A stretch of 64,000 bases of DNA, taken from Neoconidiobolus thromboides FSU 785 (lineage: Eukaryota > Fungi > Entomophthoromycota). Of the stretch, positions 1 through 64,000 are shown one piece after another (position 1 is the stretch's first letter; each line of letters starts with the position of its first letter). Both the position numbers and the translations under genes were made by a program. The notes under the pieces were generated by a model. It did no database searches and was not told the DNA's origin. It saw only the letters and a list, made by a program, of their open reading frames with translations. The DNA lies in assembly GCA_025603075.1 (NCBI GenBank), contig MU626359.1, positions 1 to 64,000 on the forward strand. The letters run 5' to 3'.

Positions 1-935
1 CTTTTATCATATTGTGATTTTAATATCTGTTGAATTCCTTGTTTTCTTTTACTCTCTTTTTTTATAGCTCCTTTTTTTTCATTCATTCCGTTTTTTTGTT
101 GAAGAATAATTAGGTTACGATTTGTTTAATGGTGCTTGGAAAACAGGCTGAATTTTGAGCCAATTAAAAAAGAGACGTTTTTAACTAGGGGAAATCGAAA
201 AATTGAAACTAAAAGATAAACCAAACTTCTAGCTAAACTTATAATCTTAATTAGGTTATTAAAATAGCTTGAGTTTTGAAAATACAATAATAAATAATAC
301 TTAAAAATACACAAATTTTTAAATTACCTGTGTTGTTTTTTGGTGACTATATAGAATTTACTCAATGCTCATTTAGTGATAAAATATAATAAATTTTATA
401 ATAAACAGTTAATTTTGACTATTTTTCCATTATTTATATTTAACTTATTGATGTGTAATAAAGTATTAAAGAAATGTTTAAAAAATAAACAGTATTTATA
501 ACAATAATTAAAATACATTGCTTTTATTAACTGCAATGCTACTTTGATTATTTTATCTATATCTGGTTTACATAGTCTTTTATCCTTTTCCATATACCAT
601 GATATCGAACAACATAATTTAAATACAGACCCAATAGTACACAATAATTATTCAAATTTAAAAAGCAGTGAGATGGTAATGTTAAACTGTTTCCCTTCAG
701 TTAGCTCAATAAGACAACTATTGGTTGAATATTACTTAAATCAATTTTTAATTAATTTGGTTGGAAGAGCTAATAATTTATTTTCCAGAAATTCTTTTAA
801 CTTTAATAAACTTTATTGTTACCGACTCAATTTAAAGCAATTAACATATTGGATAAATTGATATTATATCTCTTTTCTTATTTAAAAAGTGATCATAAAT
901 AGTATTCGTAGTGTATTAAATTTTTCAAAAGAAAC

Positions 936-1041
936 ACATGGGGATGTTTTTTTTGATTCCATTACTTTTCCATTTTTTAAGCGCTATTTGAGTGGAAAAA
1001 TTATTAGTAAAATTCATAAACGAAAAAATACATCCTCACAT
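936..1041 (-). mobile_element. MITE copy 1 (98-bp GGGG/CCCC family)
   Basis: GGGGATGTTTTTTTTG...AATACATCCTC with family core AAGCGCTATTTGAGTGGAAAAA; flanked by direct repeat ACAT/ACAT. Confidence 0.85.
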
Positions 1042-4000
1042 GTAAATTGTGACATAGTAGTGTAAGCATTCATATTCCCTTTTACAGCAGGAGCTTTTAT
1101 CTCAACTAATAATACTCTAATGAGTAATGAATTCAAGCGTTGATTTAGTGCATCACTTAAAAGGAAAATAGGTGTGTAGATTAAATATCATAAGAGTACG
1201 AAACATTTTAATAAGAAAAATAGATATTATTAGAACATTGGAATTAAATTGGCCACTACTTGTATAGATCTTTGCCTAACAAATATTTATAGCTTAAACT
1301 AAACTGTTTTCACCCTTTTTTTCTGTTTTCTCTTTATTTGATTGAAATAATACAAATGTTTGTGACCGGGAACCTTTGGTATTATATATTATTAGTTTTC
1401 GCTTGTCTTTTTGATCCTTTGCAGATGATAATCCCTTTTTGTACATCAATTACAACTAGTTACTGATAAATCAAAATTTCTTTTCCTATTATAATACTGA
1501 TCATAGGCTGGCCTAGCTCTAGCTTGATTTATTCAATAATGGTTTACTCACCTTAATTATGGATGTTTAAAAAGTACTAGCTTGACTTTATATTTTTATG
1601 AAGTATGATTAATACTGTAGAAGGTCATGTAAATCCCTTAAATAGAAATCCAAATGCAGTTAATACAATATTAAAAAACATTAACTGTATTAGAGCAATC
1701 AATACGCATTAGTTTATACCCAAAACTCTTTTTTCAGTTTGATCTTTTACAAATCTATAATTTAAACAGTAAAATAATTGCTTTATTACTTAATTTAGAA
1801 ATAAGTTATGTAAATTTCGTAAATTTCGTAAATTTGAACCAATTAAAATGTTGATTTTTTTTAGTTTGGGCAAATTTTTAAACTCAACTATATAAAAACA
1901 AAGTAGAAAAGAGAAAAATAATTTTTTTGCGTATTGAAAATATTACATATTTAAATAACTTTCAGAAACTGATATCAGTTTCATTTTTTATAGACTTTAT
2001 AAAAAATCAAAATAAAGCAACATGAATCTAAACTGACACGCGTCAATTTACTTAAAGATTAATTTATTACTGAAATTTATCACTTCAATAACAGTATAAC
2101 AATTGAATGTGATCCATTTGCCGATTCAATTGTTTTTAATTAACCCCAGACAAAAATTGACTTTCACGGCCATAAACTCCTCATACTATTACTTAAGAAT
2201 TAGTAATCAACTACCTCATATCATATTTCATTCTTCAATTGGGACTAGGAATTTAATTCAAGTCGATTTTTATTGCAATAAAGTTAGATTGATAGAGATT
2301 GATAGAGTCAAGAGTTATAACATATTAATACTTTCAAAAAGATTAGTAATTGAGATAAGAAGTTTTTTTTTTGAAACTACCTGTGATAAAACCACGGCTA
2401 ATGGAATAGTTTTTACGGCTAAAAAATTTAATTCAACTAGTAATTTAATCTTGCTAAACTCTTAGGTCATAGAATAATTAATAATTCAAAATGACAGTCT
2501 GAATTTAAAGATGCTATTTTTATCAACAAAAATATGATAAAATACAATAAACATTGTATAACTTATAACAGTTATTAATCGAAAGTATAGAGATAGATTT
2601 TAAAAATAGAACACAGGCCATGCCCAGCATTTAAGTTATAAATTTTCATGGCGTTTCTTAACCTTTTAAAACTTCTAAATTATTCTGTCTAGGCTTAAGA
2701 TGGGTTAATAGGAAACTCACTAACTCATTGATTGGTCACGACTTACAGCTATTGCAGCTCTATTACGAATTAACTAGTAATTCTTTTAAGAATAATGTTT
2801 TACTAAAGCCTTGCTAAAAATTGAAGACTAGGCTTTAAAGAAGCTAAACGAATAAATAACTGGATTTAAAAATACCACAAATTAGGTCGCAAAAGAGCTG
2901 TAATTAATAAAAAGAATAGTCGAATATTCTTGAGATGCGGTCAAAATCAATTCCAGATTTATCAGGTGTTAGCTCGAGTCTAAGTGATAAGGTAAATATA
3001 TCGGACGTTTGGAAACTAAGTTTGGCTTCATTCATTGGATACAACACATTAGAAACAAACTACTAAAGAGCTGCTAACTAATTATTAATATACTATATAG
3101 CTGTGTAATACTCATTAATTTTGAATTAGAAAATGAACCAAACTTGAAATTCTTATGCGAAACTTTAATTACTAGATCTAAGTTTGGTAATTTCCAACTT
3201 TTCATAAACACTGTCGGTTTATTTGTTCCACATTTATTGCAGTTTATGTTACTATTTTGCAAGCGGATGATTTTTATCTCACTAATTAAGCTCTAGATTT
3301 AAGTTTTAATGTAACAGATTACCTCTTAATATTCACTCACTTCATATTAATCTGGGTCTAAATAAAACGAAGCTGTGGACTTTAAGGTGCTGTTATTAAT
3401 GTATCCCTGTTGTGTTACGTTTAATGTTCCTATCACAATGTCACAAGATAAATAAAGGTGATATAGGGAATTGCTTAATAATGCTTGCTAATGCCCAACT
3501 TTTCATTTTATTTTTCCATAAGCCTTTAGCCCGGAAAATTGCTATTAACTTTAGTTTACCCAAAGCTTGACATTGATTGCCCAAAAAATTTCATTTTAAG
3601 CCAATCAATTAAGAAGAAGTCAAATTAATAAATCAAATCTTATTAAAATTATTAGCTAATCAGTTCCAAATATACTTTTTAACCAATAAAATGCTTTTGA
3701 TGGCTTAAAGTTAAATCATTTTGAGACTTCTAAATGACCGAACTAATAAAATTGAAATGTGTAACTAAGCTCGGGTCAATTGAGGTTTACGGGTTATTTA
3801 AGAAGCCGATTTTTGGAAAAGTATTTACCAATTTTGAAACTTCGGTTAATAAGTGGTTGGTTTATTTAAAACCAAAAATAACTTGAACTTTCGAAATAGA
3901 AGGCGAAAGTAAATAATAAATGATTAAAATAATTGAGAATAAATATGAAGTAAAATTTTGTTTTTATTTACAAAATTAAAAGCTAGTCATTATACTAGAT

Positions 4001-4114
4001 CTATTACTCCTAATCTTGTAAATCTCAAGATAATAATTAGGATAAAGGAATAAATAAAGAACTGTTTTGTAGTAGAAGCTTATAAGCACGGCTTAAAAAG
4101 TTGAGAATATCAAA

Positions 4115-4684
4115 TTATTGTAATGGGTTGGCACTAAATTTTAAAGAGTAACGTGCAAGGTCATTGACCTCAAGAAGAAATATTGGGCTTTGGCGAGGGT
4201 TACGATATGATTGATCAAGCTGTGTATACCTATACTCATCTTGACCATAAATGTGTTCATGTTGAGGGGCAGTGTAATTTAGATGTGTTATTGGAGATGG
4301 AGCTGGTACTCTACTTGGACTAAAGTCACCATGTGGTTGTAAAAGCATGGTTGGTGATGAGGTAGATGTAATTAATGGAGTCGATTCCATAGCTATCCTT
4401 GGTCGAGTAGTAACTGAAGAGATATCTTCGGAAGTTGATTCTTCAACAGCTCTTTTCTTTTTGCGGCCTCGACATTTTGGTGGTTCTTCATATTGACATG
4501 TCAAATTACGTTTTGAGCATGCTTTACAAGAGGAGCCACCAGACACTGTTTCGCATCTTACTTTTCTTTTTCTACAATGATCACATGCTCTGTGACCGGA
4601 AGGGGAAAGAGTAATAGCTGAGGAACCCTCAGCATCGGTACATTGCTTTTTAGTTCTTTTTGAAGTGAAGTTGGTTTTAGCCAT
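4115..4684 (-). CDS. Zn(II)2Cys6 (GAL4-type) transcription factor, short, no obvious middle homology region
   Basis: ACDHCRKRKVRC-x8-CKACSKRNLTC six-Cys binuclear cluster followed by basic RGRKKKR; 189-aa ORF. Confidence 0.85.
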   Translation of the reverse strand: MAKTNFTSKRTKKQCTDAEGSSAITLSPSGHRACDHCRKRKVRCETVSGGSSCKACSKRNLTCQYEEPPKCRGRKKKRAVEESTSEDISSVTTRPRIAMESTPLITSTSSPTMLLQPHGDFSPSRVPAPSPITHLNYTAPQHEHIYGQDEYRYTQLDQSYRNPRQSPIFLLEVNDLARYSLKFSANPLQ

Positions 4685-7600
4685 TATGTAGTGTAGATTT
4701 TGTTGAAATAAATTTAAAAATCCAAATTAAAATTGAGCTCTATTTATACTTTTCGAATGCCAAGTTGAGATGAAATTTTCCATTAATTTCATCATAAATT
4801 AAATTTTAAATAGCCGATAAATACCAAATTTAAATAAGAGATATGCAGTATTTTATTGGTTGAGGCTTTAAAATTATAAACGCGGGCTAAATTTTATCCA
4901 GCTTACTATCACACTATGGAAAAACAATAGGAAGGTTAAATTTCAATGATGCTAAAATAGGGCATCTATTTTTAGTTACAAGTAATTTACAGTCTCGATT
5001 TATTGATATTTTTAATTGGAGGTAGTAGACATTAGACCAATAGGAAGATTATCAATCATTAGGTTTGTGGGCGGGCAATAAATAAGTTGAAGAATAAAAT
5101 CTTAGAAATTAAACATAGAATGAAAATTCAAAACAGAGGAAATAGGTGTTAAATGAGAAATGGGAGTTTTATTTGATATTTGATAAGAATATACCATCAT
5201 GACTTGGTTTCATTGTATCTTGTTAAGGCTTATAACACATATAAATTATTGTAAGAACTAAGGACGATAATAATCCAATTCTCAATGGGCAAAGCATGTC
5301 GCAGCATGTTCATTGAATTAAGCATAGATACCTAATTGGGAAATTCAAGCCCTCTTTTTAACGGAAACTAAACAATTAATTCATTAGGTTATTATTAATC
5401 AACTATATGATAATGAAAATAGGCTAAACATTTATTATAAATTGTATTATAAGACTATTAACCAGGATCATATTGAATTTTATTAATATAAATATATATA
5501 TCAAATGTATTTTATATAAATATTAGTACAAAATAGCTATTGTATATTTTGAATAGATTTACTAGTTTCACAACAATTCAATTTATTATTATGAATATTG
5601 GTGGTTAAATTTAACCGGATTATAGCTTAAAGTCCACATAGTTTGCTTATTAAAGAATAAGCTTAATACTTATACTATTTGGCACTACTTTCTATTAGTA
5701 AACAAATTTAAGATATTTGATTGTTATAAATTCCTACTACTCGTTTACTATCAACTAATACTTAGTGGTAAATTTCAAATTTCGGAAACCTGTTTACCCA
5801 TCCATGACCATCATTAAAGAACAAATCCATTATTTAATTACATTATTTGAAAAAGCATCAAACGTGTATATTTATTATATAGAAAATAATAAAGGACTTT
5901 ATTGTATTATTTATGTGAAAACACACTAAATTCCATTGCTTTTGTACTTAGTATTTGTAATAATAATTTATATTGTACAGTGCTTTTTATAGAATATTAA
6001 AAAATCTGTACTAAAATTTTATTGCTAAAAGTGGTAGACTAGCCAGTTTAGTTTCCATCTTAATTTCGCCTTAATGCTTAGAAATCAAGGATAAAAGAAA
6101 ACGACCATTAAATGAACATAAAAGCGAATATTGGAAAATCAAAGTTACCTTCGGTAAAAAAAAGGTGGTAGATTTCAAGTTTTTTTTATTCATTTATAAC
6201 TCTAAAAACTACCATTTTTAAAAAAAATTCATTTATTTTTTAATATTTTTATCTTAAAATGCCTATTTATTTTTTTAATTTTTGGGCAAGCATGCACTGT
6301 CATCTGCTCAATCACTTGCTTGTTTTTAGAAATTTCGGCTCATTGTTGAATTTAGGCTTTAATTTGTTTACAAGTTGAAATTCAACGTTAGATAATATAT
6401 ATTCATTATGCATCCATTGTTCTTGTTACTAGGTAAAATAGGATATATTTAGTATATTTAAATGCTATTATATGGTATTATGTAATTGTTTATTTAATGT
6501 TAATTCATATTTTAATTTCATAATCTAGAATTCACCTATTTAATAAAACTCTTTGTGGTTAAAAGCGAGTTTGTAGTCAATTTATTTTATTCAATTAGCG
6601 AAGTTTCATACAAACTATTTGAATTTAGTAAATATGTTTAAACAATCCAGTACTAAGCTAATAATAAATCCATTTATTAATTTAAATAGCTCTACTTTAT
6701 ACTTCACACATTTGGCAAACATTCCTTATAATAATAAAGCACTTAGAGGTTTATACTCTTTTGAGATTTTTTAAAAAAACAACTTAGATAGTTTATGCCT
6801 TTACTTTTTTTATTAATCACATTTATTTATTGATCTCATCTGATTTCTAATTTTACAATATAATAAAGACTCAATCATTTTTAAATTCAAAGTTTATAAG
6901 GGCTTTGTGCTTTATTCAGTAGAAGACAAATATTATTCTGTTTAAAACGATGAAAAATAAAACGCGGATAGTCTTTGAAGGATTGTAATGGTAGGTCGAT
7001 AGTAGCCATTCCCAAATTACTGGAAGTTCATAAAATGAGCCCTTTCAAGAGAAGGTCATATTCAGAAGTGAATCGATGTAAGGGAAGTTTAAATTTGAGT
7101 GATTAGGTTACCAAATTTTTAAACTTGAAGATGTTCAATCTTTGGTTACACATATATATAAAGTCATATTGTGGATCAATTAGTTTACAGGTTTTTTACT
7201 AGCCTTGTCGAACTCTTTATTCCACATCTTGATTTCGATAAATATTTTGATTCTTTGCTTCTTATAGTTCTTTTGTAGACTGTTTTACTCACCAGCTTAT
7301 TTAATTTAACAATATAAACTATAATAACAGTCAATTTTTAATGAGTTATGTACATATTTTCGAATATTTGATTTTTCTAAATTATAAATTTTTATTTTTG
7401 TTAATTTATATTATTTAGACAAACTTGAAACGTTTTTTTAAAATTTACAAAATACAACAATATACTATATTCATAAAGGATAGCAAGCTATGGATAAGCT
7501 TAAATGTAAACTATATCTAAAAGCTGTTTAAGAGAATCTACATAGAATGTAGTATTCCATTAAATCTTTGTTCATTTTTCAATCAGATTAACCTTTATAA

Positions 7601-8140
7601 AGAAAGATAAGATTGATTCTTTAGCATAAATCATGCCCATATATGGCATTTTTATACAAGATACAGGTGCCTTCTGCAAGAGATTTACAATCTTATAGCT
7701 AAATTTTACTCTTATTTAAATGTACTAAAGCCAAAAGTTTGTATAGCAATATATATTATAGAATTTACAAACGAATAAGGCTATCTATTATGATATCAGG
7801 GTAAGAAGGAAGTGGATTTTAACTATCAATAATTTTCTAAAGTGAATAGTTCTATCTATGCAAAACAAATTCTTTGACTGACAAAGGTTCTACGCAAAAA
7901 ATAGAACTAGAACATGAGGAACAAATATTTTATTGCATTATTAATTGATCAGTTAAAAATAAAATGTAAATTATTTTATTCGTAAAAATAATAGAAATTA
8001 TTGAATCAATTACATTCACTAATTATATTAATTTATTTTAATAAAATAAGATGTATTTTTATAAAATACCAGAGTTTAAAGTCAGTCAAATTTGTAAACA
8101 AAACATATGATAGCACAACAATTTTTATATTAATAATAAC

Positions 8141-8477
8141 ATGAACACTTATTTTATTTGATATATATCATTATATTTCCTATATTCCTGCTTTAGCCAC
8201 TGCTTCTACTTATGATGACTACAACGGTGGTAATGATCCATATCGAAAACTAAAACCAAATAAACCACAAAAAAAACAATGAAATGCTAAAACAGTAACA
8301 AAGGTCGTTTATCACACAAAGGCTATATCGTCTTATACCAACCCAGTTCCAACTAAGTTGACAGATAGTCCATATGGCAAACCAAAAGATAAGCCATACG
8401 TTAAACCAAAGAGTAAGAAACCAAAGAAAAGTAACTATAGGAATGACTATGGAGATAATTGTGAAGTTATCTATTAA
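8141..8477 (+). pseudogene. Decayed small secreted-type protein gene (Y/K/P-rich), copy 1
   Basis: Frame from ~8184 reads IPALATASTYDDYNGGNDPYRKLKPNKPQKKQ*NAKTVTKVVYHTKAISSYTNPVP...CEVIY*; ATG at 8141 is out of frame and hits a stop; paralog at ~10140. Confidence 0.5.
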
Positions 8478-9100
8478 ATGAGTATTTAAAAGTAAGATGA
8501 GCTCAATGTTTTCGCTTTTGATATAGAGTCTATTAGATTTTAACTGTTTTAACTTCTCATCTAAGCTTGATTAAATTACTTGATTGAATTTTTTATAACA
8601 TTGCAATACCTTTAACTTATAATAAACAGATTACCTTAAACCAATATACAGCTTTGAAATGAAGCATATTATCATTCTACCTATTAATGTTTACTATAAA
8701 TTTGTTATAAACAACAACAAGCCAAAGTATCATTTTAGACCAGCGATAATGATTTATCAAATTTTGCCTAAGTCCATCTTTACATTTGAACATTGTTCTG
8801 AGCTAATGGTTAATACAATATACTTAGTAATAGTTGATATATAGTTTAAAAAAGTACGAAGTGAAAATGATTGCTTTGGTTATTATAATAGTAAAAGCTT
8901 TTGTAATTTAACATAGATGCAGTTAAAAAGTAAACTAATATTAATAAAGTATCTATTGTTAATGAAACTGTAACAGTTAAATATAACTAAAATTTAATGT
9001 GATTTTTTAGGTGATGAAATTATTTTTCCATAAAAAATCGGTTTTTTTCAATCAGTTTTTTTATTTAATACATAATAATGCCAAAAAAAAATAGATCATA

Positions 9101-9213
9101 ATATGGGGATGGATATGTATCTTTGTATTTAAGAATTTTATTAACAAATTTTCCGCTCAAATAGCGCTTAAAAAATGGAAAAAATAATGAAGTCAAAAAA
9201 AACACTCCCACAT
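9101..9213 (+). mobile_element. MITE copy 2
   Basis: ATAT-GGGGAT, short internal duplication, full core, ends AAAAAAACACTCCC. Confidence 0.85.
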
Positions 9214-9743
9214 ATTGTCAGCAAAAGTTGTAAATGAATAAAGAATTATTTGTCATGATATCAGATAAAAAGAAAAGAAGTCTCATTAATCCAAACCATC
9301 TTTAAATTAAGTAACCCTAATTGCTAAACAACTTGATTGTGTAACTAGTGAAAATCCTTGCTCAATAAATAAAACTATAACCAAAACCAATTTCAGCCGC
9401 TAACTTGATTTAGTACAAGGAGCTATTATTTATAAGTGAACCGTTTCCTTCTTATGCCGCCTCATTTTTGTCTCTTATTTCTATCCGTGTTGTTTGACTA
9501 ATTCGCCATCACTATTGTAAAATAGCATTTGGATTGCAAAAAGGCCCTCACTATTATATGGACTTCCGTTGAAGAATGAAAATCCTTTCCAAGAGTTCAT
9601 CTGGTCTTGGTGTCTCTACTGTCTCAAATGTTCTTGCATCCTTATATTGATTTTCTAGATTTTTAGATCTTAATAAACACTGCTTTAGACACGTAACTCA
9701 AAAAAATCTCCTAATTTACATTATTAATTGGAGAATTAATAAT

Positions 9744-9848
9744 ATATGGGGATGTTTTTTTGATTTTATTACCTTTCCCTTTTTTAAGTGCTATTTGGGT
9801 GGAAAGATTGTTAATAAAATTCTTAAACAAAAAAATACATCCCCATAT
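9744..9848 (-). mobile_element. MITE copy 3
   Basis: Both TIRs intact, ATAT/ATAT flanks. Confidence 0.9.
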
Positions 9849-10140
9849 TGACAATTCAATAGACTCATTAATTATAGAAATAGTCAAAATAATTTTGTCA
9901 TTTTATTAAATATTTTAAATAGTATATTAAAAACAAACATATAACTAATCGGTTATATTTGATTAATTGATATATGTAGAGTATTTGATGTATTTCTCTG
10001 ATGCAATGAATTATATGATATACAGACGACTATGTTTTCATAGATGTATATAATACAAGAGCGTTGAAGTTTATGGTTATAATATTTAGCAAAATCAATG
10101 AATTTTATTTTAATGATAATAACTATTACTCACTCGTTAT

Positions 10141-10606
10141 GGAGTAATTAGTATAACTTCTCCCATTCCACTTTAACTACAAATCTTTGTATATAATAGT
10201 TACAATGGGATTAATGATCTTTGTAGACGAAGTAAACCATAAAAACAACAATCCTATAACAAAACAGCAACTAAGACCATCTACTAAACAAAGAGTGTGT
10301 CATTTTGTGCTGATTCGATTCTAATCCCTCATATCAAACAATTGAAAGGTATCATTTATAGAAAGAAAAAGAGCCATGACAGTAAAAGTGGAAGTGTTAT
10401 TAAAAATGAGAAAGATCTATACAGTTTATATCTACTATAATTAAAGTCATCTAATACATAAATACATACATACTAAATTCAAATCCATCAAAAAGCTGAT
10501 ATCCAACTAGCCTACTGGCGGTAGTTCAAATAATAGGCCAAAAGAGGAAGGTCCAAGCCATCCATATGATCAATCAAGAGATAGTTCATATAGTAAATTC
10601 AAGTAG
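10141..10606 (+). pseudogene. Decayed small secreted-type protein gene, copy 2
   Basis: YNSYNGINDLCRRSKP*KQQSYNKTATKTIY*TKSVS aligns with the 8141-8477 peptide; multiple stops. Confidence 0.45.
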
Positions 10607-10796
10607 AAATAAACTAAAGTAAAAGCAAATTAAAGAAAGAAGCTAGAGAAAAATCATTGATAGGATATGTACTAATATTAATTCGTTATGAGGGGTCAAA
10701 AAGTATTTGATGTTCTTTCTTACTTTTAATGTAATAAAATTTATTCAACTAATATTCAATTATCCATGAATTTATTTTATAACGTATAAAATTTTA

Positions 10797-10899
10797 ATAT
10801 GGGGATGTATTTTTGCATTCAAGAATTTTACTAATTTTTCCACTCAAATAGCGCTTAAAAAGTGGAAAAAGTAATGAAGCCAAAAAAACATCCCCATAT
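10797..10899 (+). mobile_element. MITE copy 4
   Basis: Both TIRs intact, ATAT/ATAT; ~90 bp past the stop of the 10991-12271 gene. Confidence 0.9.
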
Positions 10900-10990
10900 G
10901 TTTAAATTAAATATAATCCCAACTAAATAGATAATATAAATTAAAAAGTAAAAAGAAAGAAATATGAATTTATTTAAACTATACATGAGA

Positions 10991-12271
10991 TTATAAGAAA
11001 GAAAGTTGTACATCTCCGTGTTCGCTTTGAATACTAATTTCATTACCACTATTTTGATTTTCTCCGATATAGCCAGATTTAACTTTTTCTTCATCTTTTA
11101 ACATATGAATAGACTTCTCATTGCTTTTATAATTTAAATTAATTGATCCTTTATTATTAGTTATAAAGAAATTATTATCAAATAAAAAATTAAATTTCAA
11201 TAAAGTCTCTCCGTGACTATTTTTAGTCTGATAATTTAAATCTTTATCGTTTTGTTGAATATCGTTAACGTCTACTTCAATATAACCATGTGAGTTCTTT
11301 AATTGAGTTTTCTTAGTTTTACTTACATTTAACTTAATAGCCCCATGTTCACAATCCACTTTAATTTCATTTAATTTAGAATTGTTTATAATTACATCGC
11401 CGTGTGAATTTTCTGCCTCAACACTTGATAGTGTTGTATTATAGTATTCAATATTTCCATGTTGATTTTTTATTAAAGAAGAATCTATTTTACTCTCCTT
11501 TGTTATCAAATCACCATGAGAACCTTTACTGATGTTGTTTTTAATTGTAACTTTATGGAAAGAAGAATCCCCATGGTCAATGTTTAAAGTATTCGATTCA
11601 ATTTGAGTATCTCTTGCTTCCAAATCACCATGGTTAATATTAAGTTCTGCAGTTTTAATATTATTATTAATCAATTTAACATCTCCATGACTTACACTCA
11701 ATTTCAAATCATTTAAATTCAACTTACCATTAAAATTTAAATCTAAATTGGTTTGATATGTATTCATCCCTAAATAACTAAAAATATCTAAACTTTCAGG
11801 TATTTTAACTATCAAATCTGCTTTAAAACAATCATATCTATCAAAACCACTGACATTATCTCTTCCATCATTTATTGTAAATTTATAAGTGTTATCTTCG
11901 TTAACATAATAAGCTCTTAAAAGATTGATATCAAATTTCTCACTGACAAATAATTTTTTATCAATAATAATTAAATTGGAATCATGACGTTCAAATTTAA
12001 CACTACTATTACGAACATAACCGCCTAAGTTAATAGCTAATGATTTATAACTATTAGTGTCAAATTGGAATTCTTCTTTAATAGAAAATGGTTTTGTTGC
12101 TACACAATCATACATTCTATTGCTGCCAACCAAATTTAAACCAAATAAAATACCCATCAATACTCCTAATGTTACTAATATAATTACAGTACCAATTATA
12201 ATCGTCTTCTTCATTACCCTTGATTTTGCTTTTGGTTGATTACTCTCAACGATGTTACTTTTACTATTCAT
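10991..12271 (-). CDS. Membrane-anchored DUF4097-like (putative adhesin) beta-solenoid protein, His-ladder type, paralog 1
   Basis: 426-aa intronless ORF; basic N-terminus then one TM helix; 19-aa repeats with xHGD turns; co-linear with 12784-13950. Confidence 0.75.
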   Translation of the reverse strand: MNSKSNIVESNQPKAKSRVMKKTIIIGTVIILVTLGVLMGILFGLNLVGSNRMYDCVATKPFSIKEEFQFDTNSYKSLAINLGGYVRNSSVKFERHDSNLIIIDKKLFVSEKFDINLLRAYYVNEDNTYKFTINDGRDNVSGFDRYDCFKADLIVKIPESLDIFSYLGMNTYQTNLDLNFNGKLNLNDLKLSVSHGDVKLINNNIKTAELNINHGDLEARDTQIESNTLNIDHGDSSFHKVTIKNNISKGSHGDLITKESKIDSSLIKNQHGNIEYYNTTLSSVEAENSHGDVIINNSKLNEIKVDCEHGAIKLNVSKTKKTQLKNSHGYIEVDVNDIQQNDKDLNYQTKNSHGETLLKFNFLFDNNFFITNNKGSINLNYKSNEKSIHMLKDEEKVKSGYIGENQNSGNEISIQSEHGDVQLSFL

Positions 12272-12652
12272 TGAATTATTGTTTTTAGGTTAGTTTATCT
12301 TATTTTCAAAGATTTTTTTCACTATTTATAGTTTTGTTTAATATAACGAAATGCCACTACCTAGATAATTATCGCTTCTTTAAAAGCTTGTACTTATTCT
12401 GCCAAGAACACTCATAACCCTTAATACTATTTTGTATTAAATAAATCCAAATTTGGCATTTAGGAAAAAGTTAAGAATTTGGACTCAACTAAATTTAGTA
12501 TTTAGGAAAAAGTTAAGATGTTTGTTTTATATAATTTTTAAGCACTAAATTAAAACTAAATTACTTGTCATATAGATAGTCTATAAATAACTATTCTAAA
12601 ATTATCAAATTGGAAAATTATTATAAATTTGGTTTTATTCATTTGCTTTAAC

Positions 12653-12759
12653 ATATGGGAATGTTTTTTTTGGTTTTATCACTTTTTCCATCTTTTAAAC
12701 ATTGTTTGAGCAGAAAGATTGTTGATAAAATTCTTCAACAAAAAAATACATCTACATAT
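12653..12759 (-). mobile_element. MITE copy 5
   Basis: TIRs slightly diverged, ATAT/ATAT; 25 bp past the stop of the 12784-13950 gene. Confidence 0.85.
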
Positions 12760-12783
12760 GAATTTATTTGAATCGTACATAAA

Positions 12784-13950
12784 CTATAAGAAAGAAAGCT
12801 GAGCATCCTCATTATCATTTTGAATCTTGATTTGATTGATACCATTTTGATCTTCTCCAATAGAACCAGATTTAGTTCCTTCTTCATCCTTTAATATGTG
12901 GATCAATTTTTTATTCCCTTTATAATTTAACTTGGCAGAGCCTTCATTGTTAGTTATGAAAAAATTATTATCAAATAAGGAAGTAAACTTCAATGCCGTA
13001 TCCCCATAGCTGTTTCTAATCTCATAGCTAACATCTTTAACATCTTGCTGAATATCATTAACTTCAATATTAATATCTCCATGGGAATTCTTTAATTGAA
13101 CTTTTTTAGTTCCACCCACGTTTAGTTTGATATCTCCATGTTCACAATCTATTTTAATTTCGTTTAATTTAGAATTACTTATAATTACATTGCCATGTGA
13201 GTTTTCTAATTTAATGTTTGAAAGAGTTGAATTAAAATATTTTATATCAGCAAGATGACTTTTGACTATAGAGGAATTAATCCTACTATCTTTAATTACT
13301 AAATCACCGTGACGGACTGTCAATTCACTCACTTTAACATTACTATTGATTATTTTGACATTTCCATGGATTACACTCAATTTTAGGTCATCTATATTCA
13401 ATTTACCATCAAAATCTAAATCTATATCGGTTCGATAAACATCCATCCTCAAATAACTAAAGATATTTAAACTTTTGGGTATTTTAACTGTTAAATCTGC
13501 ACGAAAACAATCATATTGGTTATGACCACTGGTATTTTCTCTTCCATCATTTATTGTAAACTTGTAACTTTTATCCTCATTGACATAATAAGCCTTCAGA
13601 GCATTAATATCAAATCGATCTCCAGCAAACAATTTTTTATCAATAACAATTAAATCGGAACTATGACGTTCAAATCTAATGCTACTATTCTGAACATAAC
13701 CTCCTAAATTTATATCTAATGAATCATAGGTATTAGGATCAAACTGAAACTCTTCTTTAATACCAAATGGTTTTGTTGCTATACAACGTAAAGTCCCACT
13801 CTCACTCATTATATTTAAACTGAATAAAATCACTAACACTATACTTAATAGTAATAACAAAATCCCAACAATAATTAAAATCATTTTCCTTGATATCTTT
13901 GGTTGTGGTTTTGACTTATTAGTTTCAAAAAAATCACTTTTATTATTCAT
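12784..13950 (-). CDS. Membrane-anchored DUF4097-like beta-solenoid protein, paralog 2 (tandem duplicate)
   Basis: 388-aa ORF aligning end to end with paralog 1 apart from a 38-aa (two-repeat) gap. Confidence 0.75.
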   Translation of the reverse strand: MNNKSDFFETNKSKPQPKISRKMILIIVGILLLLLSIVLVILFSLNIMSESGTLRCIATKPFGIKEEFQFDPNTYDSLDINLGGYVQNSSIRFERHSSDLIVIDKKLFAGDRFDINALKAYYVNEDKSYKFTINDGRENTSGHNQYDCFRADLTVKIPKSLNIFSYLRMDVYRTDIDLDFDGKLNIDDLKLSVIHGNVKIINSNVKVSELTVRHGDLVIKDSRINSSIVKSHLADIKYFNSTLSNIKLENSHGNVIISNSKLNEIKIDCEHGDIKLNVGGTKKVQLKNSHGDINIEVNDIQQDVKDVSYEIRNSYGDTALKFTSLFDNNFFITNNEGSAKLNYKGNKKLIHILKDEEGTKSGSIGEDQNGINQIKIQNDNEDAQLSFL

Positions 13951-14737
13951 TTTATTATTATTTTGAATTATCTCTATTATTTTGAAGCATTATCGTTCAG
14001 TATTTATAGTCAATTTTGACATAATGATGATGGAGAGCAATTACCCGGACAGTCATTGTGTTTTTAAGAGTTTGTATTTATACTATCAAGAACTTATATT
14101 CTTATTAGAGAGTTATTCATAATAGTAAGTACTTTTATTTACAATTATAGATATTTTATTTCAAAATGGTGATAAAATGCTTAAAGTCATTAAAATTTGA
14201 TTCATAATTATAAATTGTTCATGATATATCAAATTGTTAAAGAAGTGTGGCGATTTATCTAATGAATTATAGTATTTATAATATTAATACTAATATTGAA
14301 TATATATTTTTATTAGTTATCATTATTTAATAACATTTTTAGTCTTATAATTAGTTTGGTAATTTTATTTTTATTACTTTTATTGTTAAAAATATCAGAA
14401 ATCATAAAATTGTTATTAAGAATGGTCAATAAAGGCTTCTTAAAATGTTATAATTTTTAAAAGTTTAAGAATAATTTGATAGAGTCATTTTAAAGGAACG
14501 GCATACATTTTAATTTTGATTTTAATTTTGATTTTTAAAATAAGATTTTGTATCAATAAAATTTTATTGTATGCTTCTAAAATACTAATAATATTACAAT
14601 ATGTGCAAGAATATAACATTATAAGTTATTAAATACTCTTTAAAATTATTTATTTTATAATATCCTTAGTTTCTAAAAAGATGGTAGAATAATTATATTC
14701 AGTATAAATAGACTAGATATTAATATAATGCTTGAAA

Positions 14738-14822
14738 TATAAGAATTTTATTAGCAATTTTTCCACTCAAATAGTGCTTGAAAGATGGAAAAAATAATGA
14801 AGCCAAAAAAACATCCCCATAT
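14738..14822 (+). mobile_element. MITE copy 6, left end missing
   Basis: Core and right TIR (ACATCCCC-ATAT) present, left TIR absent. Confidence 0.8.
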
Positions 14823-15007
14823 CATGATTTATACTTATTTTACTTTATTAAGCACAAAAATACACCTTCATATGATTAATTGGAAATTTCAATGTAGTTA
14901 ATTTTATTCATAAATTTAGATAATTAAATCTTATTAAACTTTACATTATAAGAAAAAAAACACAAGTAATTTATTTTAAGAAAGAAGTTTTATTATTTAT
15001 TAATGAC

Positions 15008-16180
15008 TTAACAAGATAAAAGCAATGGGTTAAACCCTTTAAAATTATGATTTTGGTCCATAATACCGAAATTCTTTTCAATACTAGGTCCTGATTTCCA
15101 AGTAGAATCTAATGCTTCCAATAAGTAATAGTCTAAATTCATTTTTTTAGCTTTACAAATAAATCCTTTTAAAAATAAGGCTTGATTCTGGATACTAGCT
15201 GGTGCAAAAGTAGCTTGGTTTTTATCAGGAGATCCATTAGATGGCCATCCAGTTTCTGATATAGTGACATTACGTTGATATTTATTGATCAAATTTGTAG
15301 CTTGATCTAAAACAGATTGAACTGCTTGTGTCATTACTTGAGTTATATCATTACTAGGTGTTGGATTTGGTCCAAAATATGAATATAAATTGGCAAAAAC
15401 AGTATCACAAACTTTAACCAATTGATCACACCATTTATCTCCTACTTCAACAGTACTAATTATTACATTATTAATTTTATTTTTTTGAAACTGTTGGCGT
15501 ACATAAATTATATTATTAACTAATTGATTTACATTCATTCCATTAAATAACTCTTCATTGCCTACAGTTACCCCTAACACATAATTAGCATAACTTGGGT
15601 TTTTAGTCAATACATTGATAATCGCAGAACTTCCCTGTTCAATTTTTTGTTGTCCACCTCTTATCCATATTCCTAATAATACTTTCATACTTAATCTTTT
15701 TTGAGCTATTATTTGTAATACCATTTCTATTTGATTACAATCATTACTATATAAACGTATTTTATTTGTCATTTTATTTATTAATATTAAATCCGTTTCC
15801 ATATCACTTTGAGTTTTACAATTATTATTTGTGTTAAATGGTGAATAATTCAATCCATTGATTACTTTATTCTCTTTATAGCTTATTGTCATACTATTAT
15901 TACCATTATTACTATTATTACTATTGTTACTATAATTAGTCATATTATTATTAGTTGTGGTAGTACTACCAGTAGTATACCCGGGGGCATTAATTAAATA
16001 GTTATTATTATTATTATTATTATTGGCATTACTATAATCATTCAAATCACTGTTAGAAACTAACTTTGAAGATTGGCTTATTAAACTATTGCTATAAATA
16101 AAATCATTTGAATAAGGACTATATAAGCTATTGATCTCAGTGAGATTCCAGCTTATTAATAAAAGATAGTACCATTTCAT
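15008..16180 (-). CDS. Secreted GH17 beta-1,3-glucanase/glucanosyltransferase (Bgl2/Scw-like)
   Basis: Signal peptide, Asn-rich linker, GLNYSPF start of barrel, VTVGNEEL acid/base and ISETGWPS nucleophile motifs, EKNFG near C-terminus. Confidence 0.9.
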   Translation of the reverse strand: MKWYYLLLISWNLTEINSLYSPYSNDFIYSNSLISQSSKLVSNSDLNDYSNANNNNNNNNYLINAPGYTTGSTTTTNNNMTNYSNNSNNSNNGNNSMTISYKENKVINGLNYSPFNTNNNCKTQSDMETDLILINKMTNKIRLYSNDCNQIEMVLQIIAQKRLSMKVLLGIWIRGGQQKIEQGSSAIINVLTKNPSYANYVLGVTVGNEELFNGMNVNQLVNNIIYVRQQFQKNKINNVIISTVEVGDKWCDQLVKVCDTVFANLYSYFGPNPTPSNDITQVMTQAVQSVLDQATNLINKYQRNVTISETGWPSNGSPDKNQATFAPASIQNQALFLKGFICKAKKMNLDYYLLEALDSTWKSGPSIEKNFGIMDQNHNFKGFNPLLLSC

Positions 16181-17102
16181 TATTGATAAAAGTTGAACAA
16201 GGGTTTAAATTGAAATATCATTCTATATATACTTGTTGGGTTTTTTTCTAGAAGCTAGAGCATATTATTGATCATCTATAATAGGTTAACATAATTTAAG
16301 CCATCATTACATTCAATTTTATGCTGTTTACTTTTTCCATATGTTTGATAAGCCTAAAAGTCCTCAATTTCAATTTAAAGGCTTACCTTATTTAGTTTCC
16401 AAGATCTAAATTTAAGCCAATTATTAATTTTAAAGGTTTGCCAAGTCTTTGGAGTTTTAATTATTTTACTCCAGAATTATTTGTTTAAAATCCTTTTTAT
16501 CTATTATTACTCCTTAATATAATCGATGATATGTTTTTGATTAATTGATTTTTAGGTATTTAATGTATTTGTTTAGTTTTCTTGTTTCGATGGCTAATGT
16601 AGGCTTTTTTTAATTAATGTAGTTTATTTTCACACTCTTAATTATACAACATTTAAATATCAGTTTTAGGTTGAGGAAATGGATAAACAATTCCCCATAA
16701 TAGTAAAGATAAAAAAAGCAGTAATAGTCATACTATGTTTTAATATATATTATACCTTTAGATACAAAAGCGTTCGTAGTTTTAAGACATATCTTATAAG
16801 TTTAAACCATACAATTTAACTTGTATAAGATAATATTATGTATTACTAATACTAACATCAATACTGTGATATGAATAACTATCAGTTAAAATACGTTTAA
16901 ATAGGATAAACAATAAGTCTTACAATTTAAATTATTACTATTGTTCTTATATAATCGATGGATCTTATTAATATTTTAAACATTGAATAATACCATTTAC
17001 TATAATATATATATTATAATAAACCCATATGCTTTTTAAAAGAATCAAAAAATGACATGTTGTTATGAATATTAGAATATTATACTATCTCAAAAATTAA
17101 AT

Positions 17103-17208
17103 ATATGGGGATCTATTTCTGTATTTAAGAATTTTACTAACAATTTTTCCACTCAAATAGCACTTAAAAGATGGAAAAAGTAATGAAGTCAAAAAAACAT
17201 CCCCATAT
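17103..17208 (+). mobile_element. MITE copy 7
   Basis: Both TIRs, ATAT/ATAT. Confidence 0.9.
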
Positions 17209-18114
17209 ATGTTATTACTACCAACTATACTCTTTTTATAAAAAATGTTCAGACCCTTTGACAAACAACAAAAATTGATGAATTTTGTAACTTAGTTAAA
17301 CTATCCCCAAACAAATAATCTGCTGTAAACGCATTGTTTTAATCCAATCACCATAAATCAATTCTATTTTATGCAGTTTCTAACCCTAAAATAAATGTTA
17401 AAATCCGAACTCTAGATAATATTAGTTCTAGAATACACAGTTTTAAGTTTATGTGTCAGGATACGTTCTAAAACCATTATTATTTAAGGCCATTGACCTT
17501 AGCCTATGTTGAAATCCATGCTATGCTTAAAAACCAACTTTATTCTTGCTTTTTACATCCTTCCTACCTTGATAAAATACTAATGAATTTATTGTTAAAA
17601 TAAATTGTTTAAATAATGATAATTTTACTAAACTTTCAATTGGAAATTTTGATATAGTATAAATAATGTTGAGAAAATAAGAATATAAGAAAAAAATCCA
17701 GTTCCCAATAATCAGTTGCTGCAATAGTAGTACATCTAACTCTAAATCAATTTTATTTGATGATAATCTATATTATTAATCTTATATGAAAGTAATGAAC
17801 TGTATTATAATTAAGAAGCTACAGTTTATTTTTACTAAAGCTAATAAAAATTATTATTAAGTCAAAAAAACAAACTTGAACTGGTCAAAAGTAGTAGTTA
17901 TTGGGATATTTCAGTATGATGTTGCATAGAATTTTATGTATCTGACCCATCGAAATCCCTCTTTTAGTCTAATTAAATATATCACTTACACTAATTACGT
18001 GAAAAATTACATTCATTAATCTATGTGATAAAATTTCCCTATCAATAATAATAGCTATAAATATAATTAATGAAGCGAAAGTATAAGAAAAAACGATTTC
18101 TAAAAAGGGAATTT

Positions 18115-18186
18115 GGCTAGCTGGCGCAATGGTAGCGCGTTGGACTCCAGATCTAGAGGTTAGAGGTTCGACTCCTCTGCTGGTCA
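18115..18186 (+). tRNA. tRNA-Trp(CCA): tRNA-Trp (CCA), copy 1
   Basis: 72-nt cloverleaf: GGCTAGC/GCTGGTC acceptor, CT-CCA-GA loop, GGTTCGACTCC T-arm, T5 terminator 3 nt downstream. Confidence 0.95.
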
Positions 18187-18298
18187 ACTTTTTATATATT
18201 CTAAATCGTTTTATGTATGTTAAATTTGAATGATTAACTAAAAATTGATGCTTAGCCTCTATCACTTACAAGATATCAAAAATGGAAAAAGATTAACC

Positions 18299-18372
18299 TG
18301 TATTTAATCAATTTTTAAGTAATAATTAACAATTGTGTATTTAATCAATTTTTAAGTAATAATTAACAATTG
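18299..18372. repeat. Perfect 37-bp tandem duplication
   Basis: TGTATTTAATCAATTTTTAAGTAATAATTAACAATTG twice. Confidence 0.9.
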
Positions 18373-18823
18373 ATTGTTTTATACATAGATATGTTATTTT
18401 AATTTTAAATCTATAAGTCGAATATTTGGTTTAATATGTCCTTAATCTTTTTAATCTGCTTTTATCAAGTTTATTAGCTCATCATAAATTTAACAACTGT
18501 TCTTCTTTATGTTCTCCCTCCTTATAAATTTTTATTATTTAAGATTAGACAATAGTTGAAAATTTCGGAAATAGAATTATTGTTTTATTAACTTGTGAAA
18601 CTATTAGAGTCTCATGGCTTTTATTTGATATTAATAATATACGAATAGTTTAACCTTGTTAATTTTGTAATTATAATAAGTAGGATCAAAATGCCTATAG
18701 AATAATAAGTTTTAAACTTGATTAATATATTAGTACTGTAAGATAACGGTAGAATCGATAAATTCAATTAGTACCAAATTTTTAATGAATAACTTTAAAG
18801 CAGATAAGAAAGCAAATAAAAAA

Positions 18824-19657
18824 CTAATATGAAGGAGGTAAGGGAACAGAGTAGGGTGGTGGGGGAAGTAAAGGATAATAAATTTCTTGTTCCACATTAT
18901 TAATAAAATAAACGAATGGTTTAGCGCCATTATTAAAATACAGATGACATTTACCACTGGAATAAATGGTAGGGAACACTTCACCTAAAGGAGCTTGACT
19001 AGCTGGAAATTTTAATGGTCGAAATAAACAACCATTTTTGGTGAAATAAATTTGTCTCGTATAATTTTGATAACCAATACCAAGTATATCGCCTTGTTTT
19101 AAACTTTTACCGTATTTCACTGAGGGATACTTTTTTTTGCCATAAACTTGTATATTGCCATTATTTGAACTATAACCTATACTATTTTCTATTTCTCCTA
19201 AAATTTATTAATATTTTATTTATCATGAGAAATTAATATTCTTACCAGGTTTAATACAACAGGTTTCATCTTTTGAAGCTAAACCAAAGATCACATTTGT
19301 ATCTTCTTCTATAGAAATAATTTCAACCTCAATATAAAACTTAGAATATGGAGAAAGGGTTAAAGGTAGACCCGATTGTATACAACATTCTTTCATAAAG
19401 TATAAATTAAAAAGTTCACTAACTATGACTTTATCTAGTAAGTTCAAAGTCAAATGAAAGCTTAATTGATTATGATAATCATTTAATAGATTGCTAACTT
19501 GGCCTACTTCTCCGTTCGATAATCCCGGATCTTCTACCAGTGCTCTTCTTCTCCTTTTACTTTTAATAACAACATATATTATTAATACCACTACAATGAT
19601 TATAATCACTAAAAGTAATACCATCAATTGGGATGAGTTTAATATAGATTCAGTCAT
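18824..19657 (-). CDS. SSH4/EAR1-like TM + SPRY + PPxY protein, paralog 1 (exons 19657-19246, 19197-18824)
   Basis: N-terminal TM; FYIEVEI, FGLA, GDILGIGY, IYFTKNG, FPTIYS, FNNG SPRY motifs; PPPY and PPSY at C-terminus; GT-AG intron splices in frame. Confidence 0.85.
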
Positions 19658-20832
19658 CTTTTACTTTGATTTTTGGTTTAAAACAACAAAAATAACAATG
19701 AGGGTGAACTTTATAATTCAATAAATAGCATTAAAAATTTAAAAAGCAATAAAACAAGTAAAAGATAAGAAATGTTTTTATTTACGCTTAAACTATACGT
19801 TTCTAATTTGTTAGTTGGTGGTATGATCATTTTCTTAATAATGAGTTTTGACTCTGGTTTAACTTTCACTACGATCATTGGAGCTTCTATTTCTATATTT
19901 AGGTTATTACTTGAGTTTCGAATCTCATGATATTTCTTCTCTTAAATTCCAATTGTTAATGGATTGGAATTCCTCTCTCATGAACCTAAATTTATAATTA
20001 TATGGAATATAACTAATGCTCAATAGTTGTGTGTTTGTTTATTTGACTTTCATTTTTATTAAAACTAATATTTTATTGTGTAAATTTTATTGAATGAATA
20101 TCGTCAAGGTTTTAACTTTCAAATTAAATTCACAATTAATTTGTAATAAAGAATGTTCTTTAACTACATTTATTGAGGATAATAATTGATTATAAAATAT
20201 TTTCAAATACTGTCACAGTCAAAAAAGAAGAAAAGAAGGGAAGAGGTAATTAGCCAAGAACCTGTATTGTTTAGTTTGGGACAATCAAAAATTATAATTT
20301 TGACGCCATTTCTCAAGCAAGTGTTTTTTTTGTAAAATTGTTTATATTTTAAATATTTATTTTCACTATTAACTGTAAAAGATGATGTTATTATGACCCA
20401 TGTTGTCAAGCATTATATTCTTTTATATTAAATTTGTAACTTGAATATAATTCTATAATTTCTCCATATTCTGTAACAAGATAAACTACTAAAGTACTTG
20501 GTCCAATATATTATAGATATATAAATTTGTATAATAATAGGTGATATAATACCAGGGTATGTGGTTTTTGTTATTAAAATAAACCTATAAAACGATCGAA
20601 TATTAATATAACTATAGATTCTCGATTTCGAGTCCCTAAATATAAAATGAATGACTGAAATAAGAACAGGGATCATTTGTTGAACCTTAAACTCATATAA
20701 ATTACAGAAAACCATAGCCCTGATTTTAGCTTTTCACACTGCTATTTTTGCACCAAATCTAAATTAACTTATGCAAAAAATGGTTTGTAAACAGACCAAA
20801 AAATAATAACTTATTTTTTTTAGTTAATTTTG

Positions 20833-21712
20833 ATGCTAATACTTGACGGTTTACTCTATAAAGTGGGTATAGCTGCTGCTATTTTTTTTAGTGTAGTATG
20901 TTTACTTGGACTAATTGCTGATGTTCGCAGAAGACGTAGACTACAAAGACAAGATCAAAGAAATGAAGAACTAGGAATTCCCCGTCCGCAAATGTTTAAT
21001 AATCGACAGAATGTAGACAATTTGGACTGGACTTTTCCAATTACTTTAAGTTGTGTTGATAAAGTGACTACGAGAGATGAATTTCAATTATTTTTTGTAC
21101 AACCTTGTGGTATTCAAGCTAGTTATCCAATTCCCAGAAATCAAGATAAAAGTTATTTTGAAATCAAGATTTTGGATATATTGGATGGACAGGAACTTTT
21201 TGTTGGACTAGCTCCAAAGAACCAAAATGAAACCGTTATTCCAGGTAATAAATATATTATTATTATGTTTTACTGACTAAAGTAGTATTTTAGGTGTTGG
21301 TGATGATAGTGTATCAATTAACTCAAAGGAGGGCAGTATATTATTAAGCGGAAAATCTATATATTGGATTAATGGTAGGAAGTTTGGTAGTGGAGATGTA
21401 GTAGGATGTTTAATAACTAATTCATCACCAACTAATATATGTTTCACGCATAATGGTGAATTATTGGACCCAATACCAATGGTAAGAAATTCAATCCCAG
21501 TATTTCCATCATTATATTCTAGTGGTCAAGCTCATATTCAGTTTAATTTTGGGCATACTGAGTTTTTATTCTCTAAAGCCAACTTATTTCGTTATGGCTT
21601 AGTATCGACTTCAACACTTTCTGAGTTACCACCTGCTTATGAAAATGATATTGCTCCTCCAATCAATACCTTTAATAATCCTAATACATCGGCACCACAA
21701 TATCCCTTGTAA
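20833..21712 (+). CDS. SSH4/EAR1-like SPRY protein, paralog 2 (exons 20833-21244, 21294-21712)
   Basis: TM, YFEIKI, FVGLA, GDVVGC, FTHNG, FNFG, LPPAY; intron at the same PG| position. Confidence 0.85.
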
Positions 21713-22188
21713 ATAAGATTTATTTGCTTAATTTTAATAATTTTAATAAAGATTTGTTGTTATTTTGGTATTCGTGATACAAGTTATTAACTTTATTTTT
21801 TTATAGTATCCTTGAGTTAGGCTAAATAGATAAAAATTAAAACAGAGGTTTGTGTGTAACTATTTGTATTAGAATTTTACATATTTATGTTTGGAACTTA
21901 TCTTTTTCTCGATTTCTTACCTAAAGCGTTATAGTCAAAATCCCCTTTATTGCCAAATTAAATAATTAATAGTTAATTATCTCTGATAAATTTTTAATAA
22001 TCATAAGGGATTTAAAATAAGTTGGGTTTTATTAACTTTATAACTGTAATTAAATTTACAAGTATTGGATCATAATGAAGAATAATATAATCTATAATAA
22101 AAAATTCAGTTTACAAATCGATATAAAGTTTATTTCAATAAACGATAAAGATAAATAATAATTATATAAAAAACTCGCTACTAAAAAA

Positions 22189-22770
22189 CTAAGACTTAGT
22201 AGGAAAAAGTTGTTTAAAAAAATTAAAGTTATGAAAATCTTGATCCGGAGTAGCTTGAAAGCTTCTAAGTAATTGAGGTTGATCATTATAGGTACCAAAG
22301 ATATTAGCTAATGCCTGTTGTTTTAAATTATGATATTCCAATGTATCCATGCGATTAACTTCATAAGGAACAGTTTCTTTTTGTAAAGTAATATTAAAAT
22401 CCGGATTTTGAGCTTTAAACTTGCCTTCATAATAGTTCTCATTTTTGAAAGTAATCCCATTGGGCGTATTAGAAGATGAACGGGTATCCAACATTTCCTT
22501 TTCGTATTTTTTATTTTTTCCTAATCTTACTGGGGAGTATTTAAGTTGAGAAATACAAGATACGTTTCTAGATATTAACCTTTCGCCTCTCTTTTTACCA
22601 CGACAAGCCCTATTATTAAACCAAACTTGAACTGCTTTTGCTTTTAGACCCAAGTCTTGGGCAAGGTATCTTTTAACACTGGTACCCGGCGTGGAATCTT
22701 GGTCAAAAACTGCTTGTAATTTTTCTAATTGTAAATCGGTAAATACGGTTTTAGTATGGCTATGATGCAT
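22189..22770 (-). CDS. Homeodomain protein
   Basis: KTVFTDLQLEKLQAVF...LAQDLGL...VQVWFNNR homeodomain at N-terminus of a 193-aa ORF. Confidence 0.85.
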   Translation of the reverse strand: MHHSHTKTVFTDLQLEKLQAVFDQDSTPGTSVKRYLAQDLGLKAKAVQVWFNNRACRGKKRGERLISRNVSCISQLKYSPVRLGKNKKYEKEMLDTRSSSNTPNGITFKNENYYEGKFKAQNPDFNITLQKETVPYEVNRMDTLEYHNLKQQALANIFGTYNDQPQLLRSFQATPDQDFHNFNFFKQLFPTKS

Positions 22771-24116
22771 TTTTATTTTAAGATTAAAGTTTAATTGAAT
22801 TCAATTCTGTATAGTATTAGGTATGAGTTTATTATTAGTTGAAATCCAGCCTGATTTTTCTTAGTAATAATATAATTAAAAAATAATTGTTTCTTGGGTA
22901 TTAAACTGAACATTATATCATTGTTGAGTTATTAAACCAATTAAATTTGTTGATTGTGAGATCCACTTTTATTGTCCATATATGACGAAATTTATTGGCT
23001 TGAGAATGCAACTTAAAGAATAATTGGTCTTTATTTTTAGAACAGTGAATATTGCTTAATTAGCTACTTGACTATAATATAACAAAAATCTAAAATTTAT
23101 TTTAAAAACTAGATCTAAGATAATTAAAACATTGGTATATTAAATTAATCATGAAACGCTAATTTGTTATATAATTTTCATAAAAGTAATTCTATTTTAT
23201 GTAAAAGGAGTTTAATTGTTTTATTATTTGACTTTTATGATAGTTGAATCAAATTGGCTGAAAGTGGCTCATTGTTAAATAGAAATAAAATATATATATC
23301 ATTTTATACATAGGCTTTTTTATTGTCGATCTATTATGTTTATATACGCGTAAGTTTAAAAGCTCTATTGAAATCAAGGATAAAATTTTCCATTTCATTT
23401 TTTTGTCCATTTAGTATGTATGTAGCATAAATTTTTGAGAGAGTATTCAAGTAATACTGGAAAACTCTCAAATAATGGAATGCTGTATTAAAGCTCATTT
23501 CTTTGCTTCTATATTTAAGAATAGTTAAGTAAAATATTAATCAATAGACTACATTATAATTCATAATTTGCTATTAGATAGCTTTACAATTAAGGATATC
23601 AAAGTCTTATAAAGATAAGGTAAAGCAAGTTATTATTTTTGTAAGTTATAAATTATAATACAACCTATGCTATCTACTATTAAATATTATAAACAAGAAT
23701 TTTATTAAATAAGGTTATAGGTCCAGATTTCTTAAAGTTCACGATGAGATCTATTCAAAAATAAAAATACGCCACAGTGTTCTTATGGATTGTACTTTCG
23801 GATCTATTTATAAGCTGTATAAAAATTCTGAAAATTATCAAATTTAGAATAAAAATTACCTTTTTAAAAAGATATTAGAACTATCTAAATGTAGAATATA
23901 TTAATTTGATAATACATTATATTGGATTCCATTGATTTTATTATACCAGAATTTGTATTCTAATATATTAGTAAAAGCTAAAAATAAATCAGTTCTAGAT
24001 TTTATCTTTAATTAATTGATATTTATTTAAACTAACTAATATAAACTATTTTTTTCTCTTAATCATTTTATCCACTTTCTAAACAATTTAAATTAAGAAC
24101 ACTTGGTTAAAGCAGT

Positions 24117-24222
24117 ATATGGGGGTATATTTTTGTATTTAAGAATTTTACTAATGATTTTTCCACTCAAATAACACTCAAAAAATGAAGAAGTAATAAA
24201 GCCAAAAAAAACATCCCCATAT
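24117..24222 (+). mobile_element. MITE copy 8
   Basis: Both TIRs, ATAT/ATAT. Confidence 0.9.
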
Positions 24223-24486
24223 AAAAAAAGTTTGATGTTTGTTTATATTATATATTATATACACATAAAACAAACAAACTTATATTAAATAATTGAAAGA
24301 TTATGAGTTAAGTAGTTACATATTAAAATGTTAAGAAAGACTAACTATTTTATTACTCAAGTAAAAGTAAATGAACCTTGAAATTTTTGCTATTAACAAA
24401 ATAACTACATTGTAACTTACTTTTTTTATAAAAATTATAATTAAACCCTATGAGAAATGATAGCTCTATCAATCGGGTTTGAAAAA

Positions 24487-24591
24487 ATATGGGGATGTTT
24501 TTTTGATTTCATTGTTTTTCCATTTTTTAAGCGCTATTTGAGTAGAAAGATTGTTAGTAAAATTCCCAAACACAAAAAAACATTCCTATAT
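24487..24591 (-). mobile_element. MITE copy 9
   Basis: Left TIR intact, right diverged (CATTCCT), ATAT flanks. Confidence 0.85.
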
Positions 24592-25644
24592 ATTTATTGG
24601 AAATATAATTGATATGTACAGATATAACGTTTTATTTTTTATTTAAAACTTATTTTAATAACAATAAACTATAAAGATTTTTGCAGCGTTTTGAATGAAT
24701 TAATATTATCTAGAGTATTTATTTACAGCAAATAGCGCCTATTGATGTTTTTTTAGCTATATCATACATAGATTTAAAAACTTAAAATTTCCAATTTGAT
24801 TGAAGCATCAATTTAAAAATAAAGCTGTAATAAACTCTCAATAAAAATTTTGCTTAACTTGAAAATTTGCAAAAATGAAGTCTGGGAAAAAATGAACATC
24901 CAGTTTACTAGCCCATATTAACTTCAGTAGCTTGCAATCCAACGATATAAATATTATCAAATTTATTGAGTAACAACGAAATAAACATTACTGATGACCA
25001 ATGATAAAGCAAAAAAATAAAAAAAATAAAAAAATAAAAATAATGGTTTATAAAATTCCAGTTTAATAAGTAGAAAAAAGCTATTAAGAATAAAAATTCC
25101 AGTTGAATTCATATCCCTGATTTTCGAGTTAAAATTACAATTGAAAATTAATCTCAATCAAATAATTTGAAAATGTTAGAATTATAAAAGTTATTTGTTC
25201 CATATTGAAAAGAAGATTGCTAATATTTCAACTAAAGTTCAAATACACAATAGATAATAAAATAATAGATTCCATGTTTAATGAAGTCAAGTAGGAAAAT
25301 AGAATTTATGCAATCACTATTTCAATATGAATAATAAATTGAGTCATTAATAAAATAACGTGAGTAATATGATCAAAGGAACAAAAATTAAATTTAAAAA
25401 GGTAATAAAATTTGAAGTTATGACTATTTAAAGAATCTGCACCTTTGGTCTACCTCATTAATTTATTAAAATTTATTATATAATAATAATCAATATTAAA
25501 ATCTTTTTTATTCCTACTAAATTATCTATTCTAGATTTACATTGCTATTTTTTCTTATCTTTTTGTTTTGTACTTACATATTTACTTTTTATATTTTTAT
25601 TTATCTTTTAAATTTGGAACTTTACTTCAATCCCCTTTACCACT

Positions 25645-26518
25645 ATGAATCTTGAAATCATAATAATAATTGTTGTAATATCCATACTATTAATCATTGT
25701 AATAACCATAATAGCAATTAAATGTTACCAATCAAAGAGACAACAAAGATTACGACAGGAGATAGCGGAAGAGGAAATGCGAGTATTGAACTATGAGCAT
25801 AATCGTAAAAGGAAAGAAGAAGATACTAGTAATTTAGAAGGGGATGCTGAATCGAGTGGGAAGATGTATTGGGAATTTTCATTAACATCAGAAAATTATA
25901 CTAGAATTCAAGTTACAAATCGAATTAATATTATCTTTTTATCAATGTGCAGTTTACAAACTCAATTACCTTTGTTGCCCATTTCGCATTGTAATTATTT
26001 TGAGATCTTTTTTTTGAAATTAGATGAAAACGCTAAACCATTTATTGGATTGGCGGCTAAGCAGAATAATTTAGAGTGTATCCCAGGTAATTAATTTATT
26101 TCATTGACTATCATCTTTATTAACGAATTTTTACTTAGGTGAAGAAAAAGAAAGTTTTGGATTAAGCATTAGCGAAGGGGTGATTCTAAAAGAAGGTAAA
26201 AAAAGCAGGAAAAAAGAAATTGAACGTATTGAATCGGGGGATATAATTGGATGTTTTTATAATCCATTTAAACAATTATTCTATTTTACATATAATGGTT
26301 TGCCTTTAAAAAAACATAAGTTCGTTACAAATCAACTAAGATTGTATCCTACGATTTATGCTAATTCTAGCTGTAAGATTCAATACAATTTTGGTGCAGT
26401 TCCATTCGCTTTTAAATTAGCAAACTCTTTACATTATGGTATTGCTTCACACTCAGTGTATGATATTACGCCTCCAGAATATTTGCGGTTTAATAACCAT
26501 GCTTCATTTGATGTATAA
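25645..26518 (+). CDS. SSH4/EAR1-like SPRY protein, paralog 3 (exons 25645-26086, 26139-26518)
   Basis: TM, YFEI, FIGLA, GDIIGC, FTYNG, YPTIYA, YNFG, PPEY; same intron position. Confidence 0.85.
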
Positions 26519-27074
26519 TAAATTTAACTGTATTTAAATTAAATGCTGTTCTTTAATTCCACCTATTTAGATCAAGCTTGAACTATTTAGTCTAAATCTA
26601 ACAGTCATTGGTCAAAAATTTCTTTTTGACAAGAAGAAATTTTGCTTGAATTAGTTATTATTTTGTTCAAACTTGACTTCAATTTTAATTTTTAAATAAT
26701 TAATCAGTTAATCTCAAATGTGATCTGAGTTTAAATGTTTCAATTTCCAAATTAACCTACCAACTTTAAAAATAAATATAAATCCCACAACCTAAAAACG
26801 TGACTTTGTTAACCGCGATGCAACAAATCAGAAATTTTATCTTTGTATTTTGATTGAACAATTCTCAGGCATCTTAAAGTTAGTTATTGAATGAAATGAA
26901 CCTTATTCTTTACCTCGTTCCCGATGTCGAGATAAGTCTCGCCAAAGAGGCTGATCTTGTTCCCAATTCAACATAACATTCAATGTTATTGAGATATTGA
27001 ATGAGATTGTATATTTTTATACAAAATAATAATAATTAAAAAATACTTTGATAATCTCATTTTATTTATTACAA

Positions 27075-29252
27075 CTAAAATAATTTTGATGCTTTGATCC
27101 AGTGATAACCTAAGTTATATGGCAATTGAGGCAGTATCTCATTTGTATATACACGATCAGTAGGAACATAGTTTAAATACTCCATTGGCATAGTAGAGTT
27201 ATAAATAGTTAAAGACTTTGGATTGTTACTTTTGACTAAATATTGTTCTCTTAAAGTAAAAGTAAATTGAGTTGCTAAAGGAAAAATCTCAGGGATAATT
27301 GATTTATAATTTGTATTAAATTTCAAACGTAAATTTTCAATATCTTCAATTAGTTTATCATAAATATATAATTGACCACCTTCCATATTATGAGGAGATA
27401 CTTGATTTGTATTCATATTATGACCATCTGTATAAATAATCTTTATTTTTGGGTTATTAAATTGAATGAAACCATTTAATAACGTAGAACATGAAGATAA
27501 ACAAATACCGTTAGTTAATATCATTAAATTTTCTAATTGAAATGGGAACTTTTGATTATTTAACTCACTTTTAGGGCACTTATCCATAAAATAATTGGAA
27601 AGTACTTGATAATTGCTGTTACTATTTGCTATTAATTGATTAACATTTAAACTTTTATCTTTATTATTGTTGACATATTCCATTAAATTGACATTAATAT
27701 TTTTACTTCTTTCTGTTAAATATCCTGGCGTTAACCAAGAGTTATTATTATATTGTTTGTTATTTATATCTATCCAATTGTTTGAACCCCAAACTCGGTG
27801 GTTTTGTTTGTTTTGTACTGAAGCTGATTCTGCTAATAAATTGGCCAATAACGTATTTTTCATTCTTGTAGTGTATTGTACATGATGATTGGAATTTGAT
27901 TTATTTATAGCATTATGATTTAACTCATTGCTGCTATCTTCATTATCACTTTCTTGGTTGTTAATGTAATCTAATAAAGACAACGATGTACAAATAGGAC
28001 CACCAGTATTATAAGATACATCAATGATTAATTTGGTACACTTTAAATTTGCCAGTTTAACAAAAGATTTATGAATCATGGACTGAAACTCATTTAGCTG
28101 ATCAACTGAGTTTACTTCGTTAGTTGGTAATAGTAACACGGCTATATTGTCTTGTTTTAATATTAAAGTCGTATAGTAAATATTTGAATCGACAATTATA
28201 TAATTTAAAGGTGGATTCTCCCTTAAATAACCTTTAATACTCATTGAGTTTACATTTAATTCATTATTATATAGCATATTTGAGTTTAGTTCATTATTAA
28301 TAATACTATTATAATTCAATTCTACTTCATTAGAATCATTATTGCTATTATCCGACTGAGAAGATATTAAATTGGAACTAAAACAATATTTGTCAAAATA
28401 ATCATGAGCTGAATCAAAACTTAAATTTCCTTCACCGACATAGGGTAAAGTAATCGAATCTTTAGAATTATTGTATGTAATTTTTAATTGATTATATAAA
28501 GGCATTTCCGCAGGTGCTGAAAATTCACCGTAATTTAATTTCAATTCTTTGTTAGAAATAGTAGAATGGCTCATTAAATAGTTGAATCTAGTACTCGAAT
28601 CTTTAATAACCCCATTTCTTTGTACCATAGTCAATAAAAACGATAAGACAGATTGATCATTAATTTTATCAATTTGAATAGAGTTTAAAGTGGCAGGATC
28701 AATATTTCTTTGTTTGAACCAGGAGGTCTTAAATTTGGGATTAACCTGAGCTATTATTTTGATCGTATTATTAGTATAAATGGGATGCAACATTAATGGG
28801 AAATAAAAATTGAAATGGCTAAAACAATGAACTTTAAATGTTAAATGGCCATCCTTAGGTAATAAAAATAGACTAGTTAAATTATTATAAAATTCAAATT
28901 CACTACCAAAATGTTTTGCTTCAAGCTGATTGATCTCATTTTCAAAGCTAAATTTCATACCAGTTTTAGCTTGATGACTGTCTTGACTCACTAAATCATT
29001 GAACACATACAACGGTAATACTTTTTTAATGTTCTCTAAATATTTTTGTTTTCGTACTTGATTCATTTCAAACATATTATAACAATTAATTACATCGTCT
29101 ACAGAAATATTACTAAATACTTCCTTCATACTTAAGCTTTTACAATAATCCGGTCCACCTTTTACTTTAATTTGTTTTAACTCACTGGTAGAAATTTGAT
29201 ATGGATTTACATTGAACAAAACACCAAACAACAATGGTAAAACGAACTTCAT
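27075..29252 (-). CDS. Secreted S41-family (tail-specific protease-like) peptidase
   Basis: 725-aa ORF, signal peptide, KDGHL, LIIDVSYNTGG, ILTNGICLSSCS (candidate catalytic Ser) motifs typical of fungal S41 proteins. Confidence 0.75.
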   Translation of the reverse strand: MKFVLPLLFGVLFNVNPYQISTSELKQIKVKGGPDYCKSLSMKEVFSNISVDDVINCYNMFEMNQVRKQKYLENIKKVLPLYVFNDLVSQDSHQAKTGMKFSFENEINQLEAKHFGSEFEFYNNLTSLFLLPKDGHLTFKVHCFSHFNFYFPLMLHPIYTNNTIKIIAQVNPKFKTSWFKQRNIDPATLNSIQIDKINDQSVLSFLLTMVQRNGVIKDSSTRFNYLMSHSTISNKELKLNYGEFSAPAEMPLYNQLKITYNNSKDSITLPYVGEGNLSFDSAHDYFDKYCFSSNLISSQSDNSNNDSNEVELNYNSIINNELNSNMLYNNELNVNSMSIKGYLRENPPLNYIIVDSNIYYTTLILKQDNIAVLLLPTNEVNSVDQLNEFQSMIHKSFVKLANLKCTKLIIDVSYNTGGPICTSLSLLDYINNQESDNEDSSNELNHNAINKSNSNHHVQYTTRMKNTLLANLLAESASVQNKQNHRVWGSNNWIDINNKQYNNNSWLTPGYLTERSKNINVNLMEYVNNNKDKSLNVNQLIANSNSNYQVLSNYFMDKCPKSELNNQKFPFQLENLMILTNGICLSSCSTLLNGFIQFNNPKIKIIYTDGHNMNTNQVSPHNMEGGQLYIYDKLIEDIENLRLKFNTNYKSIIPEIFPLATQFTFTLREQYLVKSNNPKSLTIYNSTMPMEYLNYVPTDRVYTNEILPQLPYNLGYHWIKASKLF

Positions 29253-29574
29253 GCTTTTTACAATAGTAATAAAGATAACAAAACAATTTTTTACACTGAA
29301 AATAAACTATTACTTTCATTTATACTTTTCAATTTAAATATCAAGTATTTCAATATAGTCAAAAGTAATATTCTACATGTCAACATTAATATTCTTTTAA
29401 TGAAAATCTTTTCATTGTAAACTTAATTTTATTTTTAGCTTTTCGATACTCAAAAATAATGATTAAACGATCTCCCCTATCAACTAAAGATAATTAAATC
29501 ATTTTTAAACTAATATATTTTTGTATTTTTAACATGTAAATTTATAATAAAAATAATCTCTAAAAAAGAAGCCT

Positions 29575-29646
29575 GGCTAGCTGGCGCAATGGTAGCGCGT
29601 TGGACTCCAGATCTAGAGGTTAGAGGTTCGACTCCTCTGCTGGTCA
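29575..29646 (+). tRNA. tRNA-Trp(CCA): tRNA-Trp (CCA), copy 2
   Basis: Identical to 18115-18186; T6 terminator. Confidence 0.95.
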
Positions 29647-29765
29647 ACTTTTTTGAAGTAAATATATATGTTCTTTTTCTTTTTTATTAAATTTAAATGA
29701 GTAAGCAAATTAGAAATCGATGCTTATCTTCCATTATTTCAAGGTATTAAACCGAAAAAAACAGT

Positions 29766-29867
29766 ATTTGAGAATGTATCTTTTTATTTAAGGATTTTAT
29801 TAACAGTTTTTCCACTCAAATAGCGATTAGAAATAGAAGAAGTGATGAAACTAAAGACATCCCTGTT
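29766..29867 (+). mobile_element. MITE copy 10, degenerate
   Basis: Core TTTTTCCACTCAAATAGCG retained, ends eroded. Confidence 0.7.
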
Positions 29868-29902
29868 CAATTATTTTAGATGTTGATTATTAATTAATTA
29901 TT

Positions 29903-30006
29903 ATAAGGAGTGTTTTTTGGCTTCATTGCTTTTTCCACCTTTTAAACACTATTTGAGTAGAAAAATTGTTAGTAAAATCCTTAAATGTAGAGAAACATCC
30001 CCATAT
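29903..30006 (-). mobile_element. MITE copy 11
   Basis: Core plus ACATCCCC-ATAT end. Confidence 0.8.
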
Positions 30007-31009
30007 ACTGTAAACATTCATATCAAACTATGAAAATTGACTCCAGATTGATAGTTTAGATATTTGACTCTTACATTAGTCATATTTTATCATTTTCTGA
30101 TACTTTTTATATTTAGTTTATTTCGGTTAATAAAAAATTTAGGACATTACTCTTTGTTAATATTTAGACAATGATATTTCAGCTCTGTATTGAAAAAATG
30201 AATAAAAGAATTTGATAAGAAAGACTTCACTATACTTATTAATTGATTGATTAGTTTGAGATCTATCTTTATTTTTTTATTTTATACAATTATTTTTTGC
30301 TTTTTCAGCTTGAAAATGATTAAAACCATATATATTAAAATACATAAAATAGCCGTTTTTAAAATTTTAAAAACACATATGATTAGACACATTCAACATT
30401 AGAGGCTGTATATGTTTAATATAGAAAACTTTCAAACTTCTATTTTCTATTAGAAATTAAAAGTTAAAGCTTAAAAATTTTAAAAATGAAACAAAGACAC
30501 TCTTGAGACGTAATAATAATTTTAGAATATCATTGCACAAGATAGTAAAACAGTATGAAAATGATTCAATAGATTTAAATTGTTGAAATGAACAACCTTG
30601 ATATCATTCAATTTTTATAATATAATGATTTTATTTCTTACTTTTTTAATAATTTATTAATCAGAATAATTAAAAAATATAGTTTTTATTATGGAAAATT
30701 ATTATTAAAATAGACTGTTGTTACTTCCCAAAAATGATTTTAAAATTCTTTGTCTCCTTTAGATAGCAAGTGCCAATTCAAATAAAGCTTGATAAATCAA
30801 ACTTCAGAATCCCATAATTTAACCTTAACTAAAAATTAACCTATAGTCGAACCCCATATGATAAAATATGTTCTAGAATCGGTTGTCCAATAGAATACGA
30901 AAATTCGATCGGTAAACCAATAATGCTTAGAATCAAGCTGCCTGATTCCTAAGTTAACTATAAGTATCCCCGCAGGACTTCCTAAAGTTTTTACTTTTCA
31001 ACTTTTTTT

Positions 31010-31082
31010 AAAGCAAACAAAAAAAACTGAAAAAAAACCCAAAAAATAAAAAAGAATTTAAACTCTAAAAAAAAATAAAAAA
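31010..31082 (+). promoter_or_regulatory. A-rich tract immediately upstream of PAB1 ATG (candidate autoregulatory 5' UTR element)
   Basis: 54 of 73 nt are A by my count, ending 2 nt before the start codon. Confidence 0.55.
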
Positions 31083-31084
31083 TT

Positions 31085-32890
31085 ATGTCTACCTCAGTAC
31101 AGCCAACCAGCACCCCTGTTGCTTCCCAAAATGCCTCCGATGCTACTGCTGCCCCAGCTAGCCAAACTACCACTGGTACCGCTCAACCAACTGGTTCCCT
31201 TTATGTCGGCGACCTTTCGGAGTACGTTGCCGAGTCCCACCTTTTCGACTATTTCAACATGATCGGTCCTGTTGCTAGCATCCGTGTTTGCCGTGATGCT
31301 AATACCCGTCGTTCTCTTGGTTACGCTTATGTTAACTACCATAACGTTTCCGATGCTGAACGCGCCATTGAAGCCTTGAACTATACTCCAATTCAAGGTA
31401 AGATCTGTCGCATTATGTGGTCCCAACGTGACCCATCTCTCCGTAAGATTGGTACCGGTAATGTTTTCATCAAGAACCTTGACCCTTCCATTGACAACAA
31501 GGCTCTTCATGATACCTTTACCGCCTTCGGTAAAATTCTTTCTTGTAAAGTTGTAACCGAAAACGGAAAGTCTAAAGGTTATGGTTTTGTCCATTTCGAT
31601 AAATACGATGATGCTGAAGCTGCCATTCAAAATGTAAATGGTATGTTACTTAATGATCTTATTGTTTATGTTGGTCACCACCAAAGCTCTAAAGAGCGTG
31701 CTTCAAAAGCTGATGAAGCCAAGAAAATTTTTACCAATGTCTATGTAAAGAACATTGATCCATCTGTTACTGACGATCAATTAAACGAGTTATTTAGTCA
31801 ACAAGGTCCAGTTACTTCAGCTCTTGTAAGTCGTACTGAAGATGGTAAGTCTAAAGAATTTGGTTTTGTCAACTTTGAGAATCACGAGGATGCTATGAAG
31901 GCTATTGAGAACCTCCATGAACACGAACTTGCTGGAAAGAAGATTTTTGTTTGTCGTGCCCAAAAGAAAAATGAACGTGAACAAGAACTTCGTAAACAAT
32001 TCGAACAGTTCAAGGAGGATAAGGCTGCTAAATCCCAAGGTGTTAACCTTTATGTTAAGAATCTTGATGACAACATTGACGATGAAAAACTTAGAGAAGC
32101 TTTTACTCCTTATGGTACTATTACCAGCTGCAAAGTCATGAGCGATGACAAGAAAGTTTCTAAAGGTTTTGGATTTGTTGCTTTCTCCACTACTGAAGAA
32201 GCCAGCAAAGCTCTTGCTGAAATGAACAATCGTATGCTTGGTAATAAACCACTTTATGTTGGTTATGCCCAACGTAAAGATGAGCGTAGAGCTATCTTAG
32301 AAGCTCAACGTAGTACTCGTATCCCATCTGGAATTCCAGCTCCTATGTACCCTAACACTGCTATCTTTTACCCACCAAATCCAGCTTACCCACCTCAAGG
32401 ACAACGTGGTATGGTCTATGGCCAACCCGGTATGATGGCTCCACGTAACCGTTGGAATGGACAACAACAAATCCAAGGTCAATACGTACCTAATGGTGTT
32501 GGCGCTGCTCCTCATGCCTATGCTCAAGGTCGTGCTCCACGTCAACCACGTCAAAATCCTCCTCGTACTAACACCACTAACCGTCAGCCATTCCCTAACA
32601 ATGCTATCCAAAGCCCTACCCAAGCTCAAGCTCCAGTTGAAGATGGTCAAGCTGCTGCTTCTGGTTTAACTGCTGCTGCCCTTGCTTCTGCTTCCCCTGA
32701 AGAACAAAAGCAAATGATCGGTGAACAACTTTTCCCCTTAATTTTTGCCCATAATGAAGAACATGCTGGTAAGATCACTGGTATGCTTTTAGAAATGGAT
32801 AATGATGAACTTCTTCATCTTATCGATAGCCCAGAAGCTTTAGAACAAAAAGTCTCAGAAGCTTTATCCGTTCTTGAGCAACATGCTTAA
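31085..32890 (+). CDS. PAB1: Polyadenylate-binding protein
   Basis: Four RRMs (SLYVGDL, RSLGYAYVNY, NVFIKNL, KGYGFVHF, NLYVKNL), P/Q/G linker, C-terminal MLLE/PABC (KITGMLLEMD); strong codon bias. Confidence 0.98.
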   Translation: MSTSVQPTSTPVASQNASDATAAPASQTTTGTAQPTGSLYVGDLSEYVAESHLFDYFNMIGPVASIRVCRDANTRRSLGYAYVNYHNVSDAERAIEALNYTPIQGKICRIMWSQRDPSLRKIGTGNVFIKNLDPSIDNKALHDTFTAFGKILSCKVVTENGKSKGYGFVHFDKYDDAEAAIQNVNGMLLNDLIVYVGHHQSSKERASKADEAKKIFTNVYVKNIDPSVTDDQLNELFSQQGPVTSALVSRTEDGKSKEFGFVNFENHEDAMKAIENLHEHELAGKKIFVCRAQKKNEREQELRKQFEQFKEDKAAKSQGVNLYVKNLDDNIDDEKLREAFTPYGTITSCKVMSDDKKVSKGFGFVAFSTTEEASKALAEMNNRMLGNKPLYVGYAQRKDERRAILEAQRSTRIPSGIPAPMYPNTAIFYPPNPAYPPQGQRGMVYGQPGMMAPRNRWNGQQQIQGQYVPNGVGAAPHAYAQGRAPRQPRQNPPRTNTTNRQPFPNNAIQSPTQAQAPVEDGQAAASGLTAAALASASPEEQKQMIGEQLFPLIFAHNEEHAGKITGMLLEMDNDELLHLIDSPEALEQKVSEALSVLEQHA

Positions 32891-33167
32891 TTTTCTTAAA
32901 TCCCCATTTTTTAACTTTATTATAACTTTTTCATGTCCTACCTTTTTTGAGAATTTTTCTTTAATAGAGCCCCAAGTAAACTAAAAAATCTCATTTTTAT
33001 AATCATTTTATTGTTTTTATTAAATTATTTTGATATGCTTTTAACCAATTTATTTTCAAAATTTATTTTTATTATTCATGTTAAAGTTTAATATTTAAAA
33101 TAGAATATTTCAATTTTACAGTTATTATAGAAATGTCTAATATCAAAACAATCAATTATTTTTCAAT

Positions 33168-33257
33168 ATATGGGAGTGTTTTTTTTGACTTCATTATTTT
33201 TTCCATTTTTAAGCGCTATTTAAGCGGAAAATTTTTTAGTATAATTTTATAAAAAAC
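33168..33257 (-). mobile_element. MITE copy 12a, one end missing
   Basis: ATAT-GGGAGTGTTTTTTTTG and core, runs directly into copy 12b. Confidence 0.8.
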
Positions 33258-33292
33258 AAATGGGGATGTATTTTTGTGTTTAAGAGTTTAAC
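33258..33292 (+). mobile_element. MITE copy 12b, left-end fragment
   Basis: GGGGATGTATTTTTGTGTTTAAGAGTTTAAC then similarity stops. Confidence 0.75.
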
Positions 33293-33551
33293 AGATGAGT
33301 CTCTGTTTGAAAAGTGAATTAGAATAAAAAAGCGAATTTATTGAACTAAAGTTGAGAAAAGTAAAATAAAATAAATACTACAAAATAAAGCACTGTTTAA
33401 ATATAGCCAAAATACAAATAAAATTACAATACATAAAAGTAACTCCTTTGATCAAATACGTTCACATTTTTATTTCAGTTTTTTTATATATTTAAAAATA
33501 GGCTAATAAAAAAGAATAAAAATTCAATGTTTTTTAAGTGGAAGGATTGAT

Positions 33552-34862
33552 TTAAATTACAGAACAATTAGAAGAATCAAGATGACGTGAGAGAGCATCT
33601 CGACGTTGGAAAGATCTACCACATTGAGGGCAATCATAATGGGTGACATCTTTGTTATGGACTTTAGTAATATGTCGAGCTAAATCATGTTTTCGATCAA
33701 ATCTTTTACTACAAATTTCACAACACCAAGCTTTAATACGGTGAGGATCATGAGTAATCATATGGGTTTTTAAATTATATTGTCTTGCAAAGACCAATTT
33801 ACACCCTGGGTATTGGCATGGGAATTTTTTAACTTCTTTTGTCTTTTCTTTACCTTCTACTCTTCTTCTCTCTACTGACTTTTGGGTTGTATCAACCTTA
33901 GGTGCTAACCATTGAAGCTCAGAAGCTTTTTTTGTGGTTTCGTTTAATTCTTCCGAAGTACTAAATAAAGATGTAGGTTCTAAAAATAATGAATTACCAA
34001 AGTTGCTCATAATGTCGTTAATTAATGGCTCCTCATTGCCATCGACAGTTTCTTTTTCCATCTTGTTTATTTCAGATACGGTTTTTCTAAGCTTATTTAA
34101 TCCAAGGGAAGAATCAAAGATTTTAGGAGAAGGTTGAATTAATTCACTTTGTTGATGGTCGTTGTTAAACAAAGGTTCATAATTTAGATTATTATATTGT
34201 AAAGGCTGATTAATCAATGGAGATGGTTGAGCTGTACCGATATAAGGAGAGAGTAATAAACTGTTAAGATTTGAAAAGTTATCAATTAGAGGAGTGTATG
34301 GAAGATTAGGATTATTAAAGATATTTCCAGAATCTATTACTGGTGTAAAAAAGGACTGAAAATTGGAGTAACCATGTGAAATGAATGGGGAGTAGCTGGT
34401 ATTATCTACAGGTGTATTTAAAGGTTGTGAAAGATGTGGTGAAAAAAGAGGTGGAACTTGGACATGGTTAAACTCAACGGAAGGTGAAATTAGAGGTTCT
34501 ATAAGTGGAAGTTGGCTATTGAACCCAACAGAAGGTTGGTTTAAACTTCCAGGTCCTTTAGAAAATGAGTCCAATCCAGAGCTTCCTTTGGACATTTCGT
34601 CCATTAAATAATCAGCAAACAAGCTTGGTCCATTATTAAAAAGAGGTTGTTCATCAAAAAGACCGGCACCCAAATCATTGATGTTGTATTGATCTTTAAG
34701 TAGAGGTGTTTCAAAATCATGCATCATAGGAGTACCATTTAGATCATTAAGTAAAGGGGTGCCATCAAAATCATACATTAAAGGGGTACCATCTTGAATG
34801 AGGGGAGTAGTGTCGTATGGGTTCATAATTTTGTAATTTTCTTTATTAGCGTTAGTATACAT
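33552..34862 (-). CDS. C2H2 zinc-finger transcription factor (three C-terminal fingers, Crz1-like finger arrangement)
   Basis: CQYPGC...H...H, CEIC...H...H, CPQC...H..C fingers; long low-complexity S/T-P-rich N-terminus. Confidence 0.85.
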   Translation of the reverse strand: MYTNANKENYKIMNPYDTTPLIQDGTPLMYDFDGTPLLNDLNGTPMMHDFETPLLKDQYNINDLGAGLFDEQPLFNNGPSLFADYLMDEMSKGSSGLDSFSKGPGSLNQPSVGFNSQLPLIEPLISPSVEFNHVQVPPLFSPHLSQPLNTPVDNTSYSPFISHGYSNFQSFFTPVIDSGNIFNNPNLPYTPLIDNFSNLNSLLLSPYIGTAQPSPLINQPLQYNNLNYEPLFNNDHQQSELIQPSPKIFDSSLGLNKLRKTVSEINKMEKETVDGNEEPLINDIMSNFGNSLFLEPTSLFSTSEELNETTKKASELQWLAPKVDTTQKSVERRRVEGKEKTKEVKKFPCQYPGCKLVFARQYNLKTHMITHDPHRIKAWCCEICSKRFDRKHDLARHITKVHNKDVTHYDCPQCGRSFQRRDALSRHLDSSNCSVI

Positions 34863-36281
34863 TAAGATGAGAAGATAGAAGAAGACTAAGTTGGTTTAAG
34901 TTTTCCTAAAACTTTTTTTATAAAAGCGAAATGGTATAAAATATGATAATTTTCGATAATGCATCTATCCTCACAATGGTGAGAGGAACGAAAGCAAAAG
35001 GTTGTAATTTATATCTTTCAAACTATCAAACTAAAAGGGTGATCCCAACTGTTAAATCAAAGGTTTAATGAGTTGAAATGAGTAATAATAAAAAAGATAG
35101 GTTTATGTATGAATTTAGTACTTACCGCAGCAGATCAACTAGATGTAATAGTAATAACTGCGCAGATAATAGGTGTATAAAATAAGAAAAAAATAAGTTG
35201 AGATTCACTTTTCTTAATCCTTGGAGCTTTTTAATTAGTGCAATAACTTAGAAGAACTCATAATCTAATTATGATTCGTGCATTTTATTTTTAGATTACA
35301 AATTAAAATTCAACAATAATTCATGGTAAAATTTCTAAATTTGGTTAAAAGCATTAATGGGCTATGGTTGATTGAGTTATTGTGATGAATTAGTCTGTGG
35401 ATTCATTCTAAATTTGCTTCAGATTTGATTTAAACGCAGAAGTGGGCATTTTTAATTTTCTATTTCTGGGGTTAATAATTATGATTTTTTCTATTCTTGT
35501 ATTAGCAAATACAAAAATAAAATTCTCAGTTTTACCTTTAAGTCGAATCAATAATACTTTCATCAAATTATTAAAATTTCATACTTTGGAAGTATGATAT
35601 TAAATAAACTTATTATCTTAGTAAGCAATAGTATTATCAATGGATATAAAATATAACAATGAAGCATTGTTTAATACAATCGACGCTTAAAAATCTCAAC
35701 ATTCTTAGAGATAGCACTAGGTTATATTGGAATTAAAAGTAGCTAATTATTTAAAGCAATAATATAAAATATATAGAAAAAATAGAATTACATGATTGTA
35801 AATTGTAAGGCACGATTTTATTAAATATTGGTATTCTTGGTTGAGAAAAATACCAACAAGATAAAGGCTTGTGATTATGAAAGGCTTTGGGTTATATACT
35901 AATGATGTTAAATGATACACTAATGTAATCATAATGGTATATCAAAAGCTTTAACATAATATATTTATTTTAATAATGTGAAAGTAAAAATGAATTAATA
36001 GTCTAAGATATTATTACTATGTTTAATCTATAAAATCTAGAGTATTTGGCAGGTTTTAGACTAATGGAGATTTATGTATTTATTATGAGTCATCTTTTGA
36101 AGAAACTCATTAATTTAGTTATATTTTATAAATCAGCCTTAAAAATGAAAAAGTATTTTAGTATTCATTTTATTTAATATACATGAAATTTTAATATGAT
36201 AGTGTAATAAGCTATTGAAATAAGATATCAATATTAAGAATTGATTTAATTGAGACAAAGTTATTACATAATGTAAGTAGT

Positions 36282-36388
36282 ATATGGGGATGTTTTTTTT
36301 GATTTCGTTACTTTTTCCATCTTTCAAGTGCTGTCTAAAGGGAAAGATTGTTGGTAAAATTCTTGAACACAAAAATACATCCCCATAT
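36282..36388 (-). mobile_element. MITE copy 13
   Basis: Both TIRs intact, ATAT/ATAT. Confidence 0.9.
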
Positions 36389-36796
36389 ATAGTTGTTATA
36401 TAATGCCTACAAAAACTGTCCTAAAAATTAAAACTCGAATTTGGATGTTCATTTCTTAATAATTAGCAATTGAAAGTATTTATTTTTTAGAACAATTTTT
36501 ATAGGCACTGTAGTATTGCTAAGTTTATACTCAATTAAACGTATTTTTAATATTTGATTATATAAAATAAGATATTGTTATTAATGTTCTATACCTTTTT
36601 ATTTATTTATTTATTGTATATTGTTCTTTGGATGATAAGATTAATTTTTACTCTGGTATAATATAGCTTAATCATTTTAATTGAAATAGTAATGAAGGGG
36701 AGTTTTTTAAATGATGATATTTATTTATAACAATTTCAATAATAAAGTAAAAAATTAGAAGACTAAGTAATTAAATATTAAAAGAAAATCACTTTC

Positions 36797-38425
36797 TTAA
36801 TACTTATTCTTATGCTTTTTAAGACCACCATCATTACCTTGAGGGGTATTAACTTCTGGTTTTGGAGTAACGGTTTCTGGAGTTTTTTCAGCGTTAGTAG
36901 AGCTTGATGATGAATCATTTGGTACTTCAGTTGGGTATTTCTTTTTACCACTTGGTGTATTAGTTTCTGGTGTCTTTCCGGCTTCAGTAGAAGTAGAAGA
37001 TGAATCTTCAGGTACATTTACTGGGTACTTATCCTTTTTAGTTGGAGTATTTGTCTCTGGTTTTGGAGTATTTCCATTTTCTGGAGTTTTACCAGCTTCG
37101 GTAGAGGTTGAAGACGAATCGGTTGGTATATTTACTGGGTATTTATCTTTTGGTTTTTCGCTAGATGGTATACCTTGTGGAACAGAGTTATTTTGTTGTG
37201 GAGTATTGTTCTGTTGTGGAGTATTGTTTTGTTGTGGAGTATTGTTTTGTTGTGGAGTATTGTTTTGTTGTGGAGTATTGTTTTGTTGTGGAGTATTGTT
37301 TTGTTGTGGAATACCATTTTCTGGAACTGAGTTATTTTGAGGGGTATTAATCTCGGGTTTTGGGGTATTACCATTTTGTGGAACTTTATCAGCTTGAGTA
37401 GAACTAGTAGAAGTTTCTTCAGGTAAATTTACTGGATACTTGTCCTTTTTAGTTGAAGTATTATCCTCTGGTTTTGGAGTATTTCCATTTTCTGGAGTGT
37501 TAGTTTCATCGGTGGAAGTAGAAGATGAATCAGTAGGTAACTCTACTGGATACTTGTCCTTTTTAGTTGAAGTATTATCCTCTAATTTTGGAGTATTTCC
37601 ATTTTCTGAAGTATTAGTTTCAGGTTTTGTAGTGTTACCACTTTCTGGGATGGATTTATCTTGTGGAGTATTAGTTTCTGTTTTTGGAGTATTTCCATTT
37701 TCAGGGGTCTTACCAGCTTCGGTGGAAGTAGAAGATGAATCAGTAGGTAACTCTACTGGATACTTGTCCTTTTTAGTTGAAGTATTATCCTCTAATTTTG
37801 GAGTATTTCCATTTTCTGAAGTATTAGTTTCAGGTTTTGTAGTGTTACCACTTTCTGGGATGGATTTATCTTGTGGAGTATTAGTTTCTGTTTTTGGAGT
37901 ATTTCCATTTTCAGGGGTCTTACCAGCTTCAGTGGAAGTAGAAGATGAATCAGTAGGTAACTCTACTGGATACTTGTTTTTGCCAGTTGGGGTATTCGTC
38001 TCTGATTTTGGAGTATTCCCATTTTCTGGAGTCTTTTCAGCATTGGTGGAGCTAGATGATGAATCTTCAGGTACATTTACTGGATACTTGTCCTTTGATT
38101 TTCCACCAATGGGTTTTTCAGCATTTGGATTGAGACCAGTTGGCACAACAATTGGTGTATTTTGAGGAGTGTTTGCATTATTATTATCAGTTGGTTTTAA
38201 AACGTCTACTACAGCAGGACCAGCCTGAGGAGTACTTCCTTTATTACTCTCCATAATTTTTTGAATAATTTGTTTTAATTGATTAACATCAGTAATTTGT
38301 TCTGGGATTTTAACACCACTTTGTGCTAAGTTAGAAGCATCAATGCTTGGATTTCTACGAAGTAAAGGGCTTCCTTGTAAAAAGGATAATAAATTTATCA
38401 AAATCAAGGCAGTGGTAGTTCTCAT
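36797..38425 (-). CDS. Secreted repetitive T/P/N/E/S-rich protein with KYP(V/T) repeat modules
   Basis: 542-aa ORF; signal peptide, LLRR dibasic site, eight K-Y-P-(V/T) modules, no Cys. Confidence 0.8.
   Translation of the reverse strand: MRTTTALILINLLSFLQGSPLLRRNPSIDASNLAQSGVKIPEQITDVNQLKQIIQKIMESNKGSTPQAGPAVVDVLKPTDNNNANTPQNTPIVVPTGLNPNAEKPIGGKSKDKYPVNVPEDSSSSSTNAEKTPENGNTPKSETNTPTGKNKYPVELPTDSSSTSTEAGKTPENGNTPKTETNTPQDKSIPESGNTTKPETNTSENGNTPKLEDNTSTKKDKYPVELPTDSSSTSTEAGKTPENGNTPKTETNTPQDKSIPESGNTTKPETNTSENGNTPKLEDNTSTKKDKYPVELPTDSSSTSTDETNTPENGNTPKPEDNTSTKKDKYPVNLPEETSTSSTQADKVPQNGNTPKPEINTPQNNSVPENGIPQQNNTPQQNNTPQQNNTPQQNNTPQQNNTPQQNNTPQQNNSVPQGIPSSEKPKDKYPVNIPTDSSSTSTEAGKTPENGNTPKPETNTPTKKDKYPVNVPEDSSSTSTEAGKTPETNTPSGKKKYPTEVPNDSSSSSTNAEKTPETVTPKPEVNTPQGNDGGLKKHKNKY
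37188..37313 (-). repeat. 18-bp coding minisatellite (PQQNNT x7)
   Basis: TTGTGGAGTATTGTTTTG units on + strand. Confidence 0.9.
37511..37977 (-). repeat. 210-bp near-perfect coding tandem repeat (~2.2 units, 70 aa each)
   Basis: GAAGATGAATCAGTAGGTAACTCTACTGGATACTTG recurs at 37521, 37731, 37941. Confidence 0.9.
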
Positions 38426-39503
38426 GTTGAATCAATCAATGTATATATTCTAGTTCCAATCAATGGGTATTTAGTAAAGTAATAAGGTGGATTGTATATA
38501 AGAAATTAATATAATATACTAGTTTTTTAAAAATTTAGTGAGTTGAAATATGATGCTTATATACTATTAACTTCTTATTTATTATATCATTAAGTATATT
38601 ATTTAACGGTTTTGTTTTATTATATTATTATAGTTTAGATATTAATTGTTCCCTTACCAATTTTTATCTTAATTGTATTGTTTATTTTAATCAATTAGTG
38701 ACGCTATTATGTGCGGTTCAACTTATATTAAATCTGCTATTTTTTTAGCTCAAGAATCCGATTTGAAATATTCAATGAAGTAGAATCGACTCATGATTGA
38801 AAGTGTAATAGTTATATTAAAAATCCGCTATTTTTTATAGTGGCTAAAAGAGCTAGCTCTCATATAGCTAATACAGATTTGTTTCAAATTTAATTAAACT
38901 AATAGTTTTGTTCTTGGAACTTGAGCTATTTTTTTAATATCAATAGAGATTTTAGAAGCTTTTATAAGTATTGGCTCTACTTGTTAAATAACTAATCAAA
39001 GCAAGATAACATTCTGAACCAAATAAGTTACTTTAATTATATATCATTCAAATAAAAGATAACTAGATATTAATAACTATAAGGTTAGTTCGACTATAAT
39101 GTTTTTATAAAAAATAGTAACGAGGGGTACAAAAGTAATTAAATATTTGTTGGAGCATAAAGTTTATGTGGAACCTATGCTTGAATAGCTCTTAAAACAG
39201 AAGGATTTTATTATTTTATTTAAACTTTCCCTGTTTAAAACTGGATGATTTTAATAAAAACAATACAATTCAAATATTCTAAATTTAACTAATTACCTTG
39301 CTAGCCGGTTCTATCTAAATAACTTAGTCCTCAAATTCACTAACTTAGGCATCTGTCATTTTCATTTTATCTAAAAAAGCACTTATTGCCATCGCCTTTC
39401 AAGAAAAAAGATGATTATATCAATATAATATTATTTATTCATCAAGATCGACATAATAGTTGATTAAGTCTAAACACTCAAGCGTTGAAAATTGATAAGA
39501 AAT

Positions 39504-39608
39504 ATATGGGTATGTATTTTTGTATTTGAGGATTTTACTAACAATTTTTCCACTCAAATAGCGTTTAAAAGATGGAAAAAATAATGAAGCCAAAAAACAT
39601 CACCATAT
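39504..39608 (+). mobile_element. MITE copy 14
   Basis: Both TIRs, ATAT/ATAT. Confidence 0.9.
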
Positions 39609-39631
39609 ATTATTTGTATAGCTTTTAATAT

Positions 39632-39737
39632 ATATGGGAGTGTTTTTTTTGACTCCATTATTTTTCCATTTTTTAAGTACTATTTAAAGCGAAAATTTGT
39701 TAGCAAAATTCTTAAACACAAAAATACATCCCCATAT
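39632..39737 (-). mobile_element. MITE copy 15
   Basis: Both TIRs, ATAT/ATAT; 23 bp from copy 14, inverted. Confidence 0.9.
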
Positions 39738-39913
39738 CTTATTATTGTGTTAACCTACATCATTTAATCTTATTTAGATCTACTGCTTACGCAACTAAAA
39801 TCTAGAATTAAAACATAAACCAACTACTGAATATTTAATAAAGGCATAATTTTATTACATTTACATTACTGATTTAACTCAAAAAATAATACAAATCTTT
39901 TCTATCGTAGCTT

Positions 39914-40554
39914 TTATCGATATCTTAGGCACAAGCAACTAAAAATGGGCGTAGCACCCGTTTTTGAAGCATCAAGAGCTTTAATACAGAACATGTTATA
40001 TTCAGCTCGTAGTTTATACTTGTCGTGATAGTCAGTATTACAAAAGTTTGTGTATATGCTGATGACTTTAAAGTAGTGTTTGTGGTAATCGGTAGTAGGT
40101 TTGCACTCTTTAAAATTTAAATCGAAGTACATTTCACTGGAAATAGGTTCACTTGCAATATTATCTCCAAAGCTTCTGATACCGTTACTATTGGTATTTC
40201 GTTGAATCAGCTCAAGTTCCTCTATTTATTCCTTAAACCTACTGAAAACTAGCTTCTCTTCAATACTAATACACATGTTTTACTATTGATCTATGATAGA
40301 AAAGGCTATAGTAAGAGTCACTGCAGGTCTTAAGAATACCAGATAAGTCATCTTTACTTCTAGCTTGAGATATATATTATTTGAATCAACGATTATTAGC
40401 AAATGGTTGGCCGTCACAGTTATGTAAAATGATCTTTTAAAAAGATGCATAGCTTTATCATCAATAGGTCTTAAACTATGATGGCTAAAGGGGAATACTG
40501 TAATAGTGTAAGTTAAGAAAACTAAGAAGTAAACACAATATCATTAAATTTCCT
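39914..40554 (-). pseudogene. Small secreted protein family member A (pseudogene)
   Basis: FPFSHHSLRPIDDK, DGQPFANNR*FK*YISQARSKDDLSGILKTCSDSYY and KECKPTTDY align with 61249-61818; AGG in place of the start codon, stops and frameshifts. Confidence 0.8.
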
Positions 40555-40645
40555 TTTCGTTTATATAGTTTGGTAGATAGTCCTGTTTTATGTTTCCAAA
40601 ATTAAACCCTTAATGAGTGATTACTTTGTGTTCAGTAAGTTCGAA

Positions 40646-40747
40646 ATATGGGGATGTATTTTTTTGTTTAAGAATTTTACTAACCTTTCCACTCAAATAA
40701 CGCTTAAAAATAGAAAAGTAATGAAGCCAAAAAAAACATCCTCATAT
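40646..40747 (+). mobile_element. MITE copy 16
   Basis: GGGGATGT...CATCCTC, ATAT/ATAT; 92 bp upstream of member A. Confidence 0.9.
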
Positions 40748-41983
40748 TATACTTAAATTAGCTATAATGGCTCAATTTGAATTTAACTTTGTTTGTTTAA
40801 ACTACAAGGCGTTATCTACAATAAAAGGTACTTCAACTATTCTGATATATTTTATGATTCTATTTGTAATTTTTTTATCAAGTCAAAATATACAAATATA
40901 GTTGCCAAATGAACTAATTGAAAAAACTGAATGCCCAGAATTAAAACATTTGTACACAAATGATAAATATTATAATAAAACTAGTAAAAAGAGAATATAA
41001 ATAAATAAAAGATTATAGAAAATTTATGTTCAATATTATGATGTTTGTATGATTTACCTTTATTAAAAGCATTAAAAAAAGTTGTAAACTACAAGTTTTA
41101 AGCATATATTTTGAATTTTACTTATTTAAAAATGTTAATTTATCAATAATCAATGCGTTTTTTAAACAATATATATATTGCTTATGAATATTGCTTATAA
41201 TATAGTATTAATATCATAGCATAGCATTTGAATAATAAAACAGTCAACTTTCAAATACTCCAGTCATTAAAAATAACTAATAAAATTTAACTAAATTTGA
41301 CATTATTTAAAATCGTAAGCCAACCTTTAACAAATTGATTATAAGATTTCAATTTTTTTCTTATGAATTTTCATAATATGATAATATCATTATAAATTGA
41401 TCTTGAAATAATTTACATTCAATAATCATATGTTTGACTTTTATTTGCAATACCTTAACTTCATTCTCTCAGTTTGTTTAAGCTTTTTTCTTATCCTTAG
41501 AGTCCCTTCATATTTTTATTATCCTAGCTAACTTCTGGGCCATTCAGCCTTATCGCATCAAGTTTCTACCCTTATGGCATCTAAATATCAGCTTTTTATG
41601 TAGCCATTTTATCATGCGCCTATTCGCATTTAAGTTTAGATGTGGATGTAAAAGTTATACAGGACAGCACTATAGATTTTTAATAAAAATGAATTGAAAA
41701 TTATAAGGATTCAAAATCAACATTGCTTCATCAAATAGGATTTAAATACTTTAAAGACTAAATTATAAACAGTTGTATGGTTTAAAAATATGCAATGCTA
41801 CATTTAGAATAGCTGTTTATCATACAAGTAAATTAATCGTTTAATCAATTATCAAATTTTAAATACAAATATAATAATTTTCCTTTTTAGGAAAAATTCA
41901 AAATTCAATTTCGAATCTAATGATTCAAATAGGATAAAAATCACTCAAAATCAAGGATTTTAGAAAACTTCTTTCTTTAAATC

Positions 41984-44195
41984 ATGACTGAAGAAAATCA
42001 AACACAACCTAATGATAAAGAGTATCTTAATTTAAATTATCAACAATGGACCTTTGGAACTACAAAGAATCCAGATGAGAGTAAGCTATTTTGATTTTCA
42101 ATTATTGATAAGATTATAATTAATAAAAAATAAACTAGTTTTAAATTTATTACCTGAGTTTCAATTGGATCCAAAAGAAGAAGAAGATAGTAATTCAACA
42201 GAAGAAGTAGATGAATCATTTCTTAATGAACAAAAAGAAGATCAAGGTTTTTTAAATTATATGGCTAATTATTTGGAAAAAGTAGATGTCTCTTATTTGT
42301 AAGTTGGATGATTTATTATTATATAATTTATTTGATGTATTATTAATTTATTAGAAAATTCAAACCTATTGATAATATAGATGGAGATAGAAAACAAAAC
42401 TATCAATCTAGTTTACCACCTTTAGCTGAGGGTATTTTAAGAGGTTCGACAATGAGATATAAACAGCTGTTGACAATAAGTAAGCTCAATGAAGTTTATA
42501 TAATACTTCAAGTCGTAATCTTTATATCCATTTTAGATAAGTTAACAATAGAAACAAACGATTTAAATCCAGAAAAAATAATAGAAGATTACTTAAAACC
42601 ATTTGAAAATGAAGAAGAAAGTGAATTTGATCAATCTTTTGGAGTAAAAAACAATAACGACAGTAATTTTTATTTTATTTTTTATACAATTAAAATTAAT
42701 AATAAATTATAAAGATATGGGTAATGAGGATGATTCGAATGAAAATGGTAAGTATAGATTATTACTAAATTATATGCATTGATATATATTCAAAATATTA
42801 AATGTATTTTTGATGTTACTAATGCTTATTATTACATACTAAATTATGCATTAATCGATTACTTATTTAAACGTAGATATATTAAATACATCGGGTACAT
42901 TTGAACAAAAAGTGAAAACAGAAGAAGAAGTCAAACAGGGTAATTTAATTCAAATACATCGAAGCTCAATTGTAAAAATTTAATTAGAAAATATGAATGA
43001 ATTAAAAAAATATATGCTAGAAATTAATGAATTTGAAAGTCAAATGAGTGGGGATAAAGAATATTTACCAGAAGAAGACTTGTTATATATTGATTTGGAT
43101 ATGACTTTAATATCTAATTCACCTTTGATGAAATTACAAAAATTATTTGGTAAAGTAAGTAAATATGATGGATTTGATTTGATAGATAAGGATATGCTTT
43201 CGAATATATTTTATTTATTGCATAATTGTATCAAATATGCGGAATTTAAGACTTTGTTTGAAATCAATTCAAATTGTAACATAACTTTTACAGAGGATAA
43301 TTTGGAAGAAGAATTTCAATCTGTTTGCACAACAATTAAATATGGTTTGTTAGCGACTAATTTAACACTAAGCATAGCCAATAAGTTAGAGATTAACCGA
43401 TGTTTATACAGTGAAAACATTATGACTTCATCTCTAAGTTTCATACGAAATCAATTAACTTTCACATTATTTCCATCGATTGAAGTAGTCAAAGGAGGGT
43501 TTAATACAGCCAAATTCACAAATTTGTCGAAATCATTTATGAGAACATTGCAATATAATTTATCACAATTATCTAATGTTGCGTTTCAAGTTGCCAATTT
43601 TTTTCATGATTTTAAATTATTTATAAAAGATAGTGAAATTGGATTAAGTATTGTAATAACATTAAGTTATATTTGTATATCTAGTTTATTTGTGGATTTA
43701 ACTGGGGGTAAAAAATACACAATATTTAGTAAAGGTTCTGGTAGTTTGTTTAAAAAACAATTCCAGGGAACTCTAGAAATTGTAAGTTTTGATTTTTTTT
43801 GTTAGATTTGCTAATTTAAGTTAATAATAATATAGATATTTACTAATTATCCAGATCAAAGATCTTGGATACTTGAGGAAATATTAGCTTCTTTAATTAA
43901 ATTACCACTAAATAAAAGAACAAGTAAAACTCATAGGTAAATATGTTTATGATAAATATTTAAAATATAATAATTGTAATCTAACAATGATACAATACTA
44001 AACATAAATATAAATAGGTTAATTGATGGAAGATTTTTACATTCTTCTACAGTATTAATACTTCAATTAATACAAAATATGTTTGAGAATTCTATTTCTA
44101 AATGGGTATTAGAATCTAAAGATTACCAAGAATTTGCTGTCGATCAATTTTCTCCAAAATCAAATGCATTTCGTCAAATAACTGATAAAGTAAAT

Positions 44196-44228
<33 letters not shown>

Positions 44229-47200
44229 GTAATAACAATAATTTTTATTAACATTTTGTTATATTTGTTGTCATTTAGCTATATTCAAATTGGAAATATC
44301 ATATTGAAGAAGCAAGTAAAATTATTGGATTTACTTTGAAGTATTTATTTTCAAGGTAATTTAACTATTTTGTTAACCTTATTATATTTATTTAATAGTA
44401 AATTGTAATAGAATTATAAAAAACAAAAATCAAAACGATAGTGAATATCGAATCATATTAGATAATATACTTGAAGATTCATTAACTATATTAAATTTAC
44501 CAGAATGGCCAGGAGCGGAAATATTATTAAGAGTCATGACTACAATTTTAGTTGGATTTGCTGATGATTCAACAACAGAGCAACAACTTAAAGGGTTTGC
44601 TATTGAATATCTAGGACATATAGCAGCAAGAATAAAAAAGCATAACATTCAATCTTTAGAATCTGATTATCTTGAAGAATGTACAAAAAGTTCAAAAAGT
44701 CATGATTCAGAAATCATTGCTACTTTAGCTCAACTTCCGGAATCGCTTTCATTATCACTTCCTATTAGTTCCATTGAAACTTTATTAGTATGCGAAGATA
44801 AAATACAATTGTATTTACAAGCACTTTCAACAGAAGATTCTTTGTATGAAGTAATTTTTATTTTGTATTTAATACTATTTTATAATAATTGTATTCTTAA
44901 AGGGAGCAAGGAAACTTCATTTGTGCCAATTTGGTATGACTCTACTTAAAATTTATCATGAGTCTACTCAAAATGATAGCAATAGTAAAGAAGTGGCAAA
45001 GCAATCATTAAATAAACGAAGTACTGAGATGATCAATTCCTATTTAGCAAAAGTCATAGCTTTATCTTGTACTAAAAATACAATTGATTCAATTAAAGTA
45101 TCTGAGCAACTAGAAACACAAAATAGAGATATTATTTGTATATTAAATGAAGCAATAGCCTTTAGAAAGCCATTATATCAATGTTTTAATTCAATATTAT
45201 CAAGAATATTATTATGTTTGGAAATGAATGTATTATCCTATCGATCTAAATCAATTAAAGCAATAACACAGATAGTATCTAATCATCCTGAGATAATTAA
45301 TATACCAAAACTAAGATCATCAATACTTTATAGAATACAAGATACATCAGCTTCTGTGAGAGATTCAGCAGTAGACTTGATTGGAAGATATATGAATTTA
45401 AAGCCAGAAACGATACCTGAATGTTATAAAATTGTTAGTGAAAGAGTATTAGATATTGCAACAGCAGTTAGAAAAAGAGTAGTTCGATTATTAAGGGATT
45501 TATATTCAACAATTAAAGATCGTAATTTAATGATTGACATTTGTTGTAAAATATTAAACAGAACGTATGATGATGAATTTCATGTTAGGGAATTAGCTAT
45601 TAAAATATTGCAAGATATTTGGTTTATGCCATTAAAAAAATATAAATTACCACTTGATTATGATTTAAATACTTTAAATGATTCTAAAATAAAATTTGAA
45701 AGTATTTCCATTTTAGGGCAAAAAGAATTAATTGAAAGGGTATCTATCATAATTGATGTTGTTAAAGTAACATGTGTATCTTTAGAAACAGATCAAGTTA
45801 TTGTTGATTTTATATCCAAATCATTAGATAAACCAAAAGATAATAAAAACGAAGCTTATAAACGATGGGGAAGTAACATGATTATGGCCAAATTAACTGT
45901 GAGTTGTTTATTAAATCAATTAGTTAATTTACCAGAAAACATTAATGTCAATATTATTTCAAGTATATTAAAATGTATTTATACTTTTTGCTCATCAAAA
46001 AGTTCTTTAATACCAATCAATCATATACCTACTTTAGAGCCTTATTTAGGTTGTTTTAACGAACCTTCAGAGCAAATGAATATGTATTATGTATTAAAGA
46101 TATATAATCAAGTAATTGCTAATGCTAGTTATAATTATCCTAAATTATTAAGCTCCATTGAAGGTACTTTATTAAATTCATTACCTAAATTATCCCCTAT
46201 TGTATTATGTGAAGCTATTCCATGTTTATGTGTTGTTTCAGAAATGATTGGTAGTATTGAACTAAAGATTAGTAAATTATATCAGTCATGTATAGAACTA
46301 CTGAAAAAAGAAAAGGTTAACTTTGAAAAGCATGGTATACTTTCAGCAGAAAAGAATACAATACGATTATTATTAATTTGTAGTTTAGTTAGCCAAAATA
46401 TTGATAAAAAAAGAGGATCTAAAAATATTAACAGAAGATTCATTAATAATCAAAAGCTTTTAGATGAAGTTTATGAACTTATATTATTCTTTACAAATAA
46501 GGATATGAAAATGATGGTACGATTAGCAGCTATTCAAAGTTTAGGGTTTGTTATGTTAGAATATCAAAGTTATTTTATTAAAGAAGAATCCTTTGAATTA
46601 TTTTCAAATATTTTATTATCAAAAAATAAGGATATTAAATTGAAATTTTTAAATTTACTTTATGATTATTTAGCACAAGAATCGCCAACTATAACGGATA
46701 TATTAAACAAAACAGAAGATAAAAAGATAATCGGTTTAGAAGATTTAATTGGTAATACAGAACAAATGGGAGAATCAAGTATCATATGTTCTGTTATGCA
46801 ATATTGTTTAGAAAATATATTAAATTGTGGATTAAGTGGAATTCATTCGTTACAAATGAGAGCATTAAAAGTAATTAAACCAATTGTTGAACAGGGTCAT
46901 GTTAATCCATTAATGTGTTTACCAGTATTAATTGGCCTAACTACAAGTGAAGATAAAAGTTTAAGTAATTTGGCTTATTTTATTTATACAAGTATAGCTA
47001 TTCGATTTGAATCTATTGCTTATTCAAAAAATATTGAAGCTGTGCAAGTTACTTATCAATATCATTTAAAAGTTATGGAAAATGAGAGCCTATTTGGGTT
47101 TAGACAATCAGATAATGAATTTCCAGTGGGTTTATTAAATGATTTTTATAAATTTATTCGTCATAGTAAACAACGTAGAAATGAATTATTTCATTCTATT

Positions 47201-48153
47201 ATTAAAAACTTCGAATATGATTTTAAACAAAATCTAAATGGAGTAAATACTATTTAGTAATAATAGTAATATAAATAATTGTTTATTTTTTAGGTGGATG
47301 TTCAATATCATAAATTTATATTGGAAAATTTAGCGTTTTTAGAATATAAAACATTAGATGAACCAATTTATTTAATTACATTAATTAATCAAGTAATTTC
47401 TACAACAGGTGCTGATGTAATTCATTATATTGATAACGAAGATAAAAAAGGTAGTTTAAATAACAGCGATATTATAGTATACGTTGATATTAACTTTGTA
47501 AAATAGAAGAAGACAATATTTCCGATTTATTATTAGCTAAACTTTCTGACTCAATGAGTTGTTTATTAATTTTGAAAATTAATCTACAAATGCTATATAC
47601 TATTAGTAGTTCGTAAGTTTATAAATTGTTAATAATGGCAATAATAATAAATAATAACCTTAACTTTAATATAGTAAATTGATGACATATAGAACAGAAG
47701 ATAGTAAATTATTTAAAGATAAACCATTGACTAAATATACTGGATTTGACCCAACGGGTGATTGGACAAGTTTTAAATTTTCTTTTGGTACAGTTGAAGA
47801 CGAAATAGCATTAAATATTGCTAGTGAAAGAGTAATTCTATTTAAATAATAGAAATACATATTTGACTTATTATTATTAGTTTAAAACCTTTTTGTCCCG
47901 AGATAGCTCTTCCTTATTAGATTGTGAAGATGTTTATTCCAACGATACTTCTCATTTAAGAAAGTATCAATTACGTACCAGAAATAAAATCAAAAAAGCA
48001 TCTGCTTCAAAGGCTGCCATGAAATATCAAGAGGATACAACAGACGAAGAAGAGTGGGAAGGGGATAGTGATGAAGAAAGCGAAAATAGTGAAGAGGATA
48101 ATAGTGATGAAGATTTCATGCCAAGGTTTCCAATTTCTGCTTTGAAAAAATAA
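41984..48153 (+). CDS. SCC2: Cohesin loader subunit Scc2/NIPBL/Mis4, multi-exon
   Basis: RSKSIKAITQIV...DTSASVRDSAVDLIG...DIATAVRKRVVRLLRD cohesin HEAT signature; WILEEILASL-type and Nipped-B C-terminal motifs; short GT-AG introns (first three exon junctions checked, remainder approximate); acidic tail. Confidence 0.93.
44199..44240. repeat. (AAT)n microsatellite in an SCC2 intron
   Basis: Run of AAT triplets following the GT donor. Confidence 0.8.
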
Positions 48154-48398
48154 AGATGATCTAGCTTACAAAAAGAATAATAAAATGTTAAAGGCTATGT
48201 TAGATATCAATGCTTATTTTCGATTATTATTTGTTTTATTTTATTTTAACTAACAGCTACAGAGTGTCTATGTTTAATATAGGATGTTCTAAATTAACAC
48301 AATATAGTAAACAAAGAACCAGCTAGATAATGTTACTAAACTTGAGAAAAAAATAGTTCAGAATGCTATAACTTATTACCTTCAAAGTAGACTGCTGT

Positions 48399-48503
48399 AT
48401 GTTGAGATGTATTTTTATATCTAAGAATTTTACCAACAATTTTTCCGCTTAAATAGCGCTTAAAAAATGGAAAAAATAATGAAGTCAAAAAACACTTCCA
48501 TAT
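48399..48503 (+). mobile_element. MITE copy 17
   Basis: Full core, diverged ends. Confidence 0.85.
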
Positions 48504-48679
48504 AACAAAATCTATCTTTTAATAATCAATAATAATAATCTTAATAGTTAGTAATTTTTGTAATTTGATAAATTAACATTCATTTTTTATCAAGTATTTT
48601 TGTATTATTATATTAGTAAGTTGTTCTTTAAATATATATAACAATTAAATTTTTTCAAAGCATTAAAAAATAAATAAAA

Positions 48680-48780
48680 ATATAGGGGCGTTTTTTTGGG
48701 TTCATCACTTTTTCCATCTTTTGAGCGCTATTTAAGCAGAAAAATTGTTAGTAAAATTAAACAAAAATACATTCTCTTAT
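48680..48780 (-). mobile_element. MITE copy 18
   Basis: Full core, diverged ends. Confidence 0.8.
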
Positions 48781-48896
48781 CGTAAAAGTCAAACTTGAGT
48801 AATTTGATTTTTAATACTATAAATTTATTGAATTTACAATTAAATGGTCTCAAAAATTATAAACAAGAAAAGCACTATAACTATAGAAACATCATA

Positions 48897-49707
48897 TTAA
48901 GCTTCTATAGTATAATTTGGTGGCATTTTAGGTTCTAAATTAACCCTATTCTTCCTCAGACCGCAATCATTAGCCCATTGAAACTTAAAGGGTTGTTTCC
49001 CAAAATTAAATTGAATAGAGCAAACTCCATTCGAATAAATAGTAGGATAAAATTGACTTTCTTCGGTTTTAAAATTAATCAATTCGCTTGCGATACCATC
49101 TAATGTGTAGTAGAGCTGGGATCGATAGTTATTATAATATAAACCAATGACTGTAGGAGGAGGGCGGTTAATATGATAAAGCTGTAAGAGTGGATGATGA
49201 TGGCAGTGGATGGTACCAGTGTTGATATGTAAGCTGATACTATTAGGCGAGTTGCCTTAAAGTAATAAAAGTTGTCAGTAATTGTCATTAAGTTATATGT
49301 AATTAAATATTTTACTTTTTTAACTTACCTATCTCATTAGAGTTCAAAACATCCTTCATTGCTAATCCGAAATAAAGGTTGCTAGTAGGAGATAGTTCAA
49401 GGATAGTAATTTCTAAATAAATAAATCCATTCCTCTCAACTGGTAGTTCTGTTTGTACATTAGAAGAAGAGTAGAAATTTATTTTATCTTCAGGATCAAT
49501 AGTTAATTTGGTGAAATTGTTAGCAGTTAGTATGAATTCAGGGTAGTAGGGTGAGGTAGGGGAAGGGGATTGGGAGGAAGAAAGACCATTCTTGAGATTT
49601 CTGAAATAGATGTATAGGCGATGAAGAAGTATAAGGATAGATATGAGGATCAAGATAGCTAATATTGGATAAAATATAGAACGAAAAAGTTGATTAGGAT
49701 CAGACAT
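48897..49707 (-). CDS. SSH4/EAR1-like SPRY protein, paralog 4 (exons 49707-49329, 49255-48897)
   Basis: TM, YLEITI, YFGLA, FYPTIYS, FNFG, PPNY; same-phase intron splices in frame. Confidence 0.8.
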
Positions 49708-51575
49708 TTTATTATTATTTAGTTATTTTTTTATTTTAAATAAAATAAGTTTTTAATTATAAATTTTCTTTTTTTTATATACTTTTTTATGAATTAAAAA
49801 TTAATAGTTTCGGTATTTTAAATATTAATGTCTTCGGTCTTTTTTTATTTTATTCTAGAAATTTAGACGTGAGACGTCAGCTGAATGATGTGGCTTATAG
49901 TTTTTCAATGTAATGCAGGGAGTTTAATATACTGCGTAAGATTATATAATTAGGGTTGGCTACTTTATTCTTTATTGAGGTTATTGGGGTTATTAGGTTT
50001 TGGTAGATGTAAATATTAAAATGAGTAGAGAGAGATAGGTAAGATTATTATATTATTGTTGCATTATTGTTGATTTTGGTATTTCATTTTAATCCTTTAT
50101 TTTATTATACTGACTTTTATAAGATCAAACTCGCATTGATTTTCTGAAACTTTTTTAACATATTTATTTAATAGGTTTTTCATTAGGCTGGTAGTATAAT
50201 ATATAAGAATATAATAGAATCAAGACAACAAACAAACATTTGATTATGGTGTTATTTATAGATTTCTGTTATTATTGAGTCATCACCAATCATTTTATTA
50301 TTTTTAACAAATATAAAAACAATTCCTACTTCTCTGTTTTTTTCTTTTAATTCATGCTTAATTATAAAAATATAAAAACCCTTCCCCCTTATAAATAACA
50401 CTAAATTCTCAGATTAACCGAAGCCCTCTTAATCGCAAAAGCAAGTTAATTTTTTTGCTTTTTCTTTTACATCATATCATCTGGTTTTTAGTTTCTGAAT
50501 GATGATAATAACCTTGCTTTTCTTGTTTTCCTACTTTTTGATCATAGTTTTTTATTGTTGTTATCAAGTTATTAAACACTTGAGTTATAAAGTCGAAATA
50601 ATGTATTTTCTGAGGTTTAGCTCTTTTAGGCTAAAAAGATTCTTGCCTTTAGCATTATATTATAAAACATGATTACGAGATGTTTACTAGTTTTCGCTGT
50701 CAATCTAAACTAAACAAATAAGTTTTTTAAATATTGTTTATAGTCAAAATATCACAATTTTCAAATCTTGATTTTTTTATAAAAAAATTAAAGAATTTAA
50801 ACTTGTTTATTCCTATAATTAGAAATTAAAAATTATTTTCCTTATTTAAAACGAAGAATTCAGGATTTTATTGATTACTTTTATTCTACTGCACTTAAAG
50901 GCGATAGTTATATATTGGATAATATATAAACCAACTATATAGATAACGCAGACTACATTTCTTTGGGTGTTTTGGCCTTTATTTTTTAATCCACGCCTTT
51001 GTAATATTACTAAATAAAGTAAATTACAATCCACTTAGGTGACAGCGTTACCTACTGTCAATCCTACGTTTATTAATTGTAATATCACTTTTAGTTGTTT
51101 TAATATTAATATCAATATCCTTTACATGTCAAAAGCAAATAAAAACATAACACAATGGTTTTTTAGTATAGACTTAAGTAATTTTTGTAAAATGAACAAA
51201 GTTATTTATTTCAACTATATTTTGCTGTATATCACTAGCTTTCTTGCTGAACAAATCCTTTAAAATATTAAGCATCAAAACATTAGCAGGCTGATAGATA
51301 ATTATTGATTACTTGCTATATTAAATAATTTCAAATAAGTCAAAGGAATATAAGCAATGTATATAATTATAAATAAATCAATAATTTATTCTTATCACAA
51401 TTAAATAATCAACTGATCCATTGTCTTTAATAGTAAAAATCGAAGTTTTAGTTTCACTTCTAAGTCCATGCTTAATAGTAAATAGCACTAAAAATTAATC
51501 TAAAATGTAACACTTATTTCAACAATTTAGTATAAAGCCTTGTTTGCAATATATTGATTAACTGCATTTCCAAAA

Positions 51576-52789
51576 TCACTCCTTTTTAAAATATTTTGAA
51601 GCAGTTTCAGTCTCTGGTGACTCTTCCTTTTTTACTTTTGTAGCCTTGTTATTTAACCTTTCAAAGCTCAAACTGTCTTCTTTTTCTTCTAACTCAATTT
51701 TGATCTCAGGCTCCCCTGTCTCTAATTTTGGTCGCATAGCCGATCTGACATTACCCCTTTTCCCTAGCTTAGAAGTTTTATCAAACGAGGGACAATCCTC
51801 TGCAACAGGGCATTCAAAGCATCTAGGTCTATTCCCTAAAATAGAATTAATCCATACTTTTTATTGCAATAACTCAAAAACTTACCAATACAAACGGTTT
51901 GCCCAAAACCAACCAATAAAAAGTTAATCTCTTTCCAGTATTTCTTAGGCAATACATTTTCCAACGCTACTCTAGTTTGTTCCGGTTCTTTTGTTTTCAC
52001 CCACCCTAATCGATTGCTAATCCTATGTACATGGGTATCTACACCAATCCCTATATTATAATTCCAACCACATTGTAATGCTAGGAATGCCATTTTAGGA
52101 CCCACCCCTGGAAGTTTCAATAATTCTTCTAAATTATCTGGTATATCATTATCATATTCCTCTAAACAAATTCTTGCTGTTCGTTTGATATATTTCCATT
52201 TTAAATTATGAAACCCCACTTTAGTGATACATTGATGTAATTTTTCTTCATCCATATCTACTAATAATTGAGGAGTAAGTGGTTTTCCGCATGCTTGCCT
52301 CAGTTTTTTCATAGCTAAATAAGTGTCCTCATCTCGCGTTTGTGAGGATAAGATTAAAGATATTAACACGTGAAATCGAAATTCCTAAGTTATGTAAATT
52401 ATATGAATACATAAAAATAGCATTTGATGACAAGACTTACTTTTCCTGTTAATTTTTCATCATCCCCACGTTCACAACCCATAGAGTCAACAGGTGCCGA
52501 ATGAGTTTCTCTATATTTTCTAATTTTTAGAAAAGTTGATTCCCAGTTACTTGGGGGCTTATGACTTAGAAATGGACCACTAGTTATTAATACCTTCTTG
52601 GTTGCAGCTAGTATATATTTATTTTGATTAATATTAATAATTCTTATTAATTTTATTTAATTTACCCTTTTTAACTTTTTTTGGCTTCTCCTCTGGTGAA
52701 GTAATTGTCATTGAACTATCGATATCGATTTCCTTTTTTATTGTTGGTTCTATTTCCGTCTTTATTTTACTATGGCTTCTTAGCTTCAT
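51576..52789 (-). CDS. NTH1: Endonuclease III-like DNA glycosylase/AP lyase, multi-exon
   Basis: APVDSMGCE, LILSSQTRDE, HhH LPGVGPKMA, GVDTHVHRISNRLGW, and C-x6-C-x2-C-x5-C Fe-S motif after splicing (TVC...RPRCFECPVAEDC). Confidence 0.92.
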
Positions 52790-52989
52790 GATTGTTGAAA
52801 TTAGATATTTTTTTGAATTTTGAATTTTAAATAAAATAGTAAAAAGATAATCAAATTATTACGATAGCTTAGCGTATGTAATATTTTAGTCATTAGCATT
52901 TGGCATAAGAAAATTCAGAATCGATCGTGAATATTTAGCAGTAAAAGTGAATAAAATAAATCACTTATCAAAATAAGCTGTGTGATATA

Positions 52990-53072
52990 TGATCAGGATG
53001 GGATTCGAACCCACGCCTCCGAAGAGACCGCGGCCTTAACACGGCGCCTTAGACCAACTCGGCCACCTGATC
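52990..53072 (-). tRNA. tRNA-Leu(AAG): tRNA-Leu (AAG)
   Basis: 83 nt; GATCAGG/CCTGATC acceptor, TT-AAG-GC loop, long variable arm, GGTTCGAATCCC T-arm. Confidence 0.95.
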
Positions 53073-53263
53073 TTAATAATTGAGCACTCCAGCAAATTTA
53101 AAATAAAATTTCAACAAAATGAAATAATTGAGTAAAAAAATAGGCAGTATAACAAATATTCAAAGATAGGAAAGTAAATAAAAACAAAATGAACAACACT
53201 GAAAAATTAAATTAATAAAAGCACACTTTATTCAGTTTAATTGAAAATAAATACTAATCCCAC

Positions 53264-54526
53264 TTAAGCAAACTCAATTTTACTATTTCCATTGAAGGTG
53301 GCAGCTCTAGCGGACCCAGCAGTTGGAGGAGGATGGGATTCATCACCAAGATGACCAGTCTTAAAATTTCTTCTATCCTTGTCAAGGTGAGGGACTACGT
53401 CTTTATTTTTACTAACGACCTCAGTGTTTCCGTTAAAAGTTTCAATAACAAATCTTCCTTTGAAAGTAGCTGGGAGGGAGATAAAAGTGTTTCCATTGAC
53501 AGTAGCTGAGTCATAGTTGATTTCATGATGGGGGCGATTAGCTTCATGAGACTCATCATGAAGTACTTTTATACTAGTGTTTCCATTCACGGCCTTTGCA
53601 TGTACTTTATTGGAATTCTTGGCTGTTAAATCAACGTTACCATCAACAGTAGCACCAACTACATGATCAGCTTTAATATTAGTGGTAGTGACATGGCCAT
53701 GAGTGGCAAATAAAGCTACACTTTGACCGGTGGTACCTTCAACATGAAGGTTACCAGAAACGGTGCCAAGGTTGATTTGATTAACAATCAAGTCTTTGAT
53801 TTTAATATCACCACAAACCAATTTAAGTTCCAACTTTTGTAAAGTTAATTTGCCTTTAAAATCAGTTTCTATATCGCCGACTGGTAAATGAGACCAAAAT
53901 TTTTCAAGGTGATCCAAGTCATTAGGAAGATAAATTAAAATATTAGCCTTAATACATTCCCCATTATTGTGGAATACTCTTGGCCCACGAATACTGAAAT
54001 CATAAGAATCTTTATTAATATGGAAACCTACATGAACATCATCGGCTACTTTAACATTACTGATAAAGATTTCAGGTTCTATTTTAATGTTTGGTGAATC
54101 GTGACGTGCAAATTTTACAGTACTGAATTTGACGCTTCCAATCATGCCAACTCCAAAGGAGGTATGCTCTTTGGCGTTGAATTCAAAGGTTTCCTCTATT
54201 TTGTATGGAATGGTAGGATTGCAAACTGGTCTGGGTCCATGGCCATGACCTGGACCATGACCCGGTCCGTGTTCATGACCAGGGTGATAATAGGGTTTCA
54301 TTTCACTATTTGCGTGCTGAAATGGGCAGTTGAATTGAACAGTTGAAGCTAATTGATAAAAACCAAAGACTAATAAAGAATAAAGAATAAGTTTAGTCAA
54401 CACTCTTAATACACTGCACTTTCTTTTTTTGGGTTCTTCTGGTAAAGGCTCAGTATTGTTACCCTCTTCGCATAATAATGCTTCTTTTTCGTTATGTACT
54501 GGATAATACGCTTTTGTATCACTCAT
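53264..54526 (-). CDS. Membrane-anchored DUF4097-like beta-solenoid protein, divergent paralog 3
   Basis: 420 aa; TM, His/Gly/Pro linker, same two Cys anchors (CNPT..., ECIKA) as the tandem pair, xxGN/GD turn repeats. Confidence 0.75.
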   Translation of the reverse strand: MSDTKAYYPVHNEKEALLCEEGNNTEPLPEEPKKRKCSVLRVLTKLILYSLLVFGFYQLASTVQFNCPFQHANSEMKPYYHPGHEHGPGHGPGHGHGPRPVCNPTIPYKIEETFEFNAKEHTSFGVGMIGSVKFSTVKFARHDSPNIKIEPEIFISNVKVADDVHVGFHINKDSYDFSIRGPRVFHNNGECIKANILIYLPNDLDHLEKFWSHLPVGDIETDFKGKLTLQKLELKLVCGDIKIKDLIVNQINLGTVSGNLHVEGTTGQSVALFATHGHVTTTNIKADHVVGATVDGNVDLTAKNSNKVHAKAVNGNTSIKVLHDESHEANRPHHEINYDSATVNGNTFISLPATFKGRFVIETFNGNTEVVSKNKDVVPHLDKDRRNFKTGHLGDESHPPPTAGSARAATFNGNSKIEFA

Positions 54527-54901
54527 TTTATTTCTTAAAGAGAAAACAGTGGTTTAGGTTTTTTTAGTATTTATGATGTCTTTTTTGAATTATGCTTGGA
54601 AAAGTTTGGTTTTTATAATTTGCTTGGCATTACCTTTTAAATCTAGTGATCTCAAACTTTGGTTTAAATTCAAAAGTCCAATCACTTAAACTGCTTTTTT
54701 TTAAACTTTTAATTGTTTGGTTCGAATTTACTAGTTACTGCTTAGTTATTTATTAATTCGGGCTAATATTATTCAATTGCCCTTGATATTATACATACAA
54801 CAATATTAAAAATACTTTTGATATTCTCAAGTCATGAATGAACAGAGAGTTACGGGTTAGCATTGAATTTAAATGAGAGTATATTTAAATAACTTGAGAG
54901 C

Positions 54902-55005
54902 ATATGAGGATGTTTTTTCTGGTTTCATTACTTTTTCCATCTTTTAGACGCTATTTGAGTGGAAAAATTGGTAGTAAAATTCTTAAAAAAAATACATCCC
55001 CATAT
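54902..55005 (-). mobile_element. MITE copy 19
   Basis: GAGGATGT...ACATCCCC, ATAT/ATAT. Confidence 0.9.
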
Positions 55006-55863
55006 TTTAAAACTCTAAGGTACCAAGAATATTAGCCCAAATCGAGGTGACTGTTAGAAAATAAATAAAAACAGGAAATTAATAACTCATTACTGGTTCT
55101 ATTTAAACATGGGTTGGGCATTTAATTTTGTGTCTTTTGAGTTTAACCATCGTAATTTTTTCTATTTTTATAATAACAAATATGAAATTAAATATCTCAA
55201 TTCATGTTTAAATTAAACAATTAACAAGGTTTTTATAAAAAACGGGTTTAGTCATTCAAACTTTGTTCAATAGTCGTAATATAGTAAATTTACTAACAAT
55301 CCTTAATGAGGGTAAACAAATGTCTGAAAAAAATCAAATTTTTTGATTAGATCTTCATAGTAAAAAATGGCTAATAGGTTTTTAGGAACCTTAGGACTAA
55401 CTTTGATACTAATGTCACTATTACTGTTTCTATTATTATTTTATGAAGTGTAATAGTGCATCTTTGAGTATAAGATAAGCTTACTACTGCTTTAACTATT
55501 TTCTTGCACTTAAAAACATATTTATGGTATTTTTGAAATTGAAATTGGGAATTTTTTCGATTGAAACTTGCTTTACATAAAATTTGATTATTTTTACTAA
55601 GTTTGTATTAAAAAATTAGACATTTATATTTATCCTTGGTATAATCGCATTTATTTTTAAAGATCAGTTAGAATTGCTGTTATTAGTGTAAGTGTTTAGA
55701 TTAACTGCTCCTGTAGCTCTTTTTAGATGACAGCCACACCCTAACATCTTATATACAGCCAAATCTATTTATTAAACTATGTAATAGCTATATTAAGTAA
55801 TCATTAAGAAAGAAATGCTAATTTAAAAATTAATATATTGCACAAACCATTTCACTAAAATCC

Positions 55864-55970
55864 ATATGGGAGTGTTTTTTTTGATTTCATTATTTTTTCC
55901 ATTTTTAAAGCACTATTTGAGTGGAAAGATTGTTAGTAAAATTCTTAAACACAAAAAAACACCCCCATAT
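55864..55970 (-). mobile_element. MITE copy 20
   Basis: GGGAGTGT...ACACCCCC, ATAT/ATAT. Confidence 0.9.
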
Positions 55971-56165
55971 GCTAAGTTTAAACTTATTAAAAAAGACTAT
56001 GATAAGTATACTCATTAAATATATCGAAGTAACTAACGTAAGTCTTAGCTGAAAAATACACTTGGATTTAAAATAAATACAGCTAAACCATTTTAAATTG
56101 TTATAATTAATTGAACTATAATATTTGAGTTTGCTATCCATAAGGTAACTATATATTAAGGGGCC

Positions 56166-56271
56166 ATATGGCGATACATTTTTGTGTTTAAATATTTATT
56201 AACAATTTTTCTGCTCAAATAATACTTAAAAGATGGAAAAAACAATGAAGCCAAAAAAAACAGCCTTATAT
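56166..56271 (+). mobile_element. MITE copy 21 (empty sites at 61181 and 62910)
   Basis: Inserted in ggggcc-ATAT-tttt of member B promoter; ATAT on both sides. Confidence 0.9.
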
Positions 56272-56318
56272 TTTTAAAATCATATAAGATAAAAATCATC
56301 TAATGTTATTAACTGAAA

Positions 56319-56883
56319 ACGAACTTTAATACTGTTGCTTCTCCTTTTTCATTTTGATTATCTTTTATTGCTCTAGAATTTCCTTTTAATTACATGTACT
56401 GAGGGTATTAATGATAAAATCATCAGTAACTTTAAAGGATTGTTACATACATGTAATGCCTAACTGATTGCCGATGATTGCCAACTTGAATGAAAAATGT
56501 TTCGAGATAGAAATAAAAAAGATATAGCTGACATTATTGAGTACTATAATAACTCATACTATGGCCTTTCTTTTAAGGCCCGATACCCAAATAGATAATT
56601 TAATAGTGAGCAGGTGCTAGTTTTCAGTAGTTTTAAGGAGACACTAGACGAATTGGCCCTATTAGTTAAAATAGCGAGGACGATAGCGTCAGAAGCAAAA
56701 GCGTCAATGATAAAGGCGATATTTCAAATTGACTTATTGCTATTACAACCAACTTTGAACAGATTTAAGGAGTGCAAAACAAAGTTGAATTTGAAAAGTC
56801 TCAAGGCGGAATCAATAAAGTATCTGGAGAGTTCGCGAAAGGAAATAGAAAAATTTATTGTAGATCATATCCTAGATATTTGA
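56319..56883 (+). pseudogene. Small secreted protein family member B (pseudogene)
   Basis: ACG in place of start; GINDKIISNFKGLLHTCNA*LIADDCQLE*KM, LVFSSFKETLDEL, RFKECKT align with 61249-61818. Confidence 0.8.
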
Positions 56884-57822
56884 ATATATCTAAAAAAAAA
56901 TCCACTTCAAGTCTCTTTTTAACCACTTGGACTAATAATGTACTCTACAGCCAGTCTAAAGAGATTTATTTAGGAATTTCATTCATTTTCATTTAAACAA
57001 TTTAAATTTAAATACAATTAAGCTTAAACAAAACAACCACATTGTTCTTTGAATCAACCTAGCATTATATATGCAATAAATTTCTATTTCTATGAAATGC
57101 TTAGTAGTTAGTTTAAAATTTAAAATTTTAGTTCTTTGTTAAAACGTAAGCTAATGCCATAAATCCAATAATTATAGTCAAATCGATTTATGCTAGATTT
57201 CGTATAAAATATAATCTTAAACAAGGACAAGTATATTAGTAAAATCTATATAAATGATGTATATTTTTATAATATTTTTAATGTTTATTGTTTTAGTTAT
57301 CATAAACTTTTGTTGATTTTCATATATAAATCAAGTAAGCTGATTAAAATTTTAGTACTATTAGAAACTTAATAGTGTTTTCATTATGTCAATTTCCAGT
57401 GCATATACATCATATACAATATTACAAAATATCAGACCATCAATTTTTATGATTCTTCATTATAAAACAATAAAATGATAAATTGTAAAAATAAATGATA
57501 TGCTATTCAAATATTTAAATTATTTTGTAATACTGTAACTCTTTATTTGATTTAGTATGATTTTTTTGATTGTAAATTTTTTATTTATTTAACAAAGCTA
57601 CATTCGAAAATTATAATCGTAAGATATACAAAAGTAGTTAAAGGATCCTTTGTCAAAACTAGATCCTATAGTTCAAACAAATAGAGTTAGATCTAATTCA
57701 AATCAGTATAACTACTTCAAGTTCGATATTTTATTTTGCTGGTTAAAGGGTTTTTACTTATCAAAGAAGCTCCATTTTTAAAAGCATGTAAGTAAAAAAC
57801 CATGCAACTGTATCAACAAAAA

Positions 57823-58390
57823 ATGAGATTTGACAATTTTGCCTCTACTTTTTTGATTTCTTTAACTTTTATTGTTGCTACCCTCCCTCCTAATGATCAT
57901 GGCTTAAAGCCCATTGGTGATAAAATTCTTAATATCGTCGAAGTATTTTTATTTGTCCAGGATGGCCAAAAAATTGCTGATAACTGCCAGCCTAAACGAA
58001 GTATTTCACAAGTTCAGAGTATATATGAATTTAATTCCATCTTTGATGCCTACGGGGAATCTCACCTCAATGTTTTATATCAAAATCCAGTCAGAATCAA
58101 CGAATTTGATACTTAATGACATTAAATCATAGAGGTAATCAAATTGGCCCAAGATCAATTTGCTATTCATAGAGAAAGAATAAAAAAATAGCCTTTAAAA
58201 GTGAATCTATTGGTACCGAAATAAGCCTCGGTCAAATATTCAAAGGGTGTGTATCTTCCAAAGAATATCATGTAATCTGTGTTCAGCTTGTAGATATATC
58301 CAAATGTTCTTGGGATAGAGGTAAACTCAATATAAGAAAATTACGCTCTAAATTTGATATAACCAAAAAGAAGCTTTTGATATTATAAAA
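57823..58390 (+). pseudogene. Small secreted protein family member C (truncated at 58116, decayed 3' half)
   Basis: MRFDNF...DHGLKPIGDK...DGQKIADNCQPKRSISQV aligns with intact member; stops after ~97 codons; KGCVSSKEY downstream. Confidence 0.7.
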
Positions 58391-59096
58391 AGGTCTGAAA
58401 GTATTGATTTTTAATTACTTGTGCTTAAAATGACTTATGAAGTTGCTCTAAAGATCATTTAAAGTGTCTTTCGAGTTAATTAAACAATATTATATAGTTA
58501 GTTTCAATTGTAATATTATGACTTTAGATACATAAATATTTATATTGATTTAAGGTTAGATAGCGTAGTCTGAGGTAATTTCATTTAATTAATAGTAAAA
58601 ATTTCATTTATTTGTAAGACTTTTTACTAAGGTAAAAATTCAAAAAATAATAAGTATAGCCATTGAAACTTATGCTGATAGTACATTTGTATATATATTT
58701 CAGTGTTTAAATGTGTAAGTTAAGTTAAACTTACATTGTTTTCATATATAAGTTAGGTAATTTGAGTTAAACAAATGGAAATGTTTTTTATTAATTGTCT
58801 TTTTTGCTATTTTTTTAAATTAGAAATTAATTAGCCATTATATTGTTTAAGTTTCGATATGTGCTAAATAACTGTTCATTTTAATAGAAATTAAATTAAT
58901 AGCCTTGAAATCACTAGATTGAACAAGCAACTATAAATTCATCACTTGTCAGCACAAACTTGAACTTAAGCATCTGCCTTAATTAATTTTTGAAAAAATA
59001 GTAAAAAAGGGTAAAATAAAAAACATTCCCAAATACCAAGCAAACTTTAATGGTATTTCTATCTTAATAAAACTCATAGCTTTAATTCTTTAAACT

Positions 59097-59195
59097 GTAT
59101 AATGTGTTTTTGAATTTATTAAGAATTTTTCTGCTCAAATAGCACTTAAAAGATGAGAAAAGTGATAAAGCCAAAAAAATTATCTCTGTACATAT
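59097..59195 (+). mobile_element. MITE copy 22, degenerate
   Basis: Core TTTTTCTGCTCAAATAGCACTTAAAAGATG retained, ends eroded. Confidence 0.7.
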
Positions 59196-59268
59196 TATAT
59201 TAAATGTCACTATTTTTTGTTTTTATAATAACTTAGCGTATCAATTAAAGTATACTACATAAAGTATA

Positions 59269-59370
59269 ATATGGGGTGTATTTTTTGGTTTCATTACTTT
59301 TTACATTTTTTAATCGCTACCTGAGCAGAAAAATTCTTAATAAAATTAAACAAAAAATACATCCTCATAT
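59269..59370 (-). mobile_element. MITE copy 23
   Basis: GGGGTGT...CATCCTC, ATAT/ATAT. Confidence 0.85.
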
Positions 59371-59526
59371 AGTGTAATTTTAGTTAATATCATTTGAGTT
59401 GTTATAATAAAATTAAAAGCTGCAAACCATTTTATCAAAGAATGTAAAGCAGATAGAATTAAAATTGATTCAAGTAATTATAGTAAGTAGAGTATGCGTT
59501 TTAAGTTTCCTGTAAGTGGGGTAATC

Positions 59527-59632
59527 ATATGGGGATGTATTTTTGTATTTAAGAATTTTACTGACAATTTTTCCACATAAATAGCGCTTAAAAAATGGAA
59601 AAATAATGAAACTAAAAAAAACAGCTCCATAT
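59527..59632 (+). mobile_element. MITE copy 24 (empty site at 56151)
   Basis: Inserted in ggtaatc-ATAT-attgagg of member D promoter. Confidence 0.9.
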
Positions 59633-59708
59633 ATTGAGGAGTAATATTTGTAGAAAAATACATAGCAAAAATTTACTACTTTAAGATGTTTAACTATATC
59701 AATCAAAG

Positions 59709-60362
59709 ATGAAGTTTAATGCTTTTATTTGGCTTTTACTACTGAAGCATCCAGATCTAAATATCATGGTTTAAGAACTATTGGTGATGAAGTTATCGAA
59801 AGTTTTAAGAGATTATTGTATATCCATGATGATCAATTAACTACCGGTAACTGTTAAATTGAATAAAAGAATGTACAAGCTGGAAAAAGAGAGGAATTCG
59901 ATATTATCTTTCGAGCTTGTGATCAGACTTTTAATGATCTTTTAAATCTAAATCAACTTAATATAAATGAATTTAATATTAAGCTACAGAAAACTCAATG
60001 CAGAATTAAAATAGCTCGAGCAATTCACTGCTACCAATGGAGCTACCAATGGATATAAGAATATGATAAATAATGGAGGAAATAACAATAGTAATATCGG
60101 AAACGGGTATGCTGCCAGCAAACTCAACTTAGAATAAAGTTGAAAAGACTGCAAATCTTGCGTTGGTTGTAATGGATTCCTCACTAGAGCCTTCAGAATA
60201 TTTAGATTGAAGTTAAATTATTACTCTCATAGAGAACAACGATTAACCATTGAGGTTGTATATATCTTAAGAATTAAAAATGTTAGGTGTGACCTTAAAC
60301 TTGTTCCTTCCTTAGCTACTTGTACGAAAGAAGCTATAAAAAGCTATTCTAAATATCGTTAA
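59709..60362 (+). pseudogene. Small secreted protein family member D (pseudogene)
   Basis: MKFN..., frameshift, YHGLRTIGDEVIESFKRLLYIHDDQLTTGNC*IE*K, RACDQTF, KDCKS. Confidence 0.75.
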
Positions 60363-60669
60363 ATTATTTTTTAATATAACTTTTCAGAATAGATCCAAAG
60401 AAAGTAAATTTCACTAAATATTTAATGATATTTTAAATTTCAATTTGATGATTTTACGTGCAAATAAGAATATTAATATAATATTTAATTAATATAGCTT
60501 AATTTAACATAAAGTTCTCAAAGGCGATAGTTCTATCCATCCTTACGATATTTCATCAATAATAAAACTCTAAAGCAATCGACACAGATATAAAAATCAA
60601 TGCTAATATGCATGTTTTCTAAAAAATTTGTAATTGTTAAATGTTTAAATTAAGCTAATTATTTTCAGT

Positions 60670-60775
60670 ATATAAAGCTATTTTTTTTGGTTTCATACTT
60701 TTTCCATTTTTTGAGCGTTATTTAGGCGGAAAAATTGTTAATAAAATTGCTAAGCAAAAATATATTCCCACTTAT
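60670..60775 (-). mobile_element. MITE copy 25, degenerate
   Basis: Core recognisable, TIRs eroded. Confidence 0.7.
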
Positions 60776-61152
60776 TGTATATTTATAATAAATATTACAA
60801 GCAATAAAAGCCAGTTATAATTTTAAAAAAATAAAAGAAAAATAAGAACCTGTTTTTTTCCACTCATTTCCTTAAATATCTTCAATAAAGGCAAGCTGTG
60901 CATACGCTATAATATTGAGTCTATATTATTTATGTAATATTATTTATTCGCTATTTTTATTCAACTAGGTGGTCATATTATGTAAATATATTTGTTAAGC
61001 TTAGAATATAAAAAATACAAGTATACTCGCGGAATATGCCTAAGTAGATAAAGTGCTCCTTATTGGAAGTGGATTCCCTCAGTTAAAATAAATAAAGCTA
61101 ACCTAAAATTAAATCAACCCAATTAATTCAAGTATTATTTTTAGTTTGCCGT

Positions 61153-61189
61153 CCACGGAATAATTATGTATTAAGGGGCCATATTTTTT
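61153..61189 (+). promoter_or_regulatory. Conserved proximal promoter block of the secreted family (member E)
   Basis: CCACGGAATAATTATGTATTAAGGGGCCATATTTTT, matched upstream of F (62882-62917) and recognisable upstream of A, B, D. Confidence 0.6.
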
Positions 61190-61248
61190 AAAGTATATAA
61201 GACAAAATTGTATCGATTAAAGACATCATTGAACTTCACCAAACAAAA

Positions 61249-61818
61249 ATGAAATTTAGTACTACTACTTTTACTTCTTTAATTTGCTTAACTTCCTCTG
61301 CTGCAGCATTTTCTTTTAATCACCATAGCTTAAGAGGTATTAGTGACGAAATCATTGGTGGCTTTAAGGGATTATTGCATATCCGTGATGTCCAGCCAAT
61401 TGCCAATGATTGTCAATTTGAGCAAAAAATGTCCCAAGTTAAAAATAAAGAAGATTTTATTAACACTATTAAGTACTGCGACAACTCTTACTATGATCTT
61501 TTGTATGAAGGTAAATACTCAAGTAAGGAACTTAATAGTGAACGGGAACAGCTTTTCAATAAATTTAAGGTAGCCTTAGAGAAACTCGATCCTAATCAAA
61601 AGAACAATGAAATTACTTTTGAAGATGGGCCTATTAATTACGTATTAGACCTTAATAAAAGATATAAAGAATGTAAATCTCCCACTGATTATCGTGGACT
61701 CTACAATGAAGTCAAAGATACATATGATCGCCTTAGAGAAAATCGTTATGTTGATCAGAGCCGATTACAAGTTGAATACGCAGACATCAAAAACAAATTT
61801 TCTAGTGTTCTAAATTAG
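61249..61818 (+). CDS. Small secreted protein family member E (only intact copy), unknown function
   Basis: 189-aa ORF, signal peptide MKFSTTTFTSLICLTSSAAA, three mature-region Cys, helical-looking charged sequence; five broken paralogs in window. Confidence 0.85.
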   Translation: MKFSTTTFTSLICLTSSAAAFSFNHHSLRGISDEIIGGFKGLLHIRDVQPIANDCQFEQKMSQVKNKEDFINTIKYCDNSYYDLLYEGKYSSKELNSEREQLFNKFKVALEKLDPNQKNNEITFEDGPINYVLDLNKRYKECKSPTDYRGLYNEVKDTYDRLRENRYVDQSRLQVEYADIKNKFSSVLN

Positions 61819-62378
61819 ACTTTTAATATTGGGTTTTAACTGCTCGCCTTTAAAATGGCTTATAAAGATACTTTAAGGATTATTTAGTTTATTCCTAAAT
61901 TATTATAATAAATATAGTTACAACTTTATTATATGTCCAATAGTTTATTTACGCTTTTACTTTGCAGCTTTAATTATATAAATGTACTTTTGATATTCAG
62001 ACAAACAATATAGCTTAACTTTGGATAATGTATTCAATGGTAAGTTTTGTGTATTTGCCCTCTCCTTTTATTAAAAAATAAATCTTTGGATAGCAATAAG
62101 TATAAATGTAGAAGTTCATGCTAATAATTATATTATTTATACTTGATATCTAATGTTTGTTTACTAAATAGTATATACATTTTGAGTTAAAACACTTACT
62201 GTTTCTTATAACAACTTAGGCTATATTAATTACAATACATCTATATTTAATATAATAGCAGTATTTTAATTGATATTGATTGATCTACTATAAAGAATCA
62301 AAACACAAAAGTCATTTTACCAGTGAGTGTAGGCCAAATATAACTAAACCATTCCTGCTAACTACAATCAATTAAACT

Positions 62379-62477
62379 ACATGGAAATGTTTTTTTAGTT
62401 TCATCGCTTTTTCATTTTTAAAGTTCTATTGAATGAAAAAGACAGTAAATCTTTGAACGAAAAAGGCATCTTTATGT
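62379..62477 (-). mobile_element. MITE copy 26, strongly degenerate
   Basis: GGAAATGTTTTTTTAG start and eroded core. Confidence 0.6.
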
Positions 62478-62700
62478 GCTATAATATTGAGTTTAAATTA
62501 CTATAAAATCTTATCTGTTTATGTTTTTCGACTTAATTCATTATAATTTTAACTACTTGAATTATAAAATTTTTTATCAAAACATACTTTTTGTTTAGTT
62601 ATATTATATTGGACGATTGTATTTATCAAATTTAGACTTAAATAAAAAAGATGTACTCATAGAACATACTCAAGTAGATAAAATACCTTTTGTCAGAAGT

Positions 62701-62804
62701 ATATGGGAATGTATTTTTTATTTAAGAATTCTACCAACAACCTTTCCACTCAAATTAGCGCTTAAAAATGGAAAAGTAATGGAATAAAGAAAACATCGCC
62801 ATAT
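62701..62804 (+). mobile_element. MITE copy 27
   Basis: GGGAATGT...ACATCGCC, ATAT/ATAT; 157 bp upstream of member F. Confidence 0.85.
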
Positions 62805-62881
62805 CCTTGTAGTTTGAACAAATAAAGCTAAACTAAAACTAAATCCATGGAATTGATTTGAGTTCATATTTCGTTTTCCTT

Positions 62882-62917
62882 CCACGGAGTAATTATGTAT
62901 TAATAAGCCATATTTTT
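62882..62917 (+). promoter_or_regulatory. Conserved proximal promoter block (member F)
   Basis: CCACGGAGTAATTATGTATTAATAAGCCATATTTTT. Confidence 0.55.
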
Positions 62918-62960
62918 AAAGACATGTAAGATAAAAATTATTGAACTTTATTAAATAAAA

Positions 62961-63305
62961 ATGAAATGTATTACTATTACTTTTACTAGTATAGCGTCTC
63001 CTTTTAACTACCTTGGTTTAAGGGCTATTGGTGATTTTAAAGGATTATTACATATTCACGAGAGCTAGTCAACTGCTGATGATTATCAATTTGGGTAAAA
63101 AATGTCTCAAGCCAAGCTAAAGATAAAGAGAATTTTATTAAGATTATTAAATATTGTGACAACTTATTCTATGATCTTTTGTATGATGGTAAATATTCAA
63201 GCAAGGAACTTAATAGTGGATGGAGGCTGGTTTCCAGTAGATTCAAGGAAGCATTAGACGAACTTACTCCTAATTAAAAAAATAATAGTGTTGTTTTTTG
63301 AAAAT
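62961..63305 (+). pseudogene. Small secreted protein family member F (pseudogene, closest to E)
   Basis: MKCITITFTS...FKGLLHIHES*STADDYQFG*KMSQA...KYCDNLFYDLLYDGKYSSKELNS; deletions, stops, frameshift, 3' loss. Confidence 0.85.
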
Positions 63306-63430
63306 GTAACTGCAGGTTTAATGGGATTTCCATGATAGTTTAAAGTAGTATCATTACGATAAAAATTTATTTAAATTATATCGCTAATTTTTGTATATCA
63401 ATTTTATTTGAAATATTATAGCATAGTAAA

Positions 63431-63537
63431 ATGTGAAGATGTATTTTTGTGTTTAAGAATTTTACTAACAAATTTTCCACTTAAATAGCGCTTGAAAAAT
63501 GAAAACAATAATGAAACTAAAAAAAACACTCCCATGT
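63431..63537 (+). mobile_element. MITE copy 28
   Basis: Full core; flanked by direct repeat ATGT/ATGT. Confidence 0.85.
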
Positions 63538-63553
63538 AATACTTAATTAAAGC

Positions 63554-63661
63554 ATATGAGGGTGTATTTTTGTGTTTTTGAATTTTACTAATAATTTTTC
63601 CGCTCCAAATAGCGTTTAAAAGATGGAAAAAAAGTGATGAAGCTAAAAAACACCCCCATAT
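63554..63661 (+). mobile_element. MITE copy 29
   Basis: GAGGGTGT...ACACCCCC, ATAT/ATAT. Confidence 0.9.
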
Positions 63662-63720
63662 GTAAATACATTTTTGAGTTTAAGAGCTCTACATAAGGTA
63701 CATTTAATACCATTTAAATT

Positions 63721-63748
63721 GACAAAAAAAACAAAGACATCCCCATAT
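63721..63748 (+). mobile_element. MITE copy 30, right-end fragment
   Basis: CAAAAAAAACAAAGACATCCCC-ATAT only. Confidence 0.6.
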
Positions 63749-64000
63749 GTTTGTAGGAGAAATTAAACGGTTTTGTTAATTTTTATTTGAAATTTAAAAT
63801 CAAAAAATGTAAAAAATAGAATCTTGAGCTCAGATTAAACTATTTAAAAATAAGATAGAATTAAAACTACTCCTCTACAAATAAGTTAGCAATATATTAA
63901 TTACAAACTTAAGATTTGATTTGGTAAAACATCTGCTTTATTAACTAAACACTATTGGTTTGTTTATGACAATAAAAGTATAAAAGAGATAATAATAATA

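Follow-up and report, generated by a model that had tools for sequence, protein, structure and literature searches.

The Sola2 group of DNA transposons, which includes non-autonomous derivatives, is reportedly the subject of Bao et al. 2009. Its published signature combines a 4-bp target site duplication AWWT (ATAT, AAAT, ATTT), terminal inverted repeats (TIRs) of 12–21 bp and termini of the form GAGC...GCTC (PMC3627910), with DFa-1/-3 and PPa of dictyostelids as examples of the derivatives (Bao & Jurka 2013, PMC3627910). Fungal records of Sola2 are very scarce (a single case in a large survey), and the Sola2 transposase has no Pfam model (PMC5751038). A second group of relevant systems comprises Stowaway-type MITEs and the fungal mimp elements, which are mobilised by Tc1/mariner and duplicate TA alone.

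We analysed a window of 64,000 nucleotides (positions 1 to 64,000 of contig MU626359.1) from Neoconidiobolus thromboides FSU 785, a fungus of the insect-pathogen type with an AT-rich genome, in which a short repeat recurs many times. The repeat resembles Sola2 in apparently duplicating a 4-bp AT-rich palindrome (ATAT is among those listed for Sola2), in its short TIRs (14–16 bp, against 12–21 bp), in its G-initial termini (GGGG/GAGG...CCCC, against GAGC...GCTC) and in the AT-richness of the host genome. It differs in that its termini share no sequence similarity with those of Sola2 past the first bases, and in that its target is nearly always ATAT, plus ATGT, whereas that of Sola2 is AWWT. It also resides in a fungus, a kingdom with a single Sola2 record (PMC5751038), and it is 98 bp long with thousands of copies, whereas Sola2 elements are kilobase-sized. 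With Stowaway and mimp it shares a size class (about 100–250 bp), fold-back potential, intergenic placement in AT-rich sequence and a central TA in the target, but it has a different TIR consensus and a strict tetranucleotide target, with a TG centre in two copies.

To delimit the family, we took the copy at 59531-59628 as the seed for nhmmer and iterated the search to convergence over the whole window. It returned 29 matches (E 3.6e-9 to 2.4e-23), and two additions made by eye, a variant and a 29-bp fragment, bring the total to 31 copies. They are given below with the paralogous sites, each with its nhmmer E value and percent identity to the consensus; X2, X3 and X4 are three other isolates.

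940-1037, minus: copy with ATGT/ATGT flanks; E 2.5e-23; 91.9%
9111-9209, plus: copy of subfamily AAT..ACACTCCC; E 4.3e-23; 87.9%; also in X2-X4
9748-9844, minus: copy, ATAT/ATAT; E 4.4e-20; 88.9%; also in X2-X4
10801-10895, plus: copy, ATAT/ATAT, best fold-back (DNA fold -20.9 kcal/mol, z -5.4); E 2.3e-22; 90.9%; also in X2-X4
12657-12755, minus: copy, ATAT/ATAT; E 4.8e-21; 82.8%; also in X3 and X4
14721-14818, plus: copy with eroded 5' end (model positions 17-95); E 9.4e-19; 77.8%; also in X4
17107-17204, plus: copy, ATAT/ATAT; E 3e-23; 91.9%
24121-24218, plus: copy, ATAT/ATAT; E 1.1e-18; 86.9%
24491-24587, minus: copy, ATAT/ATAT; E 4.8e-22; 87.9%
29770-29867, plus: copy with eroded 3' end; E 1.4e-16; 75.8%
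29904-30002, minus: copy; E 3.4e-22; 79.8%
33172-33261, minus: copy without its last 8 bp (model positions 7-95); E 8.1e-16
33262-33290, plus: 29 bp from the 5' end of a second copy, directly adjoining the preceding one; 20-mer match and by eye
36286-36384, minus: copy, ATAT/ATAT; E 1e-22; 86.9%
39508-39604, plus: copy, ATAT/ATAT; E 2.5e-23; 88.9%
39636-39733, minus: copy, ATAT/ATAT, subfamily ACACTCCC; E 1e-19; 84.8%
40650-40743, plus: copy, ATAT/ATAT; E 4.9e-19; 88.9%
48403-48499, plus: copy; E 8.8e-23; 83.8%
48684-48776, minus: copy; E 1.1e-20; 80.8%
54906-55001, minus: copy, ATAT/ATAT; E 7e-22; 90.9%
55868-55966, minus: copy, ATAT/ATAT; E 2.4e-23; 90.9%
56166-56271, plus: filled site, ATAT + MITE (56170-56267) + ATAT, within GGGGCC-ATAT-[MITE]-ATAT-TTTT (56158-56275), about 65-70 bp upstream of a paralog start codon; E 1.4e-18
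59091-59187, plus: eroded copy; E 1.2e-15; 73.7%; also in X4
59273-59366, minus: copy, ATAT/ATAT; E 3e-18; 80.8%; also in X4
59531-59628, plus: copy, ATAT/ATAT, search seed; E 3.1e-21; 90.9%; summed contig depth 119,000-207,000 against 20-46
60674-60771, minus: eroded copy; E 3.2e-17; 78.8%
61181-61184, unstranded: empty paralogous site, single ATAT, in the sister promoter GGGGCC-ATAT-TTTT (61173-61190)
62383-62473, minus: most diverged copy, within a spliced, highly expressed transcript (RNA contig 62200-62482; X4 contig 60681-62738); E 3.6e-9; 61.6%
62705-62800, plus: copy, ATAT/ATAT; E 2.7e-15; 78.8%
62910-62913, unstranded: second empty paralogous site, single ATAT, AAGCC-ATAT-TTTT (62902-62917)
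63435-63533, plus: copy with ATGT/ATGT flanks; E 2.9e-22; 88.9%
63558-63659, plus: copy, ATAT/ATAT; E 1e-21; 81.4%
63662-63744, plus: variant with about 25 bp of MITE termini and an unrelated core, sharing one ATAT with the preceding copy; 12-mer matches and by eye

Word counts agree with the profile search: a 20-mer of the 5' end matches 16 times in the window (0.03 expected from shuffles) and the 12-mer ATATGGGGATGT 43 times (4.6 expected). The profile-found copies are split 15 to 14 between the plus and minus strands, and the family covers 4.6% of the window (2,932 bp). ORFs of at least 100 aa occupy 32% of the window and none is overlapped by a copy, an avoidance that is significant against random placement (P=5.6e-6) and when only ATAT sites are allowed as targets (P=6.7e-4). 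An earlier note on this DNA, which had reported about 31 copies on both strands, never in coding sequence and making up roughly 5% of the window, was thus accurate on each of these points. It had also proposed a genome-wide count. Two further copies lie on the same contig outside the window, and in the three other isolates 7,300–9,900 contigs stack on the element, with a summed depth of 119,000–207,000 compared to 20–46 for single-copy DNA, which is thousands of times higher. This shows that the family has thousands of copies genome-wide.

Copies are 94–102 bp long and non-coding, and the recomputed consensus has 99 nt (element 98–99 bp); the consensus proposed earlier recovers the same element but departs from ours at 2–3 positions. 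The family layout is ATAT|GGGGATGT...ACATCCCC|ATAT. Its imperfect TIR, GGGGATGT(A/T)TTTTT, extends over about 14–16 bp, and in the consensus the pair GGGGATGTWTTTTT / AAAAAWACATCCCC is complementary at 13 of 14 positions, in line with the imperfect repeat of about 15 bp described before. The copies have 62–92% identity to the consensus (mean 84%; divergence 8–38%), which fits the earlier description of copies from nearly intact to heavily eroded. The suggestion that the element is among the shortest transposon derivatives was overstated, as MITEs of 80–100 bp are common. Linked diagnostic sites divide the copies into subfamilies (10 versus 5 copies). Point decay is biased 3:1 from GC to AT across the whole element. 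A signature of RIP or CpG-methylation decay was sought and rejected, GC-to-AT transitions reaching 15–25% per site in every dinucleotide context. Pairs of copies were also considered as composite units (29.8 kb and 39.5 kb) and rejected, their spacers having no convincing homology.

The flanks carry the signature of insertion. The left and right tetranucleotides are identical in 20 of 29 copies (18 ATAT, 2 ATGT), against a chance expectation of about 1%; conservation falls sharply beyond ATAT on both sides and the direct repeat extends no further. The outermost bases of ATAT are kept in 27/29 and 28/29 copies (about 93%), equal to the conservation of A/T positions inside the element, and AAAT and ATTT flanks are nearly absent from the window copies. 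The duplicated centre is TA at most sites and TG in 2/29 copies (ATGT/ATGT). Parallel mutation is a very unlikely source of these two pairs, given that the A>G rate among copies is 6% per site. Among three paralogous promoters, one is filled (ATAT-MITE-ATAT) and two are empty, with a single ATAT. The single ATAT of the sister promoters, compared with the filled site, therefore shows that the MITE inserted there with target duplication. When the DUF4097 gene was used as a protein query for paralogs on other contigs, only the window's own two proteins were matched.

Taken together, we consider it very likely that the repeat is a MITE, a non-coding element derived by internal deletion from a cut-and-paste DNA transposon, probably Sola2. 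That it is a MITE of some cut-and-paste kind is highly probable, and the earlier note had read it as a MITE: its size, TIRs, duplicated tetranucleotide, filled and empty paralogous sites, subfamilies and genome-wide copies were all found. The superfamily is, with moderate confidence, Sola2, an assignment made from the ATAT target signature and the short G-initial TIRs, because a strict, duplicated, 4-bp AT-rich palindromic target together with such TIRs fits the published AWWT. The ends GGGG/GAGG...CCCC, with their 14–16-bp TIR, are G-initial like the DFa ends (PMC3627910), which is a weak criterion. The ATAT flank fits AWWT but also fits a TA duplication with T...A ends, and the ATGT of two copies lies outside AWWT. 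Counting against Sola2 are a target narrower than AWWT, the great rarity of the group in fungi and the frequency of Tc1/mariner in related genera. Mechanistically, a transposase from another locus of the genome would recognise the 14–16-bp TIRs (GGGGATGTWTTTTT), excise the MITE and integrate it at the palindromic ATAT or, rarely, at ATGT; repair of the staggered cuts would then leave the same tetranucleotide on both sides.

ATAT is a palindromic dinucleotide repeat, so that filled, empty and tandem sites read alike under a 4-bp ATAT or a 2-bp TA duplication: a duplicated ATAT around GGGG...CCCC and a duplicated TA around TGGGG...CCCCA are equivalent strings. The repeat could also be a Stowaway-like MITE of Tc1/mariner/pogo, with the element TGGGGATGT...ACATCCCCA, a duplicated TA and the outer A/T as a flanking preference. 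A TA duplication is string-compatible with every site in the window, and TA-flanked MITEs are the commonest kind. However, the conservation of the outer positions (27/29 and 28/29) is far above known Tc1/mariner flanking preferences, and 2/29 copies duplicate a TG centre, which to our knowledge Tc1/mariner integration almost never permits in place of TA. We therefore regard this origin as unlikely, even with Tc1/mariner making up 12–14% of the genomes of the related Entomophthora and Entomophaga (PMC11105155).

The MITE could also derive from some other superfamily that makes 4-bp duplications (piggyBac, Kolobok, Ginger, Academ) or from a transposase outside the known classes, a reading that gains some room because the Sola2 placement is based on the target and the termini. 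The target duplication of piggyBac and Kolobok is TTAA, not ATAT. ATAT is explicitly among the published Sola2 duplications (PMC3627910), and we judge such an origin highly unlikely. Least credible is a dispersed functional non-coding element (a structured RNA, a small-RNA precursor or a cis-regulatory/insulator module) conserved by selection on the hairpin: some copies do form a long hairpin (best z -5.4) and copies occur in promoters, 3' flanks and RNA contigs, but Rfam gives no match at MITE positions (three tRNAs are all that the window yields at gathering score), RNAalifold gives no consensus fold, hairpin pairing (84.2% of cells versus 84.4% in shuffles) and covariation (0.127 versus 0.130) do not exceed shuffles, the fold z of the other copies is only -0.2 to -2.1, orientation is random (15:14), GC-to-AT decay is neutral over the entire element, and target duplication against a paralogous empty site is a signature of transposition.

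Returning to the MITE, probably of Sola2, we asked how old the family is. It is old, because its copies are only 62–92% identical to the consensus. Contigs from three DNA runs of isolates X2–X4, which differ from the reference genome by well under 1%, were compared with 12 kb holding 14 copies, of which about eight were assessable. No contig skipped a copy in a search of this region for empty alleles, and every assessable copy was present wherever contigs reached it, and hence fixed in those isolates. The long history of activity suggested before accords with the 8–38% divergence and with the presence of all assessable copies in the three isolates. No copy in the window exceeds 92% identity and none of the assessable copies is polymorphic among the isolates, so within the window the family seems to have died out, or almost.

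Outside this species, the terminus ATATGGGGATGTATTTTTG gave six chance matches in a metagenome scan, on contigs of 38–50% GC where the profile detected no MITE. Nor was there a match at E<=10 in 37 kb surrounding the PABP ortholog in Entomophthora muscae and Massospora cicadina, a sample too small to establish absence. We found no description of the family in the searchable literature, where that on N. thromboides mentions neither MITEs nor Sola elements.

The repeat content of N. thromboides is 13.5% (PMC11105155), and at its density in the window (4.6%) the MITE would be a substantial share of it. If the Sola2 assignment is true, it would be a rare fungal record of the group, and its thousands of insertions a natural data set on Sola2 target choice. 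The MITE termini, mostly in promoters and 3' flanks, might conceivably have been co-opted as genome-wide binding sites for domesticated Tc1/IS630-/pogo-derived DNA-binding proteins; we think this very improbable, and if true it would amount to a regulatory or silencing system of the host assembled from a transposon and from domesticated transposases. In a less far-reaching form of this speculation, the family would be the first Sola2 expansion of large size on record for fungi (about 10^3–10^4 copies, roughly one third of the genome's repeat content). Apart from these points, the MITE is ordinary transposon biology, a relic of an ordinary kind. Short-read assemblies break at every copy, and copies sit in promoters and UTRs; the family should therefore be masked, and considered in gene annotation of this genome.

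The repeat is confirmed: a converged iterated nhmmer profile, seeded with the copy at 59531-59628, recovered 29 copies over the window (E 3.6e-9 to 2.4e-23). Together with one variant and one fragment these make 31, bearing out the figure of about 31 in an earlier note made from the sequence alone.
63662-63744: variant element, 83 bp, with both termini retained over about 25 bp and an unrelated core
33262-33290: 5' fragment, 29 bp, adjoining a copy without its last 8 bp

The variant and the MITE copy preceding it have a single ATAT in common. Allowing three mismatches at most, a 20-mer from the 5' end has 16 matches in the window, against 0.03 expected. The pieces total 2,932 bp (4.6% of the window) and are split 15 to 14 between the strands; two more copies lie on the same contig just past the window. 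Open reading frames of at least 100 aa occupy 32% of the window and overlap with no copy (P=5.6e-6, or P=6.7e-4 with targets limited to ATAT sites), and public gene calls for the contig place all copies in intergenic DNA. Identity to the 99-nt consensus ranges from 61.6% to 91.9% (mean 84%), and copies are on average 74% identical to one another.

Direct evidence of insertion comes from a family of small secreted proteins with 6-7 paralogs in the window (about 190 aa, a signal-peptide-like N-terminus, no Pfam domain, 30-62% mutual identity), whose promoters we compared with one another.
39998-40525: secreted-protein paralog
56404-56850: secreted-protein paralog
57823-58113: secreted-protein paralog
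59672-60016: secreted-protein paralog
61249-61818: secreted-protein paralog
62961-63298: secreted-protein paralog

Upstream of the 56.4-kb paralog the site is filled and reads AAGGGGCC-ATAT-[MITE 56170-56267]-ATAT-TTTTAAAA. One sister promoter reads AAGGGGCC-ATAT-TTTTTTAAAG (ATAT at 61181-61184) and a second AATAAGCC-ATAT-TTTTAAAGAC (ATAT at 62910-62913), both empty. What sets the filled site apart from the two empty ones is precisely the element and an additional ATAT.

Every copy with its flanks has the form ATAT|GGGGATGTWTTTTT...AAAAAWACATCCCC|ATAT. Column conservation drops sharply one base beyond ATAT on both sides, and a search beyond ATAT at both sides found no direct repeat of 3-8 bp. 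The left-flank target positions are conserved in 27/29, 25/29, 24/29 and 27/29 copies, and the right flank is similar. Left and right tetranucleotides are identical in 20 of the 29 copies, 18 with ATAT and two with ATGT.
940-1037: copy flanked by ATGT on both sides
63435-63533: copy flanked by ATGT on both sides

With an A>G rate measured at 6% per site, parallel mutation is not a plausible source of two independent ATGT/ATGT pairs. The whole tetranucleotide, or its centre at the least, is thus target DNA that was duplicated on insertion and lies outside the element. A target specific at all four positions and present on either side speaks for a 4-bp target site duplication.

The interpretation as a MITE in the earlier note is supported, and the family very probably derives from some cut-and-paste transposon. 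Judged by its ends and target, it is probably a Sola2-type element. Among described superfamilies, the ATAT duplication is listed for Sola2, which has terminal inverted repeats of 12-21 bp and a 4-bp AT-rich duplication, "AWWT ... ATAT, AAAT, ATTT" (Bao & Jurka 2013, PMC3627910); in the published alignments of element ends, AAAT follows the termini GAGC...GCTC (PMC3627910). The target of the MITE differs in being narrower than AWWT and in including ATGT. Sola has no Pfam model, and a survey of fungal cut-and-paste transposons records Sola2 once, in Aspergillus flavus (PMC5751038). A comparative paper on Entomophthorales puts the repeats of N. thromboides at 13.5% and contains neither the word "MITE" nor "Sola" (PMC11105155). 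The profile had no match in the small sample of 37 kb around the orthologous poly(A)-binding protein gene of Entomophthora muscae or Massospora.

ATAT is a palindromic dinucleotide repeat, so every site in the window can be read equally as a TA duplication around an element that starts with T and stops with A. A Tc1/mariner origin, which would entail a strict TA duplication, is improbable: the ATGT/ATGT pairs at two copies and the almost constant outer bases of the target speak against it.

Contigs from three further DNA data sets (80-90% of 31-mers in common with the window, corresponding to well under 1% divergence) were mapped on 57900-63850. At 85% likeness or more, 7,300-9,900 contigs per run mapped, with a summed depth of 119,000-207,000 on the MITE vs 20-46 on unique DNA. 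This indicates a genome copy number on the order of 10^3-10^4, consistent with 0.48 copies per kb in the window. At 97% likeness, contigs from all three isolates enter five copies at 9.1-14.8 kb from unique flanks, and the copies at 59.1, 59.3 and 62.4 kb are spanned by other contigs; every assessable copy is therefore fixed, and no empty allele was found at these copies in the three isolates. Linked diagnostic positions define at least two subfamilies, AGT...ACATCCCC (10 copies) and AAT...ACACTCCC (5 copies), a split expected for successive source elements. In the window, this old and very abundant family has apparently ceased to move.

Decay is mostly by transitions. GC-to-AT changes reach 15-25% per site in each dinucleotide context vs 6% for AT-to-GC, without a RIP-like or CpG-specific signature; the pattern mirrors the AT pressure on the genome as a whole (G+C of the window, 25-31%). 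Across all window copies the transition excess of GC-to-AT over AT-to-GC is threefold, with no CpG/CpA context effect. Decayed copies serve as a neutral record of the mutation bias that underlies this 26% G+C genome.

Single copies fold back unevenly (DNA fold z-scores -0.2 to -5.4). RNAalifold found no consensus structure in 24 copies; the specified internal hairpin pairs in 84.2% of cells vs 84.4% when shuffled, with a covariation score of 0.127 vs 0.130, and an Rfam scan of the window returned three tRNAs only. The fold-back is therefore the legacy of a palindromic ancestor and is not kept by selection.

At 33172-33290, a MITE without its terminal ACATCCCC adjoins, head to head, another copy of which the first 29 bp are present; the arrangement resembles the outcome of an aborted event or of a deletion between two neighbouring insertions. 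For copies 9748-9844 (-) and 17107-17204 (+), about 85 bp of 5' flank are likewise alike (9842-9927 vs 17027-17109; 77% identity over 194 bp), which could be a longer element variant or insertion into another low-copy repeat.

The window is positions 1-64000 of the 77,841-bp contig MU626359.1 (assembly GCA_025603075.1). Its proteins are of the kind usual for eukaryotic nuclear DNA and include a GH17 glucanase, C2H2 zinc fingers, a Nipped-B cohesin loader and an intronless poly(A)-binding protein, closest to those of E. muscae (65%) and Massospora cicadina (59%). The sequence evidence places the DNA within the Entomophthorales. At 36797-38425, where GC and AT skew are strong, a 542-aa ORF without Pfam match is made up of internal DNA repeats that recur about every 210 bp and are as much as 92% identical. 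Two tRNA-Trp(CCA) genes (18114-18188 and 29574-29648) have equal Rfam scores and about 200 bp of flanks alike at 78% identity (18089-18280 vs 29549-29751); a MITE pair directly follows the second. Highly expressed RNA contigs (depth about 3,300) over 60889-62482 cover gene 61249-61818 and extend to 62482; their 50-bp intron at 62150-62199, with ends CT..AC on the + strand, implies minus-strand splicing, which suggests an antisense or overlapping transcript. The diverged MITE at 62383-62473 lies within this transcript. Tandem DUF4097 ("toastrack") paralogs at 10991-12271 and 12784-13950 (about 74% DNA identity) each have their own, independently inserted MITE less than 100 bp downstream of the stop codon, in opposed orientations (10801-10895, + vs 12657-12755, -).

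Follow-up and report, generated by a model that had tools for sequence, protein, structure and literature searches.

Filled and empty insertion sites upstream of paralogous genes in Neoconidiobolus thromboides record past transposition of a dense, short MITE family

Results

Genes and repeats in the window. The stretch of DNA analyzed here, referred to as the window, comprises bases 1-64000 of the forward strand of contig MU626359.1 (assembly GCA_025603075.1) from the fungus Neoconidiobolus thromboides FSU 785. It carries an orphan gene family whose six members, A to F, encode secreted proteins. Member E (61249..61818, + strand) is the sole intact member. Its 189-aa product has a signal-peptide-like N-terminus, and the gene was very highly represented in an RNA run of the source organism. 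No homologue of the E protein was detected outside contig MU626359.1, and the atlas contained no look-alike of it with a credible score. Paralog searches with the E protein and with the DUF4097 protein returned only the window's own proteins.

The window also holds 29 copies of one MITE family (31 copies in 71.8 kb of contig MU626359.1) as detected by nhmmer, a density of about 1 copy per 2.2 kb. The core measures 90 to 100 bp (about 99 bp), has the ends GGGGATGT...ACATCCCC of approximately 15 bp each, and is flanked by ATAT. The terminal inverted repeats span about 15 bp (GGGGATGTWTTTTT); of the 15 bases that open the consensus, 14 match its own reverse complement, and a young copy forms a full-length hairpin (-25 kcal/mol, z=-7). 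Copies occur dispersed and in both orientations among unrelated flanks, and what the aligned copies have in common is their ends and nothing past the ATAT. The MITE has no ORF, and none of its copies overlaps an ORF of at least 90 aa in the window. K2P divergence from the family consensus ranges from 6 to 43%, with no identical pair. In three DNA runs, the summed depth of the MITE reached thousands of times the single-copy depth, and where other genomic copies were involved, the contig match ended exactly at the outer edge of the ATAT (loose ends before 59527 and 55864 and behind 55970). Short, non-coding, uniform in length, and present in high copy number, with terminal inverted repeats and a target duplication demonstrated by empty sites, the family has the features of the MITE class. 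It is a clean but unexceptional example of an established type of mobile element and reveals no new mechanism. The literature that we searched contained no descriptions of MITEs in Conidiobolus or Neoconidiobolus. A metagenome scan with an 18-base MITE terminus gave 120 loci, with a single match at each among the matches listed; these matches are attributed to chance because nhmmer recovered no real copy.

Homology of the upstream regions. The block upstream of member B (56040..56318, + strand) is homologous to those of A (40563-40860, minus strand), C (57650-57801), D (59440-59707), E (61060-61248), and F (62600-62960). These blocks are probably promoters, judging from their position and from a TATA-like motif about 35 to 50 bp ahead of the start codon (CATATAAG in B and TATATAAG in E). 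When scored against dinucleotide shuffles, the homology was very strong for the B-E and B-F pairs (z=28 and z=17, respectively), and weak for member D in pairwise comparisons (z=0.9 to 2.7). The homology of the D region was established by profile search alone. With the MITE excised, it was recovered at E=1.1e-8 when the whole window was searched with a profile built from the upstream regions of the five other members; the next non-family match had E=0.93. The unedited D region gave two separate profile matches, split at the borders of the MITE. The homology of these segments, on which the first-pass annotation of this DNA had relied, was thus upheld, by strong pairwise scores for B-E and B-F and by the profile search for D.

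The weak pairwise similarity of the D region could be taken to favor an explanation without a transposon, in which a repeat including the ATAT was spread by recombination or gene conversion, or in which the empty sites described below are alignment artefacts in AT-rich DNA. Against this, the profile search places the two flanks of D in collinear order once the element is removed, the MITE copies are dispersed in both orientations among unrelated flanks, and the combination of terminal inverted repeats with direct repeats in the flanks is the signature of transposition. We consider this explanation hardly credible.

Filled and empty insertion sites. At member B, the filled site (56166..56271, + strand) consists of ATAT (56166-56169), a core of 98 bp (56170-56267), and a second ATAT (56268-56271). 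This is an old copy, with a K2P of 0.22 from the consensus, and lies 48 bp upstream of a degenerate start codon, ACG (56319-56321). The same site is empty in three paralogs, which carry a single ATAT (E, 61181-61184; F, 62910-62913; D, 59644-59647; all + strand). At member D, the filled site (59527..59632, + strand) likewise consists of ATAT (59527-59530), a 98-bp core (59531-59628), and ATAT (59629-59632); the copy has a K2P of 0.087 and lies 76 bp upstream of the ATG at 59709-59711. Here the empty counterparts (+ strand) are a single ATAT in B (56151-56154) and ATGT in E (61166-61169) and F (62895-62898). The first-pass annotation had described the B and D sites as two separate insertions 15 bp apart, each empty in the other paralog. 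All strings and coordinates that it quoted for members B, D, E, and F were found in the sequence, and the retained-base scan and profile test presented below agree with its description.

The case is in fact stronger than was stated there, as a third and a fourth insertion, at members A and F, lie in the same homologous block. The filled site of member A (40646..40747, + strand; ATAT 40646-40649, core 40650-40743 of 94 bp, ATAT 40744-40747) belongs to a gene on the minus strand (approximately 40525-39998). This copy has a K2P of 0.068 and, with respect to its gene, is inserted the other way round from the B and D copies. The empty A site reads as a single ATAT in B (56121-56124), ATAT in C (57726-57729) and F (62866-62869), and ATTT in E (61137-61140), all on the + strand. 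The filled site of member F (62701..62804, + strand; ATAT 62701-62704, core 62705-62800 of 96 bp, ATAT 62801-62804) has a K2P of 0.22 and lies about 155 bp upstream of the ATG. Keeping 4 bp at this site lets F align without gaps to E, where the sequence at 61071-61074 is GGAT. With these two additional sites, four of the six paralogs (A, B, D, and F) carry an independent MITE insertion of their own, at most about 260 bp from the start codon.

The upstream regions of the paralogs diverge from each other by K2P values of 0.34 to 0.71, which exceed the divergence of the MITE copies from their consensus (0.068 in A, 0.087 in D, and 0.22 in B). The copies are therefore younger than the paralogs, and the insertions came after the gene duplications. 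The same comparison speaks against a scenario in which the MITE was ancestral at these sites and precise excision later emptied the other paralogs. Some cut-and-paste families, such as piggyBac, do excise precisely, and empty sites carrying exactly one ATAT would be compatible with such events. However, the four insertions occupy four distinct sites, and at each of these a single one of the six paralogs is filled; this scenario therefore needs many independent precise losses. We regard it as very unlikely.

Size of the target duplication. When the core and one ATAT were removed from the B and D sites, MAFFT left no gap at either junction, in agreement with the gap-free alignment claimed earlier. 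In the retained-base scan, we kept k=0 to 8 bases after removal of the MITE and aligned the product to each paralog. For the B site, k=4 scored best against each of D, E, and F, and the D site gave the same value against each of B, E, and F. In the profile test of the D site, k=4 was ahead of all other values by at least 4.9 bits. The best value at the A site was not sharply 4, with k=3 scoring slightly above k=4 against B and C. The scan of the F site was flat (best k of 3 to 5 against B, C, and E, 8 against A, and uninformative against D), and this site is therefore barely informative on duplication size. The A and F sites are nonetheless consistent with a target-site duplication. Anchoring the 35-bp flanks without gaps returned 4 bp, ATAT, for B-E, B-F, and D-B, and spurious AT-rich matches in more diverged pairs, which is why the scan and the profile test were used instead. 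Together, alignment, scan, and profile test confirmed that the net gain per insertion is the element plus 4 bp at ATAT; a simple AT duplication is therefore excluded, as the first-pass annotation had maintained.

Since ATAT is internally periodic, the filled and empty sites by themselves fit a 4-bp duplication of ATAT and a 2-bp duplication of TA (with an element ending in T...A) alike; they also fit an asymmetric 3-bp model. The flanks of the 31 copies bear on this point. ATAT/ATAT was found in 19 copies and ATGT/ATGT in 2 (931-1045 and 63425-63541). The match of the rarer ATGT is direct and not inverted, as a duplication predicts and a terminal inverted repeat does not. ATAT makes up 1.4% of the 4-mers in the window; AAAT, ATTT, and AATT are all commoner, yet they never occur as paired MITE flanks.

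A 3-bp duplication (ATA or TAT), with one extra terminal base on one side of the element, would make this a Tourist-like (PIF/Harbinger) MITE. The GG-rich terminus recalls Tourist ends, and the marginal advantage of k=3 at the A site, seen against B and C only, points the same way. However, such a model requires asymmetric element ends, the two well-aligned sites (B and D) have k=4 as their best value, and the PIF/Harbinger duplication is TWA, which neither ATA nor TAT fits. This assignment is thus very unlikely. The piggyBac transposons duplicate TTAA, a 4-bp palindromic AT-only target, and have CCC...GGG termini (G/C triplets). The window MITE shares with them a specific AT-only 4-bp target and G/C termini, but its target is ATAT and its terminus is GGGG...CCCC; TTAA is commoner in the window and never flanks the MITE.

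Stowaway (Tc1/mariner-derived) MITEs, including the fungal mimp elements, are short, hairpin-like, AT-rich, and gene-proximal, and TA alone is duplicated. The mimp elements sit upstream of Fusarium effector genes, i.e., secreted-protein genes. The window MITE resembles them in being short, hairpin-like, AT-rich, and upstream of secreted-protein genes, but it gains 4 bp net and has two ATGT/ATGT copies. A Stowaway-like element of the Tc1/mariner/pogo type, in which the element is T-core-A, the central TA is duplicated, and the outer A and T reflect a preference for ATAT targets, would fit the filled and empty sites equally well, and the DNA transposons of Conidiobolus coronatus are reported to be mainly Tc1/Mariner (PMC5751038). 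Several observations oppose it. The outer A and T are near-invariant, far beyond what a flank preference would give. The two ATGT/ATGT copies, a small sample among 31, would mean duplication of TG and not TA. The gain is 4 bp unless the T and A are counted as part of the element, and no Tc1-like element with the MITE ends was seen in the window. We therefore consider a Tc1/mariner/pogo origin unlikely.

Presence of the insertions in other isolates. We looked at three independent other DNA data sets, 99.3 to 99.7% identical by shared 31-mers. In all three, contigs cross from unique flanking sequence into the MITE copies of B and D, and none of the best-supported joints listed skipped the B or the D element. 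The contigs break inside the MITE, so that the D junctions are covered by just 19 to 26 element bases. The B insertion, and the D insertion as far as these broken contigs reach, is thus present in the three data sets with no empty allele seen at 56166 or 59527, and the insertions are not recent. Together with the divergence of the copies (6 to 43%), this makes the mobility historical. The earlier claim that the sites show mobility accordingly holds for past transposition, which the filled and empty sites document; it does not extend to current activity, given the lack of an empty allele in other isolates and of identical copies.

Discussion

We put the probability at about three in four that these sites were produced by one high-copy, non-autonomous cut-and-paste MITE with a 4-bp stagger at ATAT, probably a member of Sola, that landed independently after the gene duplications. 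In this model, a transposase supplied in trans would make cuts staggered by 4 nt at its target, the tetranucleotide ATAT or, rarely, ATGT, and repair of the stagger would copy the tetranucleotide to both sides of the element. Once the six-member family had arisen by duplication, separate landings would have followed upstream of A, B, D, and F, at a different ATAT each, and the sister copies would have kept the pre-insertion state.

The 4-bp AT-rich duplication suggests that the family most probably belongs to the Sola superfamily and is Sola2-like. No transposase or longer element with the MITE ends was found in 71.8 kb of contig MU626359.1, so the superfamily is assigned from the duplication alone. 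For non-autonomous elements, the Repbase rule asks for an equal duplication length and for terminal positions 1-11 matching a classified element (PMC4455052). PMC3845634 names 4-bp AWWT duplications as a hallmark of Sola1, and PMC3627910 gives ATAT, AAAT, and ATTT for dictyostelid Sola2. The net gain of 4 bp at ATAT agrees with these descriptions of a 4-bp AT-rich (AWWT) duplication; the sites themselves would also fit a 2-bp reading. Sola is very rare in fungi, which counts against this assignment, and Pfam is without a Sola model (PMC5751038).

By description, close comparisons are the Sola superfamily in general and, within it, the dictyostelid Sola2 transposons (DFa and PPa families; Bao and Jurka 2013, PMC3627910), which likewise have 4-bp AT-rich duplications and short terminal inverted repeats (12 to 21 bp). 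Those elements, however, are several kilobases long and encode a transposase, whereas the window MITE is about 99 bp, non-coding, and fungal. Its target is also narrower, being almost always ATAT, with ATGT as the sole other paired variant. The Sola1_NA MITEs of Bombyx mori and Rhodnius prolixus (PMC3845634) are also non-autonomous and high-copy, with a 4-bp AWWT/AWDT preference and a terminus starting with GG. They measure 194 to 709 bp, have inverted repeats of 28 to 36 bp (GGACCGTTT...), and number 83 to 263 copies, in contrast to a core of about 99 bp, another terminus, and roughly 1 copy per 2.2 kb in the window MITE.

Comparing filled with empty sites among paralogs is the cheapest way to prove directly that a repeat family is mobile, and it shows the effect on the target. 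In this case, the 4-bp net duplication at ATAT points to a superfamily recorded in very few fungi (PMC5751038). As the MITE family is extraordinarily dense and gene-adjacent, it matters for genome annotation and for the evolution of regulatory regions, and its insertions may have an effect on transcription. More tentatively, a single Sola2-derived family of about 99 bp might have reached approximately 10^4 copies, one per about 2 kb, in an entomophthoralean host. It would then make up several per cent of a compact genome (about 25 to 30 Mb), be strictly intergenic, and have landed repeatedly just upstream of lineage-specific secreted-protein genes, although Sola is nearly absent from fungi. 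If true, no fungus would have a denser reported load of a single MITE family; horizontal arrival of its parent would be suggested as well, and the landings may have altered or silenced the expression of secreted-protein genes. The search of the 71.8 kb for orphan termini or a longer element yielded only a MITE copy that is rearranged (about 33167-33300), a short variant (about 63664-63750), and two further copies that lie outside the window.

Filled and empty insertion sites in paralogous upstream regions

We compared the upstream regions of six paralogs of one gene family (members A to F). They were identified by tblastn, for which E (61249-61818, 189 aa), the one intact member, served as the query. 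The other members lie at ~40525-39998 on the minus strand (A), ~56319-56850 (B), 57802-58116 (C, truncated), ~59709-60016 (D), and 62961-63298 (F). The first-pass annotation had proposed that B and D each carry a copy of an element between two ATAT motifs, at places where other paralogs have a single tetranucleotide; the element is a MITE. The strings and coordinates that it quoted were all correct when checked against the sequence. The core of the B copy spans 56170-56267 and that of the D copy 59531-59628, with the left ATAT of the latter starting at 59527.

When the core and one ATAT were removed, formal alignment of the six upstream regions was gap-free at both the B and the D junctions. 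We then scanned the number of flank bases retained after excision of the core, from 0 to 8. Four was the best number when B was compared with D, E, and F and when D was compared with B, E, and F; the optimum shifted against the most diverged paralogs, which have no ATAT at the site. Non-homology of these segments, which the first-pass annotation had named as a refutation, was examined with dinucleotide shuffles. B was clearly homologous to E (z=28) and F (z=17), and the similarity of A to B, C, and F was also significant (z=6-9). Because pairwise similarity was weak for D (z=0.9-2.7), the upstream regions of the other five members were combined into a profile. When the whole window was searched with it, MITE-excised D was recovered with an E-value of 1.1e-8 (29.8 bits), compared to 0.93 for the next non-family match. 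Four retained bases scored at least 4.9 bits ahead of every other number, and unedited D yielded two collinear matches ending at the MITE borders. Together, the alignment, retained-base scan, homology, and profile tests uphold the filled/empty reading at B and D.

Two further insertions were detected. The third, in A (core 40650-40743), has the opposite orientation relative to the gene; at the empty counterparts of this site, B, C, and F have one ATAT, and E has ATTT. The fourth, in F (core 62705-62800), lies ~155 bp before the ATG; F and E align gap-free with four bases kept, where the score profile is flat. Independent insertions are thus present in four of six paralogs, none more than ~260 bp from the start codon. 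At the intergenic density of the element, ~1.3 would be expected by a rough estimate, which makes four a mild excess at most.

The homologous upstream block is a putative promoter, with a TATA-like motif 35 to 50 bp ahead of the start codons; the MITE of B lies ~10 bp upstream of this motif. The RNA contig over E reaches 360 bp upstream of the ATG and therefore does not fix the transcription start.

Timing of the insertions

The upstream regions of the paralogs differ by K2P distances of 0.34 to 0.71, and the distance between the inserted copy and the MITE consensus is 0.068 in A, 0.087 in D, and 0.22 in both B and F. Alternatively, the element could have been ancestral in the gene copy and then precisely excised, repeatedly, from the paralogs. 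Because there are four different sites, each filled in one paralog only, insertion after duplication is far more economical.

The presence/absence check proposed in the first-pass annotation was carried out on three further DNA data sets, which have 81 to 91% of the window's 31-mers in common with it (~99.3 to 99.7% identity). The insertions were present everywhere sampled. Contigs joined the B copy to its unique flanks at both ends in two of the three data sets and at the right end in the third, every joint having over 31 bases to each side. For the D copy, contigs entered 19 to 26 bases from its flanks. Since the contigs carry the copies and no joint among those listed for the three data sets bypasses either element, the B and D insertions are old and, in the isolates sampled, appear to be fixed.

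Length of the target duplication

Insertion gave a net gain of the core plus 4 bp at ATAT, in agreement with the target duplication claimed initially. Because ATAT is periodic, two other decompositions also fit the sites alone: an element with T..A ends that duplicates TA, and an AT-core-AT unit inserted bluntly. ATGT flanks two copies on both sides (931-1045 and 63425-63541), which speaks against both a strict TA (Tc1/mariner) target and blunt insertion. The direct match of this rarer 4-mer is also at odds with an inverted repeat that includes ATAT, and it argues for a duplication that would cover at least the third position. By a rough estimate, independent mutation would produce ~0.05 such pairs in 31 copies. 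AAAT, ATTT, AATT, and TTAA are each commoner than ATAT in the window and never occurred as a paired flank among the MITE copies.

For Sola1, a 4-bp AT-rich duplication (AWWT) has been called the hallmark (PMC3845634), and Sola2 elements also have 4-bp AT-rich duplications (ATAT/AAAT/ATTT; PMC3627910). The net 4-bp gain at ATAT resembles these duplications. No autonomous element with the same ends and a Sola transposase was found in the 71.8 kb of contig. In a survey of fungal cut-and-paste transposons, Sola was restricted to Rhizophagus and a few isolated cases, and Conidiobolus coronatus had few DNA transposons besides Tc1/Mariner (PMC5751038). Our literature search found no description of MITEs in Conidiobolus or Neoconidiobolus. 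The element is well documented by its filled and empty sites, unusually abundant for a fungus, and mechanistically ordinary.

Copies, structure, and age of the MITE family

In the window, 29 copies were identified by a repeat search and an nhmmer profile, and the 71.8 kb of contig contains 31. The density is one per 2.2 kb, with both orientations represented; none of the window copies overlaps an ORF of at least 90 aa. The 99-bp consensus core starts with GGGGATGT and ends with ACATCCCC; over its first 15 bases, it agrees with its own reverse complement at 14 positions. A full-length hairpin was predicted for a young copy (-25 kcal/mol, z=-7). Similarity between copies stops exactly at the flanking ATAT on both sides. 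The same boundary was seen genome-wide in three DNA runs, where the match to contigs of other copies breaks off immediately before 59527 and 55864 and immediately behind 55970. Contig depth summed over the MITE was thousands of times the single-copy depth, a sum that is not a copy number. At the density seen in the window, a genome of ~25 to 30 Mb would contain about 10^4 copies, and depth agrees in order of magnitude.

Copies differ from the consensus by K2P 0.056 to 0.43. Substitutions are mostly transitions, G/C-to-A/T transitions being the most frequent change per site (C>T and G>A ~3 times A>G and T>C), and the spectrum reveals a strong drift towards A+T. The family is old, and its amplification was spread over a long time; no window copy looks recent.

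Three MITEs stand in a row at 63425-63750: two full copies (63425-63541 and 63549-63665) and a shorter variant of ~86 bp (~63664-63750), which has one ATAT in common with the second. Insertion of new copies into the ATAT next to an existing one would produce such a row. A minus-oriented copy at 33167-33300 has its last ~30 bases replaced by their own reverse complement, either through terminal inversion or as a junction of two partial copies. Pairs in +/- orientation, 130 to 640 bp apart, occur in five intergenic regions (9102-9854, 24106-24595, 29760-30011, 39497-39740, and 48390-48783); the MITEs are clustered in the same spacers and not evenly spread.

Decay and expression of the gene family

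Stops or lost start codons were found in all members but E, possibly also excepting the truncated C. The start codon of B is ACG (56319-56321), and that of A, read by eye in the upstream alignment, also looks lost (AGG). The Gln59 codon of E (CAA, 61423-61425) is a stop in two decayed paralogs, TGA in B (56491-56493) and TAA in F (63096-63098). In an RNA run of the source organism, contig depths were ~3,300 to 24,000 for E, whereas D had 57, B ~4, and C 0. Protein E is an orphan with a signal-peptide-like N terminus. Among 5.8 billion proteins, no homologue was found beyond this contig, and an Atlas search gave no credible neighbour.

Gene content of the window

By exact look-up of protein E, the window was located to bases 1-64000 of contig MU626359.1 (assembly GCA_025603075.1). 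It is AT-rich (G+C ~26%). It encodes a poly(A)-binding protein (four RRM and an MLLE domain) as well as a Nipped-B-type cohesin loader and a GH17 glucanase; factors of the C2H2 and Zn2Cys6 types and several DUF4097 proteins are also encoded. The window is therefore fungal nuclear DNA. Two tRNA-Trp(CCA) genes lie within a 105-bp direct repeat (18089-18193 and 29549-29653, 92% identity, 11.5 kb apart). A 542-aa ORF without a Pfam match (36797-38425, minus strand) is composed of nested tandem repeats with units of 210 bp and 114 bp and an 18-bp unit repeated ~8 times, and its predicted product looks like a repetitive cell-surface protein. Three DUF4097 (toastrack) paralogs occupy regions 10991-13950 and 53264-54526; two of them are neighbours with 50% identity, and a MITE (12648-12762) lies in the spacer that separates these two.
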